A DNA stretch of 51,030 nt, taken from assembly GCA_964250345.1 (NCBI GenBank), contig CAXUFZ010000002.1, positions 1-51,030 of the forward strand, read 5' to 3'. This DNA is from an uncultured Rubrobacteraceae bacterium (GTDB lineage: Bacteria > Actinomycetota > Rubrobacteria > Rubrobacterales > Rubrobacteraceae). Position 1 is the stretch's first letter, and each line of letters opens with the position of its first letter. Position numbers and translations under genes: made by a program. Below are positions 1 through 51,030 of this stretch, one piece after another. The notes under the pieces are model-generated. The model saw only the letters and a list, made by a program, of their open reading frames with translations, did not search any database and had not been told where the DNA came from.

Positions 1-148
1 GGGGGGGGGGGGGGGGGTCGGGGGGGGGGGGGGTGGCGGGGCGGGGGCACGAGCGCAGCGCGAGGGCCGCCACGCGCGCCAGCAGGACCGCGCCCGCCCG
101 CAGCGGCGGGCGCGTCGATGAACGGTCAGCGTTGCGCGTGCGGTACAC
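1..148 (-). CDS. 5' fragment of a probable secreted protein, running into the poly-G artefact at the window edge
   Basis: GTG at 148 with AGGAGG at 158-153; reads MYRTRNADRSSTRPPLRAGAVLLARVAALAL (signal-peptide-like); directly follows the 168..1316 gene. Confidence 0.4.
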   Translation of the reverse strand, partial: MYRTRNADRSSTRPPLRAGAVLLARVAALALRSCPRPATPPPPDPPPPP

Positions 149-167
149 GGCGCCTCCTTGCGTTGCC

Positions 168-1316
168 TTACAGGGCGAACCGGGCGAAGCCGGACTGGCC
201 GGTGCGGCCTATCCTCGTGAAGTCGCCCCCGATGTAGAGCCTGCCGGTGGCGGGGTCCACGGTGACCTCCCACACCCCTTCGTTGAGCCTCGGGGCCCAG
301 CTGCGGACGATCTTGCCGGACCGGGCGGAGAAGGCGGCCATCCTGTCGCGGGGCACCCCGGCGGCGCGGTAGAAGTGCCCGCCCACGAACACGCGCCCGC
401 CGGCGACGGCGATGGCCTGGGAGTCGCCGCGTGTCTCGCGGATCCAGTTCCTCTTGCCCTTCATGAGCCCGTAGGACGCCGCGACGCCCCAGGGACCGCC
501 CTGCGCGGCGAAGAGGCCCCTGTCCGAGACCGCGAAGTCGATCACGGGCCGGTCCGTCTTCGGCCGGAACGTGGTCGGGGCGCCGGAGGCCACGCCGACG
601 GCCGCGAGGTTGCGCTGCGGTTGGCCGCCGATGGAGGAGAACTTGCCCCCGACGTAGAGGCGCGAGCCCCGGATCTTGGTGTCGTAGACGACGCCGTCGG
701 TCCCGGCCCTCCAGCCGGCGACGACCTCGCCGGCCGGGTCGAGCGCGGCGAGGTCGTTCCTGGCCTCGCCGTTCAGCGAGACGAAGTTGCCGCCGACGAA
801 GAGCCTGTCGTTCAGCACGCTCAACGAGAAGACCTTGCCCCTCACCGCGGCGTCCCACGAGGCATCGTCCCTGCCCGTGACGGCGTCTATCGCCGCGATC
901 CCGGCGTGATCCGCCCCGTCCACCCGCGTGAACGCGCCGCCGGCGTAGATGCGGCTGCCGTCGGACGACGCCGCGAGCGCGTGCACCGGGGCGGACGCGC
1001 CGGGGCTCCATTCCTTGAGGGCGCCGGTGTTCGCGTCGATGGCCGCGAGTCTGGTGCGGCGCTCGCCGTCGACGTTCTGGAAGTTGCCGCCGAGGTAGAT
1101 CGTATCCCCCGAACGCAGGATGGCGTAGACGCGCCCGTCGGTCCGCACGCTGGGATCCGGCAGGTTGCGGAGGGCGGCCTGGGCCGGCGCCTGCGAGGCG
1201 AAACCGGCCACAACACAGAGGACCAGGACCAGAAGCGTCCGCCGGAGCCGGGACGGTCCGCGGGGGATCGGATGTGTGGCGTGATCCCGGAGGGTCTGAA
1301 TAAAAGACGTCGTCAC
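168..1316 (-). CDS. Secreted beta-propeller repeat protein
   Basis: Signal peptide (RRTLLVLVLCVVAGFASQAPAQA); about 7 repeats of the type V-x-AL..RLYVGGxF..V.G..R..LAA.D..TG. Confidence 0.8.
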   Translation of the reverse strand: MTTSFIQTLRDHATHPIPRGPSRLRRTLLVLVLCVVAGFASQAPAQAALRNLPDPSVRTDGRVYAILRSGDTIYLGGNFQNVDGERRTRLAAIDANTGALKEWSPGASAPVHALAASSDGSRIYAGGAFTRVDGADHAGIAAIDAVTGRDDASWDAAVRGKVFSLSVLNDRLFVGGNFVSLNGEARNDLAALDPAGEVVAGWRAGTDGVVYDTKIRGSRLYVGGKFSSIGGQPQRNLAAVGVASGAPTTFRPKTDRPVIDFAVSDRGLFAAQGGPWGVAASYGLMKGKRNWIRETRGDSQAIAVAGGRVFVGGHFYRAAGVPRDRMAAFSARSGKIVRSWAPRLNEGVWEVTVDPATGRLYIGGDFTRIGRTGQSGFARFAL

Positions 1317-1378
1317 CGCGGTCTCCTTTGCGTCGGCGGCTCTCTACGTCCCTATCCTCGCACCGTGTGAACCGGGTT

Positions 1379-1400
1379 ACGTCCGCCACCCGGCACATTT
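1379..1400 (-). promoter_or_regulatory. Conserved EPS-locus palindromic motif, copy 1
   Basis: AAATGTGCCGGGTGGCGGACGT; -10-like GAGGAT 19 nt downstream (1359-1354). Confidence 0.65.
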
Positions 1401-3030
1401 ACCAGGGCATCGCCTCCAGGACGCGCCCGATCACGCCGGCCACCACGGCCACGAACCCGTCCGACCTTGCGGGGGCCGGACGGTTGTTCTCGGGGGACGC
1501 CGGTAGCCCGTTCTCCTGCAGGAGGACATCCTTCTCCACGTCCGTGAGGTAGCGTCCGCCCTTCTCGGCCGGGGTGTTGTTGTATTGGGAGAGCGTCTCC
1601 AGCCTGTTGGCCCACTTGAAGCGGTACGCCCGGCCCTCGGCGCCGTCGTACCAGTAGGCGCCGCCCGCCCCGGTGTTGGCGGAGGAGGGGGCGTAGATGC
1701 TGGGCGCGCCGGCGGAGATGGCGCCCGGGCTCTCGTTCCAGAAGACCGCCGCGCGGTACCCGGAGCCGGTCGTCTCGTCCACGATCACGCGGTTGTTCCC
1801 CACGACGACCCCCGTGGTCGCGTCGTAGGACCGTTCGTCGGCGTCCCGGCGGTTCTGCTGGACGACGCCGATGCCGGAGGAGTTCCAGGCCAGGACGTTG
1901 CCGTCCACGGCGCCGTTGCGCGAGCCGGCGACGACGATGCCGGCGCCGCTGTAGGAGTCCCCAGCACCCCAGCCGTTCTCCCAGAGCACGTTGTTGGTGA
2001 CGGCGAAGTTCTTCGTGATCTCGACCCGGATGCCCTGGCTCGGGTGGTGGTGGACCCTGTTGTTCGAGACCTCGACGGAGGTCTGGCGGGCGTTGACCAC
2101 GTCGGTCCAGATGCCGATGTCCCCGTTGTGGTGGACCTCGTTGCCGGAGACGTTGGCGGTCTTGGCCTGGGCGATCTTCATGCCGCCGGCCTCCCAGCCG
2201 GGGTCGAAGCCCTCGGTGTTGTTCTCGTAGACGCGGTTGGAGAGGATCTGGACGCGCGCGTCGTTGCTGCCGATGCCGAGCTGCCCGGCGTGGTGGATGT
2301 CGTTGTCCTCGGCCACCAGCGCGTCCCCGAGCGTGAACGCCAGGTTCCTGCCGTGGGCGTACGAGAGGTCGTTGCCCCGCACCGTCCACCCGGAATACCC
2401 GCCGTTCCAGAGCCCGTCGAACCCGGCGTGCCGCATCTCGACGTTCCGCACGGTGACGCCGTTCGACGCCCCGTAGACCCACCGATCCCTGACGGTGACC
2501 TCGACGGTCCGGCCCGTCGGATCCTCGCCGAGCACCACGCGCCGCCCCGCCGCGAGCGCGAACTGGCCCGCCCCCGGGCCGGAGGAGACCTGCGCGAGCT
2601 GCCTCCCGTTCACGAAGACCTGCTCGGGCCGCTCGCAGCGCCGGCTCGCGCCCACGCACCTGTAGCGGTCGGGCGACTCCAGCGCCGGCACGCTCCTCGC
2701 GCTGGTCCAGCCGGCGCCGCCCTTCGTCCACCGCTTCCACACGTCGGAGCCGCGGACGGCGCCACCCCCCGCGCCGTCGAGCGTGAGGGGCTTGCCCACC
2801 TTGACCGTCTCGCGGTACACGCAGCCGTCCGTCAGCTCGACCGTCGAGCCCGGGGCCGCCGCGTTGACCTTCGCCTGCAGGGACTCCTGGCAGGTGGGTG
2901 GAATCTCCGTGGTCTGGGCCGAGGCCGTACCCGCGTTCGGCAAGAGCGCGGCCAACGGCAGGACCAGGCACGCCGCCAGCAGCAGACGCGCGGTCGCGGG
3001 AGATCTCTTGCCACGTCGAATCTTTTTCAT
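1399..3030 (-). CDS. Secreted right-handed parallel beta-helix (pectin-lyase-fold) protein
   Basis: Signal peptide; SLQAKVNAAAPGSTVELTDGCVYRE cap; repeated V.GN.VHHNG..GI Asn-ladder repeats; GGAGGGG RBS. Confidence 0.85.
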   Translation of the reverse strand: MKKIRRGKRSPATARLLLAACLVLPLAALLPNAGTASAQTTEIPPTCQESLQAKVNAAAPGSTVELTDGCVYRETVKVGKPLTLDGAGGGAVRGSDVWKRWTKGGAGWTSARSVPALESPDRYRCVGASRRCERPEQVFVNGRQLAQVSSGPGAGQFALAAGRRVVLGEDPTGRTVEVTVRDRWVYGASNGVTVRNVEMRHAGFDGLWNGGYSGWTVRGNDLSYAHGRNLAFTLGDALVAEDNDIHHAGQLGIGSNDARVQILSNRVYENNTEGFDPGWEAGGMKIAQAKTANVSGNEVHHNGDIGIWTDVVNARQTSVEVSNNRVHHHPSQGIRVEITKNFAVTNNVLWENGWGAGDSYSGAGIVVAGSRNGAVDGNVLAWNSSGIGVVQQNRRDADERSYDATTGVVVGNNRVIVDETTGSGYRAAVFWNESPGAISAGAPSIYAPSSANTGAGGAYWYDGAEGRAYRFKWANRLETLSQYNNTPAEKGGRYLTDVEKDVLLQENGLPASPENNRPAPARSDGFVAVVAGVIGRVLEAMPW

Positions 3031-3058
3031 ATCCCCTCCGGTCTTTCTAGATCTCTGT

Positions 3059-3829
3059 TTACCAGTAGGCGCCGCGGCGGAGCCTCCGGGCGGCGCGCAG
3101 GCCCCTCGCCAGGGCCCGTTTCGAGCGGCGGGTCAGGGGACTTTCGTCGGGGAGGTAGCGGGCGCGGATGCGGTCGTCCTCGACGTTGCTCTCGGCGCGC
3201 ATCTTGCTGTTCTTCTGCTCCGGGTAGCGGCGCATTTGGGACCAGGGGCGGGGGACGTGGTGGATCCCGGCGTGCTCGGCGAAGCGGGCCCAGAGGTCGG
3301 CGTCCATCGCCAGGTCGAAGGCGGGGTCGAGGCCGCCGACCCTCTCGTAGAGGCCGCTCCTCCAGAAGGTCGAGGGCTGGGGCAGGTAGTTGTAGGTGTA
3401 CATAAAGAGGAAGCGGTCGAAGTCGATCTCCTTCTGCCACCGGATGGGCCGGCCCTCGGCGTCGATCCACCTCGCGTCCCCGTAGACGACCTGCCAATCG
3501 GGGTTGTCCACGAACGTCTGGGCCACCTCGAAGAGGGAGCCCGGCTCCAGGAGGTCGTCCGAGCACAGCCAGCCCATGATCCCGCCGGTCGCCAGCCCGA
3601 AGCCCCGCGCCAGCGCCTCCGTCTGCCCCCCGTCGGGCTCGCTCACCCAGTACGCCAGCCGGTCCGAGTAGCGCTCCAGGACCTCCCGGCTCCCGTCCGT
3701 CGAGCCCCCGTCCATGACGATGTACTCCAAATTCGGGTAGCCCTGGTCCAGCACGCTCTTCATCGTCGTCTCCAGGTAACCGGCCTGGTTGAACGACGGC
3801 GTCACCACGGATATCTTCGGGTAGTCCAC
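3059..3829 (-). CDS. Glycosyltransferase family 2
   Basis: PKISVVTPSFNQ..LETTMKSVLDQGY, DGGSTDGS, WLCSDD motifs; start reassigned to GTG 3829 with GGAGGAG RBS. Confidence 0.9.
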   Translation of the reverse strand: MDYPKISVVTPSFNQAGYLETTMKSVLDQGYPNLEYIVMDGGSTDGSREVLERYSDRLAYWVSEPDGGQTEALARGFGLATGGIMGWLCSDDLLEPGSLFEVAQTFVDNPDWQVVYGDARWIDAEGRPIRWQKEIDFDRFLFMYTYNYLPQPSTFWRSGLYERVGGLDPAFDLAMDADLWARFAEHAGIHHVPRPWSQMRRYPEQKNSKMRAESNVEDDRIRARYLPDESPLTRRSKRALARGLRAARRLRRGAYW

Positions 3830-3831
3830 CG

Positions 3832-5394
3832 CTATCTCCTCCCCCAAACCACGCCCCGTCGCGGGCGGTGTACGATCGTGCCGCGCAGCGCCCCGCCCGG
3901 GAAAGCCGGGCGTCCCACGCTCTCTGTCTTCTCCGGCGGCCGATTCTCCTCGAAGCTCGGCGCGACGGACATGATGCCGAGGGCGACGAAGGCAGCCAGG
4001 AACGGGAACTCCATGTACTCCTGCATCAGGGAGTCGGTCAGGTTGAGCAGCAGGTAGAACGTCAGGAACAGGAAGGCCAGCCACCCGAGCGGCCGGCCGC
4101 GGCGGGCCGTTTTGAGGGCGACGAAGATCGCCGCCGTCCAGAAGGCCAGGAAGAGGGTCAGGCCTATCGCGCCGGTGTTGAGCAGCTCTTCGAGGAAGCC
4201 GTTGTGCGCGGAGACGACGGGGAAGCCGACCAGTTGCTCCATGTAGGCGAGGCGGTCCGGGTGCCAGAAGGCCGCGAAGCCCACGCCGGTCAGGGGGCGC
4301 TCCATCTGCGGGATCAGGACCTCCCACAAAGGCACGCGGCCCGTGAGGGAGAGCGAGAGCTCGGCGTCGTCGCGGGTGAGGAAGGGCGCCACGGTGCCCA
4401 GCAGGCCGCCGAGGTACGCGACGCACAGGCCGGCTACCGCCAGGGCCGCCAGCCCGGCCTGGAACACCCTCTCCCGCAGCCGGACGCCGTAGATCAGGTA
4501 GACCAGCCCCAGCGCCAGCAGCGCGAACAGCAGCGGCCCCCGCGTCTTCAGCAAGAGGACGGGGAGCGCCAGAAGCAGGAGGAGCGTCCAGTCGCGTCCC
4601 CTCCACCGCCGCATCCCCGCGAAGGACGCCACGACGAGGGCCATCCCGGCGATGAGGACGGGGCGCGCGACGTAGGTTGTGAACCCGCCGGAGATCTCCA
4701 CCCGCTCGCCGGGGTCCAGGATGTTGAACTGGTCCAGGTGCAGCGGCAGCGGCAACAGGATCACGAGCGCCGAGACGACCCCGGCAACCGTAACGTGCCG
4801 GAGAAACAACCTCCCGCCGTCCCCCCGCCCGCCGTAGAACCCCGCGCCGAGCCCGAAGCTGCCGAGCGTCACGAGCGAGAAGGCCACCAGGTTCCTAACG
4901 GTCAGCGTCGGGTAGACGCTCCAGAACAGCGTGGCGTAGCCCCACAACATGTAGACCCCCCACAAACCCATCAGCCGGCGGTACGCCGGGCCCACACGTC
5001 CCACCGCCGGCACCAAAAACAGCATCCCGACCAGGCCGAAAGCCGCGACCAGCAACTGGTTCTGCAGCGACCCCGACGCCGCCCCTACCCCGACCTCCCT
5101 GGGCGAATAGGCGGCGAGCGGCGCCACCATCGCCACCCACCACAGCAGCAAGAACGCCGACACAGCCCTGTCCACGGTGGTGCCTCGACGCCTCACGACG
5201 GCCACCTCCGCCGCGACGACGCCGGGAGCGCGCGGGGAACGTTCGCTCCTCGTAAGCAGCCAGAGGCCGACGCCGAAGACGAGCGCCACCGCGACGAACG
5301 TCGGGGCCGGCGCGTAGGCCACGCCCGCCCCGCCCAGGCACGCCAGGGCGGCGAGCGCGACGACCGACGCCATCTTCGAGGGCAAAAAACTCAT
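3832..5394 (-). CDS. O-antigen ligase / Wzy-type polysaccharide polymerase family membrane protein
   Basis: About 12 hydrophobic segments; LTGRVPLW, PLTGVG, SAHNGFLEELLNTGAIG motifs; start ATG 5394 uncertain. Confidence 0.85.
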   Translation of the reverse strand: MSFLPSKMASVVALAALACLGGAGVAYAPAPTFVAVALVFGVGLWLLTRSERSPRAPGVVAAEVAVVRRRGTTVDRAVSAFLLLWWVAMVAPLAAYSPREVGVGAASGSLQNQLLVAAFGLVGMLFLVPAVGRVGPAYRRLMGLWGVYMLWGYATLFWSVYPTLTVRNLVAFSLVTLGSFGLGAGFYGGRGDGGRLFLRHVTVAGVVSALVILLPLPLHLDQFNILDPGERVEISGGFTTYVARPVLIAGMALVVASFAGMRRWRGRDWTLLLLLALPVLLLKTRGPLLFALLALGLVYLIYGVRLRERVFQAGLAALAVAGLCVAYLGGLLGTVAPFLTRDDAELSLSLTGRVPLWEVLIPQMERPLTGVGFAAFWHPDRLAYMEQLVGFPVVSAHNGFLEELLNTGAIGLTLFLAFWTAAIFVALKTARRGRPLGWLAFLFLTFYLLLNLTDSLMQEYMEFPFLAAFVALGIMSVAPSFEENRPPEKTESVGRPAFPGGALRGTIVHRPRRGVVWGRR

Positions 5395-5488
5395 CGACGC
5401 GCGTCGACGGAACACGAACTCGGTTCTCCCGCTCTGGTCACGAGGGTCTCCATACAAGGTCAGATGATGGCGCGGGCGCGACCCGCCC

Positions 5489-5510
5489 GCATCCGCCAGA
5501 CGGCACATTA
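5489..5510 (-). promoter_or_regulatory. Conserved EPS-locus palindromic motif, copy 2
   Basis: TAATGTGCCGTCTGGCGGATGC; CATCAT 19 nt downstream (5469-5464). Confidence 0.7.
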
Positions 5511-5516
5511 ATCCGC

Positions 5517-5555
5517 GGGCGGGCCGGAACCCGGTGCCGGGCCTTCGGCCTGCCC
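5517..5555 (-). terminator. GC-rich hairpin after the sulfotransferase operon
   Basis: GGGCGGGCCGGA...TTCGGCCTGCCC imperfect inverted repeat right after the stop at 5557; no clear U-tract. Confidence 0.35.
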
Positions 5556-5556
5556 C

Positions 5557-6348
5557 CTAGCCTCGCCGTCTCCGGGGAACGCCGCCGGTCAGGGCGGCGG
5601 ACCTGTCTTTCGCGGACGTTTCGGAGAGTCTGCCGTGGGCGGCCCGGGCCCGCTCGACGAGAGGACCCAGGTCGAGGGATTCCACCTCCTTCTTGAGCGC
5701 GGCCTTCAGGTTGGCCTTGGAGGCGGAGGGGCGCGCGATCTGCTCCTCGACCAGCACGCTGCCGCGCCTGGCCCTGTGCGACGCCTCGATGCTGGCGAAG
5801 ACCTTCTCCACGTTCTTCTCATCGTGCCCGAAGACGCCGAACGAGGTACCGAACCTCCCGTTGACCCGTTCTATGACCGGGCCGTAGTCCCGCGTCACCT
5901 CCTCGAAGGCGCCGAGCACGAAGTGGTCGCGGTAGCCGGCGACGGCCTCGTAGAAGGAGACGTAGTAGCGGAGTGCGCCCTCCGCCGTGTAGCGCGGGTC
6001 GCGCAGCATCAGGGAGAGGGCGGCGTCCACGGGGTCCCGGAGGAGGACCAGGGCGGGGACGCCGAGCCGGGCGGCGCGCACGATCTGGGCCGGCGCGTGC
6101 ATGTGGTGGGCTATGCGGACCTCGCGCTCCTGGGCCTCCCTGAAGGCGAAGACGGCGAACGTGTTCCCGGACCGGGGAAACCCCTCCACGACGAGGTCCG
6201 TCTTGCGGTCCACGAGCAGGTCCCCGTACCCCTGCCGCGCGCCGTAGACGCCGAAGAAGAGGCGGGGATGCCTGCCCACGTAGACCCGCGCGCGCTCCTT
6301 CGCGGCGCCGATCACGCCCGGTCCGGTTTCCTTTCTACTTGTGGACAT
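5557..6348 (-). CDS. Sulfotransferase-like P-loop protein
   Basis: VEGFPRSGNTF (5'-PSB-like loop) and LLRDPVDAALS (3'-PB-like motif). Confidence 0.7.
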   Translation of the reverse strand: MSTSRKETGPGVIGAAKERARVYVGRHPRLFFGVYGARQGYGDLLVDRKTDLVVEGFPRSGNTFAVFAFREAQEREVRIAHHMHAPAQIVRAARLGVPALVLLRDPVDAALSLMLRDPRYTAEGALRYYVSFYEAVAGYRDHFVLGAFEEVTRDYGPVIERVNGRFGTSFGVFGHDEKNVEKVFASIEASHRARRGSVLVEEQIARPSASKANLKAALKKEVESLDLGPLVERARAAHGRLSETSAKDRSAALTGGVPRRRRG

Positions 6349-7309
6349 GCACGCGCCTCCAATCGGGCAACATGCCGAGCTTGCGGCGCAGGATCTTGGG
6401 CTCCCCGGCGGCGTAGGCGAGGCCGTAGCAGGCCCGGCCCGCGTCGGAGAGGAACCCCCGCCCCCGGATGGCGTCGAGCTCCGACATCAGATCCTCGAGG
6501 TCGTAGCCCATCGTCTTGAGGCGGTCGCGGCCGATCCAACGCAGGTAGCGCCGGCACCAGGCCTTCCTCAAGGGGCCCGCGAGCGTCGTCTTCCAGCGCT
6601 CCAGGGGCTCCCGGCTCACAGCGGCGTACCGTCGCGTCCCCGTGGGATCGCCCTTCCTACCGTTCAACGACACGCCGGAGAAGGATGAGAGGACCGAGGG
6701 GTCAAAGCCCAGATCGAGGTGACGAAAGACCCGCTCCCAGCTCGCCTCCGGCCCCGTCACGAGGTCCTCGAACCGGACCGCGAGGGCGTTCGAGGCGTTG
6801 TCCTCGTAGGCGTTTACGAGGTTTTCGAGGCCATCGTAGAGGTCGATCTTGTGCCGGTACAGGTTCCACCGGCCCCCGCCCCACGTCTCGATCACGGAGG
6901 CGGCGACGGCCAGGGGGTTGCGCCACAGGAACAGGTGCCCGGCGTCGGGGAAGGCGGAGATGACGTCGGGGGCGATGAGGTGGTAGCGCGGCGTCTTGTC
7001 CAAAAAGTATCGGGCGCCGTCCGGACTTGCCTTCTCGTACAGCCCCTCGGCCAGACCGCGGACCGCGGCGAGGTAGTCCTGCTTGCCGTTGGGCAGCGTT
7101 CCGCAGAAATCCTCTAGAGCCGTGACGGCCGAGGTGTGGTTGTACTCGGCGTAGAGGCCGCGATCCCGCAGCGCGTAGAAGAAGGGGAGCAGGAGCCAGG
7201 GCTCTGAGGCGGTCGCCACCGCGTCGTGCGCCGCCAGCACGCGCTGGGCCAGCGTCGAGCCCGACCGCGGCAGCGAGAACAGGAAGAGCGGTCGCGGCCC
7301 GTTGCTCAA
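6335..7309 (-). CDS. Sulfotransferase family protein
   Basis: FLFSLPRSGSTLAQRVL, FLDKTP, WRNPLAVAAS, VRFEDLV; TTG start overlaps upstream TGA (TTGA coupling). Confidence 0.88.
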   Translation of the reverse strand: MSNGPRPLFLFSLPRSGSTLAQRVLAAHDAVATASEPWLLLPFFYALRDRGLYAEYNHTSAVTALEDFCGTLPNGKQDYLAAVRGLAEGLYEKASPDGARYFLDKTPRYHLIAPDVISAFPDAGHLFLWRNPLAVAASVIETWGGGRWNLYRHKIDLYDGLENLVNAYEDNASNALAVRFEDLVTGPEASWERVFRHLDLGFDPSVLSSFSGVSLNGRKGDPTGTRRYAAVSREPLERWKTTLAGPLRKAWCRRYLRWIGRDRLKTMGYDLEDLMSELDAIRGRGFLSDAGRACYGLAYAAGEPKILRRKLGMLPDWRRVHVHK

Positions 7310-8178
7310 GAGTCCCCAAGCTCGTAGCCGAGCTCGACCAGGAGCGGCCCGACGACCTCGTTTACGGCCTTCACGTGCTCCTCCGAGAACTCGTCCCGCC
7401 AGCCGCCCGCGCGCCCCTTGCGGAACGTGCTCCCCGAACCGAAGAGGTTCTCCCGCACCCGGAGGAACTCGTCGTCCTCCCTCTCGATGCCGAGGTATGC
7501 CGCGACCTCCCTGACGGCCCTGAGCTGCGCCCGTTCGTCGCCCCCCCCTTTGGGACCGACGAGGTCCTCGAACCGCACCACGCAGGCGCCGCCGCGCTCG
7601 CCCCAGGCGAGGAACCCGCGGTAGCGCTCGTCCAGGGACCGTAAGCGGTGTTCGCCCAGCTCGCCGCCGCGGATGGAGAGCATCAGCCGCTCGCCGTCGT
7701 CCGGCAGCGCCAGGTACGCCCGGTGGGCGAAGTGGTCCGTCCGCCCCTTCAGGTGGTGCATGTGGGAGACGGCCACGTCCCTCGGGTCGCGCACGATGCA
7801 GACGGTCTTCATCCCCTGCTCCCCGAGCAGCGCGTCGAACTGCGGGCTGTAGGCGCAGTGGGCGCTCACCGCCGAGCCCTCCGGGACCCGGCCCAGGCGC
7901 GCCTCCAGCCACCGGCGGTTGACCGGCGCCGGGAAGTCTATGCCGACGGGCACCGTCTCCGCGCCGCGTTCCGTGAAGAGCTTGCGCGTGAGGGCGAGCC
8001 GGTCGAGGCCCACGTTCCTCCGCACGCCCTTGCGGTGGTGCTCGTAACCGAGCAGCGTGAGCAGGCGCAGGAGCAGGTGTGTCCCGCTCTTGGGGATCGA
8101 GTTCGCCACCACCCGGCCCCGCGCGGCCCGCTTGGCGGGAGACTCCCCCGTCGCGGGGCTCGCGCCGCGGACTACCAT
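7306..8178 (-). CDS. Sulfotransferase domain protein (paralog of 8172..9146)
   Basis: NSIPKSGTHLL, VRDPRDVAVS, VRFEDL, TFRKGRAGGWRDEFS (RKGxxGxW PAPS motif); start ATG 8178. Confidence 0.9.
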   Translation of the reverse strand: MVVRGASPATGESPAKRAARGRVVANSIPKSGTHLLLRLLTLLGYEHHRKGVRRNVGLDRLALTRKLFTERGAETVPVGIDFPAPVNRRWLEARLGRVPEGSAVSAHCAYSPQFDALLGEQGMKTVCIVRDPRDVAVSHMHHLKGRTDHFAHRAYLALPDDGERLMLSIRGGELGEHRLRSLDERYRGFLAWGERGGACVVRFEDLVGPKGGGDERAQLRAVREVAAYLGIEREDDEFLRVRENLFGSGSTFRKGRAGGWRDEFSEEHVKAVNEVVGPLLVELGYELGDS

Positions 8179-9146
8179 CCTTCGTCCTCTTCGTAGCCGA
8201 GCCGGACGAGAACGTCCTGCGCCTGCTCCTTGACGGCCTCTTTGTGCTCGGCGGAGAACTCGTCGCGCCACCCTCCCGAGCGGCCCTTTCGGAACGTCCG
8301 GCCCGACCCGAAGAGGCCGGCCCGTATCTCCCGCAGCCGACCCTCCCCAACCTCGAGCCCGAGGTGGGAGACGGTCCTCGCCACCGCCTCGCGCTGGGCC
8401 TCCTCGCCGCCGCCGCCCGCGGGGCCGACGAGGTCCTCGAACCTGACGAGCAACGCCCCGCCCCGGCGCTCCCAGTCCAGAAAGTTGCCGTAGCGCTCCC
8501 CCATCGGGAGGATGCGGTGCCCGCCGAGCACGCCGCCCCGGATCGAGAACATCAGCCGCTCGCGGTCGTTGGGGAGGGCCAGGTACGCCTTGTAGGCCGG
8601 GTGACGGGGCAGCTTCTTGAGGTAGTGCATGTGGGAGACGGCGGTGTCGCGCGGGTCGCGCGCGATGCACACCACCTTCAGGCCCTGGGAGCGGACGATG
8701 CCCCCGAAGCCCTCGCTGTAGGAGCAGTGGGCGCTCACGACCGAGCGGTCGGGGACTTTCTCGAAGCGGTTCTCCAGCCAGCGGCGTCCGATCTCCCCGG
8801 GCGACTCGACGCCGAGGGTCACCTTCTCGGGCCCGCGGTCCCTGATGAGGCGCCGCAGCCAGGGTATCCGTCCGTCCGTCACCAGGTGCGGCCCGACGCC
8901 GAGGAACCGGCCCGGCTCCCTGGCGCCGGCGGCCTTCCGCAGCAGCCGCTCGTGGCGGGGGCCACCGTCGTCGCGGACCGGGGTGGGCCCGAAGCCGCCG
9001 AAGTCCACGATCCCGTACCCCAGCTCGGTCAGCAGGCGCAGGAGCAGGTGCGTGCCGCTCTTGGGGATCGAGTTGGCGAGCACCCGTCCCCGCGCGGCGA
9101 CCGCGGTCCTCTCGGGCGTGGGGGTATGCATGACGGTCCTCCTCAT
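8172..9146 (-). CDS. Sulfotransferase domain protein
   Basis: NSIPKSGTHLL, ARDPRDTAVS, TFRKGRSGGWRDEFS. Confidence 0.9.
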   Translation of the reverse strand: MRRTVMHTPTPERTAVAARGRVLANSIPKSGTHLLLRLLTELGYGIVDFGGFGPTPVRDDGGPRHERLLRKAAGAREPGRFLGVGPHLVTDGRIPWLRRLIRDRGPEKVTLGVESPGEIGRRWLENRFEKVPDRSVVSAHCSYSEGFGGIVRSQGLKVVCIARDPRDTAVSHMHYLKKLPRHPAYKAYLALPNDRERLMFSIRGGVLGGHRILPMGERYGNFLDWERRGGALLVRFEDLVGPAGGGGEEAQREAVARTVSHLGLEVGEGRLREIRAGLFGSGRTFRKGRSGGWRDEFSAEHKEAVKEQAQDVLVRLGYEEDEGW

Positions 9147-10555
9147 CGGTTCCTCCCGATCAGCCTACGTAGAAGCCCCGTCGGTACGGTTACGTGCGTC
9201 CAGATCCCGGCCTTCCACCGCGCCGCGAGCACCATGGCCGCGTTCTGGAAGACGACGGAGGCCGCGGCGACGGCCGCGATGCCGGTCCCGCCGTACCCTT
9301 GAACGACCCACAGGGCGCCGGAGACGAACAGCAGGCCGCTGGCGATGGAGATCCACATCATCAGGTTCTGGTTGCCGGTCATCTGCAGCGCGAGCCCGCA
9401 CGACCCGGACCACACGGCGGCGAGCTTGCCGAGGCTGAGCAGGGCGAGCACGACGGCCCCGGCCGCGTAGAACTCGCCGTAGACGAGGCCGAGTATCGGC
9501 CCCCCGGCGAGGAGCAGCACCGCGAGCGCCAGGAGCGACGGGATGCCGGCGATGGTGGCGACCGGGCGCATCGTGCCTTCAAGGCGGTCCGTCTCGCCGC
9601 GGGCGTAGAGGCCGGCGATCACGGGCGGCAGCACGGCGTTGACGACCATGAGCGGCATCGTCACGAGCGCGACGAACCGCGAGGCGGCGCCGTAGATCGC
9701 CACCTCCTCCCCGCCCCGGAAGGCCGCGAGGATCCAGATGTCCGACTGAAGCAGGAAGAACACGGTCAGGTTGGTGACGAGCACCGGCGCCGAGACGCGC
9801 AGCATCTCCCCCACCGCGAGCGAATCGCCGCCCGTCGAGGCGTTGTCCCCGAGCGCCCGCACCTTCAGGCGCAGGACCCAGGCCGAGACGAGCGCGCTGA
9901 CGATTCCGGTGCCGACCATCACGAGCATGACGGTCCAGAGGTCAATAGCATCCGCCGTCCAACACAGGTAGCCGAGGGCGGCGAGCATCATGGCGCGCAT
10001 CAGGAGGCCCGCGCTGTTGCCGCCGGTGGCGACGCCGCCGAAGAGGGTGGCGAGCCTGACGTCGTGCAGGCCGCGGAAGCTCTCGGCGAACAGCTCCTGG
10101 ACGGTGGAGACCGCGATCCAACCGGCCACCAGCCCCGTGACCGCCACGAGCGCCGGCGACCCGAAGAGCGAGCCCGCCACGAGCGGCCCGAGCAGCAGGT
10201 AGGCCACGGCGGAGCCCACGGCCCCGAGGCCGCCCAGGGCCGTCGCCAGCCGGACGGCGCGGCGCGCGCGGCGCGGCCTATCCAGTCCTAGACTCTCGGC
10301 GACGAAGCGGACGGCGGCGCGGTTCAGGCCCAGGCAGCCGACGATGGCGCCGAGCGAGACCACGCTGAGGGCGAGAAAGTACGCCCCGAGCTCGGCCGGG
10401 GCGAGCATCCGGGCGAGCAGGGCGTTGGTGGCGACGCCCGCGACCGCGGCCCCCGCCTTGCCCCCGATGGCCCAGGCGCTGCCCGAGAGCAGGCGCTTCT
10501 TGAGCGCCGCCGCGTCGAGGGAGACCCCGCCGATGTCCCCGAGCCTGCCGACCAT
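9143..10555 (-). CDS. wzx: Wzx-type polysaccharide flippase (MOP superfamily)
   Basis: 12-14 TM helices; LARMLAPAELGAY, SDIWILAAF..EVAIYGAASR. Confidence 0.85.
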   Translation of the reverse strand: MVGRLGDIGGVSLDAAALKKRLLSGSAWAIGGKAGAAVAGVATNALLARMLAPAELGAYFLALSVVSLGAIVGCLGLNRAAVRFVAESLGLDRPRRARRAVRLATALGGLGAVGSAVAYLLLGPLVAGSLFGSPALVAVTGLVAGWIAVSTVQELFAESFRGLHDVRLATLFGGVATGGNSAGLLMRAMMLAALGYLCWTADAIDLWTVMLVMVGTGIVSALVSAWVLRLKVRALGDNASTGGDSLAVGEMLRVSAPVLVTNLTVFFLLQSDIWILAAFRGGEEVAIYGAASRFVALVTMPLMVVNAVLPPVIAGLYARGETDRLEGTMRPVATIAGIPSLLALAVLLLAGGPILGLVYGEFYAAGAVVLALLSLGKLAAVWSGSCGLALQMTGNQNLMMWISIASGLLFVSGALWVVQGYGGTGIAAVAAASVVFQNAAMVLAARWKAGIWTHVTVPTGLLRRLIGRNR

Positions 10556-10565
10556 CTTCCCCGGG

Positions 10566-11297
10566 CTAGTCCTTCTCGTAGGAGCCGTAATAGCCGTAGT
10601 AGCCGGCGTTCTTGGACTCCTTCACCTTGTTGGCGACGGTCCCGATCACGTTGGCCCCCACGCCCTGCAAGACCTTCATGGCCTGCCGGACGCTCTTCTT
10701 GCGCGACGCGCCGGCGTCGAGGACGAGCAGGACGCCGTCGCCGTGGCGGGCGAGGACGGCCCCCTCGGAGACCGTGCAGACCGGCGGCGAGTCGAGGAGC
10801 ACGTAGTCGTACTCGCCCCGCACCCGCGAAAGCAGGTCCGTGAAGCGCCGGGAGCCCAGGATCTCCGCCGGGTTCGGCGGCACGGCCCCGGCGGGCACGA
10901 GCTTGAGTCCCGGGACGGGCTCCTGCATGGCGTCTTCCAGGCTGCTCTCCCCGGCCAGGACGTCGACGAAGCCGGGCGAGCCGTTCGCCCAGAACAGCTT
11001 GTGCTGGGCCGGGCGGCGCAGGTCGCAGTCCAGGAGCAGGACGCTCTTGTCCGCGCGGGCCAGCGAGATCGCTAGGTTCGCGCACGTCGTGCTCTTGCCC
11101 TCCTTCGGGTTCGCGCTGGTCACGGCGATCACCGTCGGCGGCGCGTCGATGAACGCGTAGAAGAGGTTGGTCCTGAGCATCCTGTAGGCCTCGGCCGCGA
11201 TCCCCGAAGGCTCGTGCAAAGAGACCAGGCTCTCCGACGAGAGGTCCTTCCCGTCGCGCGCCGGCTGTTCCCCGACCCTTCTCTGAAGCAGGCTCAT
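10566..11297 (-). CDS. CpsD/CapB-family bacterial tyrosine kinase
   Basis: AEAYRMLRTNL, Walker A SANPKEGKST, DCDLRRP, VLLDSPP, C-terminal Tyr cluster GYYGYYGSY; start ATG 11297. Confidence 0.92.
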   Translation of the reverse strand: MSLLQRRVGEQPARDGKDLSSESLVSLHEPSGIAAEAYRMLRTNLFYAFIDAPPTVIAVTSANPKEGKSTTCANLAISLARADKSVLLLDCDLRRPAQHKLFWANGSPGFVDVLAGESSLEDAMQEPVPGLKLVPAGAVPPNPAEILGSRRFTDLLSRVRGEYDYVLLDSPPVCTVSEGAVLARHGDGVLLVLDAGASRKKSVRQAMKVLQGVGANVIGTVANKVKESKNAGYYGYYGSYEKD

Positions 11298-11301
11298 CCC
11301 T

Positions 11302-12036
11302 CTATCCTTTCCGGGCGCGGACGGCCGCGAAGACGGGCACGACGCCGAAGTTGGGCACGCCGGAGATCTCCTCGACCTCCTCGACCGAGCGCCACCCGTC
11401 GTCCAGGTTCTCCAGCAAGAACGCGACCCCGACACCGAGCATCAGCCCGAGCCCGAGGGCCAGGAGGCCGTTGCGTAGGGGATCGGGCGAGACGGGGCTC
11501 TGCGGCGTCGAGGCGCCCTCCCAGACCGACGCCGTGATGATGCTCGCGCCGGCCTCGGAGGAGGAGATCCTGCCGGCCGCCGCGTTCGCGACGGCGTTGA
11601 CGGTCTCCCGCACCCCGGCGGGGTCCGAGCCGGCGTAGGTGATCTGGATGAACTGCGTCTCGTCTACCTGCTCGACGGTGAGGTTCTGCAAGATCTGGCC
11701 CGGCGCGACCCCGGAGCCGAGCGCGAGGGCGGCGTCCTCGGCGACCGGCCGGCTCGCCACCGCCACGGTCATGGTCTGCGTGAGCGGCTGCAGCCCCTGG
11801 AGGTCGTTGCTCGAAAGCGCGGCCTCCGGGTCCGTGGGGGCCTTCTGGCCGACGAGCAGCTTTGCCGAAGCCTCGTAGGTCGGCGTCTGCATCATCGACG
11901 CGCCTACCGCCGCGCCCGCGAAGACGAGCGCCACGAGCGCCACGACCCACGCCCGCCGCCAGACGATGCCGGCGTAATCCATCAAAGAAGCGTACCGCTC
12001 GCCGTCAACCGCAGTCCCGTGCACCGAAGATCCCAT
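11302..12036 (-). CDS. CpsC/CapA (YveK)-type polysaccharide co-polymerase, kinase activator
   Basis: Two TM helices, TPTYEASAKLLV, A..P.SPVSP, EEVEEISGVPNFGVVP; ATG 12036 with GGAGG. Confidence 0.88.
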   Translation of the reverse strand: MGSSVHGTAVDGERYASLMDYAGIVWRRAWVVALVALVFAGAAVGASMMQTPTYEASAKLLVGQKAPTDPEAALSSNDLQGLQPLTQTMTVAVASRPVAEDAALALGSGVAPGQILQNLTVEQVDETQFIQITYAGSDPAGVRETVNAVANAAAGRISSSEAGASIITASVWEGASTPQSPVSPDPLRNGLLALGLGLMLGVGVAFLLENLDDGWRSVEEVEEISGVPNFGVVPVFAAVRARKG

Positions 12037-12089
12037 CCATAATAGCCTCCACCAACGCCCCGGATTATCGGACCGGGTACGGCCCCCCG

Positions 12090-12111
12090 GCATCCGTCGA
12101 ATGGCACATAT
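12090..12111 (-). promoter_or_regulatory. Conserved EPS-locus palindromic motif, copy 3
   Basis: ATATGTGCCATTCGACGGATGC; GATAAT 20 nt downstream (12069-12064). Confidence 0.7.
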
Positions 12112-12141
12112 TGGGGCGGATGCCGGGGGTCGGTGTCCGGT

Positions 12142-12263
12142 CGGGAGTCGCGAGGCGCTCGCTCCGCTCGCTTCGGGAGTCGGGAGTCGTAAGAGCCGAA
12201 GAGCCGGGAGCCGAATTTCTCGACTCCCGACTCCAGATTCCCGACTCCAGATTCCCGACTCCC
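12142..12263. repeat. REP-like element built from GGGAGTC heptamers, copy A
   Basis: GAGGCGCTCGC-N3-GCTCGCTTCGGGAGTCGGGAGTCG followed by inverted CGACTCC arrays. Confidence 0.75.
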
Positions 12264-12270
12264 AGGGTTT

Positions 12271-14811
12271 CTACCCCACGGTCACCCGCGAGACTGCCGG
12301 GGCCGAGTTGTCGAAGGCGTCGTTGACCGTGAAGGTCACGCGGCGGTCGCCGGCGGTGGGGTTGGCGGCGGTGTTGTTGTAGGTGACGGACTTCAGGGCC
12401 TTCTCGTAGTCGGCCTTGGAGGCGCGGCCGGTGAGGCTCAGGGTTCCGGTGGCCGCGTCGTAGGACTTGGAGATGGTCGTTCCGGCGACGTCGGCGTCGA
12501 GCTTCTCGGCGACGCCGTCGGGGTTGTTGGCGAGGGTTATGGTGGCGGACCTCATGTTGGCGTCGTCGGCGTCGAAGACGGCGACGTTGCCGCCGGCGAG
12601 TTGCGTGGGGCCGCCGGAGAAGGTCGCGGCGTGGTCGGTGTTGCCCGACGTGAGGAGGTTGGAGGCCGGGACGATCTGGCGTCCCTGACCCGGGTACGCC
12701 CAGGCGAGCCTCGCCACGGCCCCGCCGCCGTTCTCGTAGTAGTCCATCTGGATGTCGTAGCGCTTGCCGGCCTCGAGGGTGATGGTCCCTGAGTCGTCGG
12801 CGGGGGCGCGGTCGGTCCAGTTCTCGACGAGCGTCTTGCCGTCCACGAAGAGGCGGACGCCGTCGTCGGCGGTCGTGGTGAAGGTGTACTCGCCGCTCTG
12901 GGGCGCCTCGACCTGGCCCGTCCAGCGGGCGCTGTAGGTGTCGGGGCCGATGGACGGGTGCGGGGAGCCGTTGCCGAAGTCGAAGTTGACGTGGCGGTCG
13001 ACGCGGTTCACGCTCGGGCCGGTGAGGTCCATAGTGTCGAAGTACTCGGCGTCGAGTCCGCCGGCGTTCACGGCCCCGAAGAAGAGGTTATTGGAGGGGA
13101 TGATCTGGCGCCCCTGGCCGGGGTAGGCCCACGCGAGCCGCGCCACGGCGCCGCCGCCGTCCTCGTAGTAGTCGAGGCGGATATCGTAGCGTTTGCCGGC
13201 CTCCAGGGCGACGGTGCCGGAGTCGTCGGTGGGACCGTGGTTCGTCCAGTTCTCGACCACGAGGTTGCCGTCGACGTAGAGGCGCACGCCGTCGTCGCTG
13301 TTGGTGGTGAAGGTGTAGTCGCCGGTGACGGGGGCCTCGACCTTGCCGGTCCAGCGGGCGCTGTAGGTGTCGGGGCCCATGCTGGGATCCGGCGAGCCGC
13401 CGCCGAAGTCGAAGTCGACCGTCGGGTCCGCGCGGGTGACCTCGGCCCCCGTGAAGTCTATGTTGTCGAAGTAGGTGGCGTTGAGGCCGCCGCGCTGCAG
13501 GCCGTTCTGGCGCCCGAAGCCGTCGAGGTCGACCTTGGGCTTGGAGTAGTTCACCGGGCGGAAGGCCGGGTCGAGGGTGAAGCGGGCGAAGTTGGACTGC
13601 GCGACACCCGAGACGCCCGTGAAGCCGCCGCCGACCCACAGGTAGTCGCCGACGGTCTGCATCGTCCAGGCGCCGTTGTAGTTCGGCCGCGTCTTCTGGT
13701 CGAGGGACGGGATCCAGGTGCAGTCTATGGCGCCGTTGGCCGGGTTGACGGCCACGATGCCCTTGAGGTACTTGCCGCCGCAGGCCTCCTGGTCGAGCGG
13801 GTTGATGCCGAAGTGCCCGCCGATGACGAGCTTGGAGTTGTCCGGGGTCATCGCGATGGTCTGCGGGTTGCCGACCAGCCCGAAGCGCCAGACCTGGGTC
13901 CCCTCGTTGCCGTTGTCCAGGCGGAAGGAGGCCGCGTAGTTCGGCTTCTCGCCGAAGGCCACGTGCAGGCGCTGGCCCGTCACGATCATGTCCCAGCCGA
14001 TCTGGGGGCTGTCGAGCACGCCGGCGGGTATGGCCCAGGGATCGACGTTGCCGGTGGCGATGTCTACCCGCGCGATGCTCTGGCGAGCCTCGGTGACGCC
14101 GTTGGAGCCCTTCACGGTCGTGAACCCGCCGGCGACGAAGGCCGTGGCCCCGTCGGCGGCGAACTTGATGTCGTGGACGGTCGCGTTGGCCCGGGGCTTC
14201 CAGTTGGCGTCGAGCGCGCCCGTCGAGGCGTTCACGAGCGCCAGGTTCTGCCGGTTCGTCCCGTTGACCGAGAGGAACTTGCCCCCGACGAACAGGTTCT
14301 GGCCGCTCGGGGTGATGGCGAAGACGGTGGAGCCGCCGTCCCCCACCCTCGGGTTGAAGGGCTTGACCGCGCCCGTGGCCCCGTCCACGGCGGCCATGTT
14401 GGTCCTCGGCTGGCCGGCGACGGAGGTGAACTTGCCCCCGACGTAGACCTGCCCGTTCTTCACGGCCAGCGAGCGCACGACGGGCGCCACGGCGCTGTCT
14501 CCCGTCACGGCGGGTTTCCACGAGGCGATGGCCGCCCCCGTGGAGACGTCTATGGCGGCCAGGTTGCTCACGGCGAGGGTCTTGCCGCCCTGGCCGGAGG
14601 GCTTCTCCCTCACCTGCGAGAACTTGCCGCCAATATACAGCGTCTTGCCGTCCTCCGAGAGCGCCGACGCGTAGACGATGCCCGTGGTCATCCAGACGCC
14701 GGGGTCTGGCGTCTGGCGCATGTTGACGGCCTGCGCGGGCATGACGCCCAAGACCAGCCCCGAAAGCGCAAAGATCGTCGCAAAGAATACCAACGTGATC
14801 CTACGGGTCAT
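12271..14811 (-). CDS. Secreted beta-propeller protein with two PA14 domains and a C-terminal Ig/cadherin-like domain
   Basis: Signal peptide; propeller repeats; two PA14 units (YSARWTG.VEAP..G.YTFTT.(S/A)DDGVRL.VDG); C-terminal TGTLSLTG.AS.ADYEKALKSVTYNN..R.VTFTVND. Confidence 0.88.
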   Translation of the reverse strand: MTRRITLVFFATIFALSGLVLGVMPAQAVNMRQTPDPGVWMTTGIVYASALSEDGKTLYIGGKFSQVREKPSGQGGKTLAVSNLAAIDVSTGAAIASWKPAVTGDSAVAPVVRSLAVKNGQVYVGGKFTSVAGQPRTNMAAVDGATGAVKPFNPRVGDGGSTVFAITPSGQNLFVGGKFLSVNGTNRQNLALVNASTGALDANWKPRANATVHDIKFAADGATAFVAGGFTTVKGSNGVTEARQSIARVDIATGNVDPWAIPAGVLDSPQIGWDMIVTGQRLHVAFGEKPNYAASFRLDNGNEGTQVWRFGLVGNPQTIAMTPDNSKLVIGGHFGINPLDQEACGGKYLKGIVAVNPANGAIDCTWIPSLDQKTRPNYNGAWTMQTVGDYLWVGGGFTGVSGVAQSNFARFTLDPAFRPVNYSKPKVDLDGFGRQNGLQRGGLNATYFDNIDFTGAEVTRADPTVDFDFGGGSPDPSMGPDTYSARWTGKVEAPVTGDYTFTTNSDDGVRLYVDGNLVVENWTNHGPTDDSGTVALEAGKRYDIRLDYYEDGGGAVARLAWAYPGQGRQIIPSNNLFFGAVNAGGLDAEYFDTMDLTGPSVNRVDRHVNFDFGNGSPHPSIGPDTYSARWTGQVEAPQSGEYTFTTTADDGVRLFVDGKTLVENWTDRAPADDSGTITLEAGKRYDIQMDYYENGGGAVARLAWAYPGQGRQIVPASNLLTSGNTDHAATFSGGPTQLAGGNVAVFDADDANMRSATITLANNPDGVAEKLDADVAGTTISKSYDAATGTLSLTGRASKADYEKALKSVTYNNTAANPTAGDRRVTFTVNDAFDNSAPAVSRVTVG

Positions 14812-14919
14812 AGCTTAACTCCTCCTCGGTTACCTGTTCTACACCCACCGCGCGGGAAGACCGGCGCGGTCTCGAAGCTCTCTAGTCGCAGCAAAGGTTA
14901 CGTCCCGGGGCCGCCGACC

Positions 14920-14941
14920 ACATCCGCCGAACGGCATATTT
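14920..14941 (-). promoter_or_regulatory. Conserved EPS-locus palindromic motif, copy 4
   Basis: AAATATGCCGTTCGGCGGATGT; TAACCT 19 nt downstream (14900-14895). Confidence 0.75.
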
Positions 14942-15042
14942 CGGTCTCTAGGTCTCTAGACTTCAGGGGTCTTGGGGGTGGTTGGCGGCGCCGGGTCCCG
15001 GCACACCGCCCCTCGAGACCCGGGAGACCTCAGAGCCCCCTT

Positions 15043-16560
15043 TCAGCAGGCGTCGCGGCTGAAGAGCAGGGTCTTCGCGGTGCGGGCCAGGAGGATGACG
15101 TCGAGCCAGACGGACCAGTCGTGGACGTAGTGGGCGTCCATGCCGACCCTCTCCAGGAAGGAGGTGTTGGAGCGGCCGGCGACCTGCCAGGGGCCGGTGA
15201 TGCCGGGGGTGACCCGCAGGATCTCGCCCTGCGTCTGCCCGATGTCCTCGGACTCCCGCGGCAGGTAGGGCCGCGGCCCCACGAGGCTCATCTCCCCCCG
15301 CACCACGTTCCAGAGCTGCGGCAACTCGTCGAGGCTCGTCTTGCGCAGCAGCCGCCCGATGCGGGTCACGCGCGGGTCGTCCTTGAGCTTGTGGTACGTG
15401 AGGTACTCCTCGCGCTTCTCTGCGTCCTCCTCCAGGACGCGCTGGAGCAGCGCCTCGGCGTCGGGCACCATCGTGCGGAACTTTATGCAGGGGAAGAGCC
15501 GGCCGTCGCGGCCCATGCGGAAGTCCTTGTAGAAGACCGGCCCGCGCGACTCCAGCCGCACCAGCGCCGCCAGGACCAGGATGACCGGGAGGACGAAGAG
15601 GGCGCCCGCGAGGGTGGCGGCGAGGTCCATCGCGCGCTTCGCCCGCTGGGCCCAGGGGTTGAGCAGGTTGTGCTTGATCTCCACCCCGAACGTCCCGCCG
15701 AGGTCCCGCGCCACGACGGCGGAGTTCGTGATCCCACCGAGATTCGGGATGACGACGATGTGCCTGAAGCTGGCGCTCGCGAGGCTTGTGAAGCGGGCGA
15801 GGTGCTCGCGCCGCGTGTGGGGCATGGCGAAGATCGCCGTGTCGAGCCCGTGCTCCCCGGCCAGCGAGGCCGCGTCGGCGAGGTTGCCGCGGTAGGGCAC
15901 GCCTTCGAGCGACTCGGTCGCCGGCGCCCGGTTGTCGAAGACGCCGATGGGGTTGAGCCCGAACTGCCACTCGTCGCGCAGCACCTTGATGACCCGCATC
16001 CCCGGCTGCTCGGCCCCGAAGACGACGACGGGCTTGCCCCAGACGCCGCCCTTCATCATGGCCCACCGGGTCAGGTTCCTGGCGAACGGGGCCGCGACCA
16101 GGAGCCCGGCGACCCAGGCGAAGAGCAGGAGCCGCGAGAGGCTGTCCCCGGCCTGCGAGGCGAAGGCGAAGGTCGTGGTTATGGCGAGGGTGACGAGGAG
16201 GGCGAGCGTCTGGCGCCGGAGCTCCTCGACGGGCCCGAGCCCGTAGCCCGGGTAGAGCCCGAGCAGGGCCCGCAGCCCGATCCAGGCCGCCGCGTTCGGC
16301 AGGATGCTCGCGACGGCCATCCCGCCCGAGAGCGGGTAGTAGCCCCACACGCTCTGCGCCAGAAAGGCCGCCTGCCACACCGCGAACGCCAGCAGAAAGT
16401 CCGAAGAAACCAGGAGGGCGACCACCAGCGGCTGCCGCCGGAACCGCGCCCGATCCCCGAGCAGCGAGAGCCCGCGCGCGACGCTTCCACCCACGGCCCG
16501 GCCCGGCGCGGCGACGGCCGCGGCGGTCATTGCCCCTGCCCTGCCCTGCCTAGCCGCCAT
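15043..16560 (-). CDS. wbaP: Undecaprenyl-phosphate hexose-1-phosphate transferase (WbaP-like priming glycosyltransferase)
   Basis: KRAMDL, IKFRTM, DDPRVTRIGRLLRKTSLDELPQLWNV..GEMSLVGPRP, PGITGPWQV; N-terminal TM and Rossmann-like domains; GGAGG RBS. Confidence 0.9.
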   Translation of the reverse strand: MAARQGRAGAMTAAAVAAPGRAVGGSVARGLSLLGDRARFRRQPLVVALLVSSDFLLAFAVWQAAFLAQSVWGYYPLSGGMAVASILPNAAAWIGLRALLGLYPGYGLGPVEELRRQTLALLVTLAITTTFAFASQAGDSLSRLLLFAWVAGLLVAAPFARNLTRWAMMKGGVWGKPVVVFGAEQPGMRVIKVLRDEWQFGLNPIGVFDNRAPATESLEGVPYRGNLADAASLAGEHGLDTAIFAMPHTRREHLARFTSLASASFRHIVVIPNLGGITNSAVVARDLGGTFGVEIKHNLLNPWAQRAKRAMDLAATLAGALFVLPVILVLAALVRLESRGPVFYKDFRMGRDGRLFPCIKFRTMVPDAEALLQRVLEEDAEKREEYLTYHKLKDDPRVTRIGRLLRKTSLDELPQLWNVVRGEMSLVGPRPYLPRESEDIGQTQGEILRVTPGITGPWQVAGRSNTSFLERVGMDAHYVHDWSVWLDVILLARTAKTLLFSRDAC

Positions 16561-16623
16561 CGGTCCTCCCGTAAGGTCTCTGAATCACCGTTACAAGGAG
16601 GTTAAGCAGCGGCGCCGGGACCA

Positions 16624-16645
16624 GCATCGGCCAGGCGGCATATTT
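16624..16645 (-). promoter_or_regulatory. Conserved EPS-locus palindromic motif, copy 5
   Basis: AAATATGCCGCCTGGCCGATGC; TAACCT 19 nt downstream (16604-16599). Confidence 0.75.
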
Positions 16646-16723
16646 CAGTCGGGCGTGTGCCCGGTGGGGGTAGCCCGTTTGGGTTAGGGACGGGGCCCAG
16701 GCGGTCCTCCTCGCTCCCGCTCG

Positions 16724-16920
16724 GCGGGAGTCGGGGGGCCCACGCTATAGCACGCATCGGGAGTCGGGGGTCGGGAACGCCGTTGGGGTTTCGGCGCCCG
16801 CTTCCCGTCGGGAGGCGCTCGCTATCGCTCGCTTCGGGAGTCGGGAGTCGGAAAACCCGGGTTTGACCTTGCGCCTCCCGACTCCCGAAGCGGGGCGGAG
16901 CGCAGCCCCGCGCCTCCCGA
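16724..16920. repeat. REP-like element built from GGGAGTC heptamers, copy B
   Basis: Core GAGGCGCTCGC-N4-GCTCGCTTCGGGAGTCGGGAGTCG at 16812-16850 plus inverted arm CTCCCGACTCCCGAAGCG. Confidence 0.75.
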
Positions 16921-16957
16921 ACAACAAGAGCGCCGAAGCACCCGGGCGTACACGCCA

Positions 16958-17323
16958 CTAAATCGCGTGCTTGGCCGTGCGGTCGACGAGGGTGAGGATG
17001 TCGGTGAGTTGGATGTTGTCGATGGTCGAGCGCTCGTCGCCCTCGCCGAAGACGGAGGTGGTGTCCCCGTGCGGGTACAGCTCGAGCCAGGTCGGGACGG
17101 CGTCGCGCACCGTCGGGGTGGCCTCGTCGCAGAGGACCATGTCGGGCTGGAGGCGGAAGACCTCTTCCTCCAGGCCGCCCGGTTCCACGAGCACGAACTC
17201 GACGTCGGGCCTGAGCTGCCCGAGCACCTCGGCCGTGACCTCCCGGTAGGCGCGGGGCTCGTTGGCGACCAGCACCCGCGTCCCGTCGGAGCGGCGGCCC
17301 ACGGAGGAAGGGTTGTCTACCAT
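16958..17323 (-). CDS. Hypothetical protein resembling a degenerate receiver domain
   Basis: RVLVANEPRAYRE...LQPDMVLCD pattern like REC beta1 to beta3; start ATG 17323 chosen (TATAAT at 17339-17334). Confidence 0.6.
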   Translation of the reverse strand: MVDNPSSVGRRSDGTRVLVANEPRAYREVTAEVLGQLRPDVEFVLVEPGGLEEEVFRLQPDMVLCDEATPTVRDAVPTWLELYPHGDTTSVFGEGDERSTIDNIQLTDILTLVDRTAKHAI

Positions 17324-17396
17324 GGCGGTGATAATTATACCCGTTCGGTTCGGTCGCTCATAACACGGTGAACTATGCGGCCCGGACCTTTCCGTC

Positions 17397-17418
17397 GCAT
17401 CTGTCATGCGGCATATAT
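17397..17418 (-). promoter_or_regulatory. Conserved EPS-locus palindromic motif, copy 6
   Basis: ATATATGCCGCATGACAGATGC; CATAGT 19 nt downstream (17377-17372). Confidence 0.65.
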
Positions 17419-17440
17419 TCGTCCGGGCGAACCGGGGGCT

Positions 17441-18145
17441 TTAGTCGGAGAGCTCCAGCAGGCCCATCTCCAGCGACCGGACGACGGCCTGGGTGCGGTC
17501 CGAGACGTCGAGCTTCTGGATGATGTGCTCGACGTGGTTCTTGACGGTGCCGACGCTGACGTAGAGCTCGGCGGCGATCTGGCGGTTCGTGTAGCCGAGC
17601 TTGAGCTTCTGCAACACCTCGCCCTCGCGGCGCGTGAGCGGCTGGACCGGCGGCCCCGAAGCCTTGCCGACCGGCCGGCGACCGTCCTGGCCGGCGGCCA
17701 TCCGCTTGAGCAGCCTGGCCGAGAGCTTCGGGTCGAGCGGCGACTCGCCGTCGCGCACCTGACGCACCGCGGAGACGACGTCCTCCTCGTCGGCGTCCTT
17801 GAGCACGTAGCCCGAGGCGCCGGCTTTGAGGGCTTCGAGGAGGTAGTCCGGGTTGTCGTGCATGGTGAGCATGAGGACGCTGATCTTGGGGTGCTTCCCC
17901 TTGAGCTCCCTGGTGGCCGTGAGCCCGTCCATCTCCGGCATCCTGACGTCCATCATCACGAGGTCAGGCAGGAGCCGCGAGCACTGGAGCAGGGCCTCCA
18001 GCCCGTTGCCCGCCTCGCCGACGACCTCGATGCCGGCGGCGTCCGAGAGCATGTACTTCAGGCTCTCCCGCGCCAACTCGTGGTCGTCCACGACGAGCGT
18101 CCTGATGGCGTCCTGTCCCCGCGTCGAAGCACTTTCGGCGCTCAA
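17441..18145 (-). CDS. NarL/LuxR-family response regulator
   Basis: VVDDH, PDLVMMDVRMPEMDG, GASGYVLK, LTRREGEVL..GYTNRQIAAELYVSVGTVKNHV HTH. Confidence 0.95.
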   Translation of the reverse strand: MSAESASTRGQDAIRTLVVDDHELARESLKYMLSDAAGIEVVGEAGNGLEALLQCSRLLPDLVMMDVRMPEMDGLTATRELKGKHPKISVLMLTMHDNPDYLLEALKAGASGYVLKDADEEDVVSAVRQVRDGESPLDPKLSARLLKRMAAGQDGRRPVGKASGPPVQPLTRREGEVLQKLKLGYTNRQIAAELYVSVGTVKNHVEHIIQKLDVSDRTQAVVRSLEMGLLELSD

Positions 18146-18180
18146 AGCCTATCTTCCTCCTTCGGTGTGTGGGCCGGCGG

Positions 18181-19215
18181 TCACGGGCGGATCGGGATCG
18201 TGGCGACGACGGCCGTGCCTTCGCGGGGCACACTCTGGACCTCCAGCGTCCCGCCGAGCATCCCGGCCCGTTCCCGCATCCCGGCGAGCCCGACCCGCGC
18301 GCCGGGGCCGCTGCCGGCCGATACCTCCCGCGGCTCGAAGCCCGCGCCCCAGTCCCTGACCTCTAGGCGGGCCTCGTCGCCGAGCCGGCGGATGTCTATC
18401 TTTACCCGCTTCGCGTTCGCGTGCTTCTGAAGGTTGGCTATGGATTCCTGGGCGATGCGGTAGAGCGTGATCTCGCACGCGTCGGGCAACCGCCCCTCCC
18501 CCACCCCGTCGAAGTACTCGACCTCGTACCCCTCCTCGCGCAGCTTCTCGACCTCCAAGGAGACCGCCGCCGAGAGCCCGAAGTCATCGAGCGCCGTGGG
18601 CCTCAGGTTGGCGATGATGCGCCTGGCATCGGTGACCGTCCGCCGCACGAGCTTGACGACCAGGTTGAGCTCGGCCCGCACCTCCTCGCGTTCTGGCGCG
18701 TTGCGCCGCGCGAAGGCCTGGAGGTGCTGGTGGGCCGCCGCCGCGACCTGCGCGAGCCCGTCGTGGACCTCGTAGGCGACCCTCCGGCGCTCCTCCTCCT
18801 GCGCCCCGAGCAGCTTCGCCAGAAGCTCCTGCAACCGCCGCTCGCTCTCCTCCAACTCCCGCTCCGTGCGCCTGCGGCCGGTGACGTCCAGCAGAACCCC
18901 CTGCCAGAAAGGCGGAAGACCCTCCCCGTCCTCGACCAGGACGGACTCGTCGCGCACACGCACGACCCGCCCGTCTTTGGAGAGGACGCGGTATTCCATC
19001 AGGAAAGGCTCGCCGGACGCGTCCTTGAGCGCGCGCTCCGCCCGCACCGCCTCCCGGTCGTCGGGATGGAGGATGCCCCGGCGGAACCCGGGTCCGGAGA
19101 GGTACTCCCGGCGGGTGTAGCCGAGCACGGCCTCCACGCCGGGGCTTACGAATGTCGTCGCGCGCTCTCCGTCGGCCCGCCGCGTGTACATGATGGTGGG
19201 CGTACCATCAACCAT
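18181..19215 (-). CDS. Cytoplasmic PAS-domain sensor histidine kinase (HisKA_3 type)
   Basis: PAS (FVSP..LGY..ILHPDDRE..EYR), EEERRRVAYEVHDGLAQ H-box, QESIAN.KHA, VRDWGAGF, VGLAGMRER; no TM segment. Confidence 0.92.
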   Translation of the reverse strand: MVDGTPTIMYTRRADGERATTFVSPGVEAVLGYTRREYLSGPGFRRGILHPDDREAVRAERALKDASGEPFLMEYRVLSKDGRVVRVRDESVLVEDGEGLPPFWQGVLLDVTGRRRTERELEESERRLQELLAKLLGAQEEERRRVAYEVHDGLAQVAAAAHQHLQAFARRNAPEREEVRAELNLVVKLVRRTVTDARRIIANLRPTALDDFGLSAAVSLEVEKLREEGYEVEYFDGVGEGRLPDACEITLYRIAQESIANLQKHANAKRVKIDIRRLGDEARLEVRDWGAGFEPREVSAGSGPGARVGLAGMRERAGMLGGTLEVQSVPREGTAVVATIPIRP

Positions 19216-19336
19216 GTCCTGGCGACCAGCCCCTTCGGTGCAAAGTTCGTCTCCCGTGCGTCGGTTTGCCGCGTCAGCCGGGATGATAGGTGGACCATGC
19301 CGGTGACCGCATGGTCCATTTGAGGGATCTTTGCGG

Positions 19337-21769
19337 CTAGGCGACCACCACGTTCACCCGCCGCCCCCGCCCTTCCCCGGGCTGGCGGAGCTCGCGCCCC
19401 TCGCCGCGCGGCCGGCCCCGCGCGCGCGCGCGCGCCTGACCCTTCGCCTCCTCCTCGGAGATCCCGGCCGGCACGGTCACCCGGTCGCGCAGCTTGCCGT
19501 TCACCTGGACGACCAGCGTGATCTCCTCCTCCGCAAGGAGCGCCTCGTCCCAGCCGGGCCACGCCTGCTCGTGCACGGAACCCTCCCCCCCCATCGCCGA
19601 CCACATCTCCTCCGCGTGGTGCGGCGCGAACGGCGCCAAGACCTGCACGAACGTCCTCAAAGCTTCGTCCCACTCGTCGCTGCCCACGGCGCCCCGCACG
19701 CCGAGCAAGTAATTCGTGTGTTCCATGAGCGCCGCGATCGACGTGTTGAACCGGAACGATTCGAGGTCGCCCGTGAGCTTCTTGACGAGCCGGTTCGTCC
19801 GGCGCGGGAGGGCCGTCGGGTCGGCCTCGGCCCCGGTAGACTCGCCGCCGGCCGCCAGCGAGAGCGCGCGCCGCAGGAACCTGGAGACGCCCTCGATGCC
19901 CTTGCTGTCCCACGGCCCGCCCTCGTTCCACGGCCCGACGAACATCAGGAAGCAGCGGAGCGCGTCCGAGCCGTAGCGGTCCACGAAGTCCTGCGGGTTC
20001 ACGACGTTGCCCCGGCTCTTGCTCATGCGATTGCCGTCCGGTCCCAGGATGATGCCCTGGTTGAAGAGCCGGACCATCGGCTCGTCGAAGTCCACGAGCC
20101 CGAGGTCGCGCATCACCTTCGTGAAGAAGCGCGTGTAGAGCAGGTGCATGACGGCGTGCTCGATCCCCCCGGTGTACTGGTCCACCGGCAGCCACCGCTC
20201 CCCACGCTCGGGGTCGAACGGCCCTTCGTCGTAGTGCGGCGAGAGGTAGCGGTACTGGTACCACGACGAGTCCATGAACGTGTCCATGGTGTCCGTCTCG
20301 CGCGTCGCCGGACCGCCGCACGTCGGGCACTCCGTGTTGTAGAAGTTCGGGTCACGCTTGAGCGGCGACTCGCCCGTCGGCATGAACTCGGCGTCCTCTG
20401 GAAGCCGGACCGGGAGGTCCTCCTCCGGGACGGGGACGGCGCCGTGCTCGGGGCAGTAGATGATCGGGATGGGCGTCCCCCAGTAGCGCTGGCGCGAGAT
20501 CAACCAATCGCGCAGACGATAGGTCACGGCGCGGCGGCCGGCGCCCTCCTTTTCGAGGTGCCCGATCATGCGCTCTTTTGCCTCGTCCACCCCGAGCCCG
20601 TCGAGGAACCCACTGTTGATGGCCGGACCTTCGCCCGTGTACGCCTTGCCATCGAAGCCTTCCGGCGGCTCGACCGTTCTAATTATCGGGAGGTCGTACT
20701 TCTCGGCGAACTCCCAGTCGCGCTCGTCCTGGCCGGGGACCGCCATGATGGCGCCCGTGCCGTAGCCCATGAGGACGTAGTCGGCCGCGTAAACGGGGAT
20801 CTTCTCGCCGTTGGCCGGGTCGGTGGCGTGGGCGCCGGTAAAGACGCCGGTCTTCTCGCGGGTGACGTCGGTGCGGTCGATCTCGCTCATCCGGGCGGCC
20901 TTCTCGACGTAGGCGTGGACCTCGTCGGCCCGCTCGGAAGTCGTGATCCTCTCTACCGCCGGGTGCTCGGGGCTCATCACGAAGAACGTAGCCCCGAAGA
21001 GAGTGTCGGGCCGCGTCGTAAAGACCTCTATCGGGCCGTAGCCCTCGACGTCGAACGCTATCTCGGCGCCCTCGGAGCGGCCGATCCAGTTCCGCTGCAG
21101 CGTCTCGACGCGCTCGGGCCAGTCTATCTTGGAGAAGTCGAGGAGCTCGTCGGCGTACTCCGTGATCCCGAACAGCCACTGCGCGAGGTTCTTCTTGATA
21201 ACCTGCGTTCCGCACCGCTCGCACCGGCGGTCGGGCCCGATGACCTGCTCCCTGGCGAGCGTCGTGTTGTCTTTGGGACACCAGTCCACGGGCGCCTCTT
21301 TGCGATACGCGAGCCCCTTCTCGAAGAACCGGAGAAAGAACCATTGGTTCCAGCGGTAGTACTCGGGCTTGCAGGTGACGACCTCTGAGGAGGTGTCGAA
21401 CATCGCCCCCATCTGCCTGAGCTGGCCGCGCATGTTCTCTATGTTGGACATGGTCCACTTGTACGGGTGGATGCCGCGGTTAATGGCCGCGTTCTCCGCC
21501 GGAAGCCCGAAGGCGTCGAACCCTATGGGGAAGAAGACCCGATACCCGTTCATCCGCATGAAGCGTGCCCGCGTGTCGGACGGCGTCATGGCGTACCAGT
21601 GCCCGACGTGCAGATCCCCGCTCGGGTAAGGGAGCATGGTGAGCGCATAGTGCTTGGGCTTACCCGGGTCCTCGTCCGTCTCGTAGAGCCCGCCCTCGGC
21701 CCACCGCTCCTGCCAGCGATGCTCCAGGGCGGTCGGATCGTAGGTTTTCCTCGGTCTAGTCTCGCCCAC
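19337..21769 (-). CDS. leuS: Leucine--tRNA ligase
   Basis: MLPYPSGDLHVGH (HIGH), TTRPDTLFG, GTGAIMAVP, RMSKSRGN (KMSKS); last ~30 aa look corrupted. Confidence 0.97.
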   Translation of the reverse strand: MGETRPRKTYDPTALEHRWQERWAEGGLYETDEDPGKPKHYALTMLPYPSGDLHVGHWYAMTPSDTRARFMRMNGYRVFFPIGFDAFGLPAENAAINRGIHPYKWTMSNIENMRGQLRQMGAMFDTSSEVVTCKPEYYRWNQWFFLRFFEKGLAYRKEAPVDWCPKDNTTLAREQVIGPDRRCERCGTQVIKKNLAQWLFGITEYADELLDFSKIDWPERVETLQRNWIGRSEGAEIAFDVEGYGPIEVFTTRPDTLFGATFFVMSPEHPAVERITTSERADEVHAYVEKAARMSEIDRTDVTREKTGVFTGAHATDPANGEKIPVYAADYVLMGYGTGAIMAVPGQDERDWEFAEKYDLPIIRTVEPPEGFDGKAYTGEGPAINSGFLDGLGVDEAKERMIGHLEKEGAGRRAVTYRLRDWLISRQRYWGTPIPIIYCPEHGAVPVPEEDLPVRLPEDAEFMPTGESPLKRDPNFYNTECPTCGGPATRETDTMDTFMDSSWYQYRYLSPHYDEGPFDPERGERWLPVDQYTGGIEHAVMHLLYTRFFTKVMRDLGLVDFDEPMVRLFNQGIILGPDGNRMSKSRGNVVNPQDFVDRYGSDALRCFLMFVGPWNEGGPWDSKGIEGVSRFLRRALSLAAGGESTGAEADPTALPRRTNRLVKKLTGDLESFRFNTSIAALMEHTNYLLGVRGAVGSDEWDEALRTFVQVLAPFAPHHAEEMWSAMGGEGSVHEQAWPGWDEALLAEEEITLVVQVNGKLRDRVTVPAGISEEEAKGQARARARGRPRGEGRELRQPGEGRGRRVNVVVA

Positions 21770-21891
21770 GAGAGACTCCTTCTGCGATGGGATTGGTTCA
21801 GAGGGTGAAAAAAGCGCGGACGGCTATAGTCGAGGACCGACGAGAACCTTTGTATATCCGGCATACATGCTCCTAATATAACACCGGCCGG

Positions 21892-22587
21892 CTACGCGAG
21901 AAAGAGCGCCAGGAGGGCCGCGACCAGCGTACACACGACGTTGGTAGCCTCGTTGCCGACCCACGGAAGCCGCGCCCCGACGAGGCTGTCAGCGACGGTC
22001 CCGAGAAAGGCCGCGACCGCGACGAGCGTGGCACCCGCCGGGCTCCCGACGAGGCCGAAGGCCCACCCGAGCGCGGCCGTCAGGACCGCCGCCGAGATCC
22101 CGGCGAGCGTGCCCGGCAGGGAGACGGCCCCGTCGGTGCCGGGCGGAACTTTTCGGAGGCTCGTGATCAGCCGCGGCGGGCGCCGCGACAACTGTCCCAC
22201 CTCGGACTCGGCGGTGTCGGCGAAGGCCGCCCCGGCGGCGGCGACGTAGGCGGCGGAGAAGGCGTCCGAGACGTCCAGCGCGTAGAGCATGGCGCAGAGG
22301 ACAGCGACGCCGGCGTTGGCGAGGGCGTTCCTCGCGCCGCGCCGACCGCCGCGCCCCTGGGCGCCGCCGGAGCGATGCTTCCTCTCGTAGCCGAGCCGGG
22401 TGAGGGCGGACCCGCCGACCACGAACAGGACTAGGAGCGCGAAACCTTCCGGCCCGAGCCACAGGTAGACGGGCGTCCCGATGACGAGTCCGCCCGCCGC
22501 CCCCCGCGCGCTGGTCATGCCGAGGACGAAGGCCAGGGCCGCGCAGGCGGCGGTGAGGAGCAGGGCGACGGGGAGTTGCGCGGCCAA
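21892..22587 (-). CDS. DUF92/TMEM19-family integral membrane protein
   Basis: RGARNALAN, ADTAESEVG, VPPGTDGAVSLPGT, DSLVGA motifs. Confidence 0.85.
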   Translation of the reverse strand: MAAQLPVALLLTAACAALAFVLGMTSARGAAGGLVIGTPVYLWLGPEGFALLVLFVVGGSALTRLGYERKHRSGGAQGRGGRRGARNALANAGVAVLCAMLYALDVSDAFSAAYVAAAGAAFADTAESEVGQLSRRPPRLITSLRKVPPGTDGAVSLPGTLAGISAAVLTAALGWAFGLVGSPAGATLVAVAAFLGTVADSLVGARLPWVGNEATNVVCTLVAALLALFLA

Positions 22588-22594
22588 GCGCCCC

Positions 22595-23044
22595 CTAGAC
22601 GCCGCCGAGGCGTTCGAGGAGCCGGCGGGCGTAACGCTCGCACTCGACGGGCGCGGCGTGCAGCAGCGCGGGCTCCACCAGGCCGGCCTTGACGCCGGAG
22701 CCGGTCAGCCGCTCGACGCCCTGGTAAAGGAGGGAGCCAGCGAGGGGACTCGGCCGGTCCGGGACGGCGACGACGAGGCCGTAGAGCGCGCCGTCCGTCC
22801 CGCCCACGGCGGCGACGGCGTCTATGCCGTCCGGGCGGTCCTGCCCGACGGCGAAGACGTGGACGCGCCGCTTCTCCGGGTTCTGGACGAGGTCCATCTC
22901 GCGCAGGCTCTTCCAGAGGGCGGTGACGCTCGTGTTGCCGGCATCGAGCGCCGCGCGGGAGAGGCCGGACCACACGTCGCCCGCCACCCTGCGGGCCAGC
23001 AGGCTGTCGTAATCCACAAAGATGCCTACCGAGGCGTCCGACAC
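22595..23044 (-). CDS. Hypothetical protein (probably leaderless)
   Basis: Plausible codon usage; extended -10 TGCTAACAT 7 nt before the GTG. Confidence 0.6.
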   Translation of the reverse strand: MSDASVGIFVDYDSLLARRVAGDVWSGLSRAALDAGNTSVTALWKSLREMDLVQNPEKRRVHVFAVGQDRPDGIDAVAAVGGTDGALYGLVVAVPDRPSPLAGSLLYQGVERLTGSGVKAGLVEPALLHAAPVECERYARRLLERLGGV

Positions 23045-23070
23045 GCCCCGGATGTTAGCAGAAGCGCCCG

Positions 23071-23406
23071 CTACCCCTCCCCCGCCTCCCGCTTCTCCAA
23101 ACGCCGCAAGAAGACGTCTATCTCCTTGACGGTCTGGAGATCCCCGTTCTCCAGGGCGACCTCCCTGCCACGGTCGAAGACCCTACGGGCCTCCGCATTC
23201 TCCCCGAGCTCGTAGTGGGCGCGGCCGAGCGTCCGGTAGGCGACGGAGTAGTCGGGCTTCTGCTCGATGGCGCGGCGCAGGTGGTCCCTGGCGCCGGCGT
23301 GGTCACCCTCTTTGAAGAGCTCGTTGCCCAGGGAGTAGAGGACCATCGGGTTGTCCGGGTCCCTCCCGAGCAGCTTGCGGAACATCTCGGATCTCGGACC
23401 CTGCAC
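23071..23406 (-). CDS. Tetratricopeptide repeat protein
   Basis: DPDNPMVLYSLGNEL, KPDYSVAYRTLGRAHYELG TPR pattern. Confidence 0.85.
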   Translation of the reverse strand: MQGPRSEMFRKLLGRDPDNPMVLYSLGNELFKEGDHAGARDHLRRAIEQKPDYSVAYRTLGRAHYELGENAEARRVFDRGREVALENGDLQTVKEIDVFLRRLEKREAGEG

Positions 23407-23412
23407 GTCGCC

Positions 23413-24606
23413 CTATGTGTAGGGTTCGACCCGGTCGTCTTTTGCCAGGCGCCGGTAAGCCTCGGCTACGGCGAGGACGTCTTTGACGTACCAGTCGGCG
23501 TGGTTGTACGAGAATAGGGCCGCGTACCAATCTTTGGGGGCTCCGCCGGCCTTGAGGTATCCGGCGGCGGCCGGTATGGCGTCCCGCGGGTCCATGACGT
23601 TGGCCTCGCCGTCGCCGTTGCCGTCTACGCCCGACGTCTCCCAGGTGGACGGGATGAACTGCATCGGCCCCATCGCGCCCGCGCTCGACGGGCCCATGTT
23701 CTCGCCGTGGTTTGACTCGACCTGCCCCACCGCCGCGAGCACGTACCAGTCGCGGCCGAAGCCGTACTGCTTCGCCGACTCCTTGTAGAGCTCCATGTAC
23801 CGCTTCTTCGGGATCGGCCCGACCTCCCGCGCCACGATCCCCGAGCCGGCGAGGTCGCGTTGCCCGCCCACGTACCCCCCGCCGCTGGCCGCCCTGCTCC
23901 TGAGGATGCGCTCCCTCTCGGCCGCCTCGAGCTCGCGGAGCCGGTCGGCGCTCCGGTCGCGGTCGGTCCTCAGCCCGGCTATGGATTCGTCGAGCGCCCG
24001 CTCCCGGCGGCGCAACTCCTCGGCGCTCGCCTCCCTCTGCCTGATGGCTTCGCCGTAGTCCCTCTCTTTCTGGGAGATCTGAAGCAGCGTCTGCCCGAGC
24101 GCCTGCCGGGACCTCTCGTACGCCTCCAGCTCCTGCCGGCCGTCGACGAGGACTCGCGCGATCCCCGGGTCCACGGACCCCGCCACGCTGCCAGAACCCA
24201 TCCACCGGCCGAACAGGGCGGCCAAGCCTTCGAGGTCGTCCCCCTCGTAGGCGGCCCTGGCCCGCTCCTCGTACCGCGCCTTCGCGTCCCCGAGGGCCTC
24301 TCGCTGCGTGGAGATCTCGCGCTCCAACTCCCGCCTCTGCCGGCCAAGATCGTCGGCCCGCGCCCTCGACCCGTCCAGGCTCGACTGCGCCTCCCGCAGA
24401 TCCTTGCCGATGGCCGAGATCTCGCCGATCTTCTGGCGCAGAGCCTCGTCCTGCCGCTCGACGCGCCGTTCTAATGAAGGTATCCCCGACGCATCCGTTT
24501 CAGCATTTGCGTACTGCCCACCGGCCGCGCCCTGAGCCCCCGCCAGACCGGCCGGCAGAACCAACAAGACCCCACTCAGAAAGAGCCAGACCCAAGCTCG
24601 CCCCAC
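23413..24606 (-). CDS. Secreted coiled-coil lytic transglycosylase (SLT/MltB-like domain)
   Basis: Signal peptide, long coiled coil, LAAVGQVES (catalytic Glu), GAMGPMQFIPSTW, ALFSYNHA; GTG 24606 fits the GGAGGA RBS. Confidence 0.85.
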   Translation of the reverse strand: MGRAWVWLFLSGVLLVLPAGLAGAQGAAGGQYANAETDASGIPSLERRVERQDEALRQKIGEISAIGKDLREAQSSLDGSRARADDLGRQRRELEREISTQREALGDAKARYEERARAAYEGDDLEGLAALFGRWMGSGSVAGSVDPGIARVLVDGRQELEAYERSRQALGQTLLQISQKERDYGEAIRQREASAEELRRRERALDESIAGLRTDRDRSADRLRELEAAERERILRSRAASGGGYVGGQRDLAGSGIVAREVGPIPKKRYMELYKESAKQYGFGRDWYVLAAVGQVESNHGENMGPSSAGAMGPMQFIPSTWETSGVDGNGDGEANVMDPRDAIPAAAGYLKAGGAPKDWYAALFSYNHADWYVKDVLAVAEAYRRLAKDDRVEPYT

Positions 24607-24719
24607 CAGCACTCCTCCCCCGACGACCGGAAACGCCGACAGTGTATAACACCGCCCGGACGCGCGAAAGACGACACACCTTTATGTAGCAAATGTGTTT
24701 TGTAGCAGTAGTTAAATTC

Positions 24720-25583
24720 TCAGGCGTTTTCGCGGGAGGTGAGGAGGGAGACCAGGGCTTCGAGTTCTTCGTGTTCGCTGAACCGGATCTCGACCTTCCC
24801 CCCGCGTCGGAAGGACTTGACCCGCACCGGCAGCTCGATGGCTTCGCGGATGATCCTGGAGGCCTCGTCGAACGCGGCGGGCGTCTCCGGGCGGTCGTTC
24901 GGCGTCGGACCGGCATCCGTGCCCCCGACCGGCCGCTCCCTGACCAGTTCTTCAGTCTTTCTGACGGAGAGCTTCTCCGCGTGGACGCGGCGGGCGAGCG
25001 CGACCATCTCCTGCTCGTCCTGCAGCCCCAGCAGCGCCCTGGCGTGCCCTTCGGAGAGGCGTCCGGCGGTCAGCATCTCCCGGATGGGTTCGGGGAGGAG
25101 CGCCAGCCGCAGCGTGTTGGTCACGGCGGCCCGGCTCTTGCCCAGCCTGCGGGCGAGCTCGTCTTTGGTGAGGCCGAAACCGTCCATGAGCGCCTGGTAG
25201 GCGGCGGCGGTCTCGAGCGGACTCAGGTTCTCACGTTGCAGGTTCTCCACGAGCGCGAGCTCCATGGACTCGTTATCGCCGGCTTGGCGGATGAGCACGG
25301 GGACCCGTTCGAGGCCCGCCTCCTTCGCGGCCCGGAGCCGACGTTCGCCCGCGATCAGCTCGAAGCCGCCGGGGGCGGAGCGGACGACGAGCGGCTGCAA
25401 TACCCCGACCTCGCGGATGGAGGCCGCCAACTCCTCTATGCCGGCCTGCGGAAAGCTCTGCCGGGGCTGCCGGGCGTTTGGCCGGATCGCCGTCACCGGC
25501 AACTCCTCGAATTTCAGACCGCCGACGCTCTCCCCGGTCGCTATCAGGGCGGAGAGCCCCCGCCCCAGCCCCCTCTTACCCAC
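24720..25583 (-). CDS. parB: Chromosome partitioning protein ParB
   Basis: GLGRGLSAL, QPRQSF, IAGERRLRAA, ENLQRENL, HTH KSRAAVTNTLRL. Confidence 0.96.
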   Translation of the reverse strand: MGKRGLGRGLSALIATGESVGGLKFEELPVTAIRPNARQPRQSFPQAGIEELAASIREVGVLQPLVVRSAPGGFELIAGERRLRAAKEAGLERVPVLIRQAGDNESMELALVENLQRENLSPLETAAAYQALMDGFGLTKDELARRLGKSRAAVTNTLRLALLPEPIREMLTAGRLSEGHARALLGLQDEQEMVALARRVHAEKLSVRKTEELVRERPVGGTDAGPTPNDRPETPAAFDEASRIIREAIELPVRVKSFRRGGKVEIRFSEHEELEALVSLLTSRENA

Positions 25584-26337
25584 GGGCCATCACCTCCGCG
25601 GCCACGGCCGAGTACGCCTCTGCCCCGGTGCTCTTCGGCGCGTACAACGCTACCGGCATCCCGAAGCTCGGGGCCTCGCTCAACCGGACGTTCCGTGGCA
25701 CGATGGTGTGGAAGACCCGGTCACCGAAGAAGGACCTGACCTCTTCTGCCACCTGATGTGCGAGGTTGGTACGTGGGTCGAACATCGTCAGCAGGACGCC
25801 CCCGATCCTCAGCCCCGGGTTCAACTCCTCCCTCACCATCCGAATGCTCTGCATAAGCTGCGTCAACCCTTCGAGCGCGTAGTACTCGCACTGTATTGGT
25901 ATGAGTACCTCATCCGCCGCGGTCAAAGCGTTGAGCGTGAGCAGATCCAGCGAAGGCGGACAGTCGAGGAGGACTCGGTCATAGGCTTCTGACGGCAGTT
26001 TCTCCAGCGCCCGCTTCAGCTTGAATTCCCGCGCCAGACTCGACACGAGCTCGACCTCAGCCCCCACGAGGTTGATCGTGGACGGCGCCACGAGGAGGCC
26101 GTCTACCTCGGTCTGGAGGGCGACGTCTTGTAACGGCTTGCCTTCCAGCAGAACGTCGTACATGCAACCGTTGGAATCCGGTGAGACGCCGAGGCCGCTG
26201 GTCGCGTTGCCCTGCGGGTCCATGTCCGCCACCAGGACTCTTTCACCTTTGTCCGCGAGGTAGGCCGCGAGGTTTATGGCGGTGGTGCTCTTGCCCACCC
26301 CACCCTTCTGATTCACTATCGCGACAACGGTCTTCAC
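25576..26337 (-). CDS. parA: ParA/Soj family ATPase (leaderless)
   Basis: NQKGGVGKST, DMDPQGNATS, DCPPSL, QCEYYALEG, IVPRNVRLSEAPSFG. Confidence 0.96.
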   Translation of the reverse strand: MKTVVAIVNQKGGVGKSTTAINLAAYLADKGERVLVADMDPQGNATSGLGVSPDSNGCMYDVLLEGKPLQDVALQTEVDGLLVAPSTINLVGAEVELVSSLAREFKLKRALEKLPSEAYDRVLLDCPPSLDLLTLNALTAADEVLIPIQCEYYALEGLTQLMQSIRMVREELNPGLRIGGVLLTMFDPRTNLAHQVAEEVRSFFGDRVFHTIVPRNVRLSEAPSFGMPVALYAPKSTGAEAYSAVAAEVMARG

Positions 26338-26371
26338 CGCTCGAATCTTAGCACGGCGCTTCGACGGGTTT

Positions 26372-27100
26372 CTATCTGCTCCCGAGCGGGCTCTTTGCCG
26401 GGGTGCCGGGCTTTCTGGGGTAACTATCCGGCGTCGGACGCACCTTCTCCAGGACGATCAAGCGGCGCTCTTTGTCGCCGATCTCCGGCAGAATGGGGAC
26501 TTTGGTCACCTCTCGCACCTCCGCCCCAAGCAACTCCGCCGCCTTCCTGCCCTCCTCCATCTCCTCTGACCCAGGATGCCCTTTCATGGAGATCACGTGC
26601 CCCCCAACCCTGAGCAGCGGCACGCAATACTCGGCCACAACCGAAATCCGGGCCACTGCCCGCGCGGTGCAGAGATCGTAGCGAGCCCGGCGCGCCTCCC
26701 CCCGGCCCGCCTCTTCGACCCGCGCCCCGACAACCTCGATCCCTTCGAGCCGAAGTCCCCCCACGGTCGACCGCAAAAAGTCCGCCTTCTTGCCCGTTGA
26801 TTCAAAGAGCGTGAGGCGCGCCGCGGGCAGCACGATTTTCAGTGGTACTCCGGGTAACCCGCCCCCGGACCCAACATCCGCGATATCGGAAGCATTGCGT
26901 GCTGGCGCGAACAGCAGGCAACTAAGCGAATCAAGCACGTGGTCCAGAAGCACGCGGTCGTAATCCTTTGTGCCGATGACGTTGGCCCGCGTGTAACCAG
27001 TCAACATCCGGGCGAAAGCCGCTAGATCTTCGATCTCCCGTGCCCCCACGGCCACACCCCAAGCTGACAACTGTGCCCTGAAAAGATCGAGCGGTGTCAT
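26372..27100 (-). CDS. rsmG: 16S rRNA m7G527 methyltransferase
   Basis: HVLDSL, ADVGSGGGLPGVPL, TARAVA, YPRKPGTP. Confidence 0.94.
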   Translation of the reverse strand: MTPLDLFRAQLSAWGVAVGAREIEDLAAFARMLTGYTRANVIGTKDYDRVLLDHVLDSLSCLLFAPARNASDIADVGSGGGLPGVPLKIVLPAARLTLFESTGKKADFLRSTVGGLRLEGIEVVGARVEEAGRGEARRARYDLCTARAVARISVVAEYCVPLLRVGGHVISMKGHPGSEEMEEGRKAAELLGAEVREVTKVPILPEIGDKERRLIVLEKVRPTPDSYPRKPGTPAKSPLGSR

Positions 27101-27105
27101 AGCCC

Positions 27106-27121
27106 GGTTTCACGTGAAACA
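27106..27121. promoter_or_regulatory. parS centromere site 1
   Basis: GGTTTCACGTGAAACA; core GTTTCACGTGAAAC matches the parS consensus. Confidence 0.92.
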
Positions 27122-27193
27122 AGTAGCCACGACAAATGTGTGCAAAAACAATTATTTGTCGCGACCTGAGCTTCTCCGAGGGTGGTTACGGAT

Positions 27194-27209
27194 CGTTTCA
27201 CGTGAAACG
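27194..27209. promoter_or_regulatory. parS centromere site 2
   Basis: Perfect palindrome CGTTTCACGTGAAACG. Confidence 0.92.
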
Positions 27210-27220
27210 TCGCCTGCGTT

Positions 27221-28006
27221 CTATACGGGGGAGATGCGTACTCGTCGGCCTTCGCCGGAGCCTTCGCTGTCGGTGGTGACCTTCGGGTTGTCGCGGAGAA
27301 AGAGGTGGACGACCCTTCTCTCCGCCGGGTTCATGGGGGGTAGCTCGACGGTGCGTCCCTCGCGCAGGGCTCGGCGGGCCGTCCTGTGGGCCATGCCCTG
27401 TATGGCCTCGACCCGCCTCTGCCTGTAGCCTTCCGCATCCAGTACGATCCTCGCCCGCGAGGTTCTGCCCTTGTTCAGGCTGGCGTTGATCAGGTACTGC
27501 AGCGCGTCAATCGTCTCGCCCTTCTGGCCGATGAACAGCGCGGTGTTGTCGGGCGAAACGTCGACGGCCACGAAACCGCCGGCATCGTAAACGTCGATTT
27601 TTGCTTCGAACCCCATCGCATCCAGCAGCGAAGAAGCCAGCGCCTCCGTATCGTTCAGCAATTCCTGCGGTACTTCCTCGTGTCCGTTCTCGGCTTCGTC
27701 GGCGAACACTTCCGGCACACCTGCGCGTTGGACCGGCTCTGGCTCCGTTTGCACGTCCAGATCGTCCGAAGGCTCTGCGGTGGCCGGCGGATCGACGTCG
27801 AGCGGGGCCGGAGTAGCGGTCTCGGTCACTGAGGACTCAGAAGCTACCTGTACGCGAGCGTCCCGCGCCCCTATACCCAGAAAACCGGAGTTGCCTTCGT
27901 CGAGGACCGTGTATTCCAGGTCGGCGGCGGCTATGCCCATCTCGGCCGCCGCTTTCTGGACAGCTTCCCCGACGCTCGACCCGTAGAACTCTCTCTTCTC
28001 CATCAT
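27221..28006 (-). CDS. jag: Jag/EloR (KhpB) RNA-binding protein (Jag_N, KH, R3H)
   Basis: GSSVGEAV, GFLGIG, FIGQKGETIDALQY, PMNPAERRVVH; ATGA overlap with the yidC stop. Confidence 0.92.
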   Translation of the reverse strand: MMEKREFYGSSVGEAVQKAAAEMGIAAADLEYTVLDEGNSGFLGIGARDARVQVASESSVTETATPAPLDVDPPATAEPSDDLDVQTEPEPVQRAGVPEVFADEAENGHEEVPQELLNDTEALASSLLDAMGFEAKIDVYDAGGFVAVDVSPDNTALFIGQKGETIDALQYLINASLNKGRTSRARIVLDAEGYRQRRVEAIQGMAHRTARRALREGRTVELPPMNPAERRVVHLFLRDNPKVTTDSEGSGEGRRVRISPV

Positions 28007-28845
28007 TTCTTTTTCTTTCTCCGCTTCCGTTTCGCGACCTTTGCAGCCCTTGCGGCGGTGTCCTCGGACCTTGCGTCCGCTCCCTGTCCGTTTCGATCCG
28101 CGGCGCCGGACGCCGGGGCGGCGGTACGTTCCTTGGAGGTCCCGGTCGCTTCCGGCTTCTTGCGGCCCGGGCCGTGGTTGTAGATCACGTAGTTCTGAAC
28201 CAGGGTGACGAGGTTGGAGGTGATCCAGTAAACGAAGAGTCCCGCGGGGAACGAGAGTAGGAAGAAGGTAAAACCGACCGGCAACAGGCGCATCAACCAC
28301 CGCTGCTGCGGGTCGACGTTCTTAGAGGTGATCTCCGTGGCCGCCAGCATCGTCACGGCGGAGATGATCGGCAACAGGTAAGTCGAGTCCATCGCCGACA
28401 GATTCTGAAACCACAGAATACCGCCCTCTCTGAAGCTCTCGTAGCGCGGCGGCGTTATACCCGGGGTGCCACCGAACAGGCGGATAACATAGAAGATGCC
28501 GATAAATATCGGCATCTGGACCAGGATAGGAAGGCATCCTCCGAGCGGGTTGACGCCCCGCTCCTGGTAGACCTTCGCCATCTCCTCGCGCTGTTTCTGG
28601 GGGTTCCCCTGATACTGCGCCCTGACCTTGTCCATCTCAGGCTTCAGGTCTTGCATGGCGCGCATGCTCCTAACCTGCTTGACCGTCAGGGGGAACATGA
28701 TGGTACGCACCACGATGGTGAGCATTGCGATCGAGAGCCACCAAGGCGCCTCCACCGTCTGGTGGAAAAAGAGCAGTACCTGACCCAGCACGCCGACGAT
28801 GGGGCTGAACAGGTTCTGGAAAAAGTCTGCTATAGCGTTGATCAT
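28003..28845 (-). CDS. yidC: Membrane protein insertase YidC
   Basis: TIVVR..FPL, GVNPLGGCLPILVQMPIF, FPAGLFVYW.TSN. Confidence 0.95.
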   Translation of the reverse strand: MINAIADFFQNLFSPIVGVLGQVLLFFHQTVEAPWWLSIAMLTIVVRTIMFPLTVKQVRSMRAMQDLKPEMDKVRAQYQGNPQKQREEMAKVYQERGVNPLGGCLPILVQMPIFIGIFYVIRLFGGTPGITPPRYESFREGGILWFQNLSAMDSTYLLPIISAVTMLAATEITSKNVDPQQRWLMRLLPVGFTFFLLSFPAGLFVYWITSNLVTLVQNYVIYNHGPGRKKPEATGTSKERTAAPASGAADRNGQGADARSEDTAARAAKVAKRKRRKKKK

Positions 28846-28855
28846 ATTCTGTCGC

Positions 28856-29068
28856 TCACCTTACCGGATCGAAGCCGCCGCGCGCGAACGGATGACACCG
28901 CATCAATCTCATCGCTCCCATCGCGCAACCTTTCAGGGCCCCATACTTCTCGACGGCCTGCATCGTATAGGCCGAACAACTCGGCGTAAACCTGCAAGTC
29001 GGTGGCAACATGGGCGAGAGAAAACGCTTGTAGCCCCGCAGCGCCCCCAAACAAAGCTTCTTCGGCAC
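28856..29068 (-). CDS. yidD: Membrane protein insertion efficiency factor
   Basis: CRFTPSCSAY..A..KYG, RCHPF..GG.DPV. Confidence 0.93.
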   Translation of the reverse strand: MPKKLCLGALRGYKRFLSPMLPPTCRFTPSCSAYTMQAVEKYGALKGCAMGAMRLMRCHPFARGGFDPVR

Positions 29069-29076
29069 CGAACGAC

Positions 29077-29433
29077 CTACCCTCCGCGTTTCCGGTCGGC
29101 GGCGCCCAACTTGTTCAGGGCCCGGGCAAACTCTTCCCGCAAAGCGTCGAAGCCCGCCTCCGCGGCGGCCGGTCGGGCCGAGACGACGAGGTCCAGGTCC
29201 CCTTTGGCATCGGCACTGCTAGCCCTGAAGACCTCCCTCAACTTTCGGCGAAGGCCGTTGCGAACGACCGCGTTGCCGACCTTCTTGGAGACGGAGAGGC
29301 CAAGGCGCAAAGTACCAAGCTCGTTCGGAAAAGCGTGCACGGAGAAGAGCTTGCCCCTGTAAGCGACGCCCTGCCGATAGACCCTCTCGAACTCCGAGGA
29401 ATCGGTCAGGCGCATACGCTTGCTACGAGGCAC
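29077..29433 (-). CDS. rnpA: Ribonuclease P protein component
   Basis: RL...EF.RVYRQG, RLGLSVSKKVGNAVVRN. Confidence 0.93.
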   Translation of the reverse strand: MPRSKRMRLTDSSEFERVYRQGVAYRGKLFSVHAFPNELGTLRLGLSVSKKVGNAVVRNGLRRKLREVFRASSADAKGDLDLVVSARPAAAEAGFDALREEFARALNKLGAADRKRGG

Positions 29434-29436
29434 CCG

Positions 29437-29571
29437 TCAGACGGCCAGGCGCTTGCGTCCCCGACGGCGGCGCGCGGCGATAACCCTTCGCCCGCCGACG
29501 GAGCTCATACGCTTGCGAAAACCGTGGGTCTTCGCCCTCTTGCGGCGGTTCGGCTGATAGGTGCGCTTCAT
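29437..29571 (-). CDS. rpmH: 50S ribosomal protein L34 (not in the ORF track)
   Basis: Translates [44 protein letters not shown]; GAGGAG RBS. Confidence 0.97.
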
Positions 29572-29814
29572 CAGACTCCTCTGCGGATGCTCGAAAATCT
29601 AGGGACGATCCCACCGAGTATATCCGAACCCCCCCGGACCATCCAGCCGCCCGCGTACCGTCACAAGCCTTGTGAGATCGACCGCCGAACGGGCCAGCGC
29701 GTAGGAAAGTCTTGCAAAACAGCGCTTATCTCAGTCCTCAAATCCGCCACCTTCCCCAGCGTTCGCCCGAGCAACGCTACGGATAGTCCCTCTCCATAGT
29801 CCCTTTTCAGTCAC

Positions 29815-29847
29815 TTATCCACAGCCTGTGGATAAGTTTGTGGATAA
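29815..29847. promoter_or_regulatory. Three perfect DnaA boxes upstream of the dnaA operon
   Basis: TTATCCACA 29815-29823, TGTGGATAA 29827-29835 and 29839-29847. Confidence 0.9.
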
Positions 29848-29931
29848 ACATGTGAATGTGCTGCAAAAGCTCAATTTTAGTCCGGTGGCTATAGCGTTGC
29901 ATCCGGGGGTGCGCTACATTCCGGCTTGGGG

Positions 29932-30720
29932 ATGATGAACGCGCAGCGGACACGAGGCGAGCCGGAACGGGCAGGGATCACAGCCCGCGTCGTCGTCTAC
30001 CCGCAGGGGGGCGAGCCGGAGATCACGGAGGTCTCCGCCGCCGGCGCGCGTTCCGCGGCGACGAAGTTCACGCGCATCGTGATGGAGAAGGTGCGAGAGT
30101 CGGACGGCGGGGCACCCGAGGACGCCGTGCGGGAGGTCGTGGAGAACCTCGTGCACGCCGACTACAGGGGGGTCGTTATCTCGGTGCTCGACGGCGGGGA
30201 CGTCGTGCGCGTCTCGGACAAGGGTCCCGGCATCCAGAACAAGGACCGGGCTCTCGAGTTCGGTTTCAGCGGTGCGGCGCCGGAGGTGTTAGAAGACATC
30301 CGCGGGGTCGGCGCCGGTTTGGGTATCGCCCGTTCGGCGGTCGGGAGGTCGGGGGGGACGCTCGCCGTGGAGGACAACATCGGCGGGGGGACGGTCGCCA
30401 CGATTTCCGTGGGCGGGGAGACGGTCGAGCGCGGGGAGGCGGCGCCGGCCAAGGTCGCGCCGCGCCGGTATCCCGATGGGGTTCCGCGGATGAACATCTC
30501 GGAGCGGCAGCAGAAGGCCCTGATCACGGTTCTCGAGTGCGGTGAGGTCGGCCCGTCTACGGTGGCCGAGCAGTTGGAGATAAGCGTCAGTACGGCGTAC
30601 AGGGACCTGTCGGCGCTCGAGGAGCACGGCCTGGTCCTGGCCGACGATTCCGGGAAGCGTCTCATCTCTCCCATGGGGAAGGACGTCGTCGGGGCCATCG
30701 TCGGCGGCTGGGTAAAGTAG
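29932..30720 (+). CDS. GHKL (HATPase_c)-type ATPase fused to a C-terminal winged HTH, first gene of the dnaA operon
   Basis: REVVENLVHA (N box), VSDKGPGI (G1), GVGAGLGIA (G2), GGTVATI; SERQQKAL..STVAEQLEISVSTAYRDLSALEEHGLV wHTH; no HisKA domain. Confidence 0.85.
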   Translation: MMNAQRTRGEPERAGITARVVVYPQGGEPEITEVSAAGARSAATKFTRIVMEKVRESDGGAPEDAVREVVENLVHADYRGVVISVLDGGDVVRVSDKGPGIQNKDRALEFGFSGAAPEVLEDIRGVGAGLGIARSAVGRSGGTLAVEDNIGGGTVATISVGGETVERGEAAPAKVAPRRYPDGVPRMNISERQQKALITVLECGEVGPSTVAEQLEISVSTAYRDLSALEEHGLVLADDSGKRLISPMGKDVVGAIVGGWVK

Positions 30721-30723
30721 CCG

Positions 30724-32067
30724 GTGGCGGGTCGCGAGGATCAGGTCTGGGCCGAGGTTTTGGATCGCGCCTCCGAACACATTGACGTCTCTTCCTTGCG
30801 CGTCTGGTTCGAGGGCATCCGGCCCGTCGAGTCGCAGAACGGTCGGATGGAGATCTCCGTCCCCAACACCTTCGCCAAGGAGTACATCGAGAGCCGCTTC
30901 AGGCCGCTGCTCGAAGAGGTGCTCCACTCCGTAACGGGTGAGGAGACCTCCCTGGTGGTCAGCGTCGGCAGCCCGAACGGCGGCGGGGGCAACGGCGCGG
31001 CCGTAAACGGGGCTGACTCCGGGCTCAACGCCCGCTCGCCGAGGTCGTTCAAGGCCAAGTACACGTTCGACAGCTTCGTGATCGGGGCCGGCAACAGGTT
31101 CGCCCACGCCGCCACCCTCGCCGTCGCCGAGACGCCCGGCCTCGTCTACAACCCGCTCTTCGTGTACGGAGGCGTGGGGTTGGGGAAAACGCACCTTTTG
31201 CGGGCGGTCGGTCACTACGTAGAGGACCAGGACCCGAGCATGAGGATCCGGTACGTCACCTGCGAGCAGTTCACCAACGACTTCATCAACTCCATGCGCG
31301 ACAACTCGCCCCTGGAGTTCCAGAAGCGCTACCGCGAGAACGACGTGCTCCTGGTGGACGACATCCAGTTCCTGGAGAACAAGGTCGAGACGCAGGAGGC
31401 GTTCTTCCACACCTTCAACGCGCTCTACGAGGAGAACAAGCAGATCGTCATAGCCTCCGACCGGCACCCCAAGTACATCCAGACCCTGGAGAACCGCCTC
31501 GTCAGCCGCTTCGAGTGGGGCCTGGTGACGGACATCCAGCCGCCGGACCTGGAGACCAGGATCGCCATCCTCCGCAAAAAGGCCATCATGGACCGCCTCG
31601 AAGTGGACGACGAGGTCCTCACCTTCATCGCCTCGAAGGTCTCGACCAACATCCGCGAGCTGGAGGGCGCCCTGGTCCGTATCCTGGCCTACGCCTCGCT
31701 CTACGAACGGCGAGTAAGCGTGGCCTTGGCAGAAGAGGTGCTGAAGGACATCCTGCCGGATCAGGCGTACCGCGAGATCCCGATAGAGCTGATCCAGCAC
31801 GAGGTCTGCCGCTACTTCGGCATCGCCAAAGCCGACCTGGTGGGCCAGAGTCGCTCGAAAGGTTTCGCCTACCCGCGCCAGATCGCCATGTACCTCTCGC
31901 GCGAACTGACCGACGAATCTCTACCCAAAATCGGCAAGGCCTTCGGCGGTCGCGACCACTCTACCGTCATGCACGCGACGGCCAAGATCTCCAACCTCAT
32001 AAACAGCGACCGCGACGTGTTCAGCCAGATCCACGAGATCACCACGCACGTCAAGAGCAAGCGCTGA
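30724..32067 (+). CDS. dnaA: Chromosomal replication initiator DnaA
   Basis: [58 protein letters not shown]. Confidence 0.99.
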
Positions 32068-32123
32068 ACCCCTCCCCCCAGGGTAGTTACTTTGTAACTA
32101 ATATATGGCCCTCGGACCCCCAT

Positions 32124-32545
32124 CTATCCACACCCTATCCACAACTTCAGGGTTCGCCTGTGGATAACTCTTCGAAACTATCCACAGGCCATGGGAGTTA
32201 TCCCCAGGTTCTGTGGATAACTCGGCGTTTCTGTGGACAAAATTGCGCATCTGACGAACTCGTAAGAATTCAAGGCGTGTTTGCCTGTGGATAAACCTGT
32301 GGATAAGAGGGGTAAAACCTGTGGATAAGTCTGTGGATAGAATTGTGGATAACTCTGGCCTGTGGATAAGTGCCGAGTTATCCACAATTTGTCCACAGGT
32401 TTTCGTGGGTTATCCACATTTTTGTCCACAGGCAGTGTACGGTGTATTCGGCTTACGTAAAGTGGATTTTTGGGGTTATCCACATATCCACAGGCCTTAT
32501 TATTATTATTAATCTAATAGATATATGTTTTCCTAGTAATAATAA
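32124..32545. other. oriC: Replication origin oriC (dnaA-dnaN intergenic)
   Basis: About 19 DnaA boxes by manual count (10 perfect TTATCCACA/TGTGGATAA), ending in overlapping boxes 32476-32492, GGCC, TTA/TAT trinucleotide repeats and an AT-rich tract. Confidence 0.95.
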
Positions 32546-32563
32546 GGGGAGAAGGGAGGCAAG

Positions 32564-33715
32564 ATGAGGGCCGTTTGTAACACTGATACCTTCGGTCGAA
32601 AGCTCGCTCTGGTCTCGCGGGGGGTCTCTGCGAGATCCACGATTCAACTGCTCGGCGGGATACTTCTGGAGGCGGGGGATGGGGCGCTCAAATTGAGTGC
32701 CACGGACATGGAGATCTCGATCCAGACTCAGGCGCCGGCGGAGATCGAGGGTGAGGGCCGCGTCGTCATACCGGCGCGCATCTTTAACGACATCGTGAGG
32801 TCTTTGCCGGGCGGCCAGTTCACGCTCGACCACGACGCCTCCGAGGGCACGGTCCGGCTCGCCGCCGGCGAGAACGAGTACACCATCAGGGCCTACGCCG
32901 CCGACGACTACCCGCGGCTGCCGGAGTTCGACGCCGAGAGCGCCTTCAGGATGCCCGGAGACTCGCTCGTCGAGACCGTCGAGAAGGTCTCCAAGTCGTA
33001 CTCTCGGGACGAGACCAGGCCGGTGTTGACGGGGATCCTGATCTCCTTCGAGGACACGCGGGTTCGGATGGTGACGACGGACTCGTACAGATTGAGCATC
33101 AAGGAGACCGAGCTGGCGACGACGCCGTTCGAGGGTACGCGGGAGGCGATCATCCCGGCCCGGGCCATGCAGGAGGTCTCCAGGATCTTCTCAGGCTCGG
33201 ACGAGGGCGACGTGGAAGTCTCGCTCTCGGAGAACCAGGCGCTGTTCCGGGTCGGAGATGTCGTCTTCGGCACGCGGCTCATCGACGGCAACTTCCCCGA
33301 GTACCGGAGATTGTTGCCCAGCGGCTTCGAGCGCGAGATCTCCGTCTCCAGGGAAGAGCTGATGGGGACGCTTCGGCGCGTCAACCTCTTCGCCCAGCGC
33401 CAGACGCCGCCCGTGCCGGTGAGCCTGTCGTTTACCGAGGGCTCCGTCGAGGTCATCGTCAAGAACGGCGACGTGGGGGAGGCGCACGAGAAGCTCGCGG
33501 CCAACAGCGAGGACGAGTTCCTGATCTCCTTCAACCCCGGCTACCTCTTGGACGGCGTCTCGGCCATCGACACCGACAAGGTCCGTTTCAGGCTCAACGA
33601 GGCGCTGAAGCCGGGCCTGATCGTGCCCGGAGCCGAGAACGGCGACGACGGGGAAGGCGGCGAGCCGGACTTCCTGTACCTCATCATGCCGATGCGCGAC
33701 CCGTCCCGGGGCTAG
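32564..33715 (+). CDS. dnaN: DNA polymerase III beta sliding clamp
   Basis: LSATDMEISI, DETRPVLTG, TTDSYRL, RLIDGNFPEY, FNPGYLLD, YLIMPMR. Confidence 0.97.
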   Translation: MRAVCNTDTFGRKLALVSRGVSARSTIQLLGGILLEAGDGALKLSATDMEISIQTQAPAEIEGEGRVVIPARIFNDIVRSLPGGQFTLDHDASEGTVRLAAGENEYTIRAYAADDYPRLPEFDAESAFRMPGDSLVETVEKVSKSYSRDETRPVLTGILISFEDTRVRMVTTDSYRLSIKETELATTPFEGTREAIIPARAMQEVSRIFSGSDEGDVEVSLSENQALFRVGDVVFGTRLIDGNFPEYRRLLPSGFEREISVSREELMGTLRRVNLFAQRQTPPVPVSLSFTEGSVEVIVKNGDVGEAHEKLAANSEDEFLISFNPGYLLDGVSAIDTDKVRFRLNEALKPGLIVPGAENGDDGEGGEPDFLYLIMPMRDPSRG

Positions 33716-33910
33716 TTGGAGCCGGACGCCGGCATAACGCTCGGCCAGGCGCTCAAGGCCTCTGATCTCGTGGGGAGCGGGGGGGAGGCTAAGGTCCTGA
33801 TCCAGGCCGGCGAGGTCCTCGTCAACGGCGAGGTCGAGACCCGCCGCGGCCGGAGGCTCAAGAGCGGCGACGTGGTCGATATCGGCGAGGACCGCCTGGA
33901 GGTCGGGTGA
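33716..33910 (+). CDS. yaaA: S4-domain RNA-binding protein (YaaA/YbcJ family)
   Basis: ITLGQALK..LVGSGGEAK..I..GEVLVNGEVETRRGRRL. Confidence 0.9.
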   Translation: MEPDAGITLGQALKASDLVGSGGEAKVLIQAGEVLVNGEVETRRGRRLKSGDVVDIGEDRLEVG

Positions 33911-33947
33911 CTACGGGTCCGGGTGAAGAGTTCGGGACGGCCCTGCG

Positions 33948-34050
33948 TTCGGGAGTCGGGAGGCGCTCGCCCAGGCTTCGCCTGCGCTCGCTTCGGGAGT
34001 CGGGAGTCGTTGACCCCGAAGAGGCTTTCCCGACTCCCGGGAGCGAAGCG
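33948..34050. repeat. REP-like element built from GGGAGTC heptamers, copy C
   Basis: Core GAGGCGCTCGC-N15-GCTCGCTTCGGGAGTCGGGAGTCG at 33960-34009 plus inverted arm TCCCGACTCCCGGGAGCGAAGCG. Confidence 0.75.
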
Positions 34051-34052
34051 AC

Positions 34053-35204
34053 TTGACCTCCTACCTGCGGGCTTTACGGGTCGTCAACTTCCGCTCGTAC
34101 GCCGACGACACCGTTTTGCTCGGCCCTGGTCTGAACGTCGTCGTCGGCGACAACGCCCAGGGTAAGACGAACCTTCTCGAGGCCATCGCCTTTTCCGTTA
34201 CCGGCTCCTCGACCCGCACCGCCAACGACTCGGAGGTCGTCCGCTGGGAACAGGATTTTGCCCGCGTCGAGGCCCGCGTCGCCCTCGACGATGCCGACGA
34301 TGAGCGCAAAGTGGCGGTCGGCTATGCGCCGGGTCAGAAGAAGCGCCTAACGGTGGACGGGGCGCCGACGCCTTCGCTGGCCGGGTACGCCGCTGGGGGG
34401 GCCGGGGTGCGGGCCGTCACGTTCTTCCCGGACGACATCAGGATCGTCAAGGGCTCGCCGTCGGACCGCCGGGAGTTTCTGGACGGGCTGCTCTCGACGC
34501 TGCGGCCGTCGTACGCCAGGGCCGTCAACGAGTACGCCAAGGCGGTGCAGCAGCGCAACCAGTTGCTGCGCCGGATACGCGACGGGTTCTCCTCCGAGCG
34601 GACGTTGTGGACGTGGGACCGGAAGGTGATCGATCTCGGGGAAGAGGTGCTCGAGGGTCGTCAGGCCGCGATCGGGCCCCTCGAAGACTACTTCGAAAGC
34701 TCTCTAAGGGCCTTATACGGCTCGGAGAAGGCCGCGATCCGCTACTCCTATAGCGCACCCCTCGACGGCTATTCGGAGGCGCTCACGAAGGCTCACAGCG
34801 CCGACGTCGAACGCGGGACGACCTCCGTCGGTCCCCACCGGGACGACTTCGAGGTCCTGCTCGGCGGGGTCAACCTGACGACGTTCGGATCGCAGGGGCA
34901 GCAGCGGCTGGCGACGCTCGCGCTCAAGTTCGCGGCCAGAGACCACATCCGGGGGGAGACGGGGGCCGACCCCATCTTGCTCTTCGACGACGTCATGAGC
35001 GAGCTCGACGAGCGCCGCCGCGACTTCCTCTCGGGGTACTTTCTGGAGAGCACCCAGGCCGTCATAACCACCACCAACCTCGAATATTTCGACGCCGAGG
35101 CGCTCGGCCGGGCCCGGGTGGTGCGCATATCTGGTGGTAACATCTCGGAGACTACAAGCGGTGGTGTTCGGGAACGGGCCGCCTCGGCCTCCGAAAAGGC
35201 TTAA
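34053..35204 (+). CDS. recF: DNA replication/repair protein RecF
   Basis: NFRSY, GDNAQGKTNLLEAI, GPHRDD, GSQGQQR, LLFDDVMSELD. Confidence 0.96.
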   Translation: MTSYLRALRVVNFRSYADDTVLLGPGLNVVVGDNAQGKTNLLEAIAFSVTGSSTRTANDSEVVRWEQDFARVEARVALDDADDERKVAVGYAPGQKKRLTVDGAPTPSLAGYAAGGAGVRAVTFFPDDIRIVKGSPSDRREFLDGLLSTLRPSYARAVNEYAKAVQQRNQLLRRIRDGFSSERTLWTWDRKVIDLGEEVLEGRQAAIGPLEDYFESSLRALYGSEKAAIRYSYSAPLDGYSEALTKAHSADVERGTTSVGPHRDDFEVLLGGVNLTTFGSQGQQRLATLALKFAARDHIRGETGADPILLFDDVMSELDERRRDFLSGYFLESTQAVITTTNLEYFDAEALGRARVVRISGGNISETTSGGVRERAASASEKA

Positions 35205-35251
35205 GTAAGCCTCAAACGGCCCACATCGCCGTTGGGAAAACCCGAGAGTTG

Positions 35252-35260
35252 TGTTACAAT
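35252..35260 (+). promoter_or_regulatory. Extended -10 promoter element for gyrB
   Basis: TGTTACAAT in the recF-gyrB intergenic region. Confidence 0.5.
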
Positions 35261-35321
35261 CTGGCGGTGCAAATCTTTATCGAAAAGAACGGGTGTGTTC
35301 CTTTCGTTTCACAGGAGATGA

Positions 35322-37271
<1,950 letters not shown>

Positions 37272-37347
37272 CACGGGCGCCGCGCGGGCCGGCAGACGAC
37301 CGGGGAGGGATACCTGAACACCAGAGGCGACATAAAGAGGAACGCAG

Positions 37348-39912
37348 ATGCTTGATACTTTTTCGGGGAACATCCGTCCCCACTCCATAGAAGACGAGAT
37401 AAAGGATTCGTTCCTTTCTTACGCGATGAGCGTGATCGTCTCGCGCGCCCTCCCGGACGTGCGCGATGGCCTCAAGCCGGTCCACCGCCGCGTCCTCTAC
37501 GCGATGCACGACCTCGGCCTGCAGCCGAACCGCCCGTACCGCAAGAGCGCGACGGTCGTCGGCGAGGTCATCGGTAAGTACCACCCGCACGGCGACTCGG
37601 CCGTCTACGACACCCTGACCAGGCTGGCCCAGAGCTTCTCCATGCGCTACCCGCTCGTGGACGGCCAGGGCAACTTCGGCAGCGTCGACGGCGACCCGCC
37701 GGCGGCGATGAGGTACACCGAGGCGCGTCTCACGCGGATGGCGACGGAGATGCTACGGGACATAAGCTCCGACACGGTGGACTTTGTCCCGAACTTCGAC
37801 GAGAGCCAGCGCCAGCCCGACGTGTTGCCGGCGCGGTTCCCGAACCTGCTCGTCAACGGGTCCTCCGGCATCGCGGTCGGTATGGCGACCAATATTCCGC
37901 CGCACAACCTCGGCGAGGTCATAGACGCGACCGTCGCGCTCATAGACGACCCCGAGCTCGACGACGAGGACGTTGCCAGGCACATCAAGGGGCCCGACTT
38001 CCCGACGGGCGGCGTGATCGTTGGCCTGCGCGGCATCAAGGACGCGGTGACGACCGGGCGCGGGTCGGTGCGGGTGCAGGCGCGGGCCCACACGGAGCAG
38101 ATGCAGGGCAACCGGACCCAGATCGTGGTCTCGGAGATCCCTTACCAGGTCAACAAGCGCTACCTGCTGGAGAAGATCGCCGAACTGGTCAGGGACCGGA
38201 AGCTCACGGACATCTCGGGCCTGCGGGACGAGTCGGACCGGAACGGGATGCGGATCGTCATCGAGCTCAAGCGCGAGGCGGTGCCGAAGGTCGTCCTGAA
38301 CAACCTCTACAAACACACCCAGATGCAGCAGAGCTTCGGCGTGAACCTGGTAGCCCTCGTGGACGGCGTGCCGAAGACGCTCTCGTACAGGGAGGTCCTC
38401 AAGCACTACGTCGCCCACCAGTTCGACGTGGTGACGCGCCGGACGCGCTACGAGCTGGAGCGGGCCCAAGCCAGGGCCCACATCCTCGAAGGTTTGCTCA
38501 TCGCGCTCTCGAACCTGGACGAGGTCGTGGCGACCATCAGGAAGAGCCGGTCGGTCGAGACGGCACGCAACAACCTGATGAAGACCTTCAAGCTCTCCGA
38601 GCGGCAGGCGCAGGCGATCCTGGACTTGCGTTTGCAGAGGCTCACCGCGCTGGAGCGGCAGAAGGTCGAGCAGGAGCACAGGGACTTGATGGAGAAGATC
38701 GAGTACCTCCAGAGCGTCCTCGCCGACGACGGCAAGGTCTACGGCATCGTCAAGGACGAGCTCGCCGAGGTTCGCGCCGCCTACGCCGACGAGCGCCGCA
38801 CGGCCGTCACGGCCGAGGAGGGCGTGGACTTCGAGATAGAGGACCTGATCGCCGAGGAAGAGATGGTCATCTCCATCTCCAACGGCGGTTACTTGAAGAG
38901 CGTGCCGGTCAACACCTTCCGCAAGCAGGGCCGAGGCGGTATCGGCGTCGCCGGGATGGAGCTTAAAGAGGGCGATTACATAGATCACCTCTTCATCACG
39001 ACGACCCACCACTACATGCTCTTCTTCACCAACAGGGGCAAGGTGTACAGGCTCAAGGTGCACCAGCTCCCGAGGATGAGCCGGCAGGCCAAGGGGCGGC
39101 ACATCGCGAACCTTTTGCCGTTCGCGCAGGGGGAGAGGATCCAGACCGTCATCGCCACCAAGGAGTTCGACGAGGCCCAGTACTTGCTCTTCGCCACGAA
39201 GAACGGCGTCGTCAAGAAGACGAACTTCCTGGAGTACAACACGCCGCTCAAGAGCGACGGGATCATCGCGATCAACCTGGCCGACGACGACGAGCTCATC
39301 GCCGTCCGCGAGGTCTCCGAGGGCGCCGACGTGATCATGGTGAGCCGCAACGGTAAGGGCATCCGCTTCAAGCAGACCGACGCGAGGCCGATGGGCCGGG
39401 CCACCGCCGGCGTCAAGGGCCTCACGCTCGGCCGGGACGACGTCGTCCTCAGCATGGACGTCGTTAGCGACGACGCGGCGGACCTGTTCCTGATCACCGA
39501 GAAGGGCTTCGGCAAGCGCACCGCCCTCTCCCAGTTCCGCCCCCAGGGACGCGGCGGTCAGGGCGTCATAGCCCTCAAGACCGACGGCGAACGCGGCAAG
39601 CTCAAGGGCGTCAGGGTGGTACGTCCCGGCCTGCACGAGCTGGTTATAGTCTCGAACCTCGGGACGACCATCCGCATAGACGCGGACTCCGTCTCGCAGC
39701 AGGGGCGTGCGGCGCAGGGCGTGCGGGTAATGAACCTGCGCAGCGGCGACTCCGTGAGCGCGCTGGCGAAGGTCGCGGCGTCGAGGTCAGCGGACGCTGA
39801 CGGGGCGACAGACGAGCTGTCGCTCGAGGAGCTCACGGGCGAGGAGATCATCAACGAGTCGGCGGCCGGGTTGCCGGAGGCGAACGGCGATGGGAGGGTG
39901 GATGGCGCATAA
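37348..39912 (+). CDS. gyrA: DNA gyrase subunit A
   Basis: [31 protein letters not shown], GyrA-box QGRGGIG, C-terminal beta-pinwheel repeats. Confidence 0.98.
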
Positions 39913-40318
39913 AGACTGCGACGGCGTGGTCGAGTGCACCGCACTCGTCCTCGCCGAGAGTTGCTCCGAGCTCGACGGCCGGCTCACGCTCTTCGGCATC
40001 CTCGATGAGATCCGGCCGGCCGAGAGCGGCGAGACCTCGTTCGTCGTCTACACCAAGTTCGAGGGCTGCGAGCACGCCACCGACACCGAGCGCCAGGCCC
40101 GCCTCGTCATCACCGACGAGGACGGAGACGTGATCGTCGAGTCCGACGACTACCCCGTCTGGTTCGCCGACGCCGAGGACCCGGCGACCATAGTGGCGGC
40201 CTTCGAGCTGCCGGAGAACTTTACCGACGGTGAGGGCATCCTCTGGGTCGAGGCCGTCCTCGACGACGAGACGCTCTCCCAGACCGCGGTAAGAATCCAT
40301 GACCGTTACAGTGTGTAA
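39902..40318 (+). CDS. Hypothetical acidic all-beta protein overlapping the gyrA stop
   Basis: ATG 39902 with GGGAGG upstream; strong GC3 bias; followed by a terminator. Confidence 0.7.
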
Positions 40319-40328
40319 ATAGACCGAC

Positions 40329-40360
40329 GAGAGGCCCGGATTTCCGGGCCTCTCTCATTT
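40329..40360 (+). terminator. Rho-independent terminator-like hairpin
   Basis: GAGAGGCCCGGA-TT-TCCGGGCCTCTC then TCATTT. Confidence 0.7.
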
Positions 40361-40376
40361 GTGAGGAAAACAAACC

Positions 40377-41591
40377 ATGCCCGAAGATCTGGCAATATTC
40401 ATCGACTGGGAGAACATCTACATCTCCACGGTCACCGAGTACAAATCCAAGCCGAACGTCTCGGCGATTCTGGAAAAATCCCGCGAGTACGGCCGCATAG
40501 TCTCGGCCACCGCGTACGCGGACTGGACGGAGGGCGATTTCCGCCAGGCGCCGCCGACGCTCTACTCCAACGGCATCTCGCCGCGCTACATCTCCGCCCG
40601 CTACTTCCCCGGCGGCAAGGCCTCCAAGCGGCGGACCAACTCGATAGACGTGATGCTGGCCGTGGAGTGCTCGGACTTTCTGCACAACCACCCACAGGTC
40701 GATACCTACGTGCTGGTTACGGGGGACGGGGACTTTATCCCCCTCGTGAGCCTGCTCAGGAGCCAGGGTAAGAACGTGGTGGTGATCGGGGTTTCCGAGG
40801 CGACGTCCTACCACCTGATCGAATCCGCCGACCACTTCATCTCCTACGCCTCGCTGCTCGAAGAGGACCGGGCGGCCCGCGTCAGCGACAAGGAGCCGAA
40901 GAAGGAGAAAGCCGACCCGTACAAGGAGCTCGTGAGGGCGGTCGAGACGTTGAAGAAGGGCGGCAGGCCGCGCGTCCTCGGCCAGGTGAAGCAGCAGATG
41001 ATCGTACAGCTAGGCTCCTTCGACGAGCGCAACGCGGGCTTCAAGAAGTTCAAGGACTTCGTCGTCGAGGCCGAGCGCCGCAACCTCGTCAACACGGTGG
41101 ACCAGGACCTCGAACTCCAGGTCTACCTCCCAAACGAGAAGGTCCCGGACCTCAACGACGCCGACCTCGCCTCCGAGGACCCGAAGGAGGAGGCCGCCGC
41201 GAGGCAGCCCGCCTCCCAAGGCCGGAGCAACGGCGGACGCGGCAGCCAGGACGGCGACCGCAGCGGCGGGGGCCAACAGGCCGACAGCCCCGATTTCGAC
41301 CTGCTGGAGGACCTGACGCCCTACGAGCTCACGACGGTCTGCAAGAGCGTGGACTCGCTGGGGCAGCCGGCCTCGTTCGTGGAGATCTTCTCCAGCATCC
41401 GCGAGCTCGACGAGCGCGGCGAGCTGGAGCTCTCGCGCGACGAGATCGGCGAGGTCATCAACGCGATGCTCGAATCCGACTTCCTCAACAAGGTCCGCCA
41501 GAAGCCCTACGAAGCCGCCAAAGCCGACATGACCCTCTACGCCCTGAACACCGACAAGGGAGAGGTCCAGAGCGCCCTAAACGGCGGTTGA
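40377..41591 (+). CDS. NYN (LabA/DUF88, PIN-like) domain protein with OST-HTH/LOTUS domain
   Basis: AIFIDWENI, DVMLAVE, LVTGDGDFIPLVSLLRSQGK.V; LGQVKQ..SFDERNAGFKKFKDF. Confidence 0.87.
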   Translation: MPEDLAIFIDWENIYISTVTEYKSKPNVSAILEKSREYGRIVSATAYADWTEGDFRQAPPTLYSNGISPRYISARYFPGGKASKRRTNSIDVMLAVECSDFLHNHPQVDTYVLVTGDGDFIPLVSLLRSQGKNVVVIGVSEATSYHLIESADHFISYASLLEEDRAARVSDKEPKKEKADPYKELVRAVETLKKGGRPRVLGQVKQQMIVQLGSFDERNAGFKKFKDFVVEAERRNLVNTVDQDLELQVYLPNEKVPDLNDADLASEDPKEEAAARQPASQGRSNGGRGSQDGDRSGGGQQADSPDFDLLEDLTPYELTTVCKSVDSLGQPASFVEIFSSIRELDERGELELSRDEIGEVINAMLESDFLNKVRQKPYEAAKADMTLYALNTDKGEVQSALNGG

Positions 41592-41603
41592 CACTTTCCG
41601 CGG

Positions 41604-42368
41604 TTGCAGCCTGACCGTCTCCCGGAACCCGCAAGGTCCGTCGCCGGGGAGGTGGCGGAGCAGTTGGCGAAAGGTGGCGCGGAGGCGGTCGTCCTCGCCG
41701 GCAGCCAGGCCCGCGTCGACGCCGGTCCAGAATCCGATCTAGACGTCTACGCCGTCGGACCGGAGACGTACGAGTTTAGGCTGGAGCGTCGGGGCGGCCT
41801 GCTGGTCTCGATCAGCTCGCGGTCCTTCGACGCGTACCGCGAATCGTTCGACGACCCAGGCTCCGTCTGCAAAGCCGTTCCCGGCTGGCGAGAGGTCATC
41901 CCGATCCACGACCCCGAGGGGCTCGCGGCGGCGCTGATCCACGAGGCGCAGCGGTGGCGCTGGGGGCCGATGAAGGAACGCTGCGACCGTTGGGCGGCCG
42001 AAGAGATCACGTCCCTGGCCGAAGAGGTCCACAAGCTCGTAACGGTGCCCCAAAACGGGAACCGTTCGGGCGCTTCCATCCAGCGCTCGCTGCTCGCCAT
42101 GCATCTTGCGCCGATCCTCGCCGTTCACCGGCGCATCCTCTACGGGTCCGAGAACCGGCTGTGGGATCTCGTATCAGAGGCGATGGGGGAGGGGTGGCGG
42201 CGAGCTCAGAACACCGCACTCGGGCTCGGCGGCGAACCGTTCGAGCAGACCTGCGAGGCCGCGTTGCGGCTGTACGCCCTCGCGGTCGAAGAGGTCGATC
42301 CCCTCTTCGACGAACGCCAAAGAGGAGTCGTAAGGCACGCCCGCAAACTCATCAATGGCGCGTCTTGA
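41604..42368 (+). CDS. Pol-beta-superfamily nucleotidyltransferase (kanamycin nucleotidyltransferase-like architecture)
   Basis: LAGSQAR....ESDLD motif plus helical C-terminal domain. Confidence 0.7.
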   Translation: MQPDRLPEPARSVAGEVAEQLAKGGAEAVVLAGSQARVDAGPESDLDVYAVGPETYEFRLERRGGLLVSISSRSFDAYRESFDDPGSVCKAVPGWREVIPIHDPEGLAAALIHEAQRWRWGPMKERCDRWAAEEITSLAEEVHKLVTVPQNGNRSGASIQRSLLAMHLAPILAVHRRILYGSENRLWDLVSEAMGEGWRRAQNTALGLGGEPFEQTCEAALRLYALAVEEVDPLFDERQRGVVRHARKLINGAS

Positions 42369-42474
42369 CATCGGTTAGCAGGGAGCGCCGAAACGCCTCG
42401 CGGGCGAGACGCCCGCGGTCCCAGAACGGTCTTGACAACTCCCGACTTACTACTCCCAGGGGTCAAGCGAACCG

Positions 42475-42765
42475 CTAATCGGCGAGGCGGTAGACCGTGA
42501 GGCGCGCGAGGACAAGGGCGGCGGAGATCTGGACGACCGAGAGGCCGAGCGTTAACAGTACCTGCGCGGCGGACGAGCTGGTGAAGATGACGTAGAGGAA
42601 GCCTATGAAGGTGAAGCCGACGGCGAACCAGAGGCCGGCCTGGACCTTGTGGCCCGGGCCGCCTTCGCTCCAGATGGCGGTCCCAATCAGGGCCGGGACG
42701 TAGAAGGCCAGGATCATGGGCACCAGCCGCAGCATCACAACCAGAATGTCAAGCGCGTCTTCCAC
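42475..42765 (-). CDS. Small 3-TM membrane protein (leaderless)
   Basis: Three hydrophobic helices; TAGACT 7 nt before the GTG. Confidence 0.7.
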   Translation of the reverse strand: MEDALDILVVMLRLVPMILAFYVPALIGTAIWSEGGPGHKVQAGLWFAVGFTFIGFLYVIFTSSSAAQVLLTLGLSVVQISAALVLARLTVYRLAD

Positions 42766-42884
42766 GACGTCTAGTCTATAACATGTGCCGATCAGCCTAC
42801 ATTATGGATGGAAAAATACTGGAAACTTGTGCGGCGTACATGTACGCTAGTACACTTGAACCATTCAATGGAGGCGGTGGGTGC

Positions 42885-43259
42885 GTGGGCATAAATCAGA
42901 GGGTCTCGCTCAGGAAGTTCGTCGGGGACATCCGGCGCTGGGTGGACGAGGGCAGGAGCGACGAGTGGATCGCCAGCGCCCTCGGCACGAGCCCCTCTTC
43001 GGTCCAGTCCTTCCGCTCGCGCAACGCCATCTACCGGCGGGGCACGGGCTCCACGCTCAGCGACCCGGAGGACTACGCCGCCTACGAGGGCGTTCTCGAG
43101 ACCGGGGGCCCAGGGGTCTGGTTCGACCCCGGCATAGAAGATGACGCCCGCTGGCAGAAGCGCTGGGGCGGCGCCGAGCGCGTCGAGCTGCGCCTCACCC
43201 CGACCAAGATCGTGCTGGTGCGCCGCAACGGCAGCGCCCGCTTCCGCCCGGGCGCCTAG
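42885..43259 (+). CDS. Hypothetical protein with an N-terminal HTH-like segment
   Basis: RRWVDEGRSDEWIASALGTSPSSVQSFRSRN; GGAGG at 42870-42874, GTG 42885. Confidence 0.65.
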   Translation: MGINQRVSLRKFVGDIRRWVDEGRSDEWIASALGTSPSSVQSFRSRNAIYRRGTGSTLSDPEDYAAYEGVLETGGPGVWFDPGIEDDARWQKRWGGAERVELRLTPTKIVLVRRNGSARFRPGA

Positions 43260-43281
43260 CCCCTACGGTACAATCCTAAAG

Positions 43282-43661
43282 GGTTCGGGCCGTCCGACCC
43301 GCCGCTGCGTCGCGGGGTAACCTCTGGCGGCGTAGAGCAAAGTCCGGACTCGCAGCAGAGGCCGCTCGGGCCAACAACCCGAGGGGCGGGTGGGCGCAAG
43401 CCCCCCGCTACGTCAAGTGCAACAGAGAGCAGACCAGCCGATGGGTCGGAGCTTCGCTTCGATCACAGGTGATGGGTGAAAGGGTGGGGTAAGAGCCCAC
43501 CGGCGGTATCCCGAGAGGGACCGGCCAGGTAAACCACCGGTGCGAGCAAGCCAAAGTGTCCTCCGGGACTGGTAGGCGCAGCTCCGCAAGGAGCCCGGAG
43601 CAACAGCTTCGGAGATGGATGGTGGGATAAAGCAGAATCCGGCTTACGGGACGGCCCGGCC
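43282..43661 (+). ncRNA. rnpB: RNase P RNA (bacterial type A-like)
   Basis: P1 GGTTCGGGCCGTCC / GGACGGCCCGGCC; AAAGTCCGG and AGAATCCGGCTTA (P4); AAGTGCAACAGAGAGCAGACC; GGGTGAAAGGGTGGGGTAAGAGCCCAC; GGTAAACC; TACAAT -10 at 43269-43274. Confidence 0.93.
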
Positions 43662-43755
43662 TTGCAGGTAAAAAGTTTCGCGGTTCAGTCGCTTTCGAAC
43701 AAAGCGACTCGCTTGCCAAGGTCCCTAGGATTACCGCCGATCCGGGGATGCCCCG

Positions 43756-44571
43756 CTAGCGGCTTGGTCGGGTGGTGATCCCCGGTTTGGGGTCCGGGTC
43801 CCTTTGCGCTTCGCAGTCGGCGGCGATGACGTCGCCGGGGTCGCGGTAGACCACGTCTTCTCCATCGCCGCAGATCACCGTGTCGTCGGTCTCTCCGTCG
43901 TCGACGAGGATGCGGTCGTCTCCGCCCCGCCCCCAGACGGCGTCTTCTCCCTTGCCGAGCTCCCTGATGCCGACGGCTAGAAGGTTGTCGGCCGCGTTGC
44001 CGTAGAGGCGGTTGCTGGTAAATCCCGGGGCGCCCAGTTGCACGCTGCCTACCGCGTCGTCCTCCCACCCGATGGTCGCGGTTCCCTTGCCGTTGCTGGC
44101 CTCCGGGCCGGGCCCCGACTCCAGGTCGATGACCAGGTTCGTGGGGGTTTCCGGGAGGAAAAAGAGCGAGTTGGGGGCGAGGTCTTCGGGATTGGGGGCG
44201 TCGGAGTCCTCGATAGTGTCTCGACCCCACCCGTTGGAGTAGTACATGAACTCGTCGGCGCCGCGCCCCCCGACGAGTAGGTCGGCCCCGAGGCCGCCCT
44301 CGAAGAAGTCCCCGTCGTTGCCGCCCTCAAGGATGTCGCGTCCGGGCTGGCCGATCAGGAGGTCCCTGCCGGCGAAGCCGCGGATCGTATCGGACCCGCC
44401 CCGCCCGTACATCTTGTTCGCCGCTTCATCGCCCGTCATGAGGTCGGGCCCGGCGGTGCCGTCGCAGTTGGACCTGCCCTCGCAGCGGATGCCGTTCGCC
44501 GCGAGGGCCGTGCCCCCCACCGACACGACGAGCACCATCGTCGCGAACAGCAAGAAAATCCTACGCCTCAT
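43756..44571 (-). CDS. Secreted calcium-binding protein with RTX/hemolysin-type repeats
   Basis: Signal peptide; GGxGxDxUx nonapeptides (GRGGSDTIR, GGNDGDFFE, GGLGADLLV, GGRGADEF). Confidence 0.85.
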   Translation of the reverse strand: MRRRIFLLFATMVLVVSVGGTALAANGIRCEGRSNCDGTAGPDLMTGDEAANKMYGRGGSDTIRGFAGRDLLIGQPGRDILEGGNDGDFFEGGLGADLLVGGRGADEFMYYSNGWGRDTIEDSDAPNPEDLAPNSLFFLPETPTNLVIDLESGPGPEASNGKGTATIGWEDDAVGSVQLGAPGFTSNRLYGNAADNLLAVGIRELGKGEDAVWGRGGDDRILVDDGETDDTVICGDGEDVVYRDPGDVIAADCEAQRDPDPKPGITTRPSR

Positions 44572-44929
44572 GCTTACTCCTCACGTCGTGGGGCCCCGGT
44601 TGCCCGTTTCTTCGGTGGTTCGGCGCCTACCCAGGCGCCAGAGCAGAATGATAGCTAGGGGAGCCCGGCCGCGCCACGCGAAAACGTGACCAAACGGCCG
44701 AGAAACACTGGCCGTTTGGACGTGGGAGATCTTCTTCCGAGAATGGGCGTGGTGTTGCGGACGCCGGCGCTCGGGACCGGGGCTACACGGACCGCTCGAC
44801 GCGCGTCCGTACCCCAGAACTTCCAGAACCGATTCACAGAATGGCATTGACCCATCGCATATACTCCAAGCACTGAGAAAGCGTCCGAAGTTACGAGAGA
44901 TTACAAGCATCTAGACGGGAGAACGAAGC

Positions 44930-45700
44930 TTGTCAGCGATAGCATCCGCTTGGAAGAGGTTGCCTTGGTGGGTCGAGCCGGCGGCCGTTGTGTTGGTGTT
45001 GAGCGTTTTCGGTCTGTATTCGTTTGTCGCGATCGCGCTGTTCCCGGGCGAGTTCAGGCAGTTCGTCTCCCCGTTCTACTCGCCCGAGGTTCCGCTGCCT
45101 AACTGGATGCCGGCGTTCGTGACGGCGCCGATGCTGGTGCTTTGGATACCGCTCGGGTTCAGGGCGACCTGCTACTACTACCGGAAGGCCTACTACCGGG
45201 CTTTCTTCTTCGACCCGCCGGCGTGCCGAACCGACGTGCAGCAGAAGGACCGCTTCTGGGCCGGCAAGAACGCAGCCGAGGGGTACAGGGGTGAGCGGGC
45301 GCTCTTCGTCTGGAACAACGTGCATCGGTACTTCCTCTACGCCTCGATCATCGTGGTCCTGTTCCTGTGGTACGAGGCTTTCGTGACGCTGTTCGGGCCA
45401 CAGGGGTTCCAGGTCAGCGTCGGCTCGCTGCTCTGGTTCGTGAACATCGTGCTGCTGTCGGCGTACACGTTCTCTTGCCACTCCTTCCGGCACCTGATCG
45501 GCGGCAACAAGGACTGCTACTCGTGCATCCGGGGCGGGAACGCGCGACGCAAGACCTACAACTTCGTGAGCCGGCTGAACGCCAGGCATCCCAACTACGC
45601 CTGGTACAGCCTGTTCTCGTTGCTGGTGACCGACCTGTATCTGCGGTTGATGCAGACGGGCGTCATAACCGACTTCGTATTGATCCCCTTCGGCGGCTAG
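44930..45700 (+). CDS. Succinate dehydrogenase membrane anchor, Sdh1 (Rv0249c-like) type
   Basis: SPFYSP, PLGFRATCYYYRKAYYR.FF.DPPAC, NVHRYF, YTFSCHSFRH motifs; precedes sdhA. Confidence 0.82.
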   Translation: MSAIASAWKRLPWWVEPAAVVLVLSVFGLYSFVAIALFPGEFRQFVSPFYSPEVPLPNWMPAFVTAPMLVLWIPLGFRATCYYYRKAYYRAFFFDPPACRTDVQQKDRFWAGKNAAEGYRGERALFVWNNVHRYFLYASIIVVLFLWYEAFVTLFGPQGFQVSVGSLLWFVNIVLLSAYTFSCHSFRHLIGGNKDCYSCIRGGNARRKTYNFVSRLNARHPNYAWYSLFSLLVTDLYLRLMQTGVITDFVLIPFGG

Positions 45701-45715
45701 GCAGGGAGGCACCTG

Positions 45716-47515
45716 ATGCAGAGAGACGGACACCAGAACGGCAGTCGAGAGCGCTACGAGGTCCGCGAACACGACGTCCTCATAATCGGCGCCGGCGGCG
45801 CGGGCCTTCGGGCCGCGGTCTCGGCGACGCAGCGCGGCCTCTCGGTCGGCATCGTGACGAAGTCCCTGCTCGGCAAGGCGCACACCGTGATGGCCGAGGG
45901 CGGCATGGCCGCGGCGCTCGGCAACGTCGACGGCGATGACTCCTGGCGTCAGCACTTTATCGACACGATGCGGAGCGGGAAGTTCATCAACAACTGGCGG
46001 ATGGCCGAGATCCACGCCAAGGAGAGCCCGGATAGGGTCTACGAGCTCGAGCAGTGGGGCGCGCTTTTCAACAGGACGCCCGAGGGCAAGATCTCCCAGA
46101 GGCCGTTCGGCGGCCACACGTACCGCCGCCTGGCGCACGTCGGCGACCGGACGGGCCTGGAGCTTATCCGCACGATGCAGGAGAAGGCCCTCGCCACCGA
46201 CGCCAAGGTCTACATGGAGACCACGGTCACAAAGCTCCTGAAGAACAACGGTCGCGTCGTCGGCGCGCTCGCCTACACCCGCGAGTCGGGCAAGTTCGTC
46301 CACTTCAAGGCGAAGGCCGTCGTGATGGCGACCGGCGGCTGGGGCCGCATCTTCAAGGTCACCTCGAACTCGTGGGAGGGCACCGGCGACGGCGTGGTGC
46401 TCTCGTACGACGCGGGCGCCGACCTCGTGGACATGGAGATGATGCAGTTCCATCCGACGGGGATGGTGTGGCCTCCGGGCGTGCGCGGCCTGCTTGTCAC
46501 GGAGGGCGTGCGCGGTGAGGGCGGCCTGCTCCGCAACTCCGAGGGCAAGCGCTACATGGAGAACTACGACGCGAAGAAGATGGAGCTGTCGACGCGCGAC
46601 GTCGTCGCCAGGGCCAACTACACGGAGGTCCAGGAGGGGCGCGGTTCGGAGCACGGCGGCGTGTATTTGGACATCACGCACCTCGGCTACGAGGGCATCA
46701 TGAAGAAGCTGCCGACGATGTACGAGCAGTTCAAGAACCTCGCGGACATAGACATCTCGCGCGAGCCGATGGAGGTCTTCCCGACCGTCCACTACACCAT
46801 GGGCGGCGTGAAGGTCGAGCCCGAGACCTGCGCGTCCAACGTGCCCGGCCTCTTTGCCGCGGGCGAGGTCGCCGGCGGGCTGCACGGGGCGAACCGCCTC
46901 GGCGGGAACTCTCTCTCGGACCTGCTCGTCTTCGGACGCAGGGCCGGGGAGGGGGCGTCGGACTACGTCGAGCAGAGCACGCACTCCGCCGAGATCGAGG
47001 AGCGGGAGCTTCTCGCGGAGATCGGGCGGGTCCTGGAGCCGCTGGAGAAGCGGGGGGACGGGGAGAGCCCGTACCTGATCCAGCAGGAGCTTCAGGCCGC
47101 CATGATGGAGCACGCCAACCTGATGCGCGACGGGGACTCCCTGAAAGAGGGCCTCGGCAAGATCCTCGCGCTCAAGGACAGGTTGCCCAGGGTCAGCGTG
47201 CCCGGTTCGCGTCTCTTCAACCCGGGCTGGCACACGGCGCAGGACGTCAGGTATCTGGTGCAGATCAGCGAGATCATCCTGAGGACCGCGCTGGAGCGCA
47301 CGGAGCGCCGCGGCGCCCAGTGGCGCCTCGATTACGACGGTCCCGACGACGAGCTCGGGGCGATCAACTTCATAGTTTCGAAGGACGAGCAGGGGGAGGT
47401 CGGCATAGAGCGGCGGGAGATGCCGTCGATGCCCGAGCACCTGTTCGAGCTGGTCAAGGAAGAAGTCCCGGACATGGCCGGCGGCGAGAAACAGGGCGCC
47501 GAGAGCCAGTTCTAG
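45716..47515 (+). CDS. sdhA: Succinate dehydrogenase/fumarate reductase flavoprotein subunit
   Basis: IIGAGGAG, AHTVMAEGG (covalent FAD His), QFHPTG, TEGVRGEGG, HYTMGG, HGANRLGGNSL. Confidence 0.95.
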   Translation: MQRDGHQNGSRERYEVREHDVLIIGAGGAGLRAAVSATQRGLSVGIVTKSLLGKAHTVMAEGGMAAALGNVDGDDSWRQHFIDTMRSGKFINNWRMAEIHAKESPDRVYELEQWGALFNRTPEGKISQRPFGGHTYRRLAHVGDRTGLELIRTMQEKALATDAKVYMETTVTKLLKNNGRVVGALAYTRESGKFVHFKAKAVVMATGGWGRIFKVTSNSWEGTGDGVVLSYDAGADLVDMEMMQFHPTGMVWPPGVRGLLVTEGVRGEGGLLRNSEGKRYMENYDAKKMELSTRDVVARANYTEVQEGRGSEHGGVYLDITHLGYEGIMKKLPTMYEQFKNLADIDISREPMEVFPTVHYTMGGVKVEPETCASNVPGLFAAGEVAGGLHGANRLGGNSLSDLLVFGRRAGEGASDYVEQSTHSAEIEERELLAEIGRVLEPLEKRGDGESPYLIQQELQAAMMEHANLMRDGDSLKEGLGKILALKDRLPRVSVPGSRLFNPGWHTAQDVRYLVQISEIILRTALERTERRGAQWRLDYDGPDDELGAINFIVSKDEQGEVGIERREMPSMPEHLFELVKEEVPDMAGGEKQGAESQF

Positions 47516-47531
47516 TTAGAGGAGAGAGTCT

Positions 47532-48338
47532 TTGGATAGCAACGGCGCCAACGGGAAGGACACCACTTCCAAGGCCCACGCCCCGGTCGCCAACGAGGAC
47601 CTGGGCCAGACCAACGGGACGGCGAGGCTCAGCATCTTTCGCGGCGACGCCGACGGCGGGGAGCCCGTCAGTTACGAGATCCCGCTCGTCGAGGGCATGG
47701 TCGTCCTCGACGCGGTCCTGGGCATCCAGGCCGAGCAGGCCCCCGACCTCGCGGTCCGCTGGAACTGCAAGGCGGCCCACTGCGGCTCGTGCAGCGCGGA
47801 GATCAACGGCAGGCCCGCCCTCCTGTGCAAGTCCCGCGTGGACGAGTACGACGGCGAGATCAACGTCGGCCCCATGCGCGCCTTCCCCGTCATAAAGGAC
47901 CTGGTCTCGGACGTCTCCTGGAACTACGAGGTCTCGAAGGGCATCACCCCGTTCCAGAGTGACGAGCAGGCCCCCTTCACGATGTACGAGGAGGACGTCG
48001 AGCGCCTCTACGAGCCCAAGAAGTGCATCGAGTGCTTTATGTGCCAGGACGTCTGCCACGTGCTGCGCGTCCACAACAAGCACGCCGAGTTCGCCGGCCC
48101 CCGCTTCTTCGTCCGCAACCAGTGGCTAGAGATGCACCCGATGGACAACCAGGAGCGCCTCCGCGACCTCAAGGAAGACAACGGCCTCGGCTACTGCAAC
48201 ATCACCAAGTGCTGCACCGAGGTATGCCCGGTCGGCATCAAGATCACCGACAACTCCATCATCCCCCTCAAGGAGCGCGTCGCCGACGAGTACTACGACC
48301 CGGCGAAGTGGCTAATGAGGAAGATAAGGGGCAGATAG
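47532..48338 (+). CDS. sdhB: Succinate dehydrogenase/fumarate reductase iron-sulfur subunit
   Basis: CKAAHCGSC..C, CIECFMCQDVC, CNITKCCTEVCP clusters. Confidence 0.95.
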   Translation: MDSNGANGKDTTSKAHAPVANEDLGQTNGTARLSIFRGDADGGEPVSYEIPLVEGMVVLDAVLGIQAEQAPDLAVRWNCKAAHCGSCSAEINGRPALLCKSRVDEYDGEINVGPMRAFPVIKDLVSDVSWNYEVSKGITPFQSDEQAPFTMYEEDVERLYEPKKCIECFMCQDVCHVLRVHNKHAEFAGPRFFVRNQWLEMHPMDNQERLRDLKEDNGLGYCNITKCCTEVCPVGIKITDNSIIPLKERVADEYYDPAKWLMRKIRGR

Positions 48339-48382
48339 GTTTCGAGGTTCTAAGGCTTTAAGGTTTTGAGGAGATTCTAGCG

Positions 48383-48418
48383 AGAGGCCGCTCCGACTTC
48401 GGGACGGCCTCTTTGTTT
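48383..48418 (+). terminator. Rho-independent terminator of the sdh operon
   Basis: AGAGGCCG...CGGCCTCT stem followed by TTGTTT. Confidence 0.65.
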
Positions 48419-48498
48419 GGAGAGATGCGGGATGGGACAGAGCGTCGCACGATGCAATTTTAAGCCCAAAAACCTGGAACCTAAAAAACCTCTAACTG

Positions 48499-48571
48499 AG
48501 CGGACGACGGGCTTCGAACCCGCGACCTCCAGCTTGGGAAGCTGGCGCTCTACCAACTGAGCTACGTCCGC
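48499..48571 (-). tRNA. tRNA-Gly (CCC), CCA not encoded
   Basis: GCGGACG acceptor stem, AGCTCAGTTGGTAGAGC D-arm, CCAGC-TTCCCAA-GCTGG anticodon arm, GGTTCGAAG T-loop; TGCTAGAAT extended -10 upstream. Confidence 0.97.
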
Positions 48572-48757
48572 AAGAGACGAAATTCTAGCACGCCGCGCGC
48601 GGCCCTTTCTATAATCCCGGGGGATCTTCCGCGGAAAGGACGAGGCGTTGTCGAACGGAGACGGTAACACCGAGCGGGGGTCGAGGGCGTTTCTCTCGAC
48701 CGCTATGTCGCTAGTCCTCGTATCCCTCTTCGCGCTCGACCTTTCCGTCGGCACAGC

Positions 48758-49273
48758 TTGAACCCGCCCGAGTATAGGTTCTGCCCGCGTTGCGCTAACG
48801 GGTTCAGCGAGCGTGTCGTAAAGGAAGGCGATCCGGAGCGGCTGGTCTGCGACAACTGCGGCTTCGTCTTCTACCTGGGACCGAAGCTGGTGGCCGGCGC
48901 GATCTTCGAGCTGGACGGTGAGATCCTGCTTGTGCAGCGGGACATCGAGCCGGGGTACGGCAAGTGGACGTTCCCGGGCGGGTTCGTGGAGAGGGGGGAG
49001 AGGGCGGAGGCCGCGGCGGAGCGCGAGGTGCTGGAGGAGTGCGGGTTGGAGATCCGGGCCACGGGCATCGTCGGCCTCTACAGCTACGAGGGACAGGTCC
49101 CGGTTATAGCCGTCTTCGGGGCAGAGGTCGTCGGCGGCGAGCCGGTGCCGCTGGACGAGACGATGGACGTGAGGGGCTTTCCGCGGGACGGGTTGCCATG
49201 GCCGGAGATGGCGTTTCCGAGCACGGAGCAGGCGCTCAAGGACTACCTGGCGAACGGGCGGGGCCCCTCCTAG
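48758..49273 (+). CDS. NUDIX hydrolase with N-terminal zinc ribbon
   Basis: FCPRC...CDNC; Nudix box GGFVERGERAEAAAEREVLEECG. Confidence 0.92.
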   Translation: MNPPEYRFCPRCANGFSERVVKEGDPERLVCDNCGFVFYLGPKLVAGAIFELDGEILLVQRDIEPGYGKWTFPGGFVERGERAEAAAEREVLEECGLEIRATGIVGLYSYEGQVPVIAVFGAEVVGGEPVPLDETMDVRGFPRDGLPWPEMAFPSTEQALKDYLANGRGPS

Positions 49274-49803
49274 ACGCCGACCCTCGCCAAAAGGACGTCC
49301 AGGTCTTTCCAGCCGTAGGCCACCTCGGTCAGCCACTCGCCGGCGAGCTCGAAGCCGTCTTCGGCGACCACGACGCCCCCGAGCGACTCGTAGAACCCGC
49401 GCGAGGTCTGGTTCTCCGCGAAGACCCAGAGAAGCATGGAGTTTACGCCGCGGTCCACGAAATGCCGCGCCACCGCGCCCGCGAGTCGTTTGCCCGCGCC
49501 GGTCCCCTGGTCCGATGGTAGGACGTAGATCGTCTTCAGCGCGCCCTCGTACTCCGTCAACCCTTGCGAGAACTTCTGCCTGCGCCGGCCGGACGCGAAG
49601 CCGAAGACCCTACCTTCGTACTCCGCGACAAAGATACAACCGTCGCCCGCCTCGATGACCTCCCGCCAGAGTCGCTCGGACTTGTCGTAGGAGAGCCCGT
49701 CGAGGTGGGCGTCTGGTACGAGGCCCCTGTAGGCCGCCCGCCACGTGTCCACGTGCACGACGGAGATGCCCCGCGTGTCCTGAATCGTCGCGGGCCGTAT
49801 CAG
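49270..49803 (-). CDS. GNAT-family N-acetyltransferase (probable CTG start at 49803)
   Basis: (L)IRPATIQDTRGISVVHVDTWRAAY; YVLPSDQGTGAGKRL acetyl-CoA motif; N..SRGFYESLG. Confidence 0.88.
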   Translation of the reverse strand: MIRPATIQDTRGISVVHVDTWRAAYRGLVPDAHLDGLSYDKSERLWREVIEAGDGCIFVAEYEGRVFGFASGRRRQKFSQGLTEYEGALKTIYVLPSDQGTGAGKRLAGAVARHFVDRGVNSMLLWVFAENQTSRGFYESLGGVVVAEDGFELAGEWLTEVAYGWKDLDVLLARVGV

Positions 49804-50363
49804 TCGGACCCGTCCGCGGTCTCCAGGAAAGCGGCGACTGCCGCGACGATGTTGGCCTCATCGGCGAGCCGCCCGACGCCCGGAAGCTCCTCCGTGGACG
49901 CCATAAGGCCCTCCGCCGGGCCGACGAAGCGGTGGCCCCAACCTTTCAGGGTCTCGACGTTGCGGACCGTTACCGGGTTGGACCACATCTCGGGGTTCAT
50001 CGCGGGCGCCCAGAGCACCTTCTTCGCGCCGGCGAGGACGGTGGCGGAGAGCAGGTCGTCGCCGAGGCCGATGGAGGCCCGGGCCATCGCGTCGGCGGTC
50101 GCGGGTGCGACGAGGACGAGGCCGGCCCAACGGGCGAGGGAGACGTGTTCGACCCTGCCCGAATGCTCCCACCAGGTCTCGTCCGTGTGGATGGTTTTTC
50201 CAGCGGCCACCGCTAGAGCCTCCTCCGGCACGAACCGGAAGGCGGCTTCGGTGGCGACGACCTCGACCTCGTGGTCGCCTTCCCTGAGGCGTCGGATCAC
50301 ACCGGGCGCCTTGTAGGCCGCGATGCCGCCCGTCACGCCGACGAGTATCTTGCCCCTTTCCAC
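49800..50363 (-). CDS. Stand-alone HFCD flavoprotein (CoaC/PPC-decarboxylase-like) without a CoaB domain
   Basis: GVTGGIAAYKA, EHVSLARWA, APATAD.MA, PAMNPEMW; TATACT 7 nt before the GTG. Confidence 0.85.
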   Translation of the reverse strand: MERGKILVGVTGGIAAYKAPGVIRRLREGDHEVEVVATEAAFRFVPEEALAVAAGKTIHTDETWWEHSGRVEHVSLARWAGLVLVAPATADAMARASIGLGDDLLSATVLAGAKKVLWAPAMNPEMWSNPVTVRNVETLKGWGHRFVGPAEGLMASTEELPGVGRLADEANIVAAVAAFLETADGSD

Positions 50364-50515
50364 GCACCGGAGTATACCCGGGCGGGTGAGACGAAAATGA
50401 CGGGTTAGAACGCCGTCATGAGGTGGTACTATACGTGCCCCTGGACCGGGGGCTCGACGACACGTGAAGGCGTTGGAGAAGATGGCGCGACACGGACAGA
50501 AGGACGGAGAACGGA

Positions 50516-50692
50516 GTGGTTAGCAAGGTACGAAACCTGCGCTGGCTCGAGGACCTCAAGGCGTCCCAGAGGCTGACCGCCCGCGAGGAGGGCCGCAAAG
50601 AGGAGATCCTGGACATCTTCCGCGAGCTCTACGACATCTCCGTCCGAAACCCCGAACCGCCCGTCTTCCCGCCCTGGCGCCCGTCCTGGTAA
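50516..50692 (+). CDS. Small hypothetical protein, 58 aa (not in the ORF track)
   Basis: GTG after a GGAGA-rich RBS; MVSKVRNLRWLEDLKASQRLTAREEGRKEEILDIFRELYDISVRNPEPPVFPPWRPSW; GC3-biased codons. Confidence 0.55.
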   Translation: MVSKVRNLRWLEDLKASQRLTAREEGRKEEILDIFRELYDISVRNPEPPVFPPWRPSW

Positions 50693-50749
50693 GGGACTCC
50701 CTCCTGCACCGGCGGCAAACGGCCCGCGTTTCCCGCTAAGATGGCCCGC

Positions 50750-51030
50750 ATGGAAAGAGCTTTGACAGGCAAGGTGGCCGTGGTAACCGGTGCTTCGAGC
50801 GGCATCGGCGAGGCGACGGCGCTGGAGCTTGCCTCCCGCGGCGCCTCGGTCGCGGCCGTCGCCCGCTCCGCGGAGAAACTCGAAGCCCTGGCGAACTGGG
50901 CTGGAAGCCACGGAGGACGGGTCCTCGCGGTCGAGGCCGACGTCGCCGACCGGAATTCGGTGGAGGCGATGGTCGGGCGGGTGGTGGGGGAGTTCGGGCG
51001 GATCGACGTTCTCGTGAACAACGCTGGGCT
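50750..51030 (+). CDS. SDR-family oxidoreductase, truncated by the window end
   Basis: LTGKVAVVTGASSGIG, ADVAD, GRIDVLVNNAG; TAAGAT 7 nt before the ATG. Confidence 0.9.
   Translation, partial: MERALTGKVAVVTGASSGIGEATALELASRGASVAAVARSAEKLEALANWAGSHGGRVLAVEADVADRNSVEAMVGRVVGEFGRIDVLVNNAG

Follow-up and report, generated by a model that had tools for sequence, protein, structure and literature searches.

Closest described regulators and sites

The core of the box described here matches the published OsdR and BldM/WhiI boxes, and its flanks differ from theirs. OsdR of Streptomyces and DevR/DosR of Mycobacterium are, like the regulator at this locus (17441–18145, minus strand), NarL-type proteins encoded next to a kinase. 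Their box is a 16-bp dyad with the core GCCG-NN-CGGC found here, and the positions of DosR K182 and N183 are conserved in the present regulator (PMC5069765, PMC4082495). The outer bases are AGG/CCT in the OsdR/DevR sites presented in those reports versus TRT/nGA here (PMC5069765, PMC4082495); agreement with the former is 1%, 56% and 11% at positions -8 to -6 and 17% and 1% at +7 and +8, and Gly199 takes the place of DevR/OsdR Lys179. This glycine, at the DosR K179 position, is invariant in the aligned homologues (18 proteins) and also occurs at the same helix position in other LuxR proteins of the source genome that have no box nearby. Cooperative second sites are known for DevR (PMC5069765, PMC4082495), and 23-bp tandem boxes occur in a few of the relatives. 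Input and output differ as well: the regulator here has a PAS kinase and EPS targets, whereas the targets given in those sources for OsdR/DevR are stress or dormancy genes (PMC5069765, PMC4082495). No universal-stress or dormancy gene was found among the targets in the window (the whole 51,030-nt stretch of DNA analysed) or among the 72 first downstream ORFs scanned.

The BldM homodimer and the BldM-WhiI heterodimer share with this box a 16-bp, 7-2-7 geometry and a CCG-NN-CGG core, and the group II site of BldM-WhiI has a similar asymmetry (PMC4125116). That source treats BldM and WhiI as orphan, atypical regulators of Streptomyces development, whereas the regulator here is typical and accompanied by a kinase (PMC4125116). 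It does not have the orphan atypical receiver of the BldM/WhiI type, and the outer TCAC half site of BldM is likewise missing, positions -7 to -5 agreeing in 0–1% of cases. The box may also resemble the TraR box in sequence. At TraR class II promoters a LuxR-type HTH dimer lies over -35, as predicted here; its site is an inverted repeat of 18 bp, ~45 nt before the start. TraR, which is activated by an autoinducer, makes no contact with the six central bases of this site (PMC3907764), whereas here these bases are conserved and the input is a receiver domain. PimM/RazD and SCO6993 sites were rejected as counterparts since they do not match the box. In enterobacteria, capsule genes are controlled by RcsB/RcsA, so that there too a NarL/LuxR regulator turns on a polysaccharide locus of the Wzy type. 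RcsB is not an orthologue of the present regulator, which scores 60 bits against the RcsB family cut-off of 235 and belongs to a different phylum with a different sensor.

Literature searches, which lay outside RegPrecise, PRODORIC, most subscription journals and all supplements, returned nothing relevant on the motif or on a Rubrobacter EPS regulon, and no master switch of slime production for Rubrobacteria; the Rubrobacter regulation literature found covers only the WhiG pilus regulon. The box is thus apparently an undescribed site, predicted to serve a class II activator of the NarL/DevR type.

A conserved box in the EPS locus

The six 22-mers and downstream hexamers claimed in an earlier note on this DNA are all present on the minus strand. 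Box 6 (17397–17418; -10 CATAGT, 17377–17372) lies 22 nt past the regulator's stop codon and precedes its predicted target, a gene for a stand-alone receiver-fold protein, or pseudo-receiver, without conserved catalytic residues (16958–17323). Box 5 (16624–16645; -10 TAACCT, 16604–16599) precedes wbaP, which encodes a WbaP-type priming glycosyltransferase (15043–16560; TIGR03022, 460 bits, cut-off 403), and box 4 (14920–14941; -10 TAACCT, 14900–14895) precedes the gene of a likely secreted protein with a propeller and two PA14 domains (12271–14811). Box 3 (12090–12111) is followed, at the 20-nt spacing previously noted for it, by GATAAT (12069–12064) and by genes for Wzz, a polysaccharide tyrosine autokinase, a flippase, three sulfotransferases and one ORF without a Pfam match (5557–12093; the ORF at 5557–6348). 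Box 2 (5489–5510; -10 CATCAT, 5469–5464) stands ahead of genes for a wzy-like Wzy_C polymerase/ligase, a GT2 glycosyltransferase and a right-handed beta-helix protein (1399–5508), and box 1 (1379–1400; weak -10 GAGGAT, 1359–1354) ahead of a likely secreted DUF5122 beta-propeller protein (168–1316). All these genes are on the minus strand, and the downstream functions (EPS synthesis, sulfation and secreted proteins) are those the earlier note named. Its description of every copy as intergenic fails at box 1, which overlaps the stop codon of the preceding ORF (1399–3030) by 2 nt.

The motif is not a product of chance. The consensus first proposed matches six sites in the window against a mean of 0.02 in 100 shuffles, and allowing up to two mismatches returns exactly the same six. 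A matrix built from the six copies finds seven sites of at least 25.7 bits in the 3.87-Mb genome, with a runner-up of 18.3, and in a leave-one-out scan every copy was recovered. With a refined matrix, eight genome sites reach 23 bits or more (next site 16.9), a number attained by none of 360 column-shuffled matrices (mean 0.08). The proposed regulon therefore includes the six boxes of the window but extends beyond it, the two further copies (G000:C153:4724+ and G000:C119:360+, where G000 is the source genome) lying ahead of a glycosyltransferase/GDP-mannose dehydratase operon and of a TauE gene. Extending the scan to related genomes, as had been proposed, detected the box in 56 of 104 genomes of the family. 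Its family-wide form is AAATRTGCCR-NN-YGGCnGATGY, and the dyad, with a GCCR-NN-YGGC core and AT..AT flanks, is cleaner across the family than initially described.

Promoter geometry

A matrix that had been trained on nothing beyond the 22-mer gave 96 sites, of which 52 have TANNNT 19 nt downstream and 70 have YANNNT there. When only the symmetric core is used, 66 matches fall at gap 19 as opposed to 1–11 at the other gaps between 12 and 27, and these sites are oriented forward relative to the promoter in 48 cases and reversed in one. The distance from box to TANNNT is thus fixed at 19 nt, sometimes 20 nt. Among 38 matches outside Rubrobacter, ATG lies at offset 6 past the hexamer in 10 (ATG or GTG in 13; the next offset has 4). 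Leaderless start codons of other actinobacteria therefore support a predicted box centre at -42.5, overlapping -35. For the six promoters of the window, starts are predicted near 17365, 16592, 14888, 12057, 5457 and 1347 (minus strand), ~31 nt past each box. The arrangement is that of a class II promoter, with a site near -42, over -35 and at a fixed distance from -10, and the class II reading of the earlier note gains from a -10 that emerged independently.

The same data bear on two other readings. Because the box overlaps the -35 position, the adjacent regulator might bind it and repress by occlusion. A fixed gap and a single orientation are expected of an activator that touches polymerase, however, and not of a steric repressor; the strict 19-nt gap and one-way orientation point to the former. 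The -35 hexamers (ATGYGN) are also poor, and on their own these promoters should be weak; we consider repression very unlikely. Alternatively, the motif could itself belong to a promoter recognised by an alternative sigma factor, for instance Rubrobacter WhiG (sigma-28), which acts in this genus and whose -10, GCCGATAA, resembles the right half of the box. Yet all eight sites carry 5–7 mismatches of 12 to TAAA/GCCGATAA, beyond the two at most looked for with a TAAA -35 and this -10; a separate TANNNT and leaderless starts lie 19–31 nt farther downstream, and the box has dyad symmetry. A sigma-28 promoter was accordingly rejected as extremely improbable.

Linkage of the box to the response regulator

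The regulator has the features of a NarL/FixJ-type two-component protein: a receiver pocket with phospho-Asp, Thr and Lys (D20, D21, D66, T94 and K116 are invariant in 18 of 18 aligned homologues), a GerE HTH with the recognition helix SVGTVKNHVEHI, and an adjoining HisKA_3 kinase gene. This kinase, a soluble PAS_3-HisKA_3-HATPase_c protein (18181–19215, minus strand), is likely cognate and has no upstream box; the regulator's own operon in the source genome has none either. Among the 25 best NCBIfam families, the regulator falls below every cut-off, the top one being MadR (163 against 300).

Close orthologues, defined by the KNHVE helix, have a box within ~175 nt past their stop codon in 13 of 26 cases and within 1 kb in 18, which leaves 8 without one inside 1 kb. 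For other members of the clade, which was delimited with a quick tree of 66 columns, the corresponding figures are 9 and 10 of 48; for non-clade LuxR genes, those of the source genome included, 0 of 40 have a box within 1 kb downstream. Across the 104 genomes, helix signature and box occur together in 39, the helix alone in 7, the box alone in 17 and neither in 41; the refined matrix had been trained in part on loci that were tallied afterwards, and related genomes are not independent. Of 53 near-complete genomes, 47 encode Wzz. Where a genome has the helix signature, 9 of 22 wzz loci have a box close by and 13 have none; where the signature is absent, 0 of 17 EPS loci have one. Since 18 of 26 orthologues but 0 of 40 other LuxR genes have the box, as do 0 of 17 signature-less EPS loci, it tracks the regulator and not the EPS genes. 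Several genomes go against this pattern: G077 and G078 (99–100% complete) have a KNHVE-helix regulator and no boxes above background, while 1–5 pattern matches but no clade regulator were found in G047, G104 and G107 (94–95% complete, 330–380 contigs) and in G050 and G102 (73–77% complete).

Synteny, co-occurrence and controls thus argue for the adjacent regulator, as first suggested, as the probable binder; the source assembly (93% complete) yielded no other member of its clade. Some other LuxR-domain protein of this genome could bind or share the boxes, for example a MalT-like protein on contig C404 with the helix SVGTVKAHVHHI. Very similar helices stand beside boxes elsewhere (L134, SIGTVKAHVQHI; L188, SPGTVKAHTSSI), and some genomes have boxes where the clade regulator was not found, but the absence of nearby boxes from all 40 non-clade LuxR genes, set against their recurrence beside orthologues of the adjacent regulator, makes this quite unlikely.

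If the adjacent regulator paired with a second LuxR-type protein, as BldM does with WhiI, the asymmetry would reflect two different half sites, and many relatives encode several clade paralogues. The box agrees on its left with the published WhiI half (TGnnCCG) and on its right with five of the seven BldM positions, the non-palindromic G at +7 among them (PMC4125116). A heterodimer is nevertheless unlikely: only one clade member was found in the source genome, STAND-LuxR genes of other classes are flanked by the same asymmetry, the asymmetry follows promoter direction 48 to 1, and four distal tandem copies do not have the GATG end. Binding of the 22-mer by a CRP/FNR-family protein as a class II site was rejected as highly improbable. 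Its length and A-rich left flank, the five CRP-type genes of the source genome, and targets in other classes that resemble adenylyl cyclase genes would suit such a protein. The central six bases of CRP sites are free, however, whereas those of the box are conserved; five box-less genomes each have 5–8 CRP genes, and the source-genome helix STREAVSK in all five; and 0 of 30 CRP loci have a box.

Two neighbouring observations concern variation and the pseudo-receiver. Helix and box variants may covary, ATACGCC boxes standing beside a KVHVQH regulator in G084. For the pseudo-receiver, a Foldseek search gave no match at E 0.001, and a wide structural search returned receiver domains. Six of 13 homologues in the loci compared here have an upstream box (scores 16–29), but 0 of 31 metagenome homologues do, and many of these follow other LuxR regulators; this weakens the idea of a dedicated feedback part of the regulon.

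The box beyond the Rubrobacteraceae

In Thermoleophilia, Acidimicrobiia and other groups, LuxR-domain proteins with different architectures but a common G-T-[VA]-K-x-H helix have this box beside their genes. Among 74 exact matches across GTDB, 14 lie immediately after a LuxR HTH gene, which encodes this helix in every case, and 7 more precede the cyclase-like starts of STAND-LuxR genes. Cultured carriers include Rubrobacter taiwanensis, with boxes at L174 and L200, and Microlunatus parietis, where L210 has both the regulator and a box. Cyclase-STAND-LuxR proteins (mclx-like; PMC3466318) of Thermoleophilia and Acidimicrobiia share an identical flanking box and a G-T-V-K-x-H helix with the present system. 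They differ from the window's regulator in input domains and targets, and the box also stands before their own genes, suggesting autoregulation, whereas the window's regulator has no such box.

It is an even bet that a G-T-[VA]-K-x-H LuxR HTH and ATRTGCCR-NN-YGGCnGAT at -42.5 form one module that has been put to repeated use, in three or more actinobacterial classes and in some other phyla, beneath unrelated inputs (receiver, cyclase-STAND-TPR and MalT-like), and that in Rubrobacteria this module became the master switch of a programme for sulfated polysaccharide and matrix proteins with a further branch to diguanylate cyclases. If so, cyclase-STAND-LuxR proteins would gain their first predicted operator, and the exchange of a single residue (Lys179 to Gly) would be the recognition code that separates this box from the DevR box.

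Proposed mechanism and implications

We propose, with a probability of roughly 0.78, that the 22-mer, conserved and pseudo-palindromic, has its centre 42.5 nt before the predicted start and is likely bound by a dimer of 17441–18145. Once phosphorylated, probably by the PAS kinase encoded beside it, this regulator would activate housekeeping-sigma promoters of EPS, sulfation and secreted-protein genes. Each HTH would read one 7-bp half site, the two halves being separated by 2 bp as in OsdR/DevR and BldM. K202 and N203, at the positions of DosR K182 and N183, may contact the common GCCR core, and the glycine at the DosR K179 position may account for outer bases unlike those of the DevR/OsdR box. 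The downstream half would overlap -35, where sigma region 4 may read the conserved TG and so impose the one-way asymmetry.

Class II activation by a LuxR-type dimer is itself textbook. Rubrobacteria, a class that branches deeply among the actinobacteria, are known to tolerate desiccation and radiation and to form biofilms on stone. For their EPS production the proposal offers a testable regulator-site pair, with a box from which the regulon of any Rubrobacteria genome could be listed. Cyclase-STAND-LuxR proteins, which are poorly understood, acquire a predicted operator as well, and the box is a natural variant for studying site choice by NarL/DevR-type helices.

The box in the window and the genome

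On re-reading the sequence, the six 22-mers of the earlier note and their downstream hexamers are all present as it described, and their consensus at up to two mismatches matches these six alone in the window, where 0.02 matches are expected by chance. A matrix built from the six copies finds a seventh site in the whole genome of the same organism (G000:C153:4724+), with a GAACAT hexamer at the 19-nt gap seen in the window copies, after which scores drop from 25.7 to 18.3 bits; a GT4 glycosyltransferase gene, a WecG-like gene and gmd lie 3' of it. After refinement on relatives, the matrix also picks up G000:C119:360+, which scores 23 bits, is followed by TAACAT at the 19-nt gap and stands ahead of a TauE/SafE gene; 0 of 360 column-shuffled matrices reach eight such G000 sites. 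A variant box at G000:C26:10161 (+) (AAATGTAACTTCCGGCCGATGT, TAAACT at 19 nt) precedes a gene for a membrane protein with a C-terminal LuxR HTH (ALGTVKNHTSNA) and is perhaps the autoregulatory site of a paralogue.

The box recurs family-wide. Combined with a -10 element at 19 nt and at up to two mismatches, it turns up in 56 of the 104 genomes of the family versus two matches of a control pattern, and at genus level 19 of 33 genomes contain the strict pattern (control, two matches). Searching at class level gives those 104 genomes again, and the organism is likely one of the Rubrobacteraceae. Outside the family, it is found in 2 of 186 genomes of an even phylum sample. The family tallies take in three unpublished genomes (G066, G100 and G101), and no claim depends on those three alone. 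No earlier description was found in the literature searched, and the box is apparently undescribed.

Promoter geometry

In a matrix trained on the 22-mer alone (96 sites from 40 loci plus the window; logo AAATRTGCCR-NN-YGGCnGATGY), TANNNT follows the box at a gap of 19 nt in 52 sites and of 20 nt in 10, and YANNNT in 70 and 16. With the self-complementary core as the only query, across 114 loci picked by regulator or cluster position, TANNNT lies at gap 19 in 66 distinct matches versus 1-11 at every other gap from 12 to 27, and the ATR flank is upstream in 48 and reversed in 1. Scanning for exact matches, with each species represented by a single genome, returned 74 loci, with many Rubrobacteraceae among the named records. 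In 38 matches hand-sorted as non-Rubrobacteraceae, of which three Chloroflexota-titled records may belong inside the family, a start codon falls exactly 6 nt past the hexamer in 10 (ATG) or 13 (ATG or GTG), the next best offset reaching 4; the corresponding counts in 37 family matches are 0 and 1. If these starts are taken as leaderless, the hexamer would span -12 to -7, and the centre of the box would lie at -42.5. Given a 17-nt spacer, the -35 hexamer coincides with box positions 19-24, and the box T (87%) and G (94%) fall on the TG of the housekeeping -35 consensus, an overlap that likely accounts for the asymmetry of the box. The independent TANNNT peak, the putative leaderless starts and the -35 overlap together support the class II geometry proposed earlier, with the dyad near -42.5. 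TraR class II boxes are likewise described as overlapping -35 (PMC3907764). Reading the sites as sigma-28 promoters fits 0 of the 8 G000 sites.

Tandem boxes 23 bp apart, with centres near -65.5 and -42.5, are present at L036 (three promoters), L107, L093, L094 and L034, loci fetched from relatives or other taxa; among strong sites, 4 of 166 are preceded at 23 nt by another box, which lacks the GATG end. Their presence in a few genomes suggests cooperative binding.

Linkage to the adjacent regulator

The adjacent NarL/LuxR regulator (17441-18145, minus strand) falls in a 79-row clade (SH-aLRT 92) of a quick, weakly resolved tree of 119 HTHs over 66 columns, with no second G000 member in that tree; the remaining LuxR HTHs of G000 are at most 51% identical to its HTH. 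Counting rows that have 200 nt or more of downstream sequence, which drops 5, and with a matrix partly trained on these loci, a box of at least 17 bits lies within about 175 nt past the stop in 13 of 26 regulators with its KNHVE helix type and within 1 kb in 18 of 26; for the remaining clade members the counts are 9 and 10 of 48. Such a box follows 0 of 40 non-clade LuxR genes within 1 kb, and this difference from the KNHVE regulators favours the adjacent regulator as the predicted binder, as first proposed.

Of 104 genomes, kin not being independent, 39 have both the box and a match to a back-translated helix pattern, 7 have the helix alone, 17 the box alone and 41 neither; at 90% completeness or more, the 53 genomes divide into 23, 4, 5 and 21. 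Some apparent exceptions are explained: boxes in G052 and G070 have a gap of 20, and in G049 a box lies past a regulator with a variant helix. G077 and G078 stand as exceptions, with the helix present, KT instead of S-x before it and no boxes. So do G047, G104, G107, G050 and G102, in which boxes are present but a clade regulator was searched for and not found. In two complete genomes (L041/L119 and L043/L120), KTGT replaces S-x-GT in a regulator adjoined by acyl-CoA metabolism genes, without boxes, a possible change of specificity.

Exopolysaccharide genes are themselves widespread, with a Wzz score above the cut-off in 47 of the 53 near-complete genomes. Among 30 wzz loci returned by score and not by box, those in genomes that carry the helix signature or the G049 variant have a box within 1.5 kb in 9 of 22 cases, and those in genomes without either in 0 of 8; priming-transferase loci of five signature-less genomes give 0 of 9. 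Reading by a CRP-type protein is rejected: 0 of 30 CRP loci have a box, and the five signature-less genomes nonetheless hold 5-8 CRP-type genes each, with helices resembling those of G000.

Other LuxR architectures and known regulators

In 14 of the 74 exact-match loci, a LuxR HTH gene ends no more than 300 nt before the box, and all 14 HTHs carry G-T-[VA]-K-x-H; by our sorting, 12 are non-Rubrobacteraceae (Solirubrobacterales, Thermoleophilaceae, Acidimicrobiales, Microlunatus and a Chloroflexia record). Seven further loci have the box where a cyclase-like ORF begins. Seven fetched regions, and L263 as a further case, show boxes just 5' and just 3' of STAND-TPR-GerE genes, some of which encode a cyclase domain at the N-terminus. 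The adjacent regulator query did not recover these proteins at E 1e-13 in 2 of 5 genomes. They share the HTH alone with the adjacent regulator, which points to a LuxR-type HTH as the predicted box reader. Many of these cyclase-STAND-TPR-LuxR genes (L223-L229, L263) appear leaderless, and one (L224) spans two ORFs; downstream targets, by eye, include FAD oxidases and peroxiredoxin-like and GFA-like genes.

OsdR is reported to bind AGGGCCGATCGGCCCT (PMC5069765), BldM TCACcCgnncGgGTGA and BldM-WhiI TGnnCCGnnCGGGTGA (PMC4125116). Counted outward from the dyad, the box core is identical to the reported OsdR site over positions 3-5 of both halves (87-100% of sites) but departs from it outside them. 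The base contacts described for DosR, Lys179, Lys182 and Asn183 (PMC4082495), correspond to Gly199, Lys202 and Asn203 of the adjacent regulator in an ungapped match (query 1-62 to DosR 146-207), and an alignment of 18 homologues shows no variation at Gly199 or Lys202; from this comparison we infer a putative recognition code. The system falls outside the DevR/OsdR, BldM/WhiI and RcsB groups but works like each of them.

Small ORFs near the box

The ORF at 16958-17323 (-), a likely target of box 6 (17397..17418), has a predicted receiver-domain fold (pLDDT 87; Z 10.8 with an rmsd of 2.5 across 90 residues), but the catalytic residues are not conserved in its family. A perfect TATAAT at about 17334-17339 (-), some 10 nt ahead of its ATG at 17323 and 3' of the box-linked -10, is a possible second promoter. 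None of 31 metagenome homologues has a box, so this pseudo-receiver is not specific to the box regulon. The stand-alone family, without a Pfam or NCBIfam match, has six copies in G000 (the window copy, two on C294, and C297, C384 and C74) and members at L230-L261. Its genes often lie directly 3' of LuxR-type regulator genes of several kinds, and the proteins are possibly general modulators of NarL-type regulators. A second small family, with a motif like ILGGDPVVG..LELLL, is the next gene past regulator and box in several relatives (L032:7407-7838, L035:8524-8931, L029:722-1150, L027:8614-9021, L036:13793-14215, L093:2905-3282); it has no Pfam match at E 0.05 and looks like another degenerate receiver. 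Box 5 and the pseudo-receiver gene are separated by an intergenic stretch (16660-16960, minus strand) that holds many CCCGACTCCCGA-like repeats and folds as an extended hairpin (-161.5 kcal/mol, z -3.4).

Targets and overall reading

The window is the replication-origin region (dnaA, gyrB, parAB, leuS), and its minus strand carries an exopolysaccharide locus: wbaP, a PA14 protein, wzz, a tyrosine autokinase, a flippase, three sulfotransferases, a wzy-like gene, a GT2, and beta-helix and DUF5122 proteins. A PAS-HisKA_3 kinase, the REC-GerE regulator and a 121-aa ORF lie ahead of it. The last gene of the sulfotransferase run (5557-6348, minus strand) has no Pfam match at E 0.05 and is kept in relatives' exopolysaccharide clusters (L004, L010).

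Across family loci partly picked for being box-rich, a manual count of 72 first downstream ORFs scanned of 86 listed, with duplicates and doubtful ORFs left out, gives 33 genes for making or exporting polysaccharide, including 10 priming transferases, 7 Wzz, 4 Wzy_C, 3 WecG and 3 sulfotransferases. Several others encode secreted propeller or carbohydrate-binding proteins, and two encode PAS-GGDEF diguanylate cyclases (L033:8445-9329, L035:4397-5344), a possible link to c-di-GMP.

Overall, the observation in the earlier note is confirmed, and its interpretation is supported and extended to more G000 sites, relatives and other LuxR architectures. The full predicted mechanism, in which the adjacent regulator would read the box and activate from a class II position, has in our estimate a probability of nearly four in five. 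The box is real and family-wide, and its mechanism is conventional.

Follow-up and report, generated by a model that had tools for sequence, protein, structure and literature searches.

The question raised by this locus is whether a Rubrobacteraceae soil bacterium assembles a polysaccharide by the Wzx/Wzy route and sulfates it with the products of four adjacent genes, here called ST1 to ST4. In the window, i.e. the whole analysed stretch of 51,030 nucleotides, gene models were derived from GC3 frame analysis and Pfam, and they outline a co-directional minus-strand cluster at positions 168-16560, with its left end almost at the contig end, encoding WbaP, a PA14/beta-propeller protein, a CpsC-like protein, CpsD, Wzx, ST1-ST4, Wzy, a GT2 glycosyltransferase and secreted beta-helix and beta-propeller proteins. 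All genes named in an initial annotation of the sequence were recovered on the minus strand at the same coordinates, but its list left out the 846-aa PA14/beta-propeller gene between WbaP and Wzz (14811-12271), and the limit it set at 3059 was too narrow, since the cluster runs on leftwards to 168 through the beta-helix (3030-1399) and beta-propeller (1316-168) genes. We give a probability of roughly 70% to the reading that this Wzx/Wzy operon with four cytoplasmic sulfotransferases, its repeats likely sulfated from PAPS, makes a polymer, located at the surface or secreted, that is densely sulfated and probably contains fucose.

The sulfotransferase genes form a tightly packed block between the Wzx and Wzy genes, and the PAPS-binding motifs reported earlier for all four can be read directly in ST1-ST4. 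ST1 (8172..9146) is a Sulfotransfer_1-type enzyme (PF00685, 41.6 bits, cut-off 22), which probably starts at 9131 (319 aa), the ATG used by the public gene call and preceded by AGGAGG 6 nt upstream. It carries the motifs IPKSGTHLL ... FRKGRSGGW; PKSGTHLL, SAHC, RDPRDTAVS and RKGRSGGW are invariant across 16 homologues, the histidine of SAHC aligns with the catalytic region of SULTs, and the nearest solved relatives are small-molecule SULTs. ST2 (7306..8178; PF00685, 43.1 bits; IPKSGTHLL ... FRKGRAGGW) is its paralogue with 51.8% identity. ST3 (6335..7309, TTG start) is of the Sulfotransfer_3 type (PF13469, 94.8 bits, cut-off 27) with the PAPS-loop motif LPRSGSTL, and both SLPRSGSTLAQR and SEPW are retained in 6/6 full-length orthologues. 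It matches the CurM sulfotransferase 4gbm with an E-value of 3.8e-8, and its N-terminal 140 residues resemble the NoeE model (E 6e-21); a NoeE equivalog was ruled out by a score of 74.6 bits, far under the cut-off of 500. By sequence, ST1-ST3 are thus members of sulfotransferase families. The overlaps described before among the four genes stand (7 nt for ST1/ST2, 4 nt for ST2/ST3 and 14 nt for ST3/ST4); an overlap of 4 nt between Wzx and ST1 holds only with the ST1 start at 9146, the start at 9131 leaving an 11-nt spacer after Wzx.

ST4 (5557..6348) is a divergent sulfotransferase-like protein recognised by motifs and predicted fold. The proposed screening with Sulfotransfer HMMs was passed in Pfam by three of the four proteins, ST4 giving no match among Pfam and NCBIfam models. 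The family of ST4 is large (3748 representative clusters) and unnamed, and the protein carries the PAPS-loop motif FPRSGNTF; GFPRSxNxF, H84 and R104-x-P-x-D-A-x-x-S112 are invariant in 24 homologues, Gly61 nearly so. When its AlphaFold model (pLDDT 85.5) was compared with the PDB by Foldseek, all matches listed were PAPS sulfotransferases, 27 of them at E<=0.001, the best one being weak (E 4e-5, TM about 0.4). PF00685 is the only Pfam family found in more than two of 45 representatives of the ST4 family, matching seven of them weakly, one (22.5 bits) over the cut-off of 22. Profile-profile comparison gave a probability of 37% against the ST1/2 family and at most 37% overall. Taken together, the motifs and the model assign ST4 to the sulfotransferase fold class. 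Hydrophobic segments, whether membrane or signal, are absent from ST1-ST4, whereas Wzx and Wzy each have at least 12; their absence fits cytoplasmic sulfation of a lipid-linked repeat.

The remaining genes provide the assembly and export functions. The priming enzyme is a WbaP-type polyprenyl-phosphate hexose-1-phosphate transferase of 505 aa (15043..16560; PF02397, 205.9 bits, and PF13727) with four hydrophobic segments, scoring 460.4 bits against the TIGR03022 WbaP subfamily (cut-off 403). The CpsC/Wzz-type co-polymerase (11302..12093; PF02706 Wzz, 44.5 bits; TIGR01006, 76.8 bits, under its cut-off of 296) has two membrane segments, hydrophobic at residues 50-68 and 206-224, and its gene may start at 12036 instead of 12093. 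It is followed by a CpsD-type bacterial tyrosine autokinase (10566..11297; TIGR01007, 178.6 bits, cut-off 108.05) with the C-terminal tyrosine cluster NAGYYGYYGSYEKD, ending in YYGYYGSYEKD, and by the Wzx flippase (9143..10555; PF01943, 58.1 bits, PF01554 and PF13440). The Wzy-type polymerase with an O-antigen-ligase-like domain (3832..5508; PF04932, 57.6 bits, cut-off 31.7) has 12 hydrophobic segments; its start is more likely at 5394 or 5373 than at 5508, and alignment with Wzy of relatives begins only at residue 35-65. The GT2 glycosyltransferase (3059..3829; PF00535, 80.1 bits) has orthologues of 65-69% identity that adjoin Wzy in relatives. The scores of WbaP, CpsD, Wzx, the Wzy_C domain, GT2 and ST1-ST3 all exceed curated cut-offs.

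Pfam agrees with the earlier observation that PAPS genes are missing from the window and that GT2 is its single non-priming glycosyltransferase. The expectation that the rest of the pathway lies elsewhere was borne out, as two APS kinase (cysC) and two ATP sulfurylase (sat) loci were found outside the window. The genome has about 22 sulfotransferase loci in total, and such expansion is family-wide in Rubrobacteraceae. An operon of the Stf0 type that encodes an APS kinase of its own is also present. Further glycosyltransferases were found on contig C153, in a block of a kinase-like gene, GT4, a WecG/TagA-type transferase, Gmd and GDP-L-fucose synthase (Fcl), which is 49-81% identical to the block after WbaP in genome G003; the corresponding block lies 3-5 kb past GT2 in G015, G069 and G087, where a different epimerase replaces Gmd/Fcl. 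The contig of G018, in which WbaP is not adjacent to the cluster, begins with an Fcl C-terminus. A link between Gmd/Fcl and the cluster is limited to three genomes: G000 (C153), G003 and G018, the last with a fragment. No end overlap between C153 and the cluster contig was found, and we infer their linkage from relatives only.

Gene order was kept across Rubrobacteraceae relatives when synteny was compared. In L014 the colinear arrangement is PA14-Wzz-CpsD-Wzx-ST1-ST2-ST3-ST4-Wzy-GT2-beta-helix, and close variants occur in L006, L009, G015, G069 and G087. ST3 orthologues are present in 15 of the 101 genomes of the family; apart from the present genome, 10 of the remaining 14 have a member of the ST4 family no more than 5 kb away, the one in G089 being a weak, partial match. 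The secreted 846-aa protein (12271..14811; PF07691 PA14, 223.6 bits in two stretches), kept at the same position in L014 and in the five genomes with close variants, combines a DUF5122/Rax2-type beta-propeller with a tandem PA14 carbohydrate-binding dyad; its single hydrophobic segment (residues 5-23) is N-terminal and signal-like, and residues 442-720 resemble the PA14 dyad of the anti-sigma-I factor RsgI3 (6qe7, E 5.1e-70). Its N-terminal part has a paralogue of 31% identity in the secreted DUF5122-type beta-propeller protein (168..1316; PF17164, 52.7 bits), at whose position L014 has four beta-propeller paralogues. The secreted right-handed beta-helix protein of CASH/NosD type (1399..3030; PF13229, 76.8 bits, N-terminal hydrophobic segment), homologues of which additionally carry PF05048, may act on the polymer as a glycanase, lyase or epimerase: its AlphaFold model (pLDDT 88.4) matched in Foldseek GH120 XylC (E 9e-11), GH110 (some forms with bound sulfated galactan), AlgE epimerases and a K1 capsule lyase, with no TM above 0.5. 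Directly upstream of the cluster, also on the minus strand, Pfam identifies a two-component system (17441..19215) of a PAS/HisKA_3 kinase (18181..19215) and a LuxR-type response regulator (17441..18145), a candidate regulator of the cluster, whose orthologues adjoin it in G018, G087 and G056 (regulator 56-64%, kinase 52-61% identity).

In the proposed pathway WbaP would transfer hexose-1-phosphate (galactose, by subfamily) to undecaprenyl phosphate, and GT2, probably assisted by the GT4 and WecG/TagA-type transferases of C153, would build up a unit of two to four sugars, one of which would be L-fucose from the Gmd/Fcl encoded beside these transferases. Each of ST1-ST4 would sulfate one O-position at the cytoplasmic face, adding as many as four sulfates per short repeat before flipping, which amounts to at most about one per sugar. 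Wzx would then flip the unit for polymerisation by Wzy, the CpsC/CpsD pair would govern chain length and output, and the secreted PA14/beta-propeller and beta-helix proteins may bind or trim the polymer extracellularly, with expression presumably under the upstream two-component system. A multiply sulfated capsule or exopolysaccharide, as first suggested in the initial annotation, is supported by the motifs and families of the sulfotransferases, their lack of hydrophobic segments, the PAPS supply, the further glycosyltransferases and synteny; a role in desiccation or biofilms is speculation.

Besides Wzy, the PF04932 family includes ligases of the WaaL and PglL types, so the Wzy-type protein could be a ligase or oligosaccharyltransferase. 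The sulfated glycan would then be no free polymer but a short chain attached to the wall or, in S-layer or general O-glycosylation, to protein. Only two to four glycosyltransferases and four LCP ligase genes in the genome, none of them in the cluster, agree with this alternative, which we nevertheless consider unlikely: in Wzy-dependent capsule systems CpsC/CpsD go with polymerisation of high-molecular-weight polymers, and both a CpsC-type co-polymerase and CpsD with its tyrosine cluster are conserved here, next to secreted glycan-binding and beta-helix proteins that suit a polymer.

Two other readings concern the sulfotransferases themselves. It is quite improbable that the polysaccharide is made with fewer than four sulfates, in which case either ST4 or a member of the ST1/ST2 pair would be inactive, redundant or use another donor or acceptor. 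ST4 lacks a curated model match, ST1 and ST2 are 52% identical, and synechan is described as barely altered by loss of xssE, one of two sulfotransferases (PMC8205485); however, PAPS-loop residues are kept in all four proteins, with invariant columns in 24 (ST4) and 16 (ST1/2) homologues, and the four positions are all kept in L014, relatives often having five or more. Hardly probable, too, is that the enzymes act on a glycolipid, compatible solute or secondary metabolite as mere neighbours of the Wzx/Wzy genes. This could be argued from the non-polymer substrates of the nearest solved or curated relatives of ST3 (CurM sulfotransferase, NoeE-like), from the SULT affinity of ST1 and from the Stf0-type operon, but the ST frames overlap or nearly touch between wzx and wzy, the block keeps this place across several genera, and ST4-family genes outside Rubrobacteraceae lie near glycosyltransferases at 7/8 loci examined.

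Sulfated-polysaccharide loci are already known from synechan (2021), from Actinoplanes wps-1 (2026) and from sulfated capsules of marine bacteria; the earlier remark on the small number of characterised pathways is correct, yet it gives too little weight to previous work (PMC13390465, PMC11641403). Among rhizobial fucose and Nod-factor sulfotransferases, NoeE and Mesorhizobium loti KpsS, as cited in a review, act on lipo-oligosaccharides or K-antigen and not on a Wzy repeat unit (PMC11625862). Given the NoeE-like N-terminus of ST3 and the GDP-L-fucose synthase in the predicted adjoining block, fucose sulfation is a reasonable guess. The polysaccharides of Vibrio sp. KMM 8419 (capsule; PMC11641403) and Cobetia marina KMM 1449 (PMC11766843), proven by NMR to be sulfated, similarly come from loci pairing sulfotransferases with PAPS supply; for the Vibrio capsule an ABC-transporter route is reported, cysNDC lying inside the locus and each region having a single sulfotransferase (PMC11641403), whereas here a Wzx/Wzy route, PAPS genes elsewhere and a four-gene block are found. 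Synechan of Synechocystis sp. PCC 6803, demonstrated to be a sulfated exopolysaccharide, resembles our case in that a single locus combines Wzx/Wzy/co-polymerase and glycosyltransferase genes with a two-component system and with sulfotransferases from different Pfam families, and modification of its repeat unit was assigned to the cytoplasmic side (PMC8205485). Its xss cluster has eight glycosyltransferase and two sulfotransferase genes, with a sugar:sulfate ratio of 8:2, so the ratio of sulfotransferases to transferases is 2:8 as against 4:2 in the window (4:4 with C153), and its diderm host is described with a separate OPX gene and the STAND regulator XssQ (PMC8205485), neither seen in the Rubrobacteraceae cluster. 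The wps-1 cluster of Actinoplanes missouriensis, predicted but not chemically proven to make a sulfated exopolysaccharide, likewise comes from an actinobacterium and combines Wzx/Wzy/Wzz with a kinase-like protein and with sulfotransferases that belong to two families; its published description lists two sulfotransferases, a methyltransferase and a GH26 hydrolase (PMC13390465), the latter two not found by Pfam in the window. Compared by that description (PMC13390465), the Rubrobacteraceae cluster is distinguished by four sulfotransferases including the ST4 family, by secreted PA14, beta-propeller and beta-helix proteins and by split CpsC/CpsD.

The window makes up the whole of contig C2 (51,030 bases, G+C about 68-70%) of a 3.87-Mb genome, G000, which is assembled in 488 contigs and 93% complete; its proteins and loci have their named relatives in Rubrobacter species and in Rubrobacteraceae metagenome bins. 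Third-position G+C delimits a single co-directional run of genes on the minus strand, between 16560 and 168. The initial annotation had predicted a sulfated exopolysaccharide pathway between 3059 and 16560, and its coordinates, gene names, motifs and gene overlaps proved correct. Its gene inventory was incomplete: the genes named are present, but one for a PA14-domain protein had been missed and the cluster continues to the contig end. The start of ST1, the first of four sulfotransferase candidates (ST1-ST4), is likelier at 9131, where an AGGAGG precedes it, than at 9146.

WbaP (16560-15043) was identified as a priming polyprenyl-phosphate hexose-1-phosphate transferase by TIGR03022 (460.4 bits, cut-off 403) and PF02397 (205.9 bits). 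It is followed by a protein of 846 aa that combines a beta-propeller with two PA14 domains (14811-12271; Pfam/NCBIfam), a Wzz/CpsC-like protein (12093-11302; PF02706 above cut-off, TIGR01006 76.8 bits, below 296) and a CpsD tyrosine kinase (11297-10566; TIGR01007 178.6 bits, cut-off 108) with the tail YYGYYGSYEKD. The latter two represent a co-polymerase and tyrosine autokinase in the Gram-positive, split CpsC/CpsD form, with a C-terminal tyrosine cluster (YYGYYGSY). Further on lie Wzx (10555-9143; PF01943 58.1 bits, above cut-off), ST1-ST4 (9146-5557) and a Wzy_C-domain protein (5508-3832; 12 hydrophobic segments), assigned by PF04932 (57.6 bits, above cut-off), which does not discriminate polymerase from ligase. 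Both Wzx and the Wzy_C protein are polytopic, with at least 12 hydrophobic segments each, membrane and signal segments being judged throughout by a Kyte-Doolittle window alone. The run ends with a GT2 glycosyltransferase (3829-3059), a beta-helix protein (3030-1399) and a beta-propeller protein (1316-168).

Upstream, the cluster is flanked by genes for a PAS histidine kinase and a LuxR-type regulator, which also adjoin it in relatives G018, G087 and G056. Between the response regulator and WbaP there is a 149-aa ORF on the same strand (16958-17407) with coding-type GC3 (0.87) and no Pfam match. Scanning of positions 1-19500 gave no promoter-like and 14 terminator-like sites (7.2 ± 3.5 in shuffles), none of them informative about operon ends. 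The same contig carries the chromosomal origin region (24720-39912; parB, parA, yidC, rnpA, then dnaA, dnaN, recF, gyrB and gyrA, by Pfam), with dnaA about 14 kb from the polysaccharide cluster.

In PAPS sulfotransferases a 5'-phosphosulfate loop, PK/RxGxT, follows strand 1, the 3'-phosphate motif reads R-x-P-x-D-x-x-x-S or similar, and the catalytic base is His in SULT-type and Glu in CurM/TPST-type enzymes. Both binding motifs are present in all four candidates (PKSGTH and RDPRDxAVS in ST1/2, PRSGST and RNPLAVAAS in ST3, PRSGNT and RDPVDAALS in ST4), and their residues are invariant among homologues. The expected match to sulfotransferase models was obtained for ST1 and ST2 (PF00685, 41.6 and 43.1 bits, cut-off 22) and for ST3 (PF13469, 94.8 bits, cut-off 27). 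ST1 and ST2 are paralogues (52% identity), and in their family PKSGTH, the His of SAHC, RDPR...S and G..GGW are invariant in 16 homologues. Alignment of ST1 with mouse SULT7A1 spans the His and 3'-phosphate motifs and places SAHC opposite PTHLNY. ST3 resembles the CurM sulfotransferase domain, its SEPW standing opposite PELH of CurM ST, and PRSGST and SEPW are kept in 6/6 full-length orthologues; its N-terminal 140 residues also resemble the NoeE model, at a score far under that model's cut-off.

For ST4 the expectation failed, as neither Pfam (E≤0.01) nor NCBIfam (E≤1) gave a match; it is therefore not filed under PF00685 or PF13469, and its homologues are labelled hypothetical in public sources. 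Searching PDB by sequence yielded chance-level matches only. In 24 homologues GFPRSxNxF, H84 and R104-x-P-x-D-A-x-x-S112 are invariant and the loop Gly61 nearly so. The AlphaFold model (pLDDT 85.5) places the motifs on strand-loop-helix elements, the loops following strands 52-56 and 99-103, and all PDB matches listed by Foldseek were PAPS sulfotransferases (best E 4e-5, TM only about 0.4). PF00685 was the sole Pfam family found in more than two of 45 ST4-family representatives (seven, one of them just above cut-off), and sulfotransferase clusters occur among the Atlas neighbours of ST4. Alignment-alignment profile comparison joined ST4 to the ST1/2 family at 37% probability, in a stretch covering the His and the 3'-phosphate motif, and to ST3 at 4%; single-sequence profile comparisons with ST1 or ST3 gave 6-7%, and H84 pairs with the ST1 His in weak profile alignments only. 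Taken together, motifs and predicted fold indicate that ST4 is a probable divergent sulfotransferase outside the curated families.

The ST4 family comprises 3748 representative clusters at E≤0.001 (1689 at E≤1e-30) and is present in 29 of 101 Rubrobacteraceae genomes, a count including the unpublished G050, and in 27 of 301 sampled Actinomycetota genomes. Its genes sometimes form tandem triplets, as at L045 (G155:C45, 10000-11897) and L046 (G330:C35, 7131-9089) in other actinobacterial families. Outside Rubrobacteraceae, within our own query set, an ST4-family gene lay no more than 20 kb from a glycosyltransferase match in seven of eight loci. ST4 would thus stand for a sizeable sulfotransferase-like family overlooked by current annotation; a 2024 review describes a detection gap limiting the discovery of bacterial polysaccharide sulfotransferases (PMC11625862).

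Synteny across relatives, proposed as a check on the pathway, was found: the order PA14-Wzz-CpsD-Wzx-ST1-ST2-ST3-ST4-Wzy-GT2-beta-helix is colinear in the related locus L014 at 52-67% protein identity, and versions of the cluster that carry insertions or additional sulfotransferases, or are rearranged, recur in L006, L008, L009, G015, G069, G087 and G003. An ST3 orthologue (59-65% identity) is present in 15 of 101 Rubrobacteraceae genomes. The cultured Rubrobacter calidifluminis has named homologues of ST1/2, of ST4 and of the beta-helix protein together on one 143.9-kb contig. The sulfotransferase block of some relatives also contains a protein of 354 aa that matches no Pfam model (L006:7042-8106, G015:C9, G069:C8, G087:C1 and L049 13037-13993), which is absent from G000 by tblastn. 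It shows 87-92% identity among same-genus genomes, as against the 50-60% identity of its neighbours to the window proteins. Its interpretation as a mobile element was dropped because another actinobacterial family has a 48% homologue within a related cluster.

It had also been argued that PAPS synthesis and further glycosyltransferases must be encoded outside the window, and both were located elsewhere in the genome. APS kinase (PF01583) and ATP sulfurylase (PF01747) each occur twice, all above cut-offs, one pair belonging to a cysH-sir-sat-cysC operon on contig C32. The second APS kinase lies on C109 (L025, 3734-6673), in one operon with an Stf0-type sulfotransferase (PF09037 137.8 bits; 169.7 bits against the trehalose 2-sulfotransferase model, whose cut-off is 400) and a sulfatase. 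Rubrobacter accumulates trehalose, and the product of this operon may be a sulfated trehalose-type solute or lipid.

Contig C153 carries, in order, a 416-aa kinase-like protein (no Pfam match; the APH kinase family is found on 16-24% of members of the nearest Atlas clusters), a GT4, a WecG/TagA-family transferase (TIGR00696 181 bits, cut-off 69), GDP-mannose 4,6-dehydratase, Gmd (TIGR01472 532 bits, cut-off 415), and GDP-L-fucose synthase, Fcl (NF047922 504 bits, cut-off 500). In G003 the same five-gene block comes after WbaP; in G015, G069 and G087 its kinase-like, GT4 and WecG genes are found 3-5 kb past GT2; and the G018 contig opens with the C-terminal part of Fcl, the beta-helix gene coming next. 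From these placements in relatives alone, C153 probably adjoins the left end of the window, the two contig ends sharing no overlap of at least 15 bases. Only three genomes link Gmd and Fcl to the cluster: G000, G003 and G018, the last by a fragment.

Since ST1-ST4 are all devoid of hydrophobic segments and PAPS is a metabolite of the cytoplasm, they would act there, sulfating the undecaprenyl-diphosphate-linked repeat unit before flipping; the synechan paper gives the same topology for Wzx/Wzy systems generally (PMC8205485). The two transferases of the window, together with the two on C153, would build a repeat of two to four sugars bearing up to four sulfates. The PA14 and beta-helix proteins both possess an N-terminal hydrophobic segment and would probably meet the polymer extracellularly, to bind or process it. 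The PA14 dyad is a close relative (E 5e-70) of the domain with which Clostridium RsgI3 senses polysaccharide. The beta-helix protein gave no match in a PDB sequence search, and its model (pLDDT 88.4) matched glycoside hydrolases, including GH110 enzymes solved with sulfated galactans, alginate epimerases and a capsule lyase, all at low TM. All these steps are inferred, sulfation before flipping and a polymeric product among them.

The Wzy_C protein could instead serve as a ligase, yielding a protein- or wall-linked glycan, although the conserved CpsC/CpsD pair favours a polymer. The sulfotransferases could likewise act on a lipid or small molecule, but the fixed place they keep between wzx and wzy across genera speaks against this. 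At least one of the four may be inactive or redundant.

Counting places matching PF13469 or PF00685 at E≤0.001, G000 holds 21 distinct ones, of which 19 exceed a Pfam cut-off, the 19 including the C109 Stf0-type gene, which passes via PF09037 only; ST4 brings the total to 22. A second glycan locus, L021 (G000:C16, 2333-13939), combines four tandem Sulfotransfer_3 genes with two APH-family kinase-like genes, an ABC exporter, GT28/GT4 and UDP-glucose dehydrogenase; further sulfotransferase loci lie on C90, C296, C165, C231, C277, C383 and C13. PF13469 matches were present in 51 of 53 Rubrobacteraceae genomes at least 90% complete (median 12 per genome by our own count from the table, up to 32), and in two of 14 control genomes by the same search. 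This distribution suggests that sulfation may be a lineage-wide trait of Rubrobacteraceae, organisms of extreme desiccation and radiation tolerance. Literature searched for Rubrobacter with sulfotransferase or sulfated gave nothing, by title or abstract, on a family-wide sulfotransferase expansion; one paper reports the testing of a Rubrobacter radiotolerans gene as a phenol sulfotransferase candidate.

As a tentative joint reading, to which we assign a probability of about 0.3, Rubrobacteraceae would be coated with a fucoidan-like polymer carrying around one sulfate per sugar, made by four sulfotransferases on a two- to four-sugar repeat; ST4 would found a large family (thousands of clusters) missed by Pfam and NCBIfam; and glycan sulfation would then be lineage-wide (genomes of 3-4 Mb have a median of 12 Sulfotransfer_3 matches) and not a one-locus oddity. 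Heparin, carrageenan and fucoidan, prized both as materials and as drugs, are still sourced from animals and algae, and to our knowledge there are few bacterial producers of sulfated polysaccharides with known genes. The homologues in cultured R. calidifluminis make the prediction checkable by standard chemistry.

A sulfated capsule has reportedly been proven in Cobetia. The kind of system described here is already in print, with synechan (PMC8205485), the predicted two-sulfotransferase cluster wps-1 of Actinoplanes (PMC13390465) and marine capsules, one of them proven in Vibrio (PMC11641403). Synechan has eight sugars and two sulfates (PMC8205485), so the sulfate to sugar ratio predicted for the Rubrobacteraceae cluster is far higher. 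The synechan xss cluster has the regulators XssS/XssR/XssQ. In the window a kinase/regulator pair is adjacent to the cluster and kept beside it in three relatives, and a STAND regulator was not observed there. The wps-1 cluster is described as uniting Wzx, Wzy, Wzz, two sulfotransferases, a SAM methyltransferase, a GH26 hydrolase and a kinase-like protein (PMC13390465); Pfam found neither a methyltransferase nor GH26 in the window, and the kinase-like protein is here encoded on C153 only, as an Atlas lead only. By gene content, the two are the same kind of system and not the same cluster. What stands out in the present case is the high ratio of sulfotransferases to sugars, with fucose likely among the latter, the unmodelled ST4 family, and a family-wide sulfotransferase expansion in a lineage that has cultured strains.

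What the first reader, a model, noticed from the sequence alone, without database searches (positions are those of the whole stretch)
29815..30723. GHKL-ATPase/winged-HTH gene inserted between the DnaA-box promoter region and dnaA: candidate replication-initiation regulator
Established: in most bacteria with this gene order rpmH and dnaA are directly divergent. Seen: a 262-aa ORF intervenes, downstream of three perfect DnaA boxes, and its stop is 3 nt from the dnaA GTG, which has no obvious SD of its own. It has complete Bergerat-fold motifs (ExxxN, DxGxG, GxGxG), no phospho-acceptor HisKA domain, and a C-terminal DeoR/HrcA-like wHTH. The AVREVVENLVHADY segment recalls the ATPase-wHTH half of AlbA_2/Schlafen-fused proteins but the nuclease domain is missing. 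No mobile-element hallmarks flank it. Inference: a DnaA-autoregulated, translationally coupled ATP-sensing DNA-binding protein that may act at oriC, at the dnaA promoter or on DnaA itself.
Basis: partly seen in the sequence, partly recalled or inferred. Interest (0 to 1): 0.8.

Follow-up and report, generated by a model that had tools for sequence, protein, structure and literature searches.

The report
Conserved ATP-binding DNA-binder gene heading dnaA
Directly in front of the replication-initiator gene dnaA lies a real, unstudied gene for a protein with an ATP-binding module and a DNA-binding winged helix; it keeps this place in every carrier genome examined in two bacterial phyla, so it is likely an undescribed regulator of chromosome replication.

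Summary
Window 29932-30720 (+) encodes a 262-aa protein with a complete GHKL ATP-binding domain and a C-terminal MarR/TrmB-like winged helix. It has no HisKA domain. It lies downstream of three perfect DnaA boxes, and its stop is 3 nt before the dnaA GTG. It is not a local insertion. The order rpmH | X-dnaA-dnaN held wherever the contig reached far enough: 20 of 21, 80 of 80, 5 of 5 and 38 of 40 loci, and the three exceptions end at a contig end just after X. Carriers include Rubrobacteraceae, Coriobacteriia, Gaiellales and other deep Actinomycetota, plus a second phylum (CSP1-3-type MAGs). The gene is mostly single copy, all-or-none by family, under purifying selection (dN/dS 0.15), and its tree largely follows DnaA's. 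The ATP-site residues and a wing Arg are invariant in 46 diverse members. The closest folds are DIP2311 (3LMM), SpoIIAB and MarR. No curated family fits and seven literature searches found no paper on it. Function is untested. The best reading is an ATP-dependent DNA-binding factor co-produced with DnaA that modulates initiation or dnaA expression. No RNA run was listed and the complex predictor never ran.

The parts
29437..29571 (-). rpmH (ribosomal protein L34), divergent from X
   Evidence: Pfam Ribosomal_L34, E 1.3e-20
29617..29647 (-). Conserved block AGTATATCCGAA...CCATCCAGC in the rpmH-X spacer. Read on the minus strand it looks like the rpmH promoter (-10-like TATACT); this is inference.
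   Evidence: Conserved in 15 aligned Rubrobacteraceae spacers; the 8-mers occur in 23-28 of 28 loci
29712..29719 (+). First (C/T)TGCAAAA motif, of unknown role
   Evidence: Conserved column block; CTGCAAAA occurs in 26 of 28 Rubrobacteraceae spacers
29815..29847 (.). Three perfect DnaA boxes: an inverted pair 3 nt apart, then a third box
   Evidence: All 28 Rubrobacteraceae loci that could be scored have 3 boxes at up to 1 mismatch. The arrangement is conserved in the alignment.
29861..29867 (+). Second CTGCAAA motif, just downstream of the DnaA boxes
   Evidence: The 7-mer is not enriched in the window as a whole (4 found, 2.2 expected).
29888..29895 (.). Palindrome GCTATAGC, conserved as GC..TAGCG; role unknown
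29915..29920 (+). -10-like hexamer TACATT (TAAATT in most relatives), 11 nt before the ATG. Candidate X-dnaA promoter with a very short leader; this is inference.
   Evidence: Conserved block GGGGTGCGCTAAATTCC. The strict sigma-70 scan did not call it.
29932..30720 (+). Gene X: 262-aa GHKL-wHTH protein, coordinates include the stop
   Evidence: dN/dS is 0.152.
29968..30417 (+). GHKL (Bergerat-fold) nucleotide-binding domain, residues about 13-162, including an N-terminal beta-hairpin (ARxxxY motif)
   Evidence: Pfam HATPase_c at 63-159. AF2 model with pLDDT 87.9. 3lmm_C gives Z 14.4 over residues 13-162, SpoIIAB gives Z 11.9.
30418..30486 (+). Variable, low-confidence linker (residues about 163-185)
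   Evidence: pLDDT below 50 for 163-179. Amino-acid identity is 0.19-0.52 within the family. Some relatives carry long insertions here.
30487..30717 (+). Winged helix-turn-helix, residues about 186-262: recognition helix 219-231, wing with K242 and R243, C-terminal amphipathic helix 247-261
   Evidence: Pfam TrmB, IclR and others. MarR-like folds give Z 12-13. R243 is invariant and K242 is kept in at least 90% of 46 sequences. Amino-acid identity is 0.92-0.99 within Rubrobacteraceae.
30724..32067 (+). dnaA, GTG start 3 nt after the X stop
   Evidence: Pfam Bac_DnaA, E 2.4e-71, plus DnaA_N and Bac_DnaA_C
32068..32563 (.). dnaA-dnaN spacer, the likely oriC: 10 perfect DnaA boxes (32159-32484) and an AT-rich stretch (about 32497-32530)
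   Evidence: GC falls to 0.43.
32564..33715 (+). dnaN (beta clamp)
   Evidence: Pfam DNA_pol3_beta, three domains

Best explanation
Gene X encodes a small GHKL nucleotide-binding domain tethered to a winged-helix domain. It is the first gene of a conserved X-dnaA unit that lies behind a cluster of DnaA boxes, and it is likely an ATP-dependent DNA-binding factor, made together with DnaA, that modulates replication initiation or dnaA expression. Shown here: the gene is real and under purifying selection; its ATP-site residues and a wing Arg are invariant; it is mostly single copy and all-or-none by family; and it sits directly upstream of dnaA, on the same strand, in every carrier locus that could be tested in two phyla. 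Inferred: (1) X and dnaA are co-transcribed from a promoter downstream of the DnaA boxes and are translationally coupled, because the spacer is only 3 nt, no terminator lies between them, and no conserved internal element was found. (2) DnaA binding to the upstream boxes would therefore control both genes. (3) The wHTH would bind origin-proximal DNA, probably as a dimer. (4) ATP or ADP binding to the GHKL domain, which resembles the nucleotide-switch domains of SpoIIAB and NifL, would change its dimerisation or partner contacts. That change would alter DnaA's access to the boxes or oriC, or DnaA's activity. The target sequence and the sign of the effect are unknown.
For: Synteny. X is followed directly by dnaA in 20 of 21 loci, 80 of 80, 5 of 5 and 38 of 40. 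The three exceptions end at a contig end within about 75 nt after X. The sets partly share records.

One genome has the X-dnaA pair inverted as a unit between dnaN and rpmH.

The X stop to dnaA start distance is 2-4 nt in Rubrobacter, L013 and L014, an ATGA overlap in L084, and 9-21 nt in several others.

Phyletic pattern. 146 of 401 Actinomycetota genomes carry X, and the pattern is all-or-none by family (28/31, 13/13, 28/28, 7/7 against 0/26, 0/21, 0/22). Most carriers have one match. In a second phylum, 70 of 81 genomes carry it.

Five same-family genomes without X also lack dnaA in their assemblies. Five X-negative genomes from other families have rpmH and dnaA directly divergent, 310-590 bp apart.

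Vertical history. X and DnaA distances correlate at r 0.83. Of 31 supported X splits, 20 are shared with the DnaA tree and 5 conflict.

Selection. dN/dS is 0.152.

Active-site conservation. N72, H75, D96, G98, G100, G125, G127, G129 and R243 are invariant in 46 sequences of 24-56% identity.

Fold. GHKL matches 3lmm_C at Z 14.4, SpoIIAB at Z 11.9 (23% identity) and NifL at Z 10.4. The wHTH matches MarR-like folds at Z 12-13.

DnaA boxes upstream of X are general. Rubrobacteraceae always have 3, other lineages have 0-8 at up to 1 mismatch, and box variants are the only widely shared 8-mers there.

No terminator or promoter consensus lies inside X, and synonymous-site identity is flat along the gene.
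Against: There are no functional data of any kind: no RNA run was listed, and there is no binding, ATPase or genetic evidence.

Conserved position in front of an essential, origin-proximal gene could persist for reasons of expression or gene dosage without any functional tie to DnaA.

No conserved non-DnaA-box motif that could be the wHTH target was found outside Rubrobacteraceae.

The X-dnaA spacing is 40-86 nt in some lineages (L017, L047, L071, L100), so tight translational coupling is not universal.

No X-DnaA fusion was seen in the 5 long-frame loci checked.

In one same-genus genome X is split by a frameshift (G008). This may be an assembly error, or it may mean the gene is dispensable.

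X evolves 2-3 times faster than DnaA at short distances.
Confidence: 0.5

Rival explanations
1. SpoIIAB-like partner-switch or protein kinase acting on DnaA. The GHKL domain would bind DnaA itself, and perhaps phosphorylate it, in an ATP-dependent way, while the wHTH only tethers the complex to DNA. Regulation would be protein-protein rather than through DNA occupancy.
For: The whole-domain fold match to the anti-sigma factor kinase SpoIIAB is good (Z 10.8-11.9, 126-129 residues, 22-23% identity). The size is that of a minimal GHKL domain with no DHp and no transducer domain. Tight stop-start coupling to dnaA suggests stoichiometric co-production. An N-terminal hairpin (R19, Y23, P29) is conserved outside the ATP site.
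Against: No interaction test could be run because the complex predictor was unavailable. No Pfam HATPase_c_2 hit (anti-sigma type) appeared at E up to 1. The best GHKL fold match is DIP2311, not SpoIIAB. No X-DnaA fusions were seen.
Confidence: 0.2
2. An ordinary nucleotide-responsive transcription factor whose regulon is unrelated to replication. It would keep its place before dnaA only because that is a stably and highly expressed, origin-proximal slot.
For: MarR/TrmB/IclR-type wHTH domains are typical transcription regulators. X evolves faster than DnaA. Source annotations call it an ArsR or TrmB regulator, or an ATP-binding protein.
Against: Positional conservation without exception in two phyla, and co-inversion with dnaA, are far stronger than is usual for unrelated neighbours. 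The gene is mostly single copy, with no paralogue families at comparable scores.
Confidence: 0.15
3. An origin-organising or anchoring factor. It would act as an ATP-gated dimerising clamp, in the manner of GHL or MORC ATPases, that bridges or positions origin DNA for segregation or membrane attachment rather than controlling initiation.
For: GHKL ATPases commonly dimerise on ATP binding (established knowledge of GyrB, MutL and MORC). The N-box REVVENLIHA gives weak MutL hits (NCBIfam E 5e-4; PDB MutL E 3e-5). The C-terminal helix 247-261 is amphipathic as read from the sequence. An earlier scan note (e1-9977681) proposed a membrane-binding tip in relatives.
Against: There is no transducer (S5-fold) domain, which GHL ATPases need for hydrolysis. 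The C-terminal helix aligns with the helix that follows the wing in MarR-type folds, so it may simply belong to the wHTH or to a dimer interface. Nothing here tests membrane binding.
Confidence: 0.1

Closest known systems
DIP2311 of Corynebacterium diphtheriae (PDB 3LMM) and the COG2865-type 'AlbA_2 - HATPase_c_4 - wHTH' proteins. The domain names of that family are recalled, not taken from a call.
   Same: It is the best fold match to the GHKL domain: Foldseek rank 1, E 5.5e-6, 268-278 columns spanning both domains, and VIA Z 14.4, 147 residues, rmsd 2.9. It has the same order, GHKL then C-terminal wHTH, and its GHKL domain includes the N-terminal beta-hairpin.
   Different: X lacks the roughly 230-residue N-terminal domain of DIP2311; the match starts at chain residue 233. 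Sequence identity is only 13-16%. No Pfam HATPase_c_4 or AlbA_2 hit appears at E up to 1. DIP2311-type proteins are not known to be linked to dnaA (recalled), and their function is also unknown.
SpoIIAB / RsbW-type anti-sigma factor serine kinases (PDB 1L0O, 1TIL)
   Same: Both are minimal stand-alone GHKL domains of about 140 residues without a DHp or transducer domain. The whole domain superposes at Z 10.8-11.9 with 22-23% identity.
   Different: X carries a fused wHTH. No STAS or sigma partner is evident at the locus. No Pfam HATPase_c_2 hit was found. Kinase activity is untested.
Catalytic (CA, HATPase_c) domain of two-component histidine kinases (KinB 3D36, HK853, CpxA) and the GHKL domain of NifL (9QQ6)
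   Same: These give the best sequence-level matches: Pfam HATPase_c E 2.1e-9 and PDB profile hits E 3e-7 to 1e-6. The N, G1, F-like and G2 boxes come in the same order. NifL gives Z 10.4.
   Different: X has no HisKA/DHp domain, no conserved phospho-acceptor His, no sensor or transmembrane part, and no response regulator partner at the locus.
MarR / TrmB / HrcA-type winged-helix DNA-binding domains
   Same: The C-terminal 77-86 residues superpose at Z 12-13 with rmsd 1.1-2.7. There are Pfam TrmB and IclR HTH hits. The wing Arg is conserved.
   Different: X lacks the N-terminal dimerisation helix of MarR proteins. The wHTH hangs on a disordered linker behind an ATP-binding domain.
Known lineage-specific DnaA regulators (YabA, SirA, Soj, DnaD in Bacillus; Hda, DiaA, SeqA in E. 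coli; HobA; AdpA and MtrA at actinobacterial oriC). This list is recalled from established knowledge.
   Same: As hypothesised, X would be a lineage-restricted accessory factor at the origin or the dnaA locus.
   Different: X shows no sequence or domain relationship to any of them; the Pfam and NCBIfam scans give only generic GHKL and HTH hits. None of them is a GHKL protein, and none is the conserved first cistron of a dnaA operon across phyla.

Membership tests
Two-component sensor histidine kinase | HATPase_c (CA) domain with N, G1 and G2 boxes | tested here: met
   Pfam HATPase_c E 2.1e-9, 38.2 bits against a cut-off of 26.4. 46 of 46 homologues match. The box residues are invariant.
Two-component sensor histidine kinase | HisKA/DHp dimerisation domain with a phospho-acceptor His | tested here: not met
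   No HisKA-type Pfam hit at E up to 1. The only invariant His is H75, inside the N box. Residues 1-62 form a beta-hairpin plus one helix.
GHL ATPases (GyrB, MutL, Hsp90, MORC) | Bergerat fold with an ExxxN N-box | tested here: met
   E68xxxN72 is present. Weak hits to MutL: NCBIfam E 4.9e-4, PDB E 3e-5.
GHL ATPases (GyrB, MutL, Hsp90, MORC) | Transducer (ribosomal S5 fold) domain after the GHKL domain, supplying the catalytic Lys | tested here: not met
   After residue 162 come only a disordered linker and a wHTH.
SpoIIAB/RsbW anti-sigma factor kinases | Minimal GHKL domain of anti-sigma type | tested here: inconclusive
   The fold match is Z 10.8-11.9 with 22-23% identity over 126-129 residues, but no Pfam HATPase_c_2 hit appears at E up to 1.
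SpoIIAB/RsbW anti-sigma factor kinases | Cognate STAS antagonist and sigma factor partners | not tested
   None lies among the neighbours identified (rsmG, jag, yidC, yidD, rnpA, rpmH, dnaA, dnaN, S4). The rest of the genome was not searched.
COG2865 / DIP2311-type AlbA_2-HATPase_c_4-wHTH proteins | GHKL domain followed by a C-terminal wHTH | tested here: met
   3lmm is the top match by Foldseek and by VIA, Z 14.4.
COG2865 / DIP2311-type AlbA_2-HATPase_c_4-wHTH proteins | N-terminal AlbA_2 (Schlafen-like) domain | tested here: not met
   Only 12 residues precede the GHKL domain. There is no AlbA_2 Pfam hit. The match to 3lmm starts at chain residue 233.
COG2865 / DIP2311-type AlbA_2-HATPase_c_4-wHTH proteins | Sequence match to Pfam HATPase_c_4 (PF13749) | tested here: not met
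   Not among the hits at E up to 1 for X, nor among the 25 families listed (of 34 found) for the 46 homologues at E up to 0.01.
MarR/TrmB-type wHTH regulators | Winged helix-turn-helix with a recognition helix and a basic wing | tested here: met
   Pfam TrmB E 2.2e-7, above cut-off. Z 12-13 to MarR-family chains, some of them solved with DNA. R243 is invariant.
The unnamed 'X' family itself (GHKL-wHTH preceding dnaA) | Full-length similarity plus position directly upstream of dnaA | tested here: met
   Homologues at 70-92% identity and E down to 1e-148. 388 clusters at 50% identity have E up to 1e-30. Synteny is shown.

The most novel reading that the evidence does not exclude
X is the founding member of a new, ancient class of bacterial replication-initiation factor. 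It is an ATP-gated GHKL-winged-helix protein co-produced one-to-one with DnaA from a DnaA-box-controlled operon. It sets when the origin fires in Rubrobacteria, Coriobacteriia, other deep Actinomycetota and the CSP1-3-type phylum, and it was lost on the way to the model Actinomycetes, which is why it has gone unnoticed.
Probability: 0.4. Interest if true: 0.85.

Novelty: new variant of a known kind. Interest (0 to 1): 0.7.

Why it matters
Control of DnaA is understood mainly in E. coli, Bacillus and Caulobacter, and their regulators are not conserved elsewhere. For most phyla it is an open question how initiation is timed. This protein family has strictly conserved ATP-site residues and is welded to dnaA across two phyla that include common gut bacteria (Coriobacteriia) and radiation-resistant Rubrobacter. 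It offers a concrete, testable candidate for such a regulator. If true, it would add a new biochemical type, a GHKL nucleotide switch on a winged helix, to the known initiation regulators. It would also explain why the rpmH-dnaA junction differs between deep and model Actinomycetota. If it proves unrelated to replication, it would still be an unusually stable gene pair that needs an explanation.

Tried and rejected
RNA evidence: the look-up of sequencing runs (kind rna) listed no RNA holder for 29400-31400, so nothing can be said on expression.

It was never accepted because the queue was full or the machine busy. No job ran, so binding remains untested.

Internal dnaA promoter. The consensus scan found no promoter-like or terminator-like site inside X; its only hits lie in the dnaA-dnaN spacer. 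Synonymous-site identity along X in 20 distinct Rubrobacteraceae sequences is flat (0.43-0.65, mean 0.555), rising only over the first codons. Neither test excludes a weak or non-consensus promoter.

wHTH target motif. 8-mer counts in the rpmH-X spacers of 61 non-Rubrobacter loci gave mostly DnaA-box variants. The CTGCAAA motif conserved in Rubrobacteraceae is not enriched in the window, with 4 found against 2.2 expected.

Fusion forms. Five loci with long open frames (477-897 codons) were inspected. The extra length is upstream open frame, an in-frame read-through past a stop, or a linker insertion, not a fusion with DnaA. The search for homologous proteins searched only lengths of 144-459 aa. 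The best 150 hits of the search without a length limit are 214-491 aa long.

Horizontal acquisition was rejected. GC of X (0.64-0.71) is close to that of its neighbours, no mobile genes flank it, and the X tree largely follows DnaA's.

Rfam found nothing at the locus.

Literature. Seven full-text searches gave no paper describing this gene. For PMC13270200 and PMC4255298 only 'find' passages were read, and neither mentions it. Subscription-only papers are not covered.

The search of earlier findings returned nothing by place or by sequence.
Full report
WHAT IS THERE

The window carries the classic origin neighbourhood: rsmG, jag (KhpB), yidC, yidD, rnpA and rpmH on the minus strand, then dnaA, an oriC-like spacer, dnaN and a small S4-domain gene on the plus strand (Pfam).

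Between rpmH (29437-29571, -) and dnaA (30724-32067, +) lies an open frame, here called X. Its conserved ATG is at 29932 and its stop TAG at 30718-30720, giving 262 aa. The dnaA GTG follows 3 nt later. No GGAGG-type ribosome-binding site precedes it.

Three perfect TTATCCACA boxes lie at 29815-29847. Ten more lie at 32159-32484 in the AT-rich dnaA-dnaN spacer. The total of 13 compares with 0.03 expected by chance.

Pfam finds HATPase_c at residues 63-159 and a TrmB/IclR-type winged helix at 187-244. Both score above their curated cut-offs. There is no HisKA domain. NCBIfam has no specific model and gives only weak generic hits.

IT IS A REAL, CONSERVED GENE

The word-index search returned 1265 proteins with E up to 0.001. 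The 120 listed are all full-length relatives at 70-92% identity with the same Pfam pair. Where their sources name them at all, they are called 'ATP-binding protein', 'ArsR/TrmB regulator', 'anti-sigma regulatory factor' or 'hypothetical protein'.

A profile search of 1.84 billion cluster representatives found 388 clusters at E up to 1e-30. The best 150 are 214-491 aa long. The ESM Atlas neighbours are likewise unnamed HATPase_c+HTH clusters, mostly from Actinomycetota.

Among ten same-genus loci, X has median dN/dS 0.152 and DnaA has 0.066 (45 pairs each).

In an alignment of 46 homologues sharing 24-56% identity with X, these residues are invariant: P29, N72, H75, A76, G89, D96, G98, G100, G125, G127, G129, N149, G153 and R243. 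E68, Y23 and K242 are kept in at least 90%. This set covers the Mg/ATP-binding N box, the G1 and G2 boxes, and a basic wing tip of the winged helix. That argues for a working nucleotide site and a working nucleic-acid-binding surface.

THE POSITION IN FRONT OF dnaA IS THE RULE, NOT AN INSERTION

Four sets of loci were examined. They partly share records.

- Relatives of the window's genome. I took 21 loci, including the window and five distant families at 29-41% identity. All show rpmH, X, then dnaA, except L018, whose contig ends 6 nt after X.
- The named-genome collection. All 80 loci kept have DnaA immediately downstream of X on the same strand, and 70 of 80 also show rpmH upstream. The record titles include Rubrobacter and Rubrobacteraceae, Coriobacteriia, Coriobacteriaceae, Eggerthellaceae, Gaiellales, Candidatus Hakubella, Ca. 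Geohabitans, Ca. Fervidifonticultor, Ca. Sysuimicrobium and 'Armatimonadetes bacterium CSP1-3'. A few labels are probably binning errors (Desulfuromonadales, Aeromicrobium).
- Forty further loci drawn from the phylum-wide sample. 38 show DnaA directly downstream. The other two contigs end within about 75 nt after X.
- Five loci with unusually long open frames. All five are syntenic and none is a fusion with DnaA.

One locus is especially telling. In L146, dnaN lies on the minus strand, then X and dnaA on the plus strand, then rpmH on the plus strand. The X-dnaA pair has been inverted as a unit between its usual neighbours.

PHYLETIC PATTERN

In an even draw of 401 Actinomycetota genomes, 146 carry X at E up to 1e-15, most with a single match. 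The pattern is all-or-none by family: 28/31, 3/3, 4/4, 13/13, 28/28, 7/7, 13/16 and 9/10 in some families, against 0/26, 0/21, 0/19, 0/21 and 0/22 in others.

I tested five same-family genomes without X: three and two. None has dnaA in its assembly at E up to 1e-30, so the whole region is unassembled there and those misses are not absences.

Five X-negative genomes from five other families have rpmH and dnaA directly divergent, about 310-590 bp apart, with no X-like frame. One of these five, G025, is an unpublished genome.

In the phylum of the 'CSP1-3' record, 70 of 81 sampled genomes have exactly one match.

X and DnaA pairwise distances correlate (r 0.83 over 2556 pairs from 72 loci). X diverges faster: 0.18 against 0.05, and 0.30 against 0.15, in the two closest bins. 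In FastTree trees, 20 of the 31 well-supported X splits recur in the DnaA tree and 5 conflict locally. Relatedness inflates such agreement. Taken together with the position data, the simplest reading is vertical co-inheritance from before the split of the two phyla, with later loss in the X-negative families. That last step is inference.

OPERON ANATOMY

The distance from the X stop to the dnaA start is:
- 2-4 nt in Rubrobacter, L013 and L014;
- a 4-nt ATGA overlap in L084;
- 9-21 nt in L015, L016, L063 and L069;
- 40-86 nt in L017, L047, L071 and L100.

No terminator-like or sigma-70-like site is called inside X. Synonymous-site identity along X in 20 distinct Rubrobacteraceae sequences is flat at 0.43-0.65, so no embedded conserved element is visible. 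Co-transcription of dnaA with X is therefore the default expectation, but no RNA data could be found.

The 360-bp rpmH-X spacer of 15 aligned Rubrobacteraceae holds conserved blocks:
- an rpmH-proximal block (AGTATATCCGAA...CCATCCAGC);
- two (C/T)TGCAAA motifs;
- the three DnaA boxes, as an inverted pair plus one;
- a GCTATAGC palindrome;
- a block GGGGTGCGCTAAATTCC, whose TAnnnT hexamer ends 11 nt before the ATG.

I read the last block as the likely -10 of a short-leader X-dnaA promoter. That is inference only.

In Rubrobacteraceae the main box cluster (15-19 boxes at up to 1 mismatch) is in the dnaA-dnaN spacer. In the Coriobacteriia-type loci the longer rpmH-X spacer holds most boxes (for example 8 in L036, L038, L042, L045 and L087), and the dnaA-dnaN spacer holds 0-3. 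Box variants are nearly the only 8-mers shared widely upstream of X in the 61 other loci scored. So X is always next to a DnaA-box cluster, whichever side the origin proper lies on.

FOLD

With the 46-sequence alignment, AlphaFold2 gives mean pLDDT 87.9. The model has:
- a beta-hairpin (16-36) and a helix (39-56) that lead into the N-box helix and the rest of a Bergerat fold (to about residue 162);
- a disordered linker (163-185);
- a three-helix winged helix with a C-terminal helix (186-262).

For the GHKL part, the best solved match is DIP2311 of C. diphtheriae. It is Foldseek rank 1 at E 5.5e-6, spanning both domains, and VIA gives Z 14.4, 147 residues, rmsd 2.9.

The C-terminal domain matches MarR-family proteins and HrcA at Z 12-13.

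By sequence, the nearest solved chains are histidine-kinase CA domains (KinB E 3e-7, HK853 E 1e-6). MutL appears weakly at E 3e-5.

So X is a minimal stand-alone GHKL nucleotide-binding domain. It is not a histidine kinase, because it has no DHp domain and no acceptor His. It is not a GHL ATPase, because it has no transducer domain. It falls outside that family by sequence (no PF13749 or AlbA_2 hit).

HOW IT MOST LIKELY WORKS

Shown: a nucleotide-binding domain and a DNA-binding-type domain, both under strong constraint, encoded as the leading cistron of a unit with dnaA that has stayed intact across two phyla and through at least one local inversion, always beside DnaA boxes.

Inferred:
- X is made with DnaA, from a promoter under DnaA-box control.
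- X binds origin-proximal DNA through the winged helix.
- X uses ATP or ADP binding as a switch, as the stand-alone GHKL domains of SpoIIAB and NifL do, to change its oligomeric state or partner contacts, and so to modulate dnaA expression or DnaA's action at the origin.

I put about 0.5 on this class of mechanism. I put about 0.2 on a variant in which the GHKL domain acts directly on DnaA as a partner switch or kinase. An unrelated regulator that merely rides in this slot gets 0.15, and an origin-organising or anchoring role gets 0.1. Nothing here decides the sign of the effect or the DNA target.

WHAT IS KNOWN

Seven full-text searches found no description of this gene. The two papers opened were read only as 'find' passages and do not mention it.

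Earlier notes of this scan, retrieved after my own analysis, show eight other windows from other genomes where the same kind of gene was flagged and followed up, with the same conclusion. These are AI notes, not independent evidence. They do show that the pattern recurs.

- the check that X-negative relatives lack the whole dnaA region in their assemblies;
- the co-inversion case;
- the flat synonymous profile;
- the shift of the box cluster between lineages;
- the 70 of 81 prevalence in the second phylum.

VERDICT

This is a well-founded, still uncharacterised candidate for a new accessory factor of the DnaA/origin system. It is built from known domain types, but the family is unnamed and the genomic role is undescribed.

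Noticed in passing
window 32068-32563: The dnaA-dnaN spacer looks like oriC. It has 10 perfect DnaA boxes (32159-32484) followed by an AT-rich run (about 32497-32530, TTATTATTATTATTAATC...), and GC falls to 0.43.
   Followed up: partly
L146 (G328:C1:2216266-2222727): The X-dnaA pair is inverted as a unit. The order is dnaN (-, 1058-2296), X (+, 2929-4029), dnaA (+, 4075-5778), rpmH (+, 6185-6316).
   Followed up: partly
L019 / L034 (G008:C13), locus positions 5001-5426 and 5420-5788: In one same-genus genome the X homologue is split into two overlapping frames by a frameshift. It may be an assembly error or a real pseudogene; this was not resolved.
   Followed up: no
L017 (G035:C4), L106 (G340:C69), and the 2-stretch hits: Some relatives carry a Q/P-rich N-terminal extension of about 230 residues (L017). 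Others carry a low-complexity insertion of about 170-200 residues between the GHKL domain and the winged helix (L106, N-rich). This gives proteins of 340-490 aa with the two conserved domains intact.
   Followed up: no
Loci L035-L101: The main DnaA-box cluster sits in the dnaA-dnaN spacer in Rubrobacteraceae. In Coriobacteriia-type loci it sits in the long (about 800 bp) rpmH-X spacer. This suggests the origin proper lies on different sides of the X-dnaA unit in different lineages.
   Followed up: partly
window 29712-29719, 29861-29867, 29888-29895: Two (C/T)TGCAAA motifs and a GCTATAGC palindrome are conserved in Rubrobacteraceae rpmH-X spacers and are not DnaA boxes. They could be promoter elements or a binding site for X or for another factor.
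   Followed up: partly
window 33716-33910: A 64-aa S4-domain protein gene (Pfam S4_2, E 7e-24) starts right after dnaN, which ends at 33715.
   Followed up: no
window 43286-43662 and 48499-48571: An RNase P RNA gene (class A, 125 bits) and a tRNA gene were found by Rfam.
   Followed up: no
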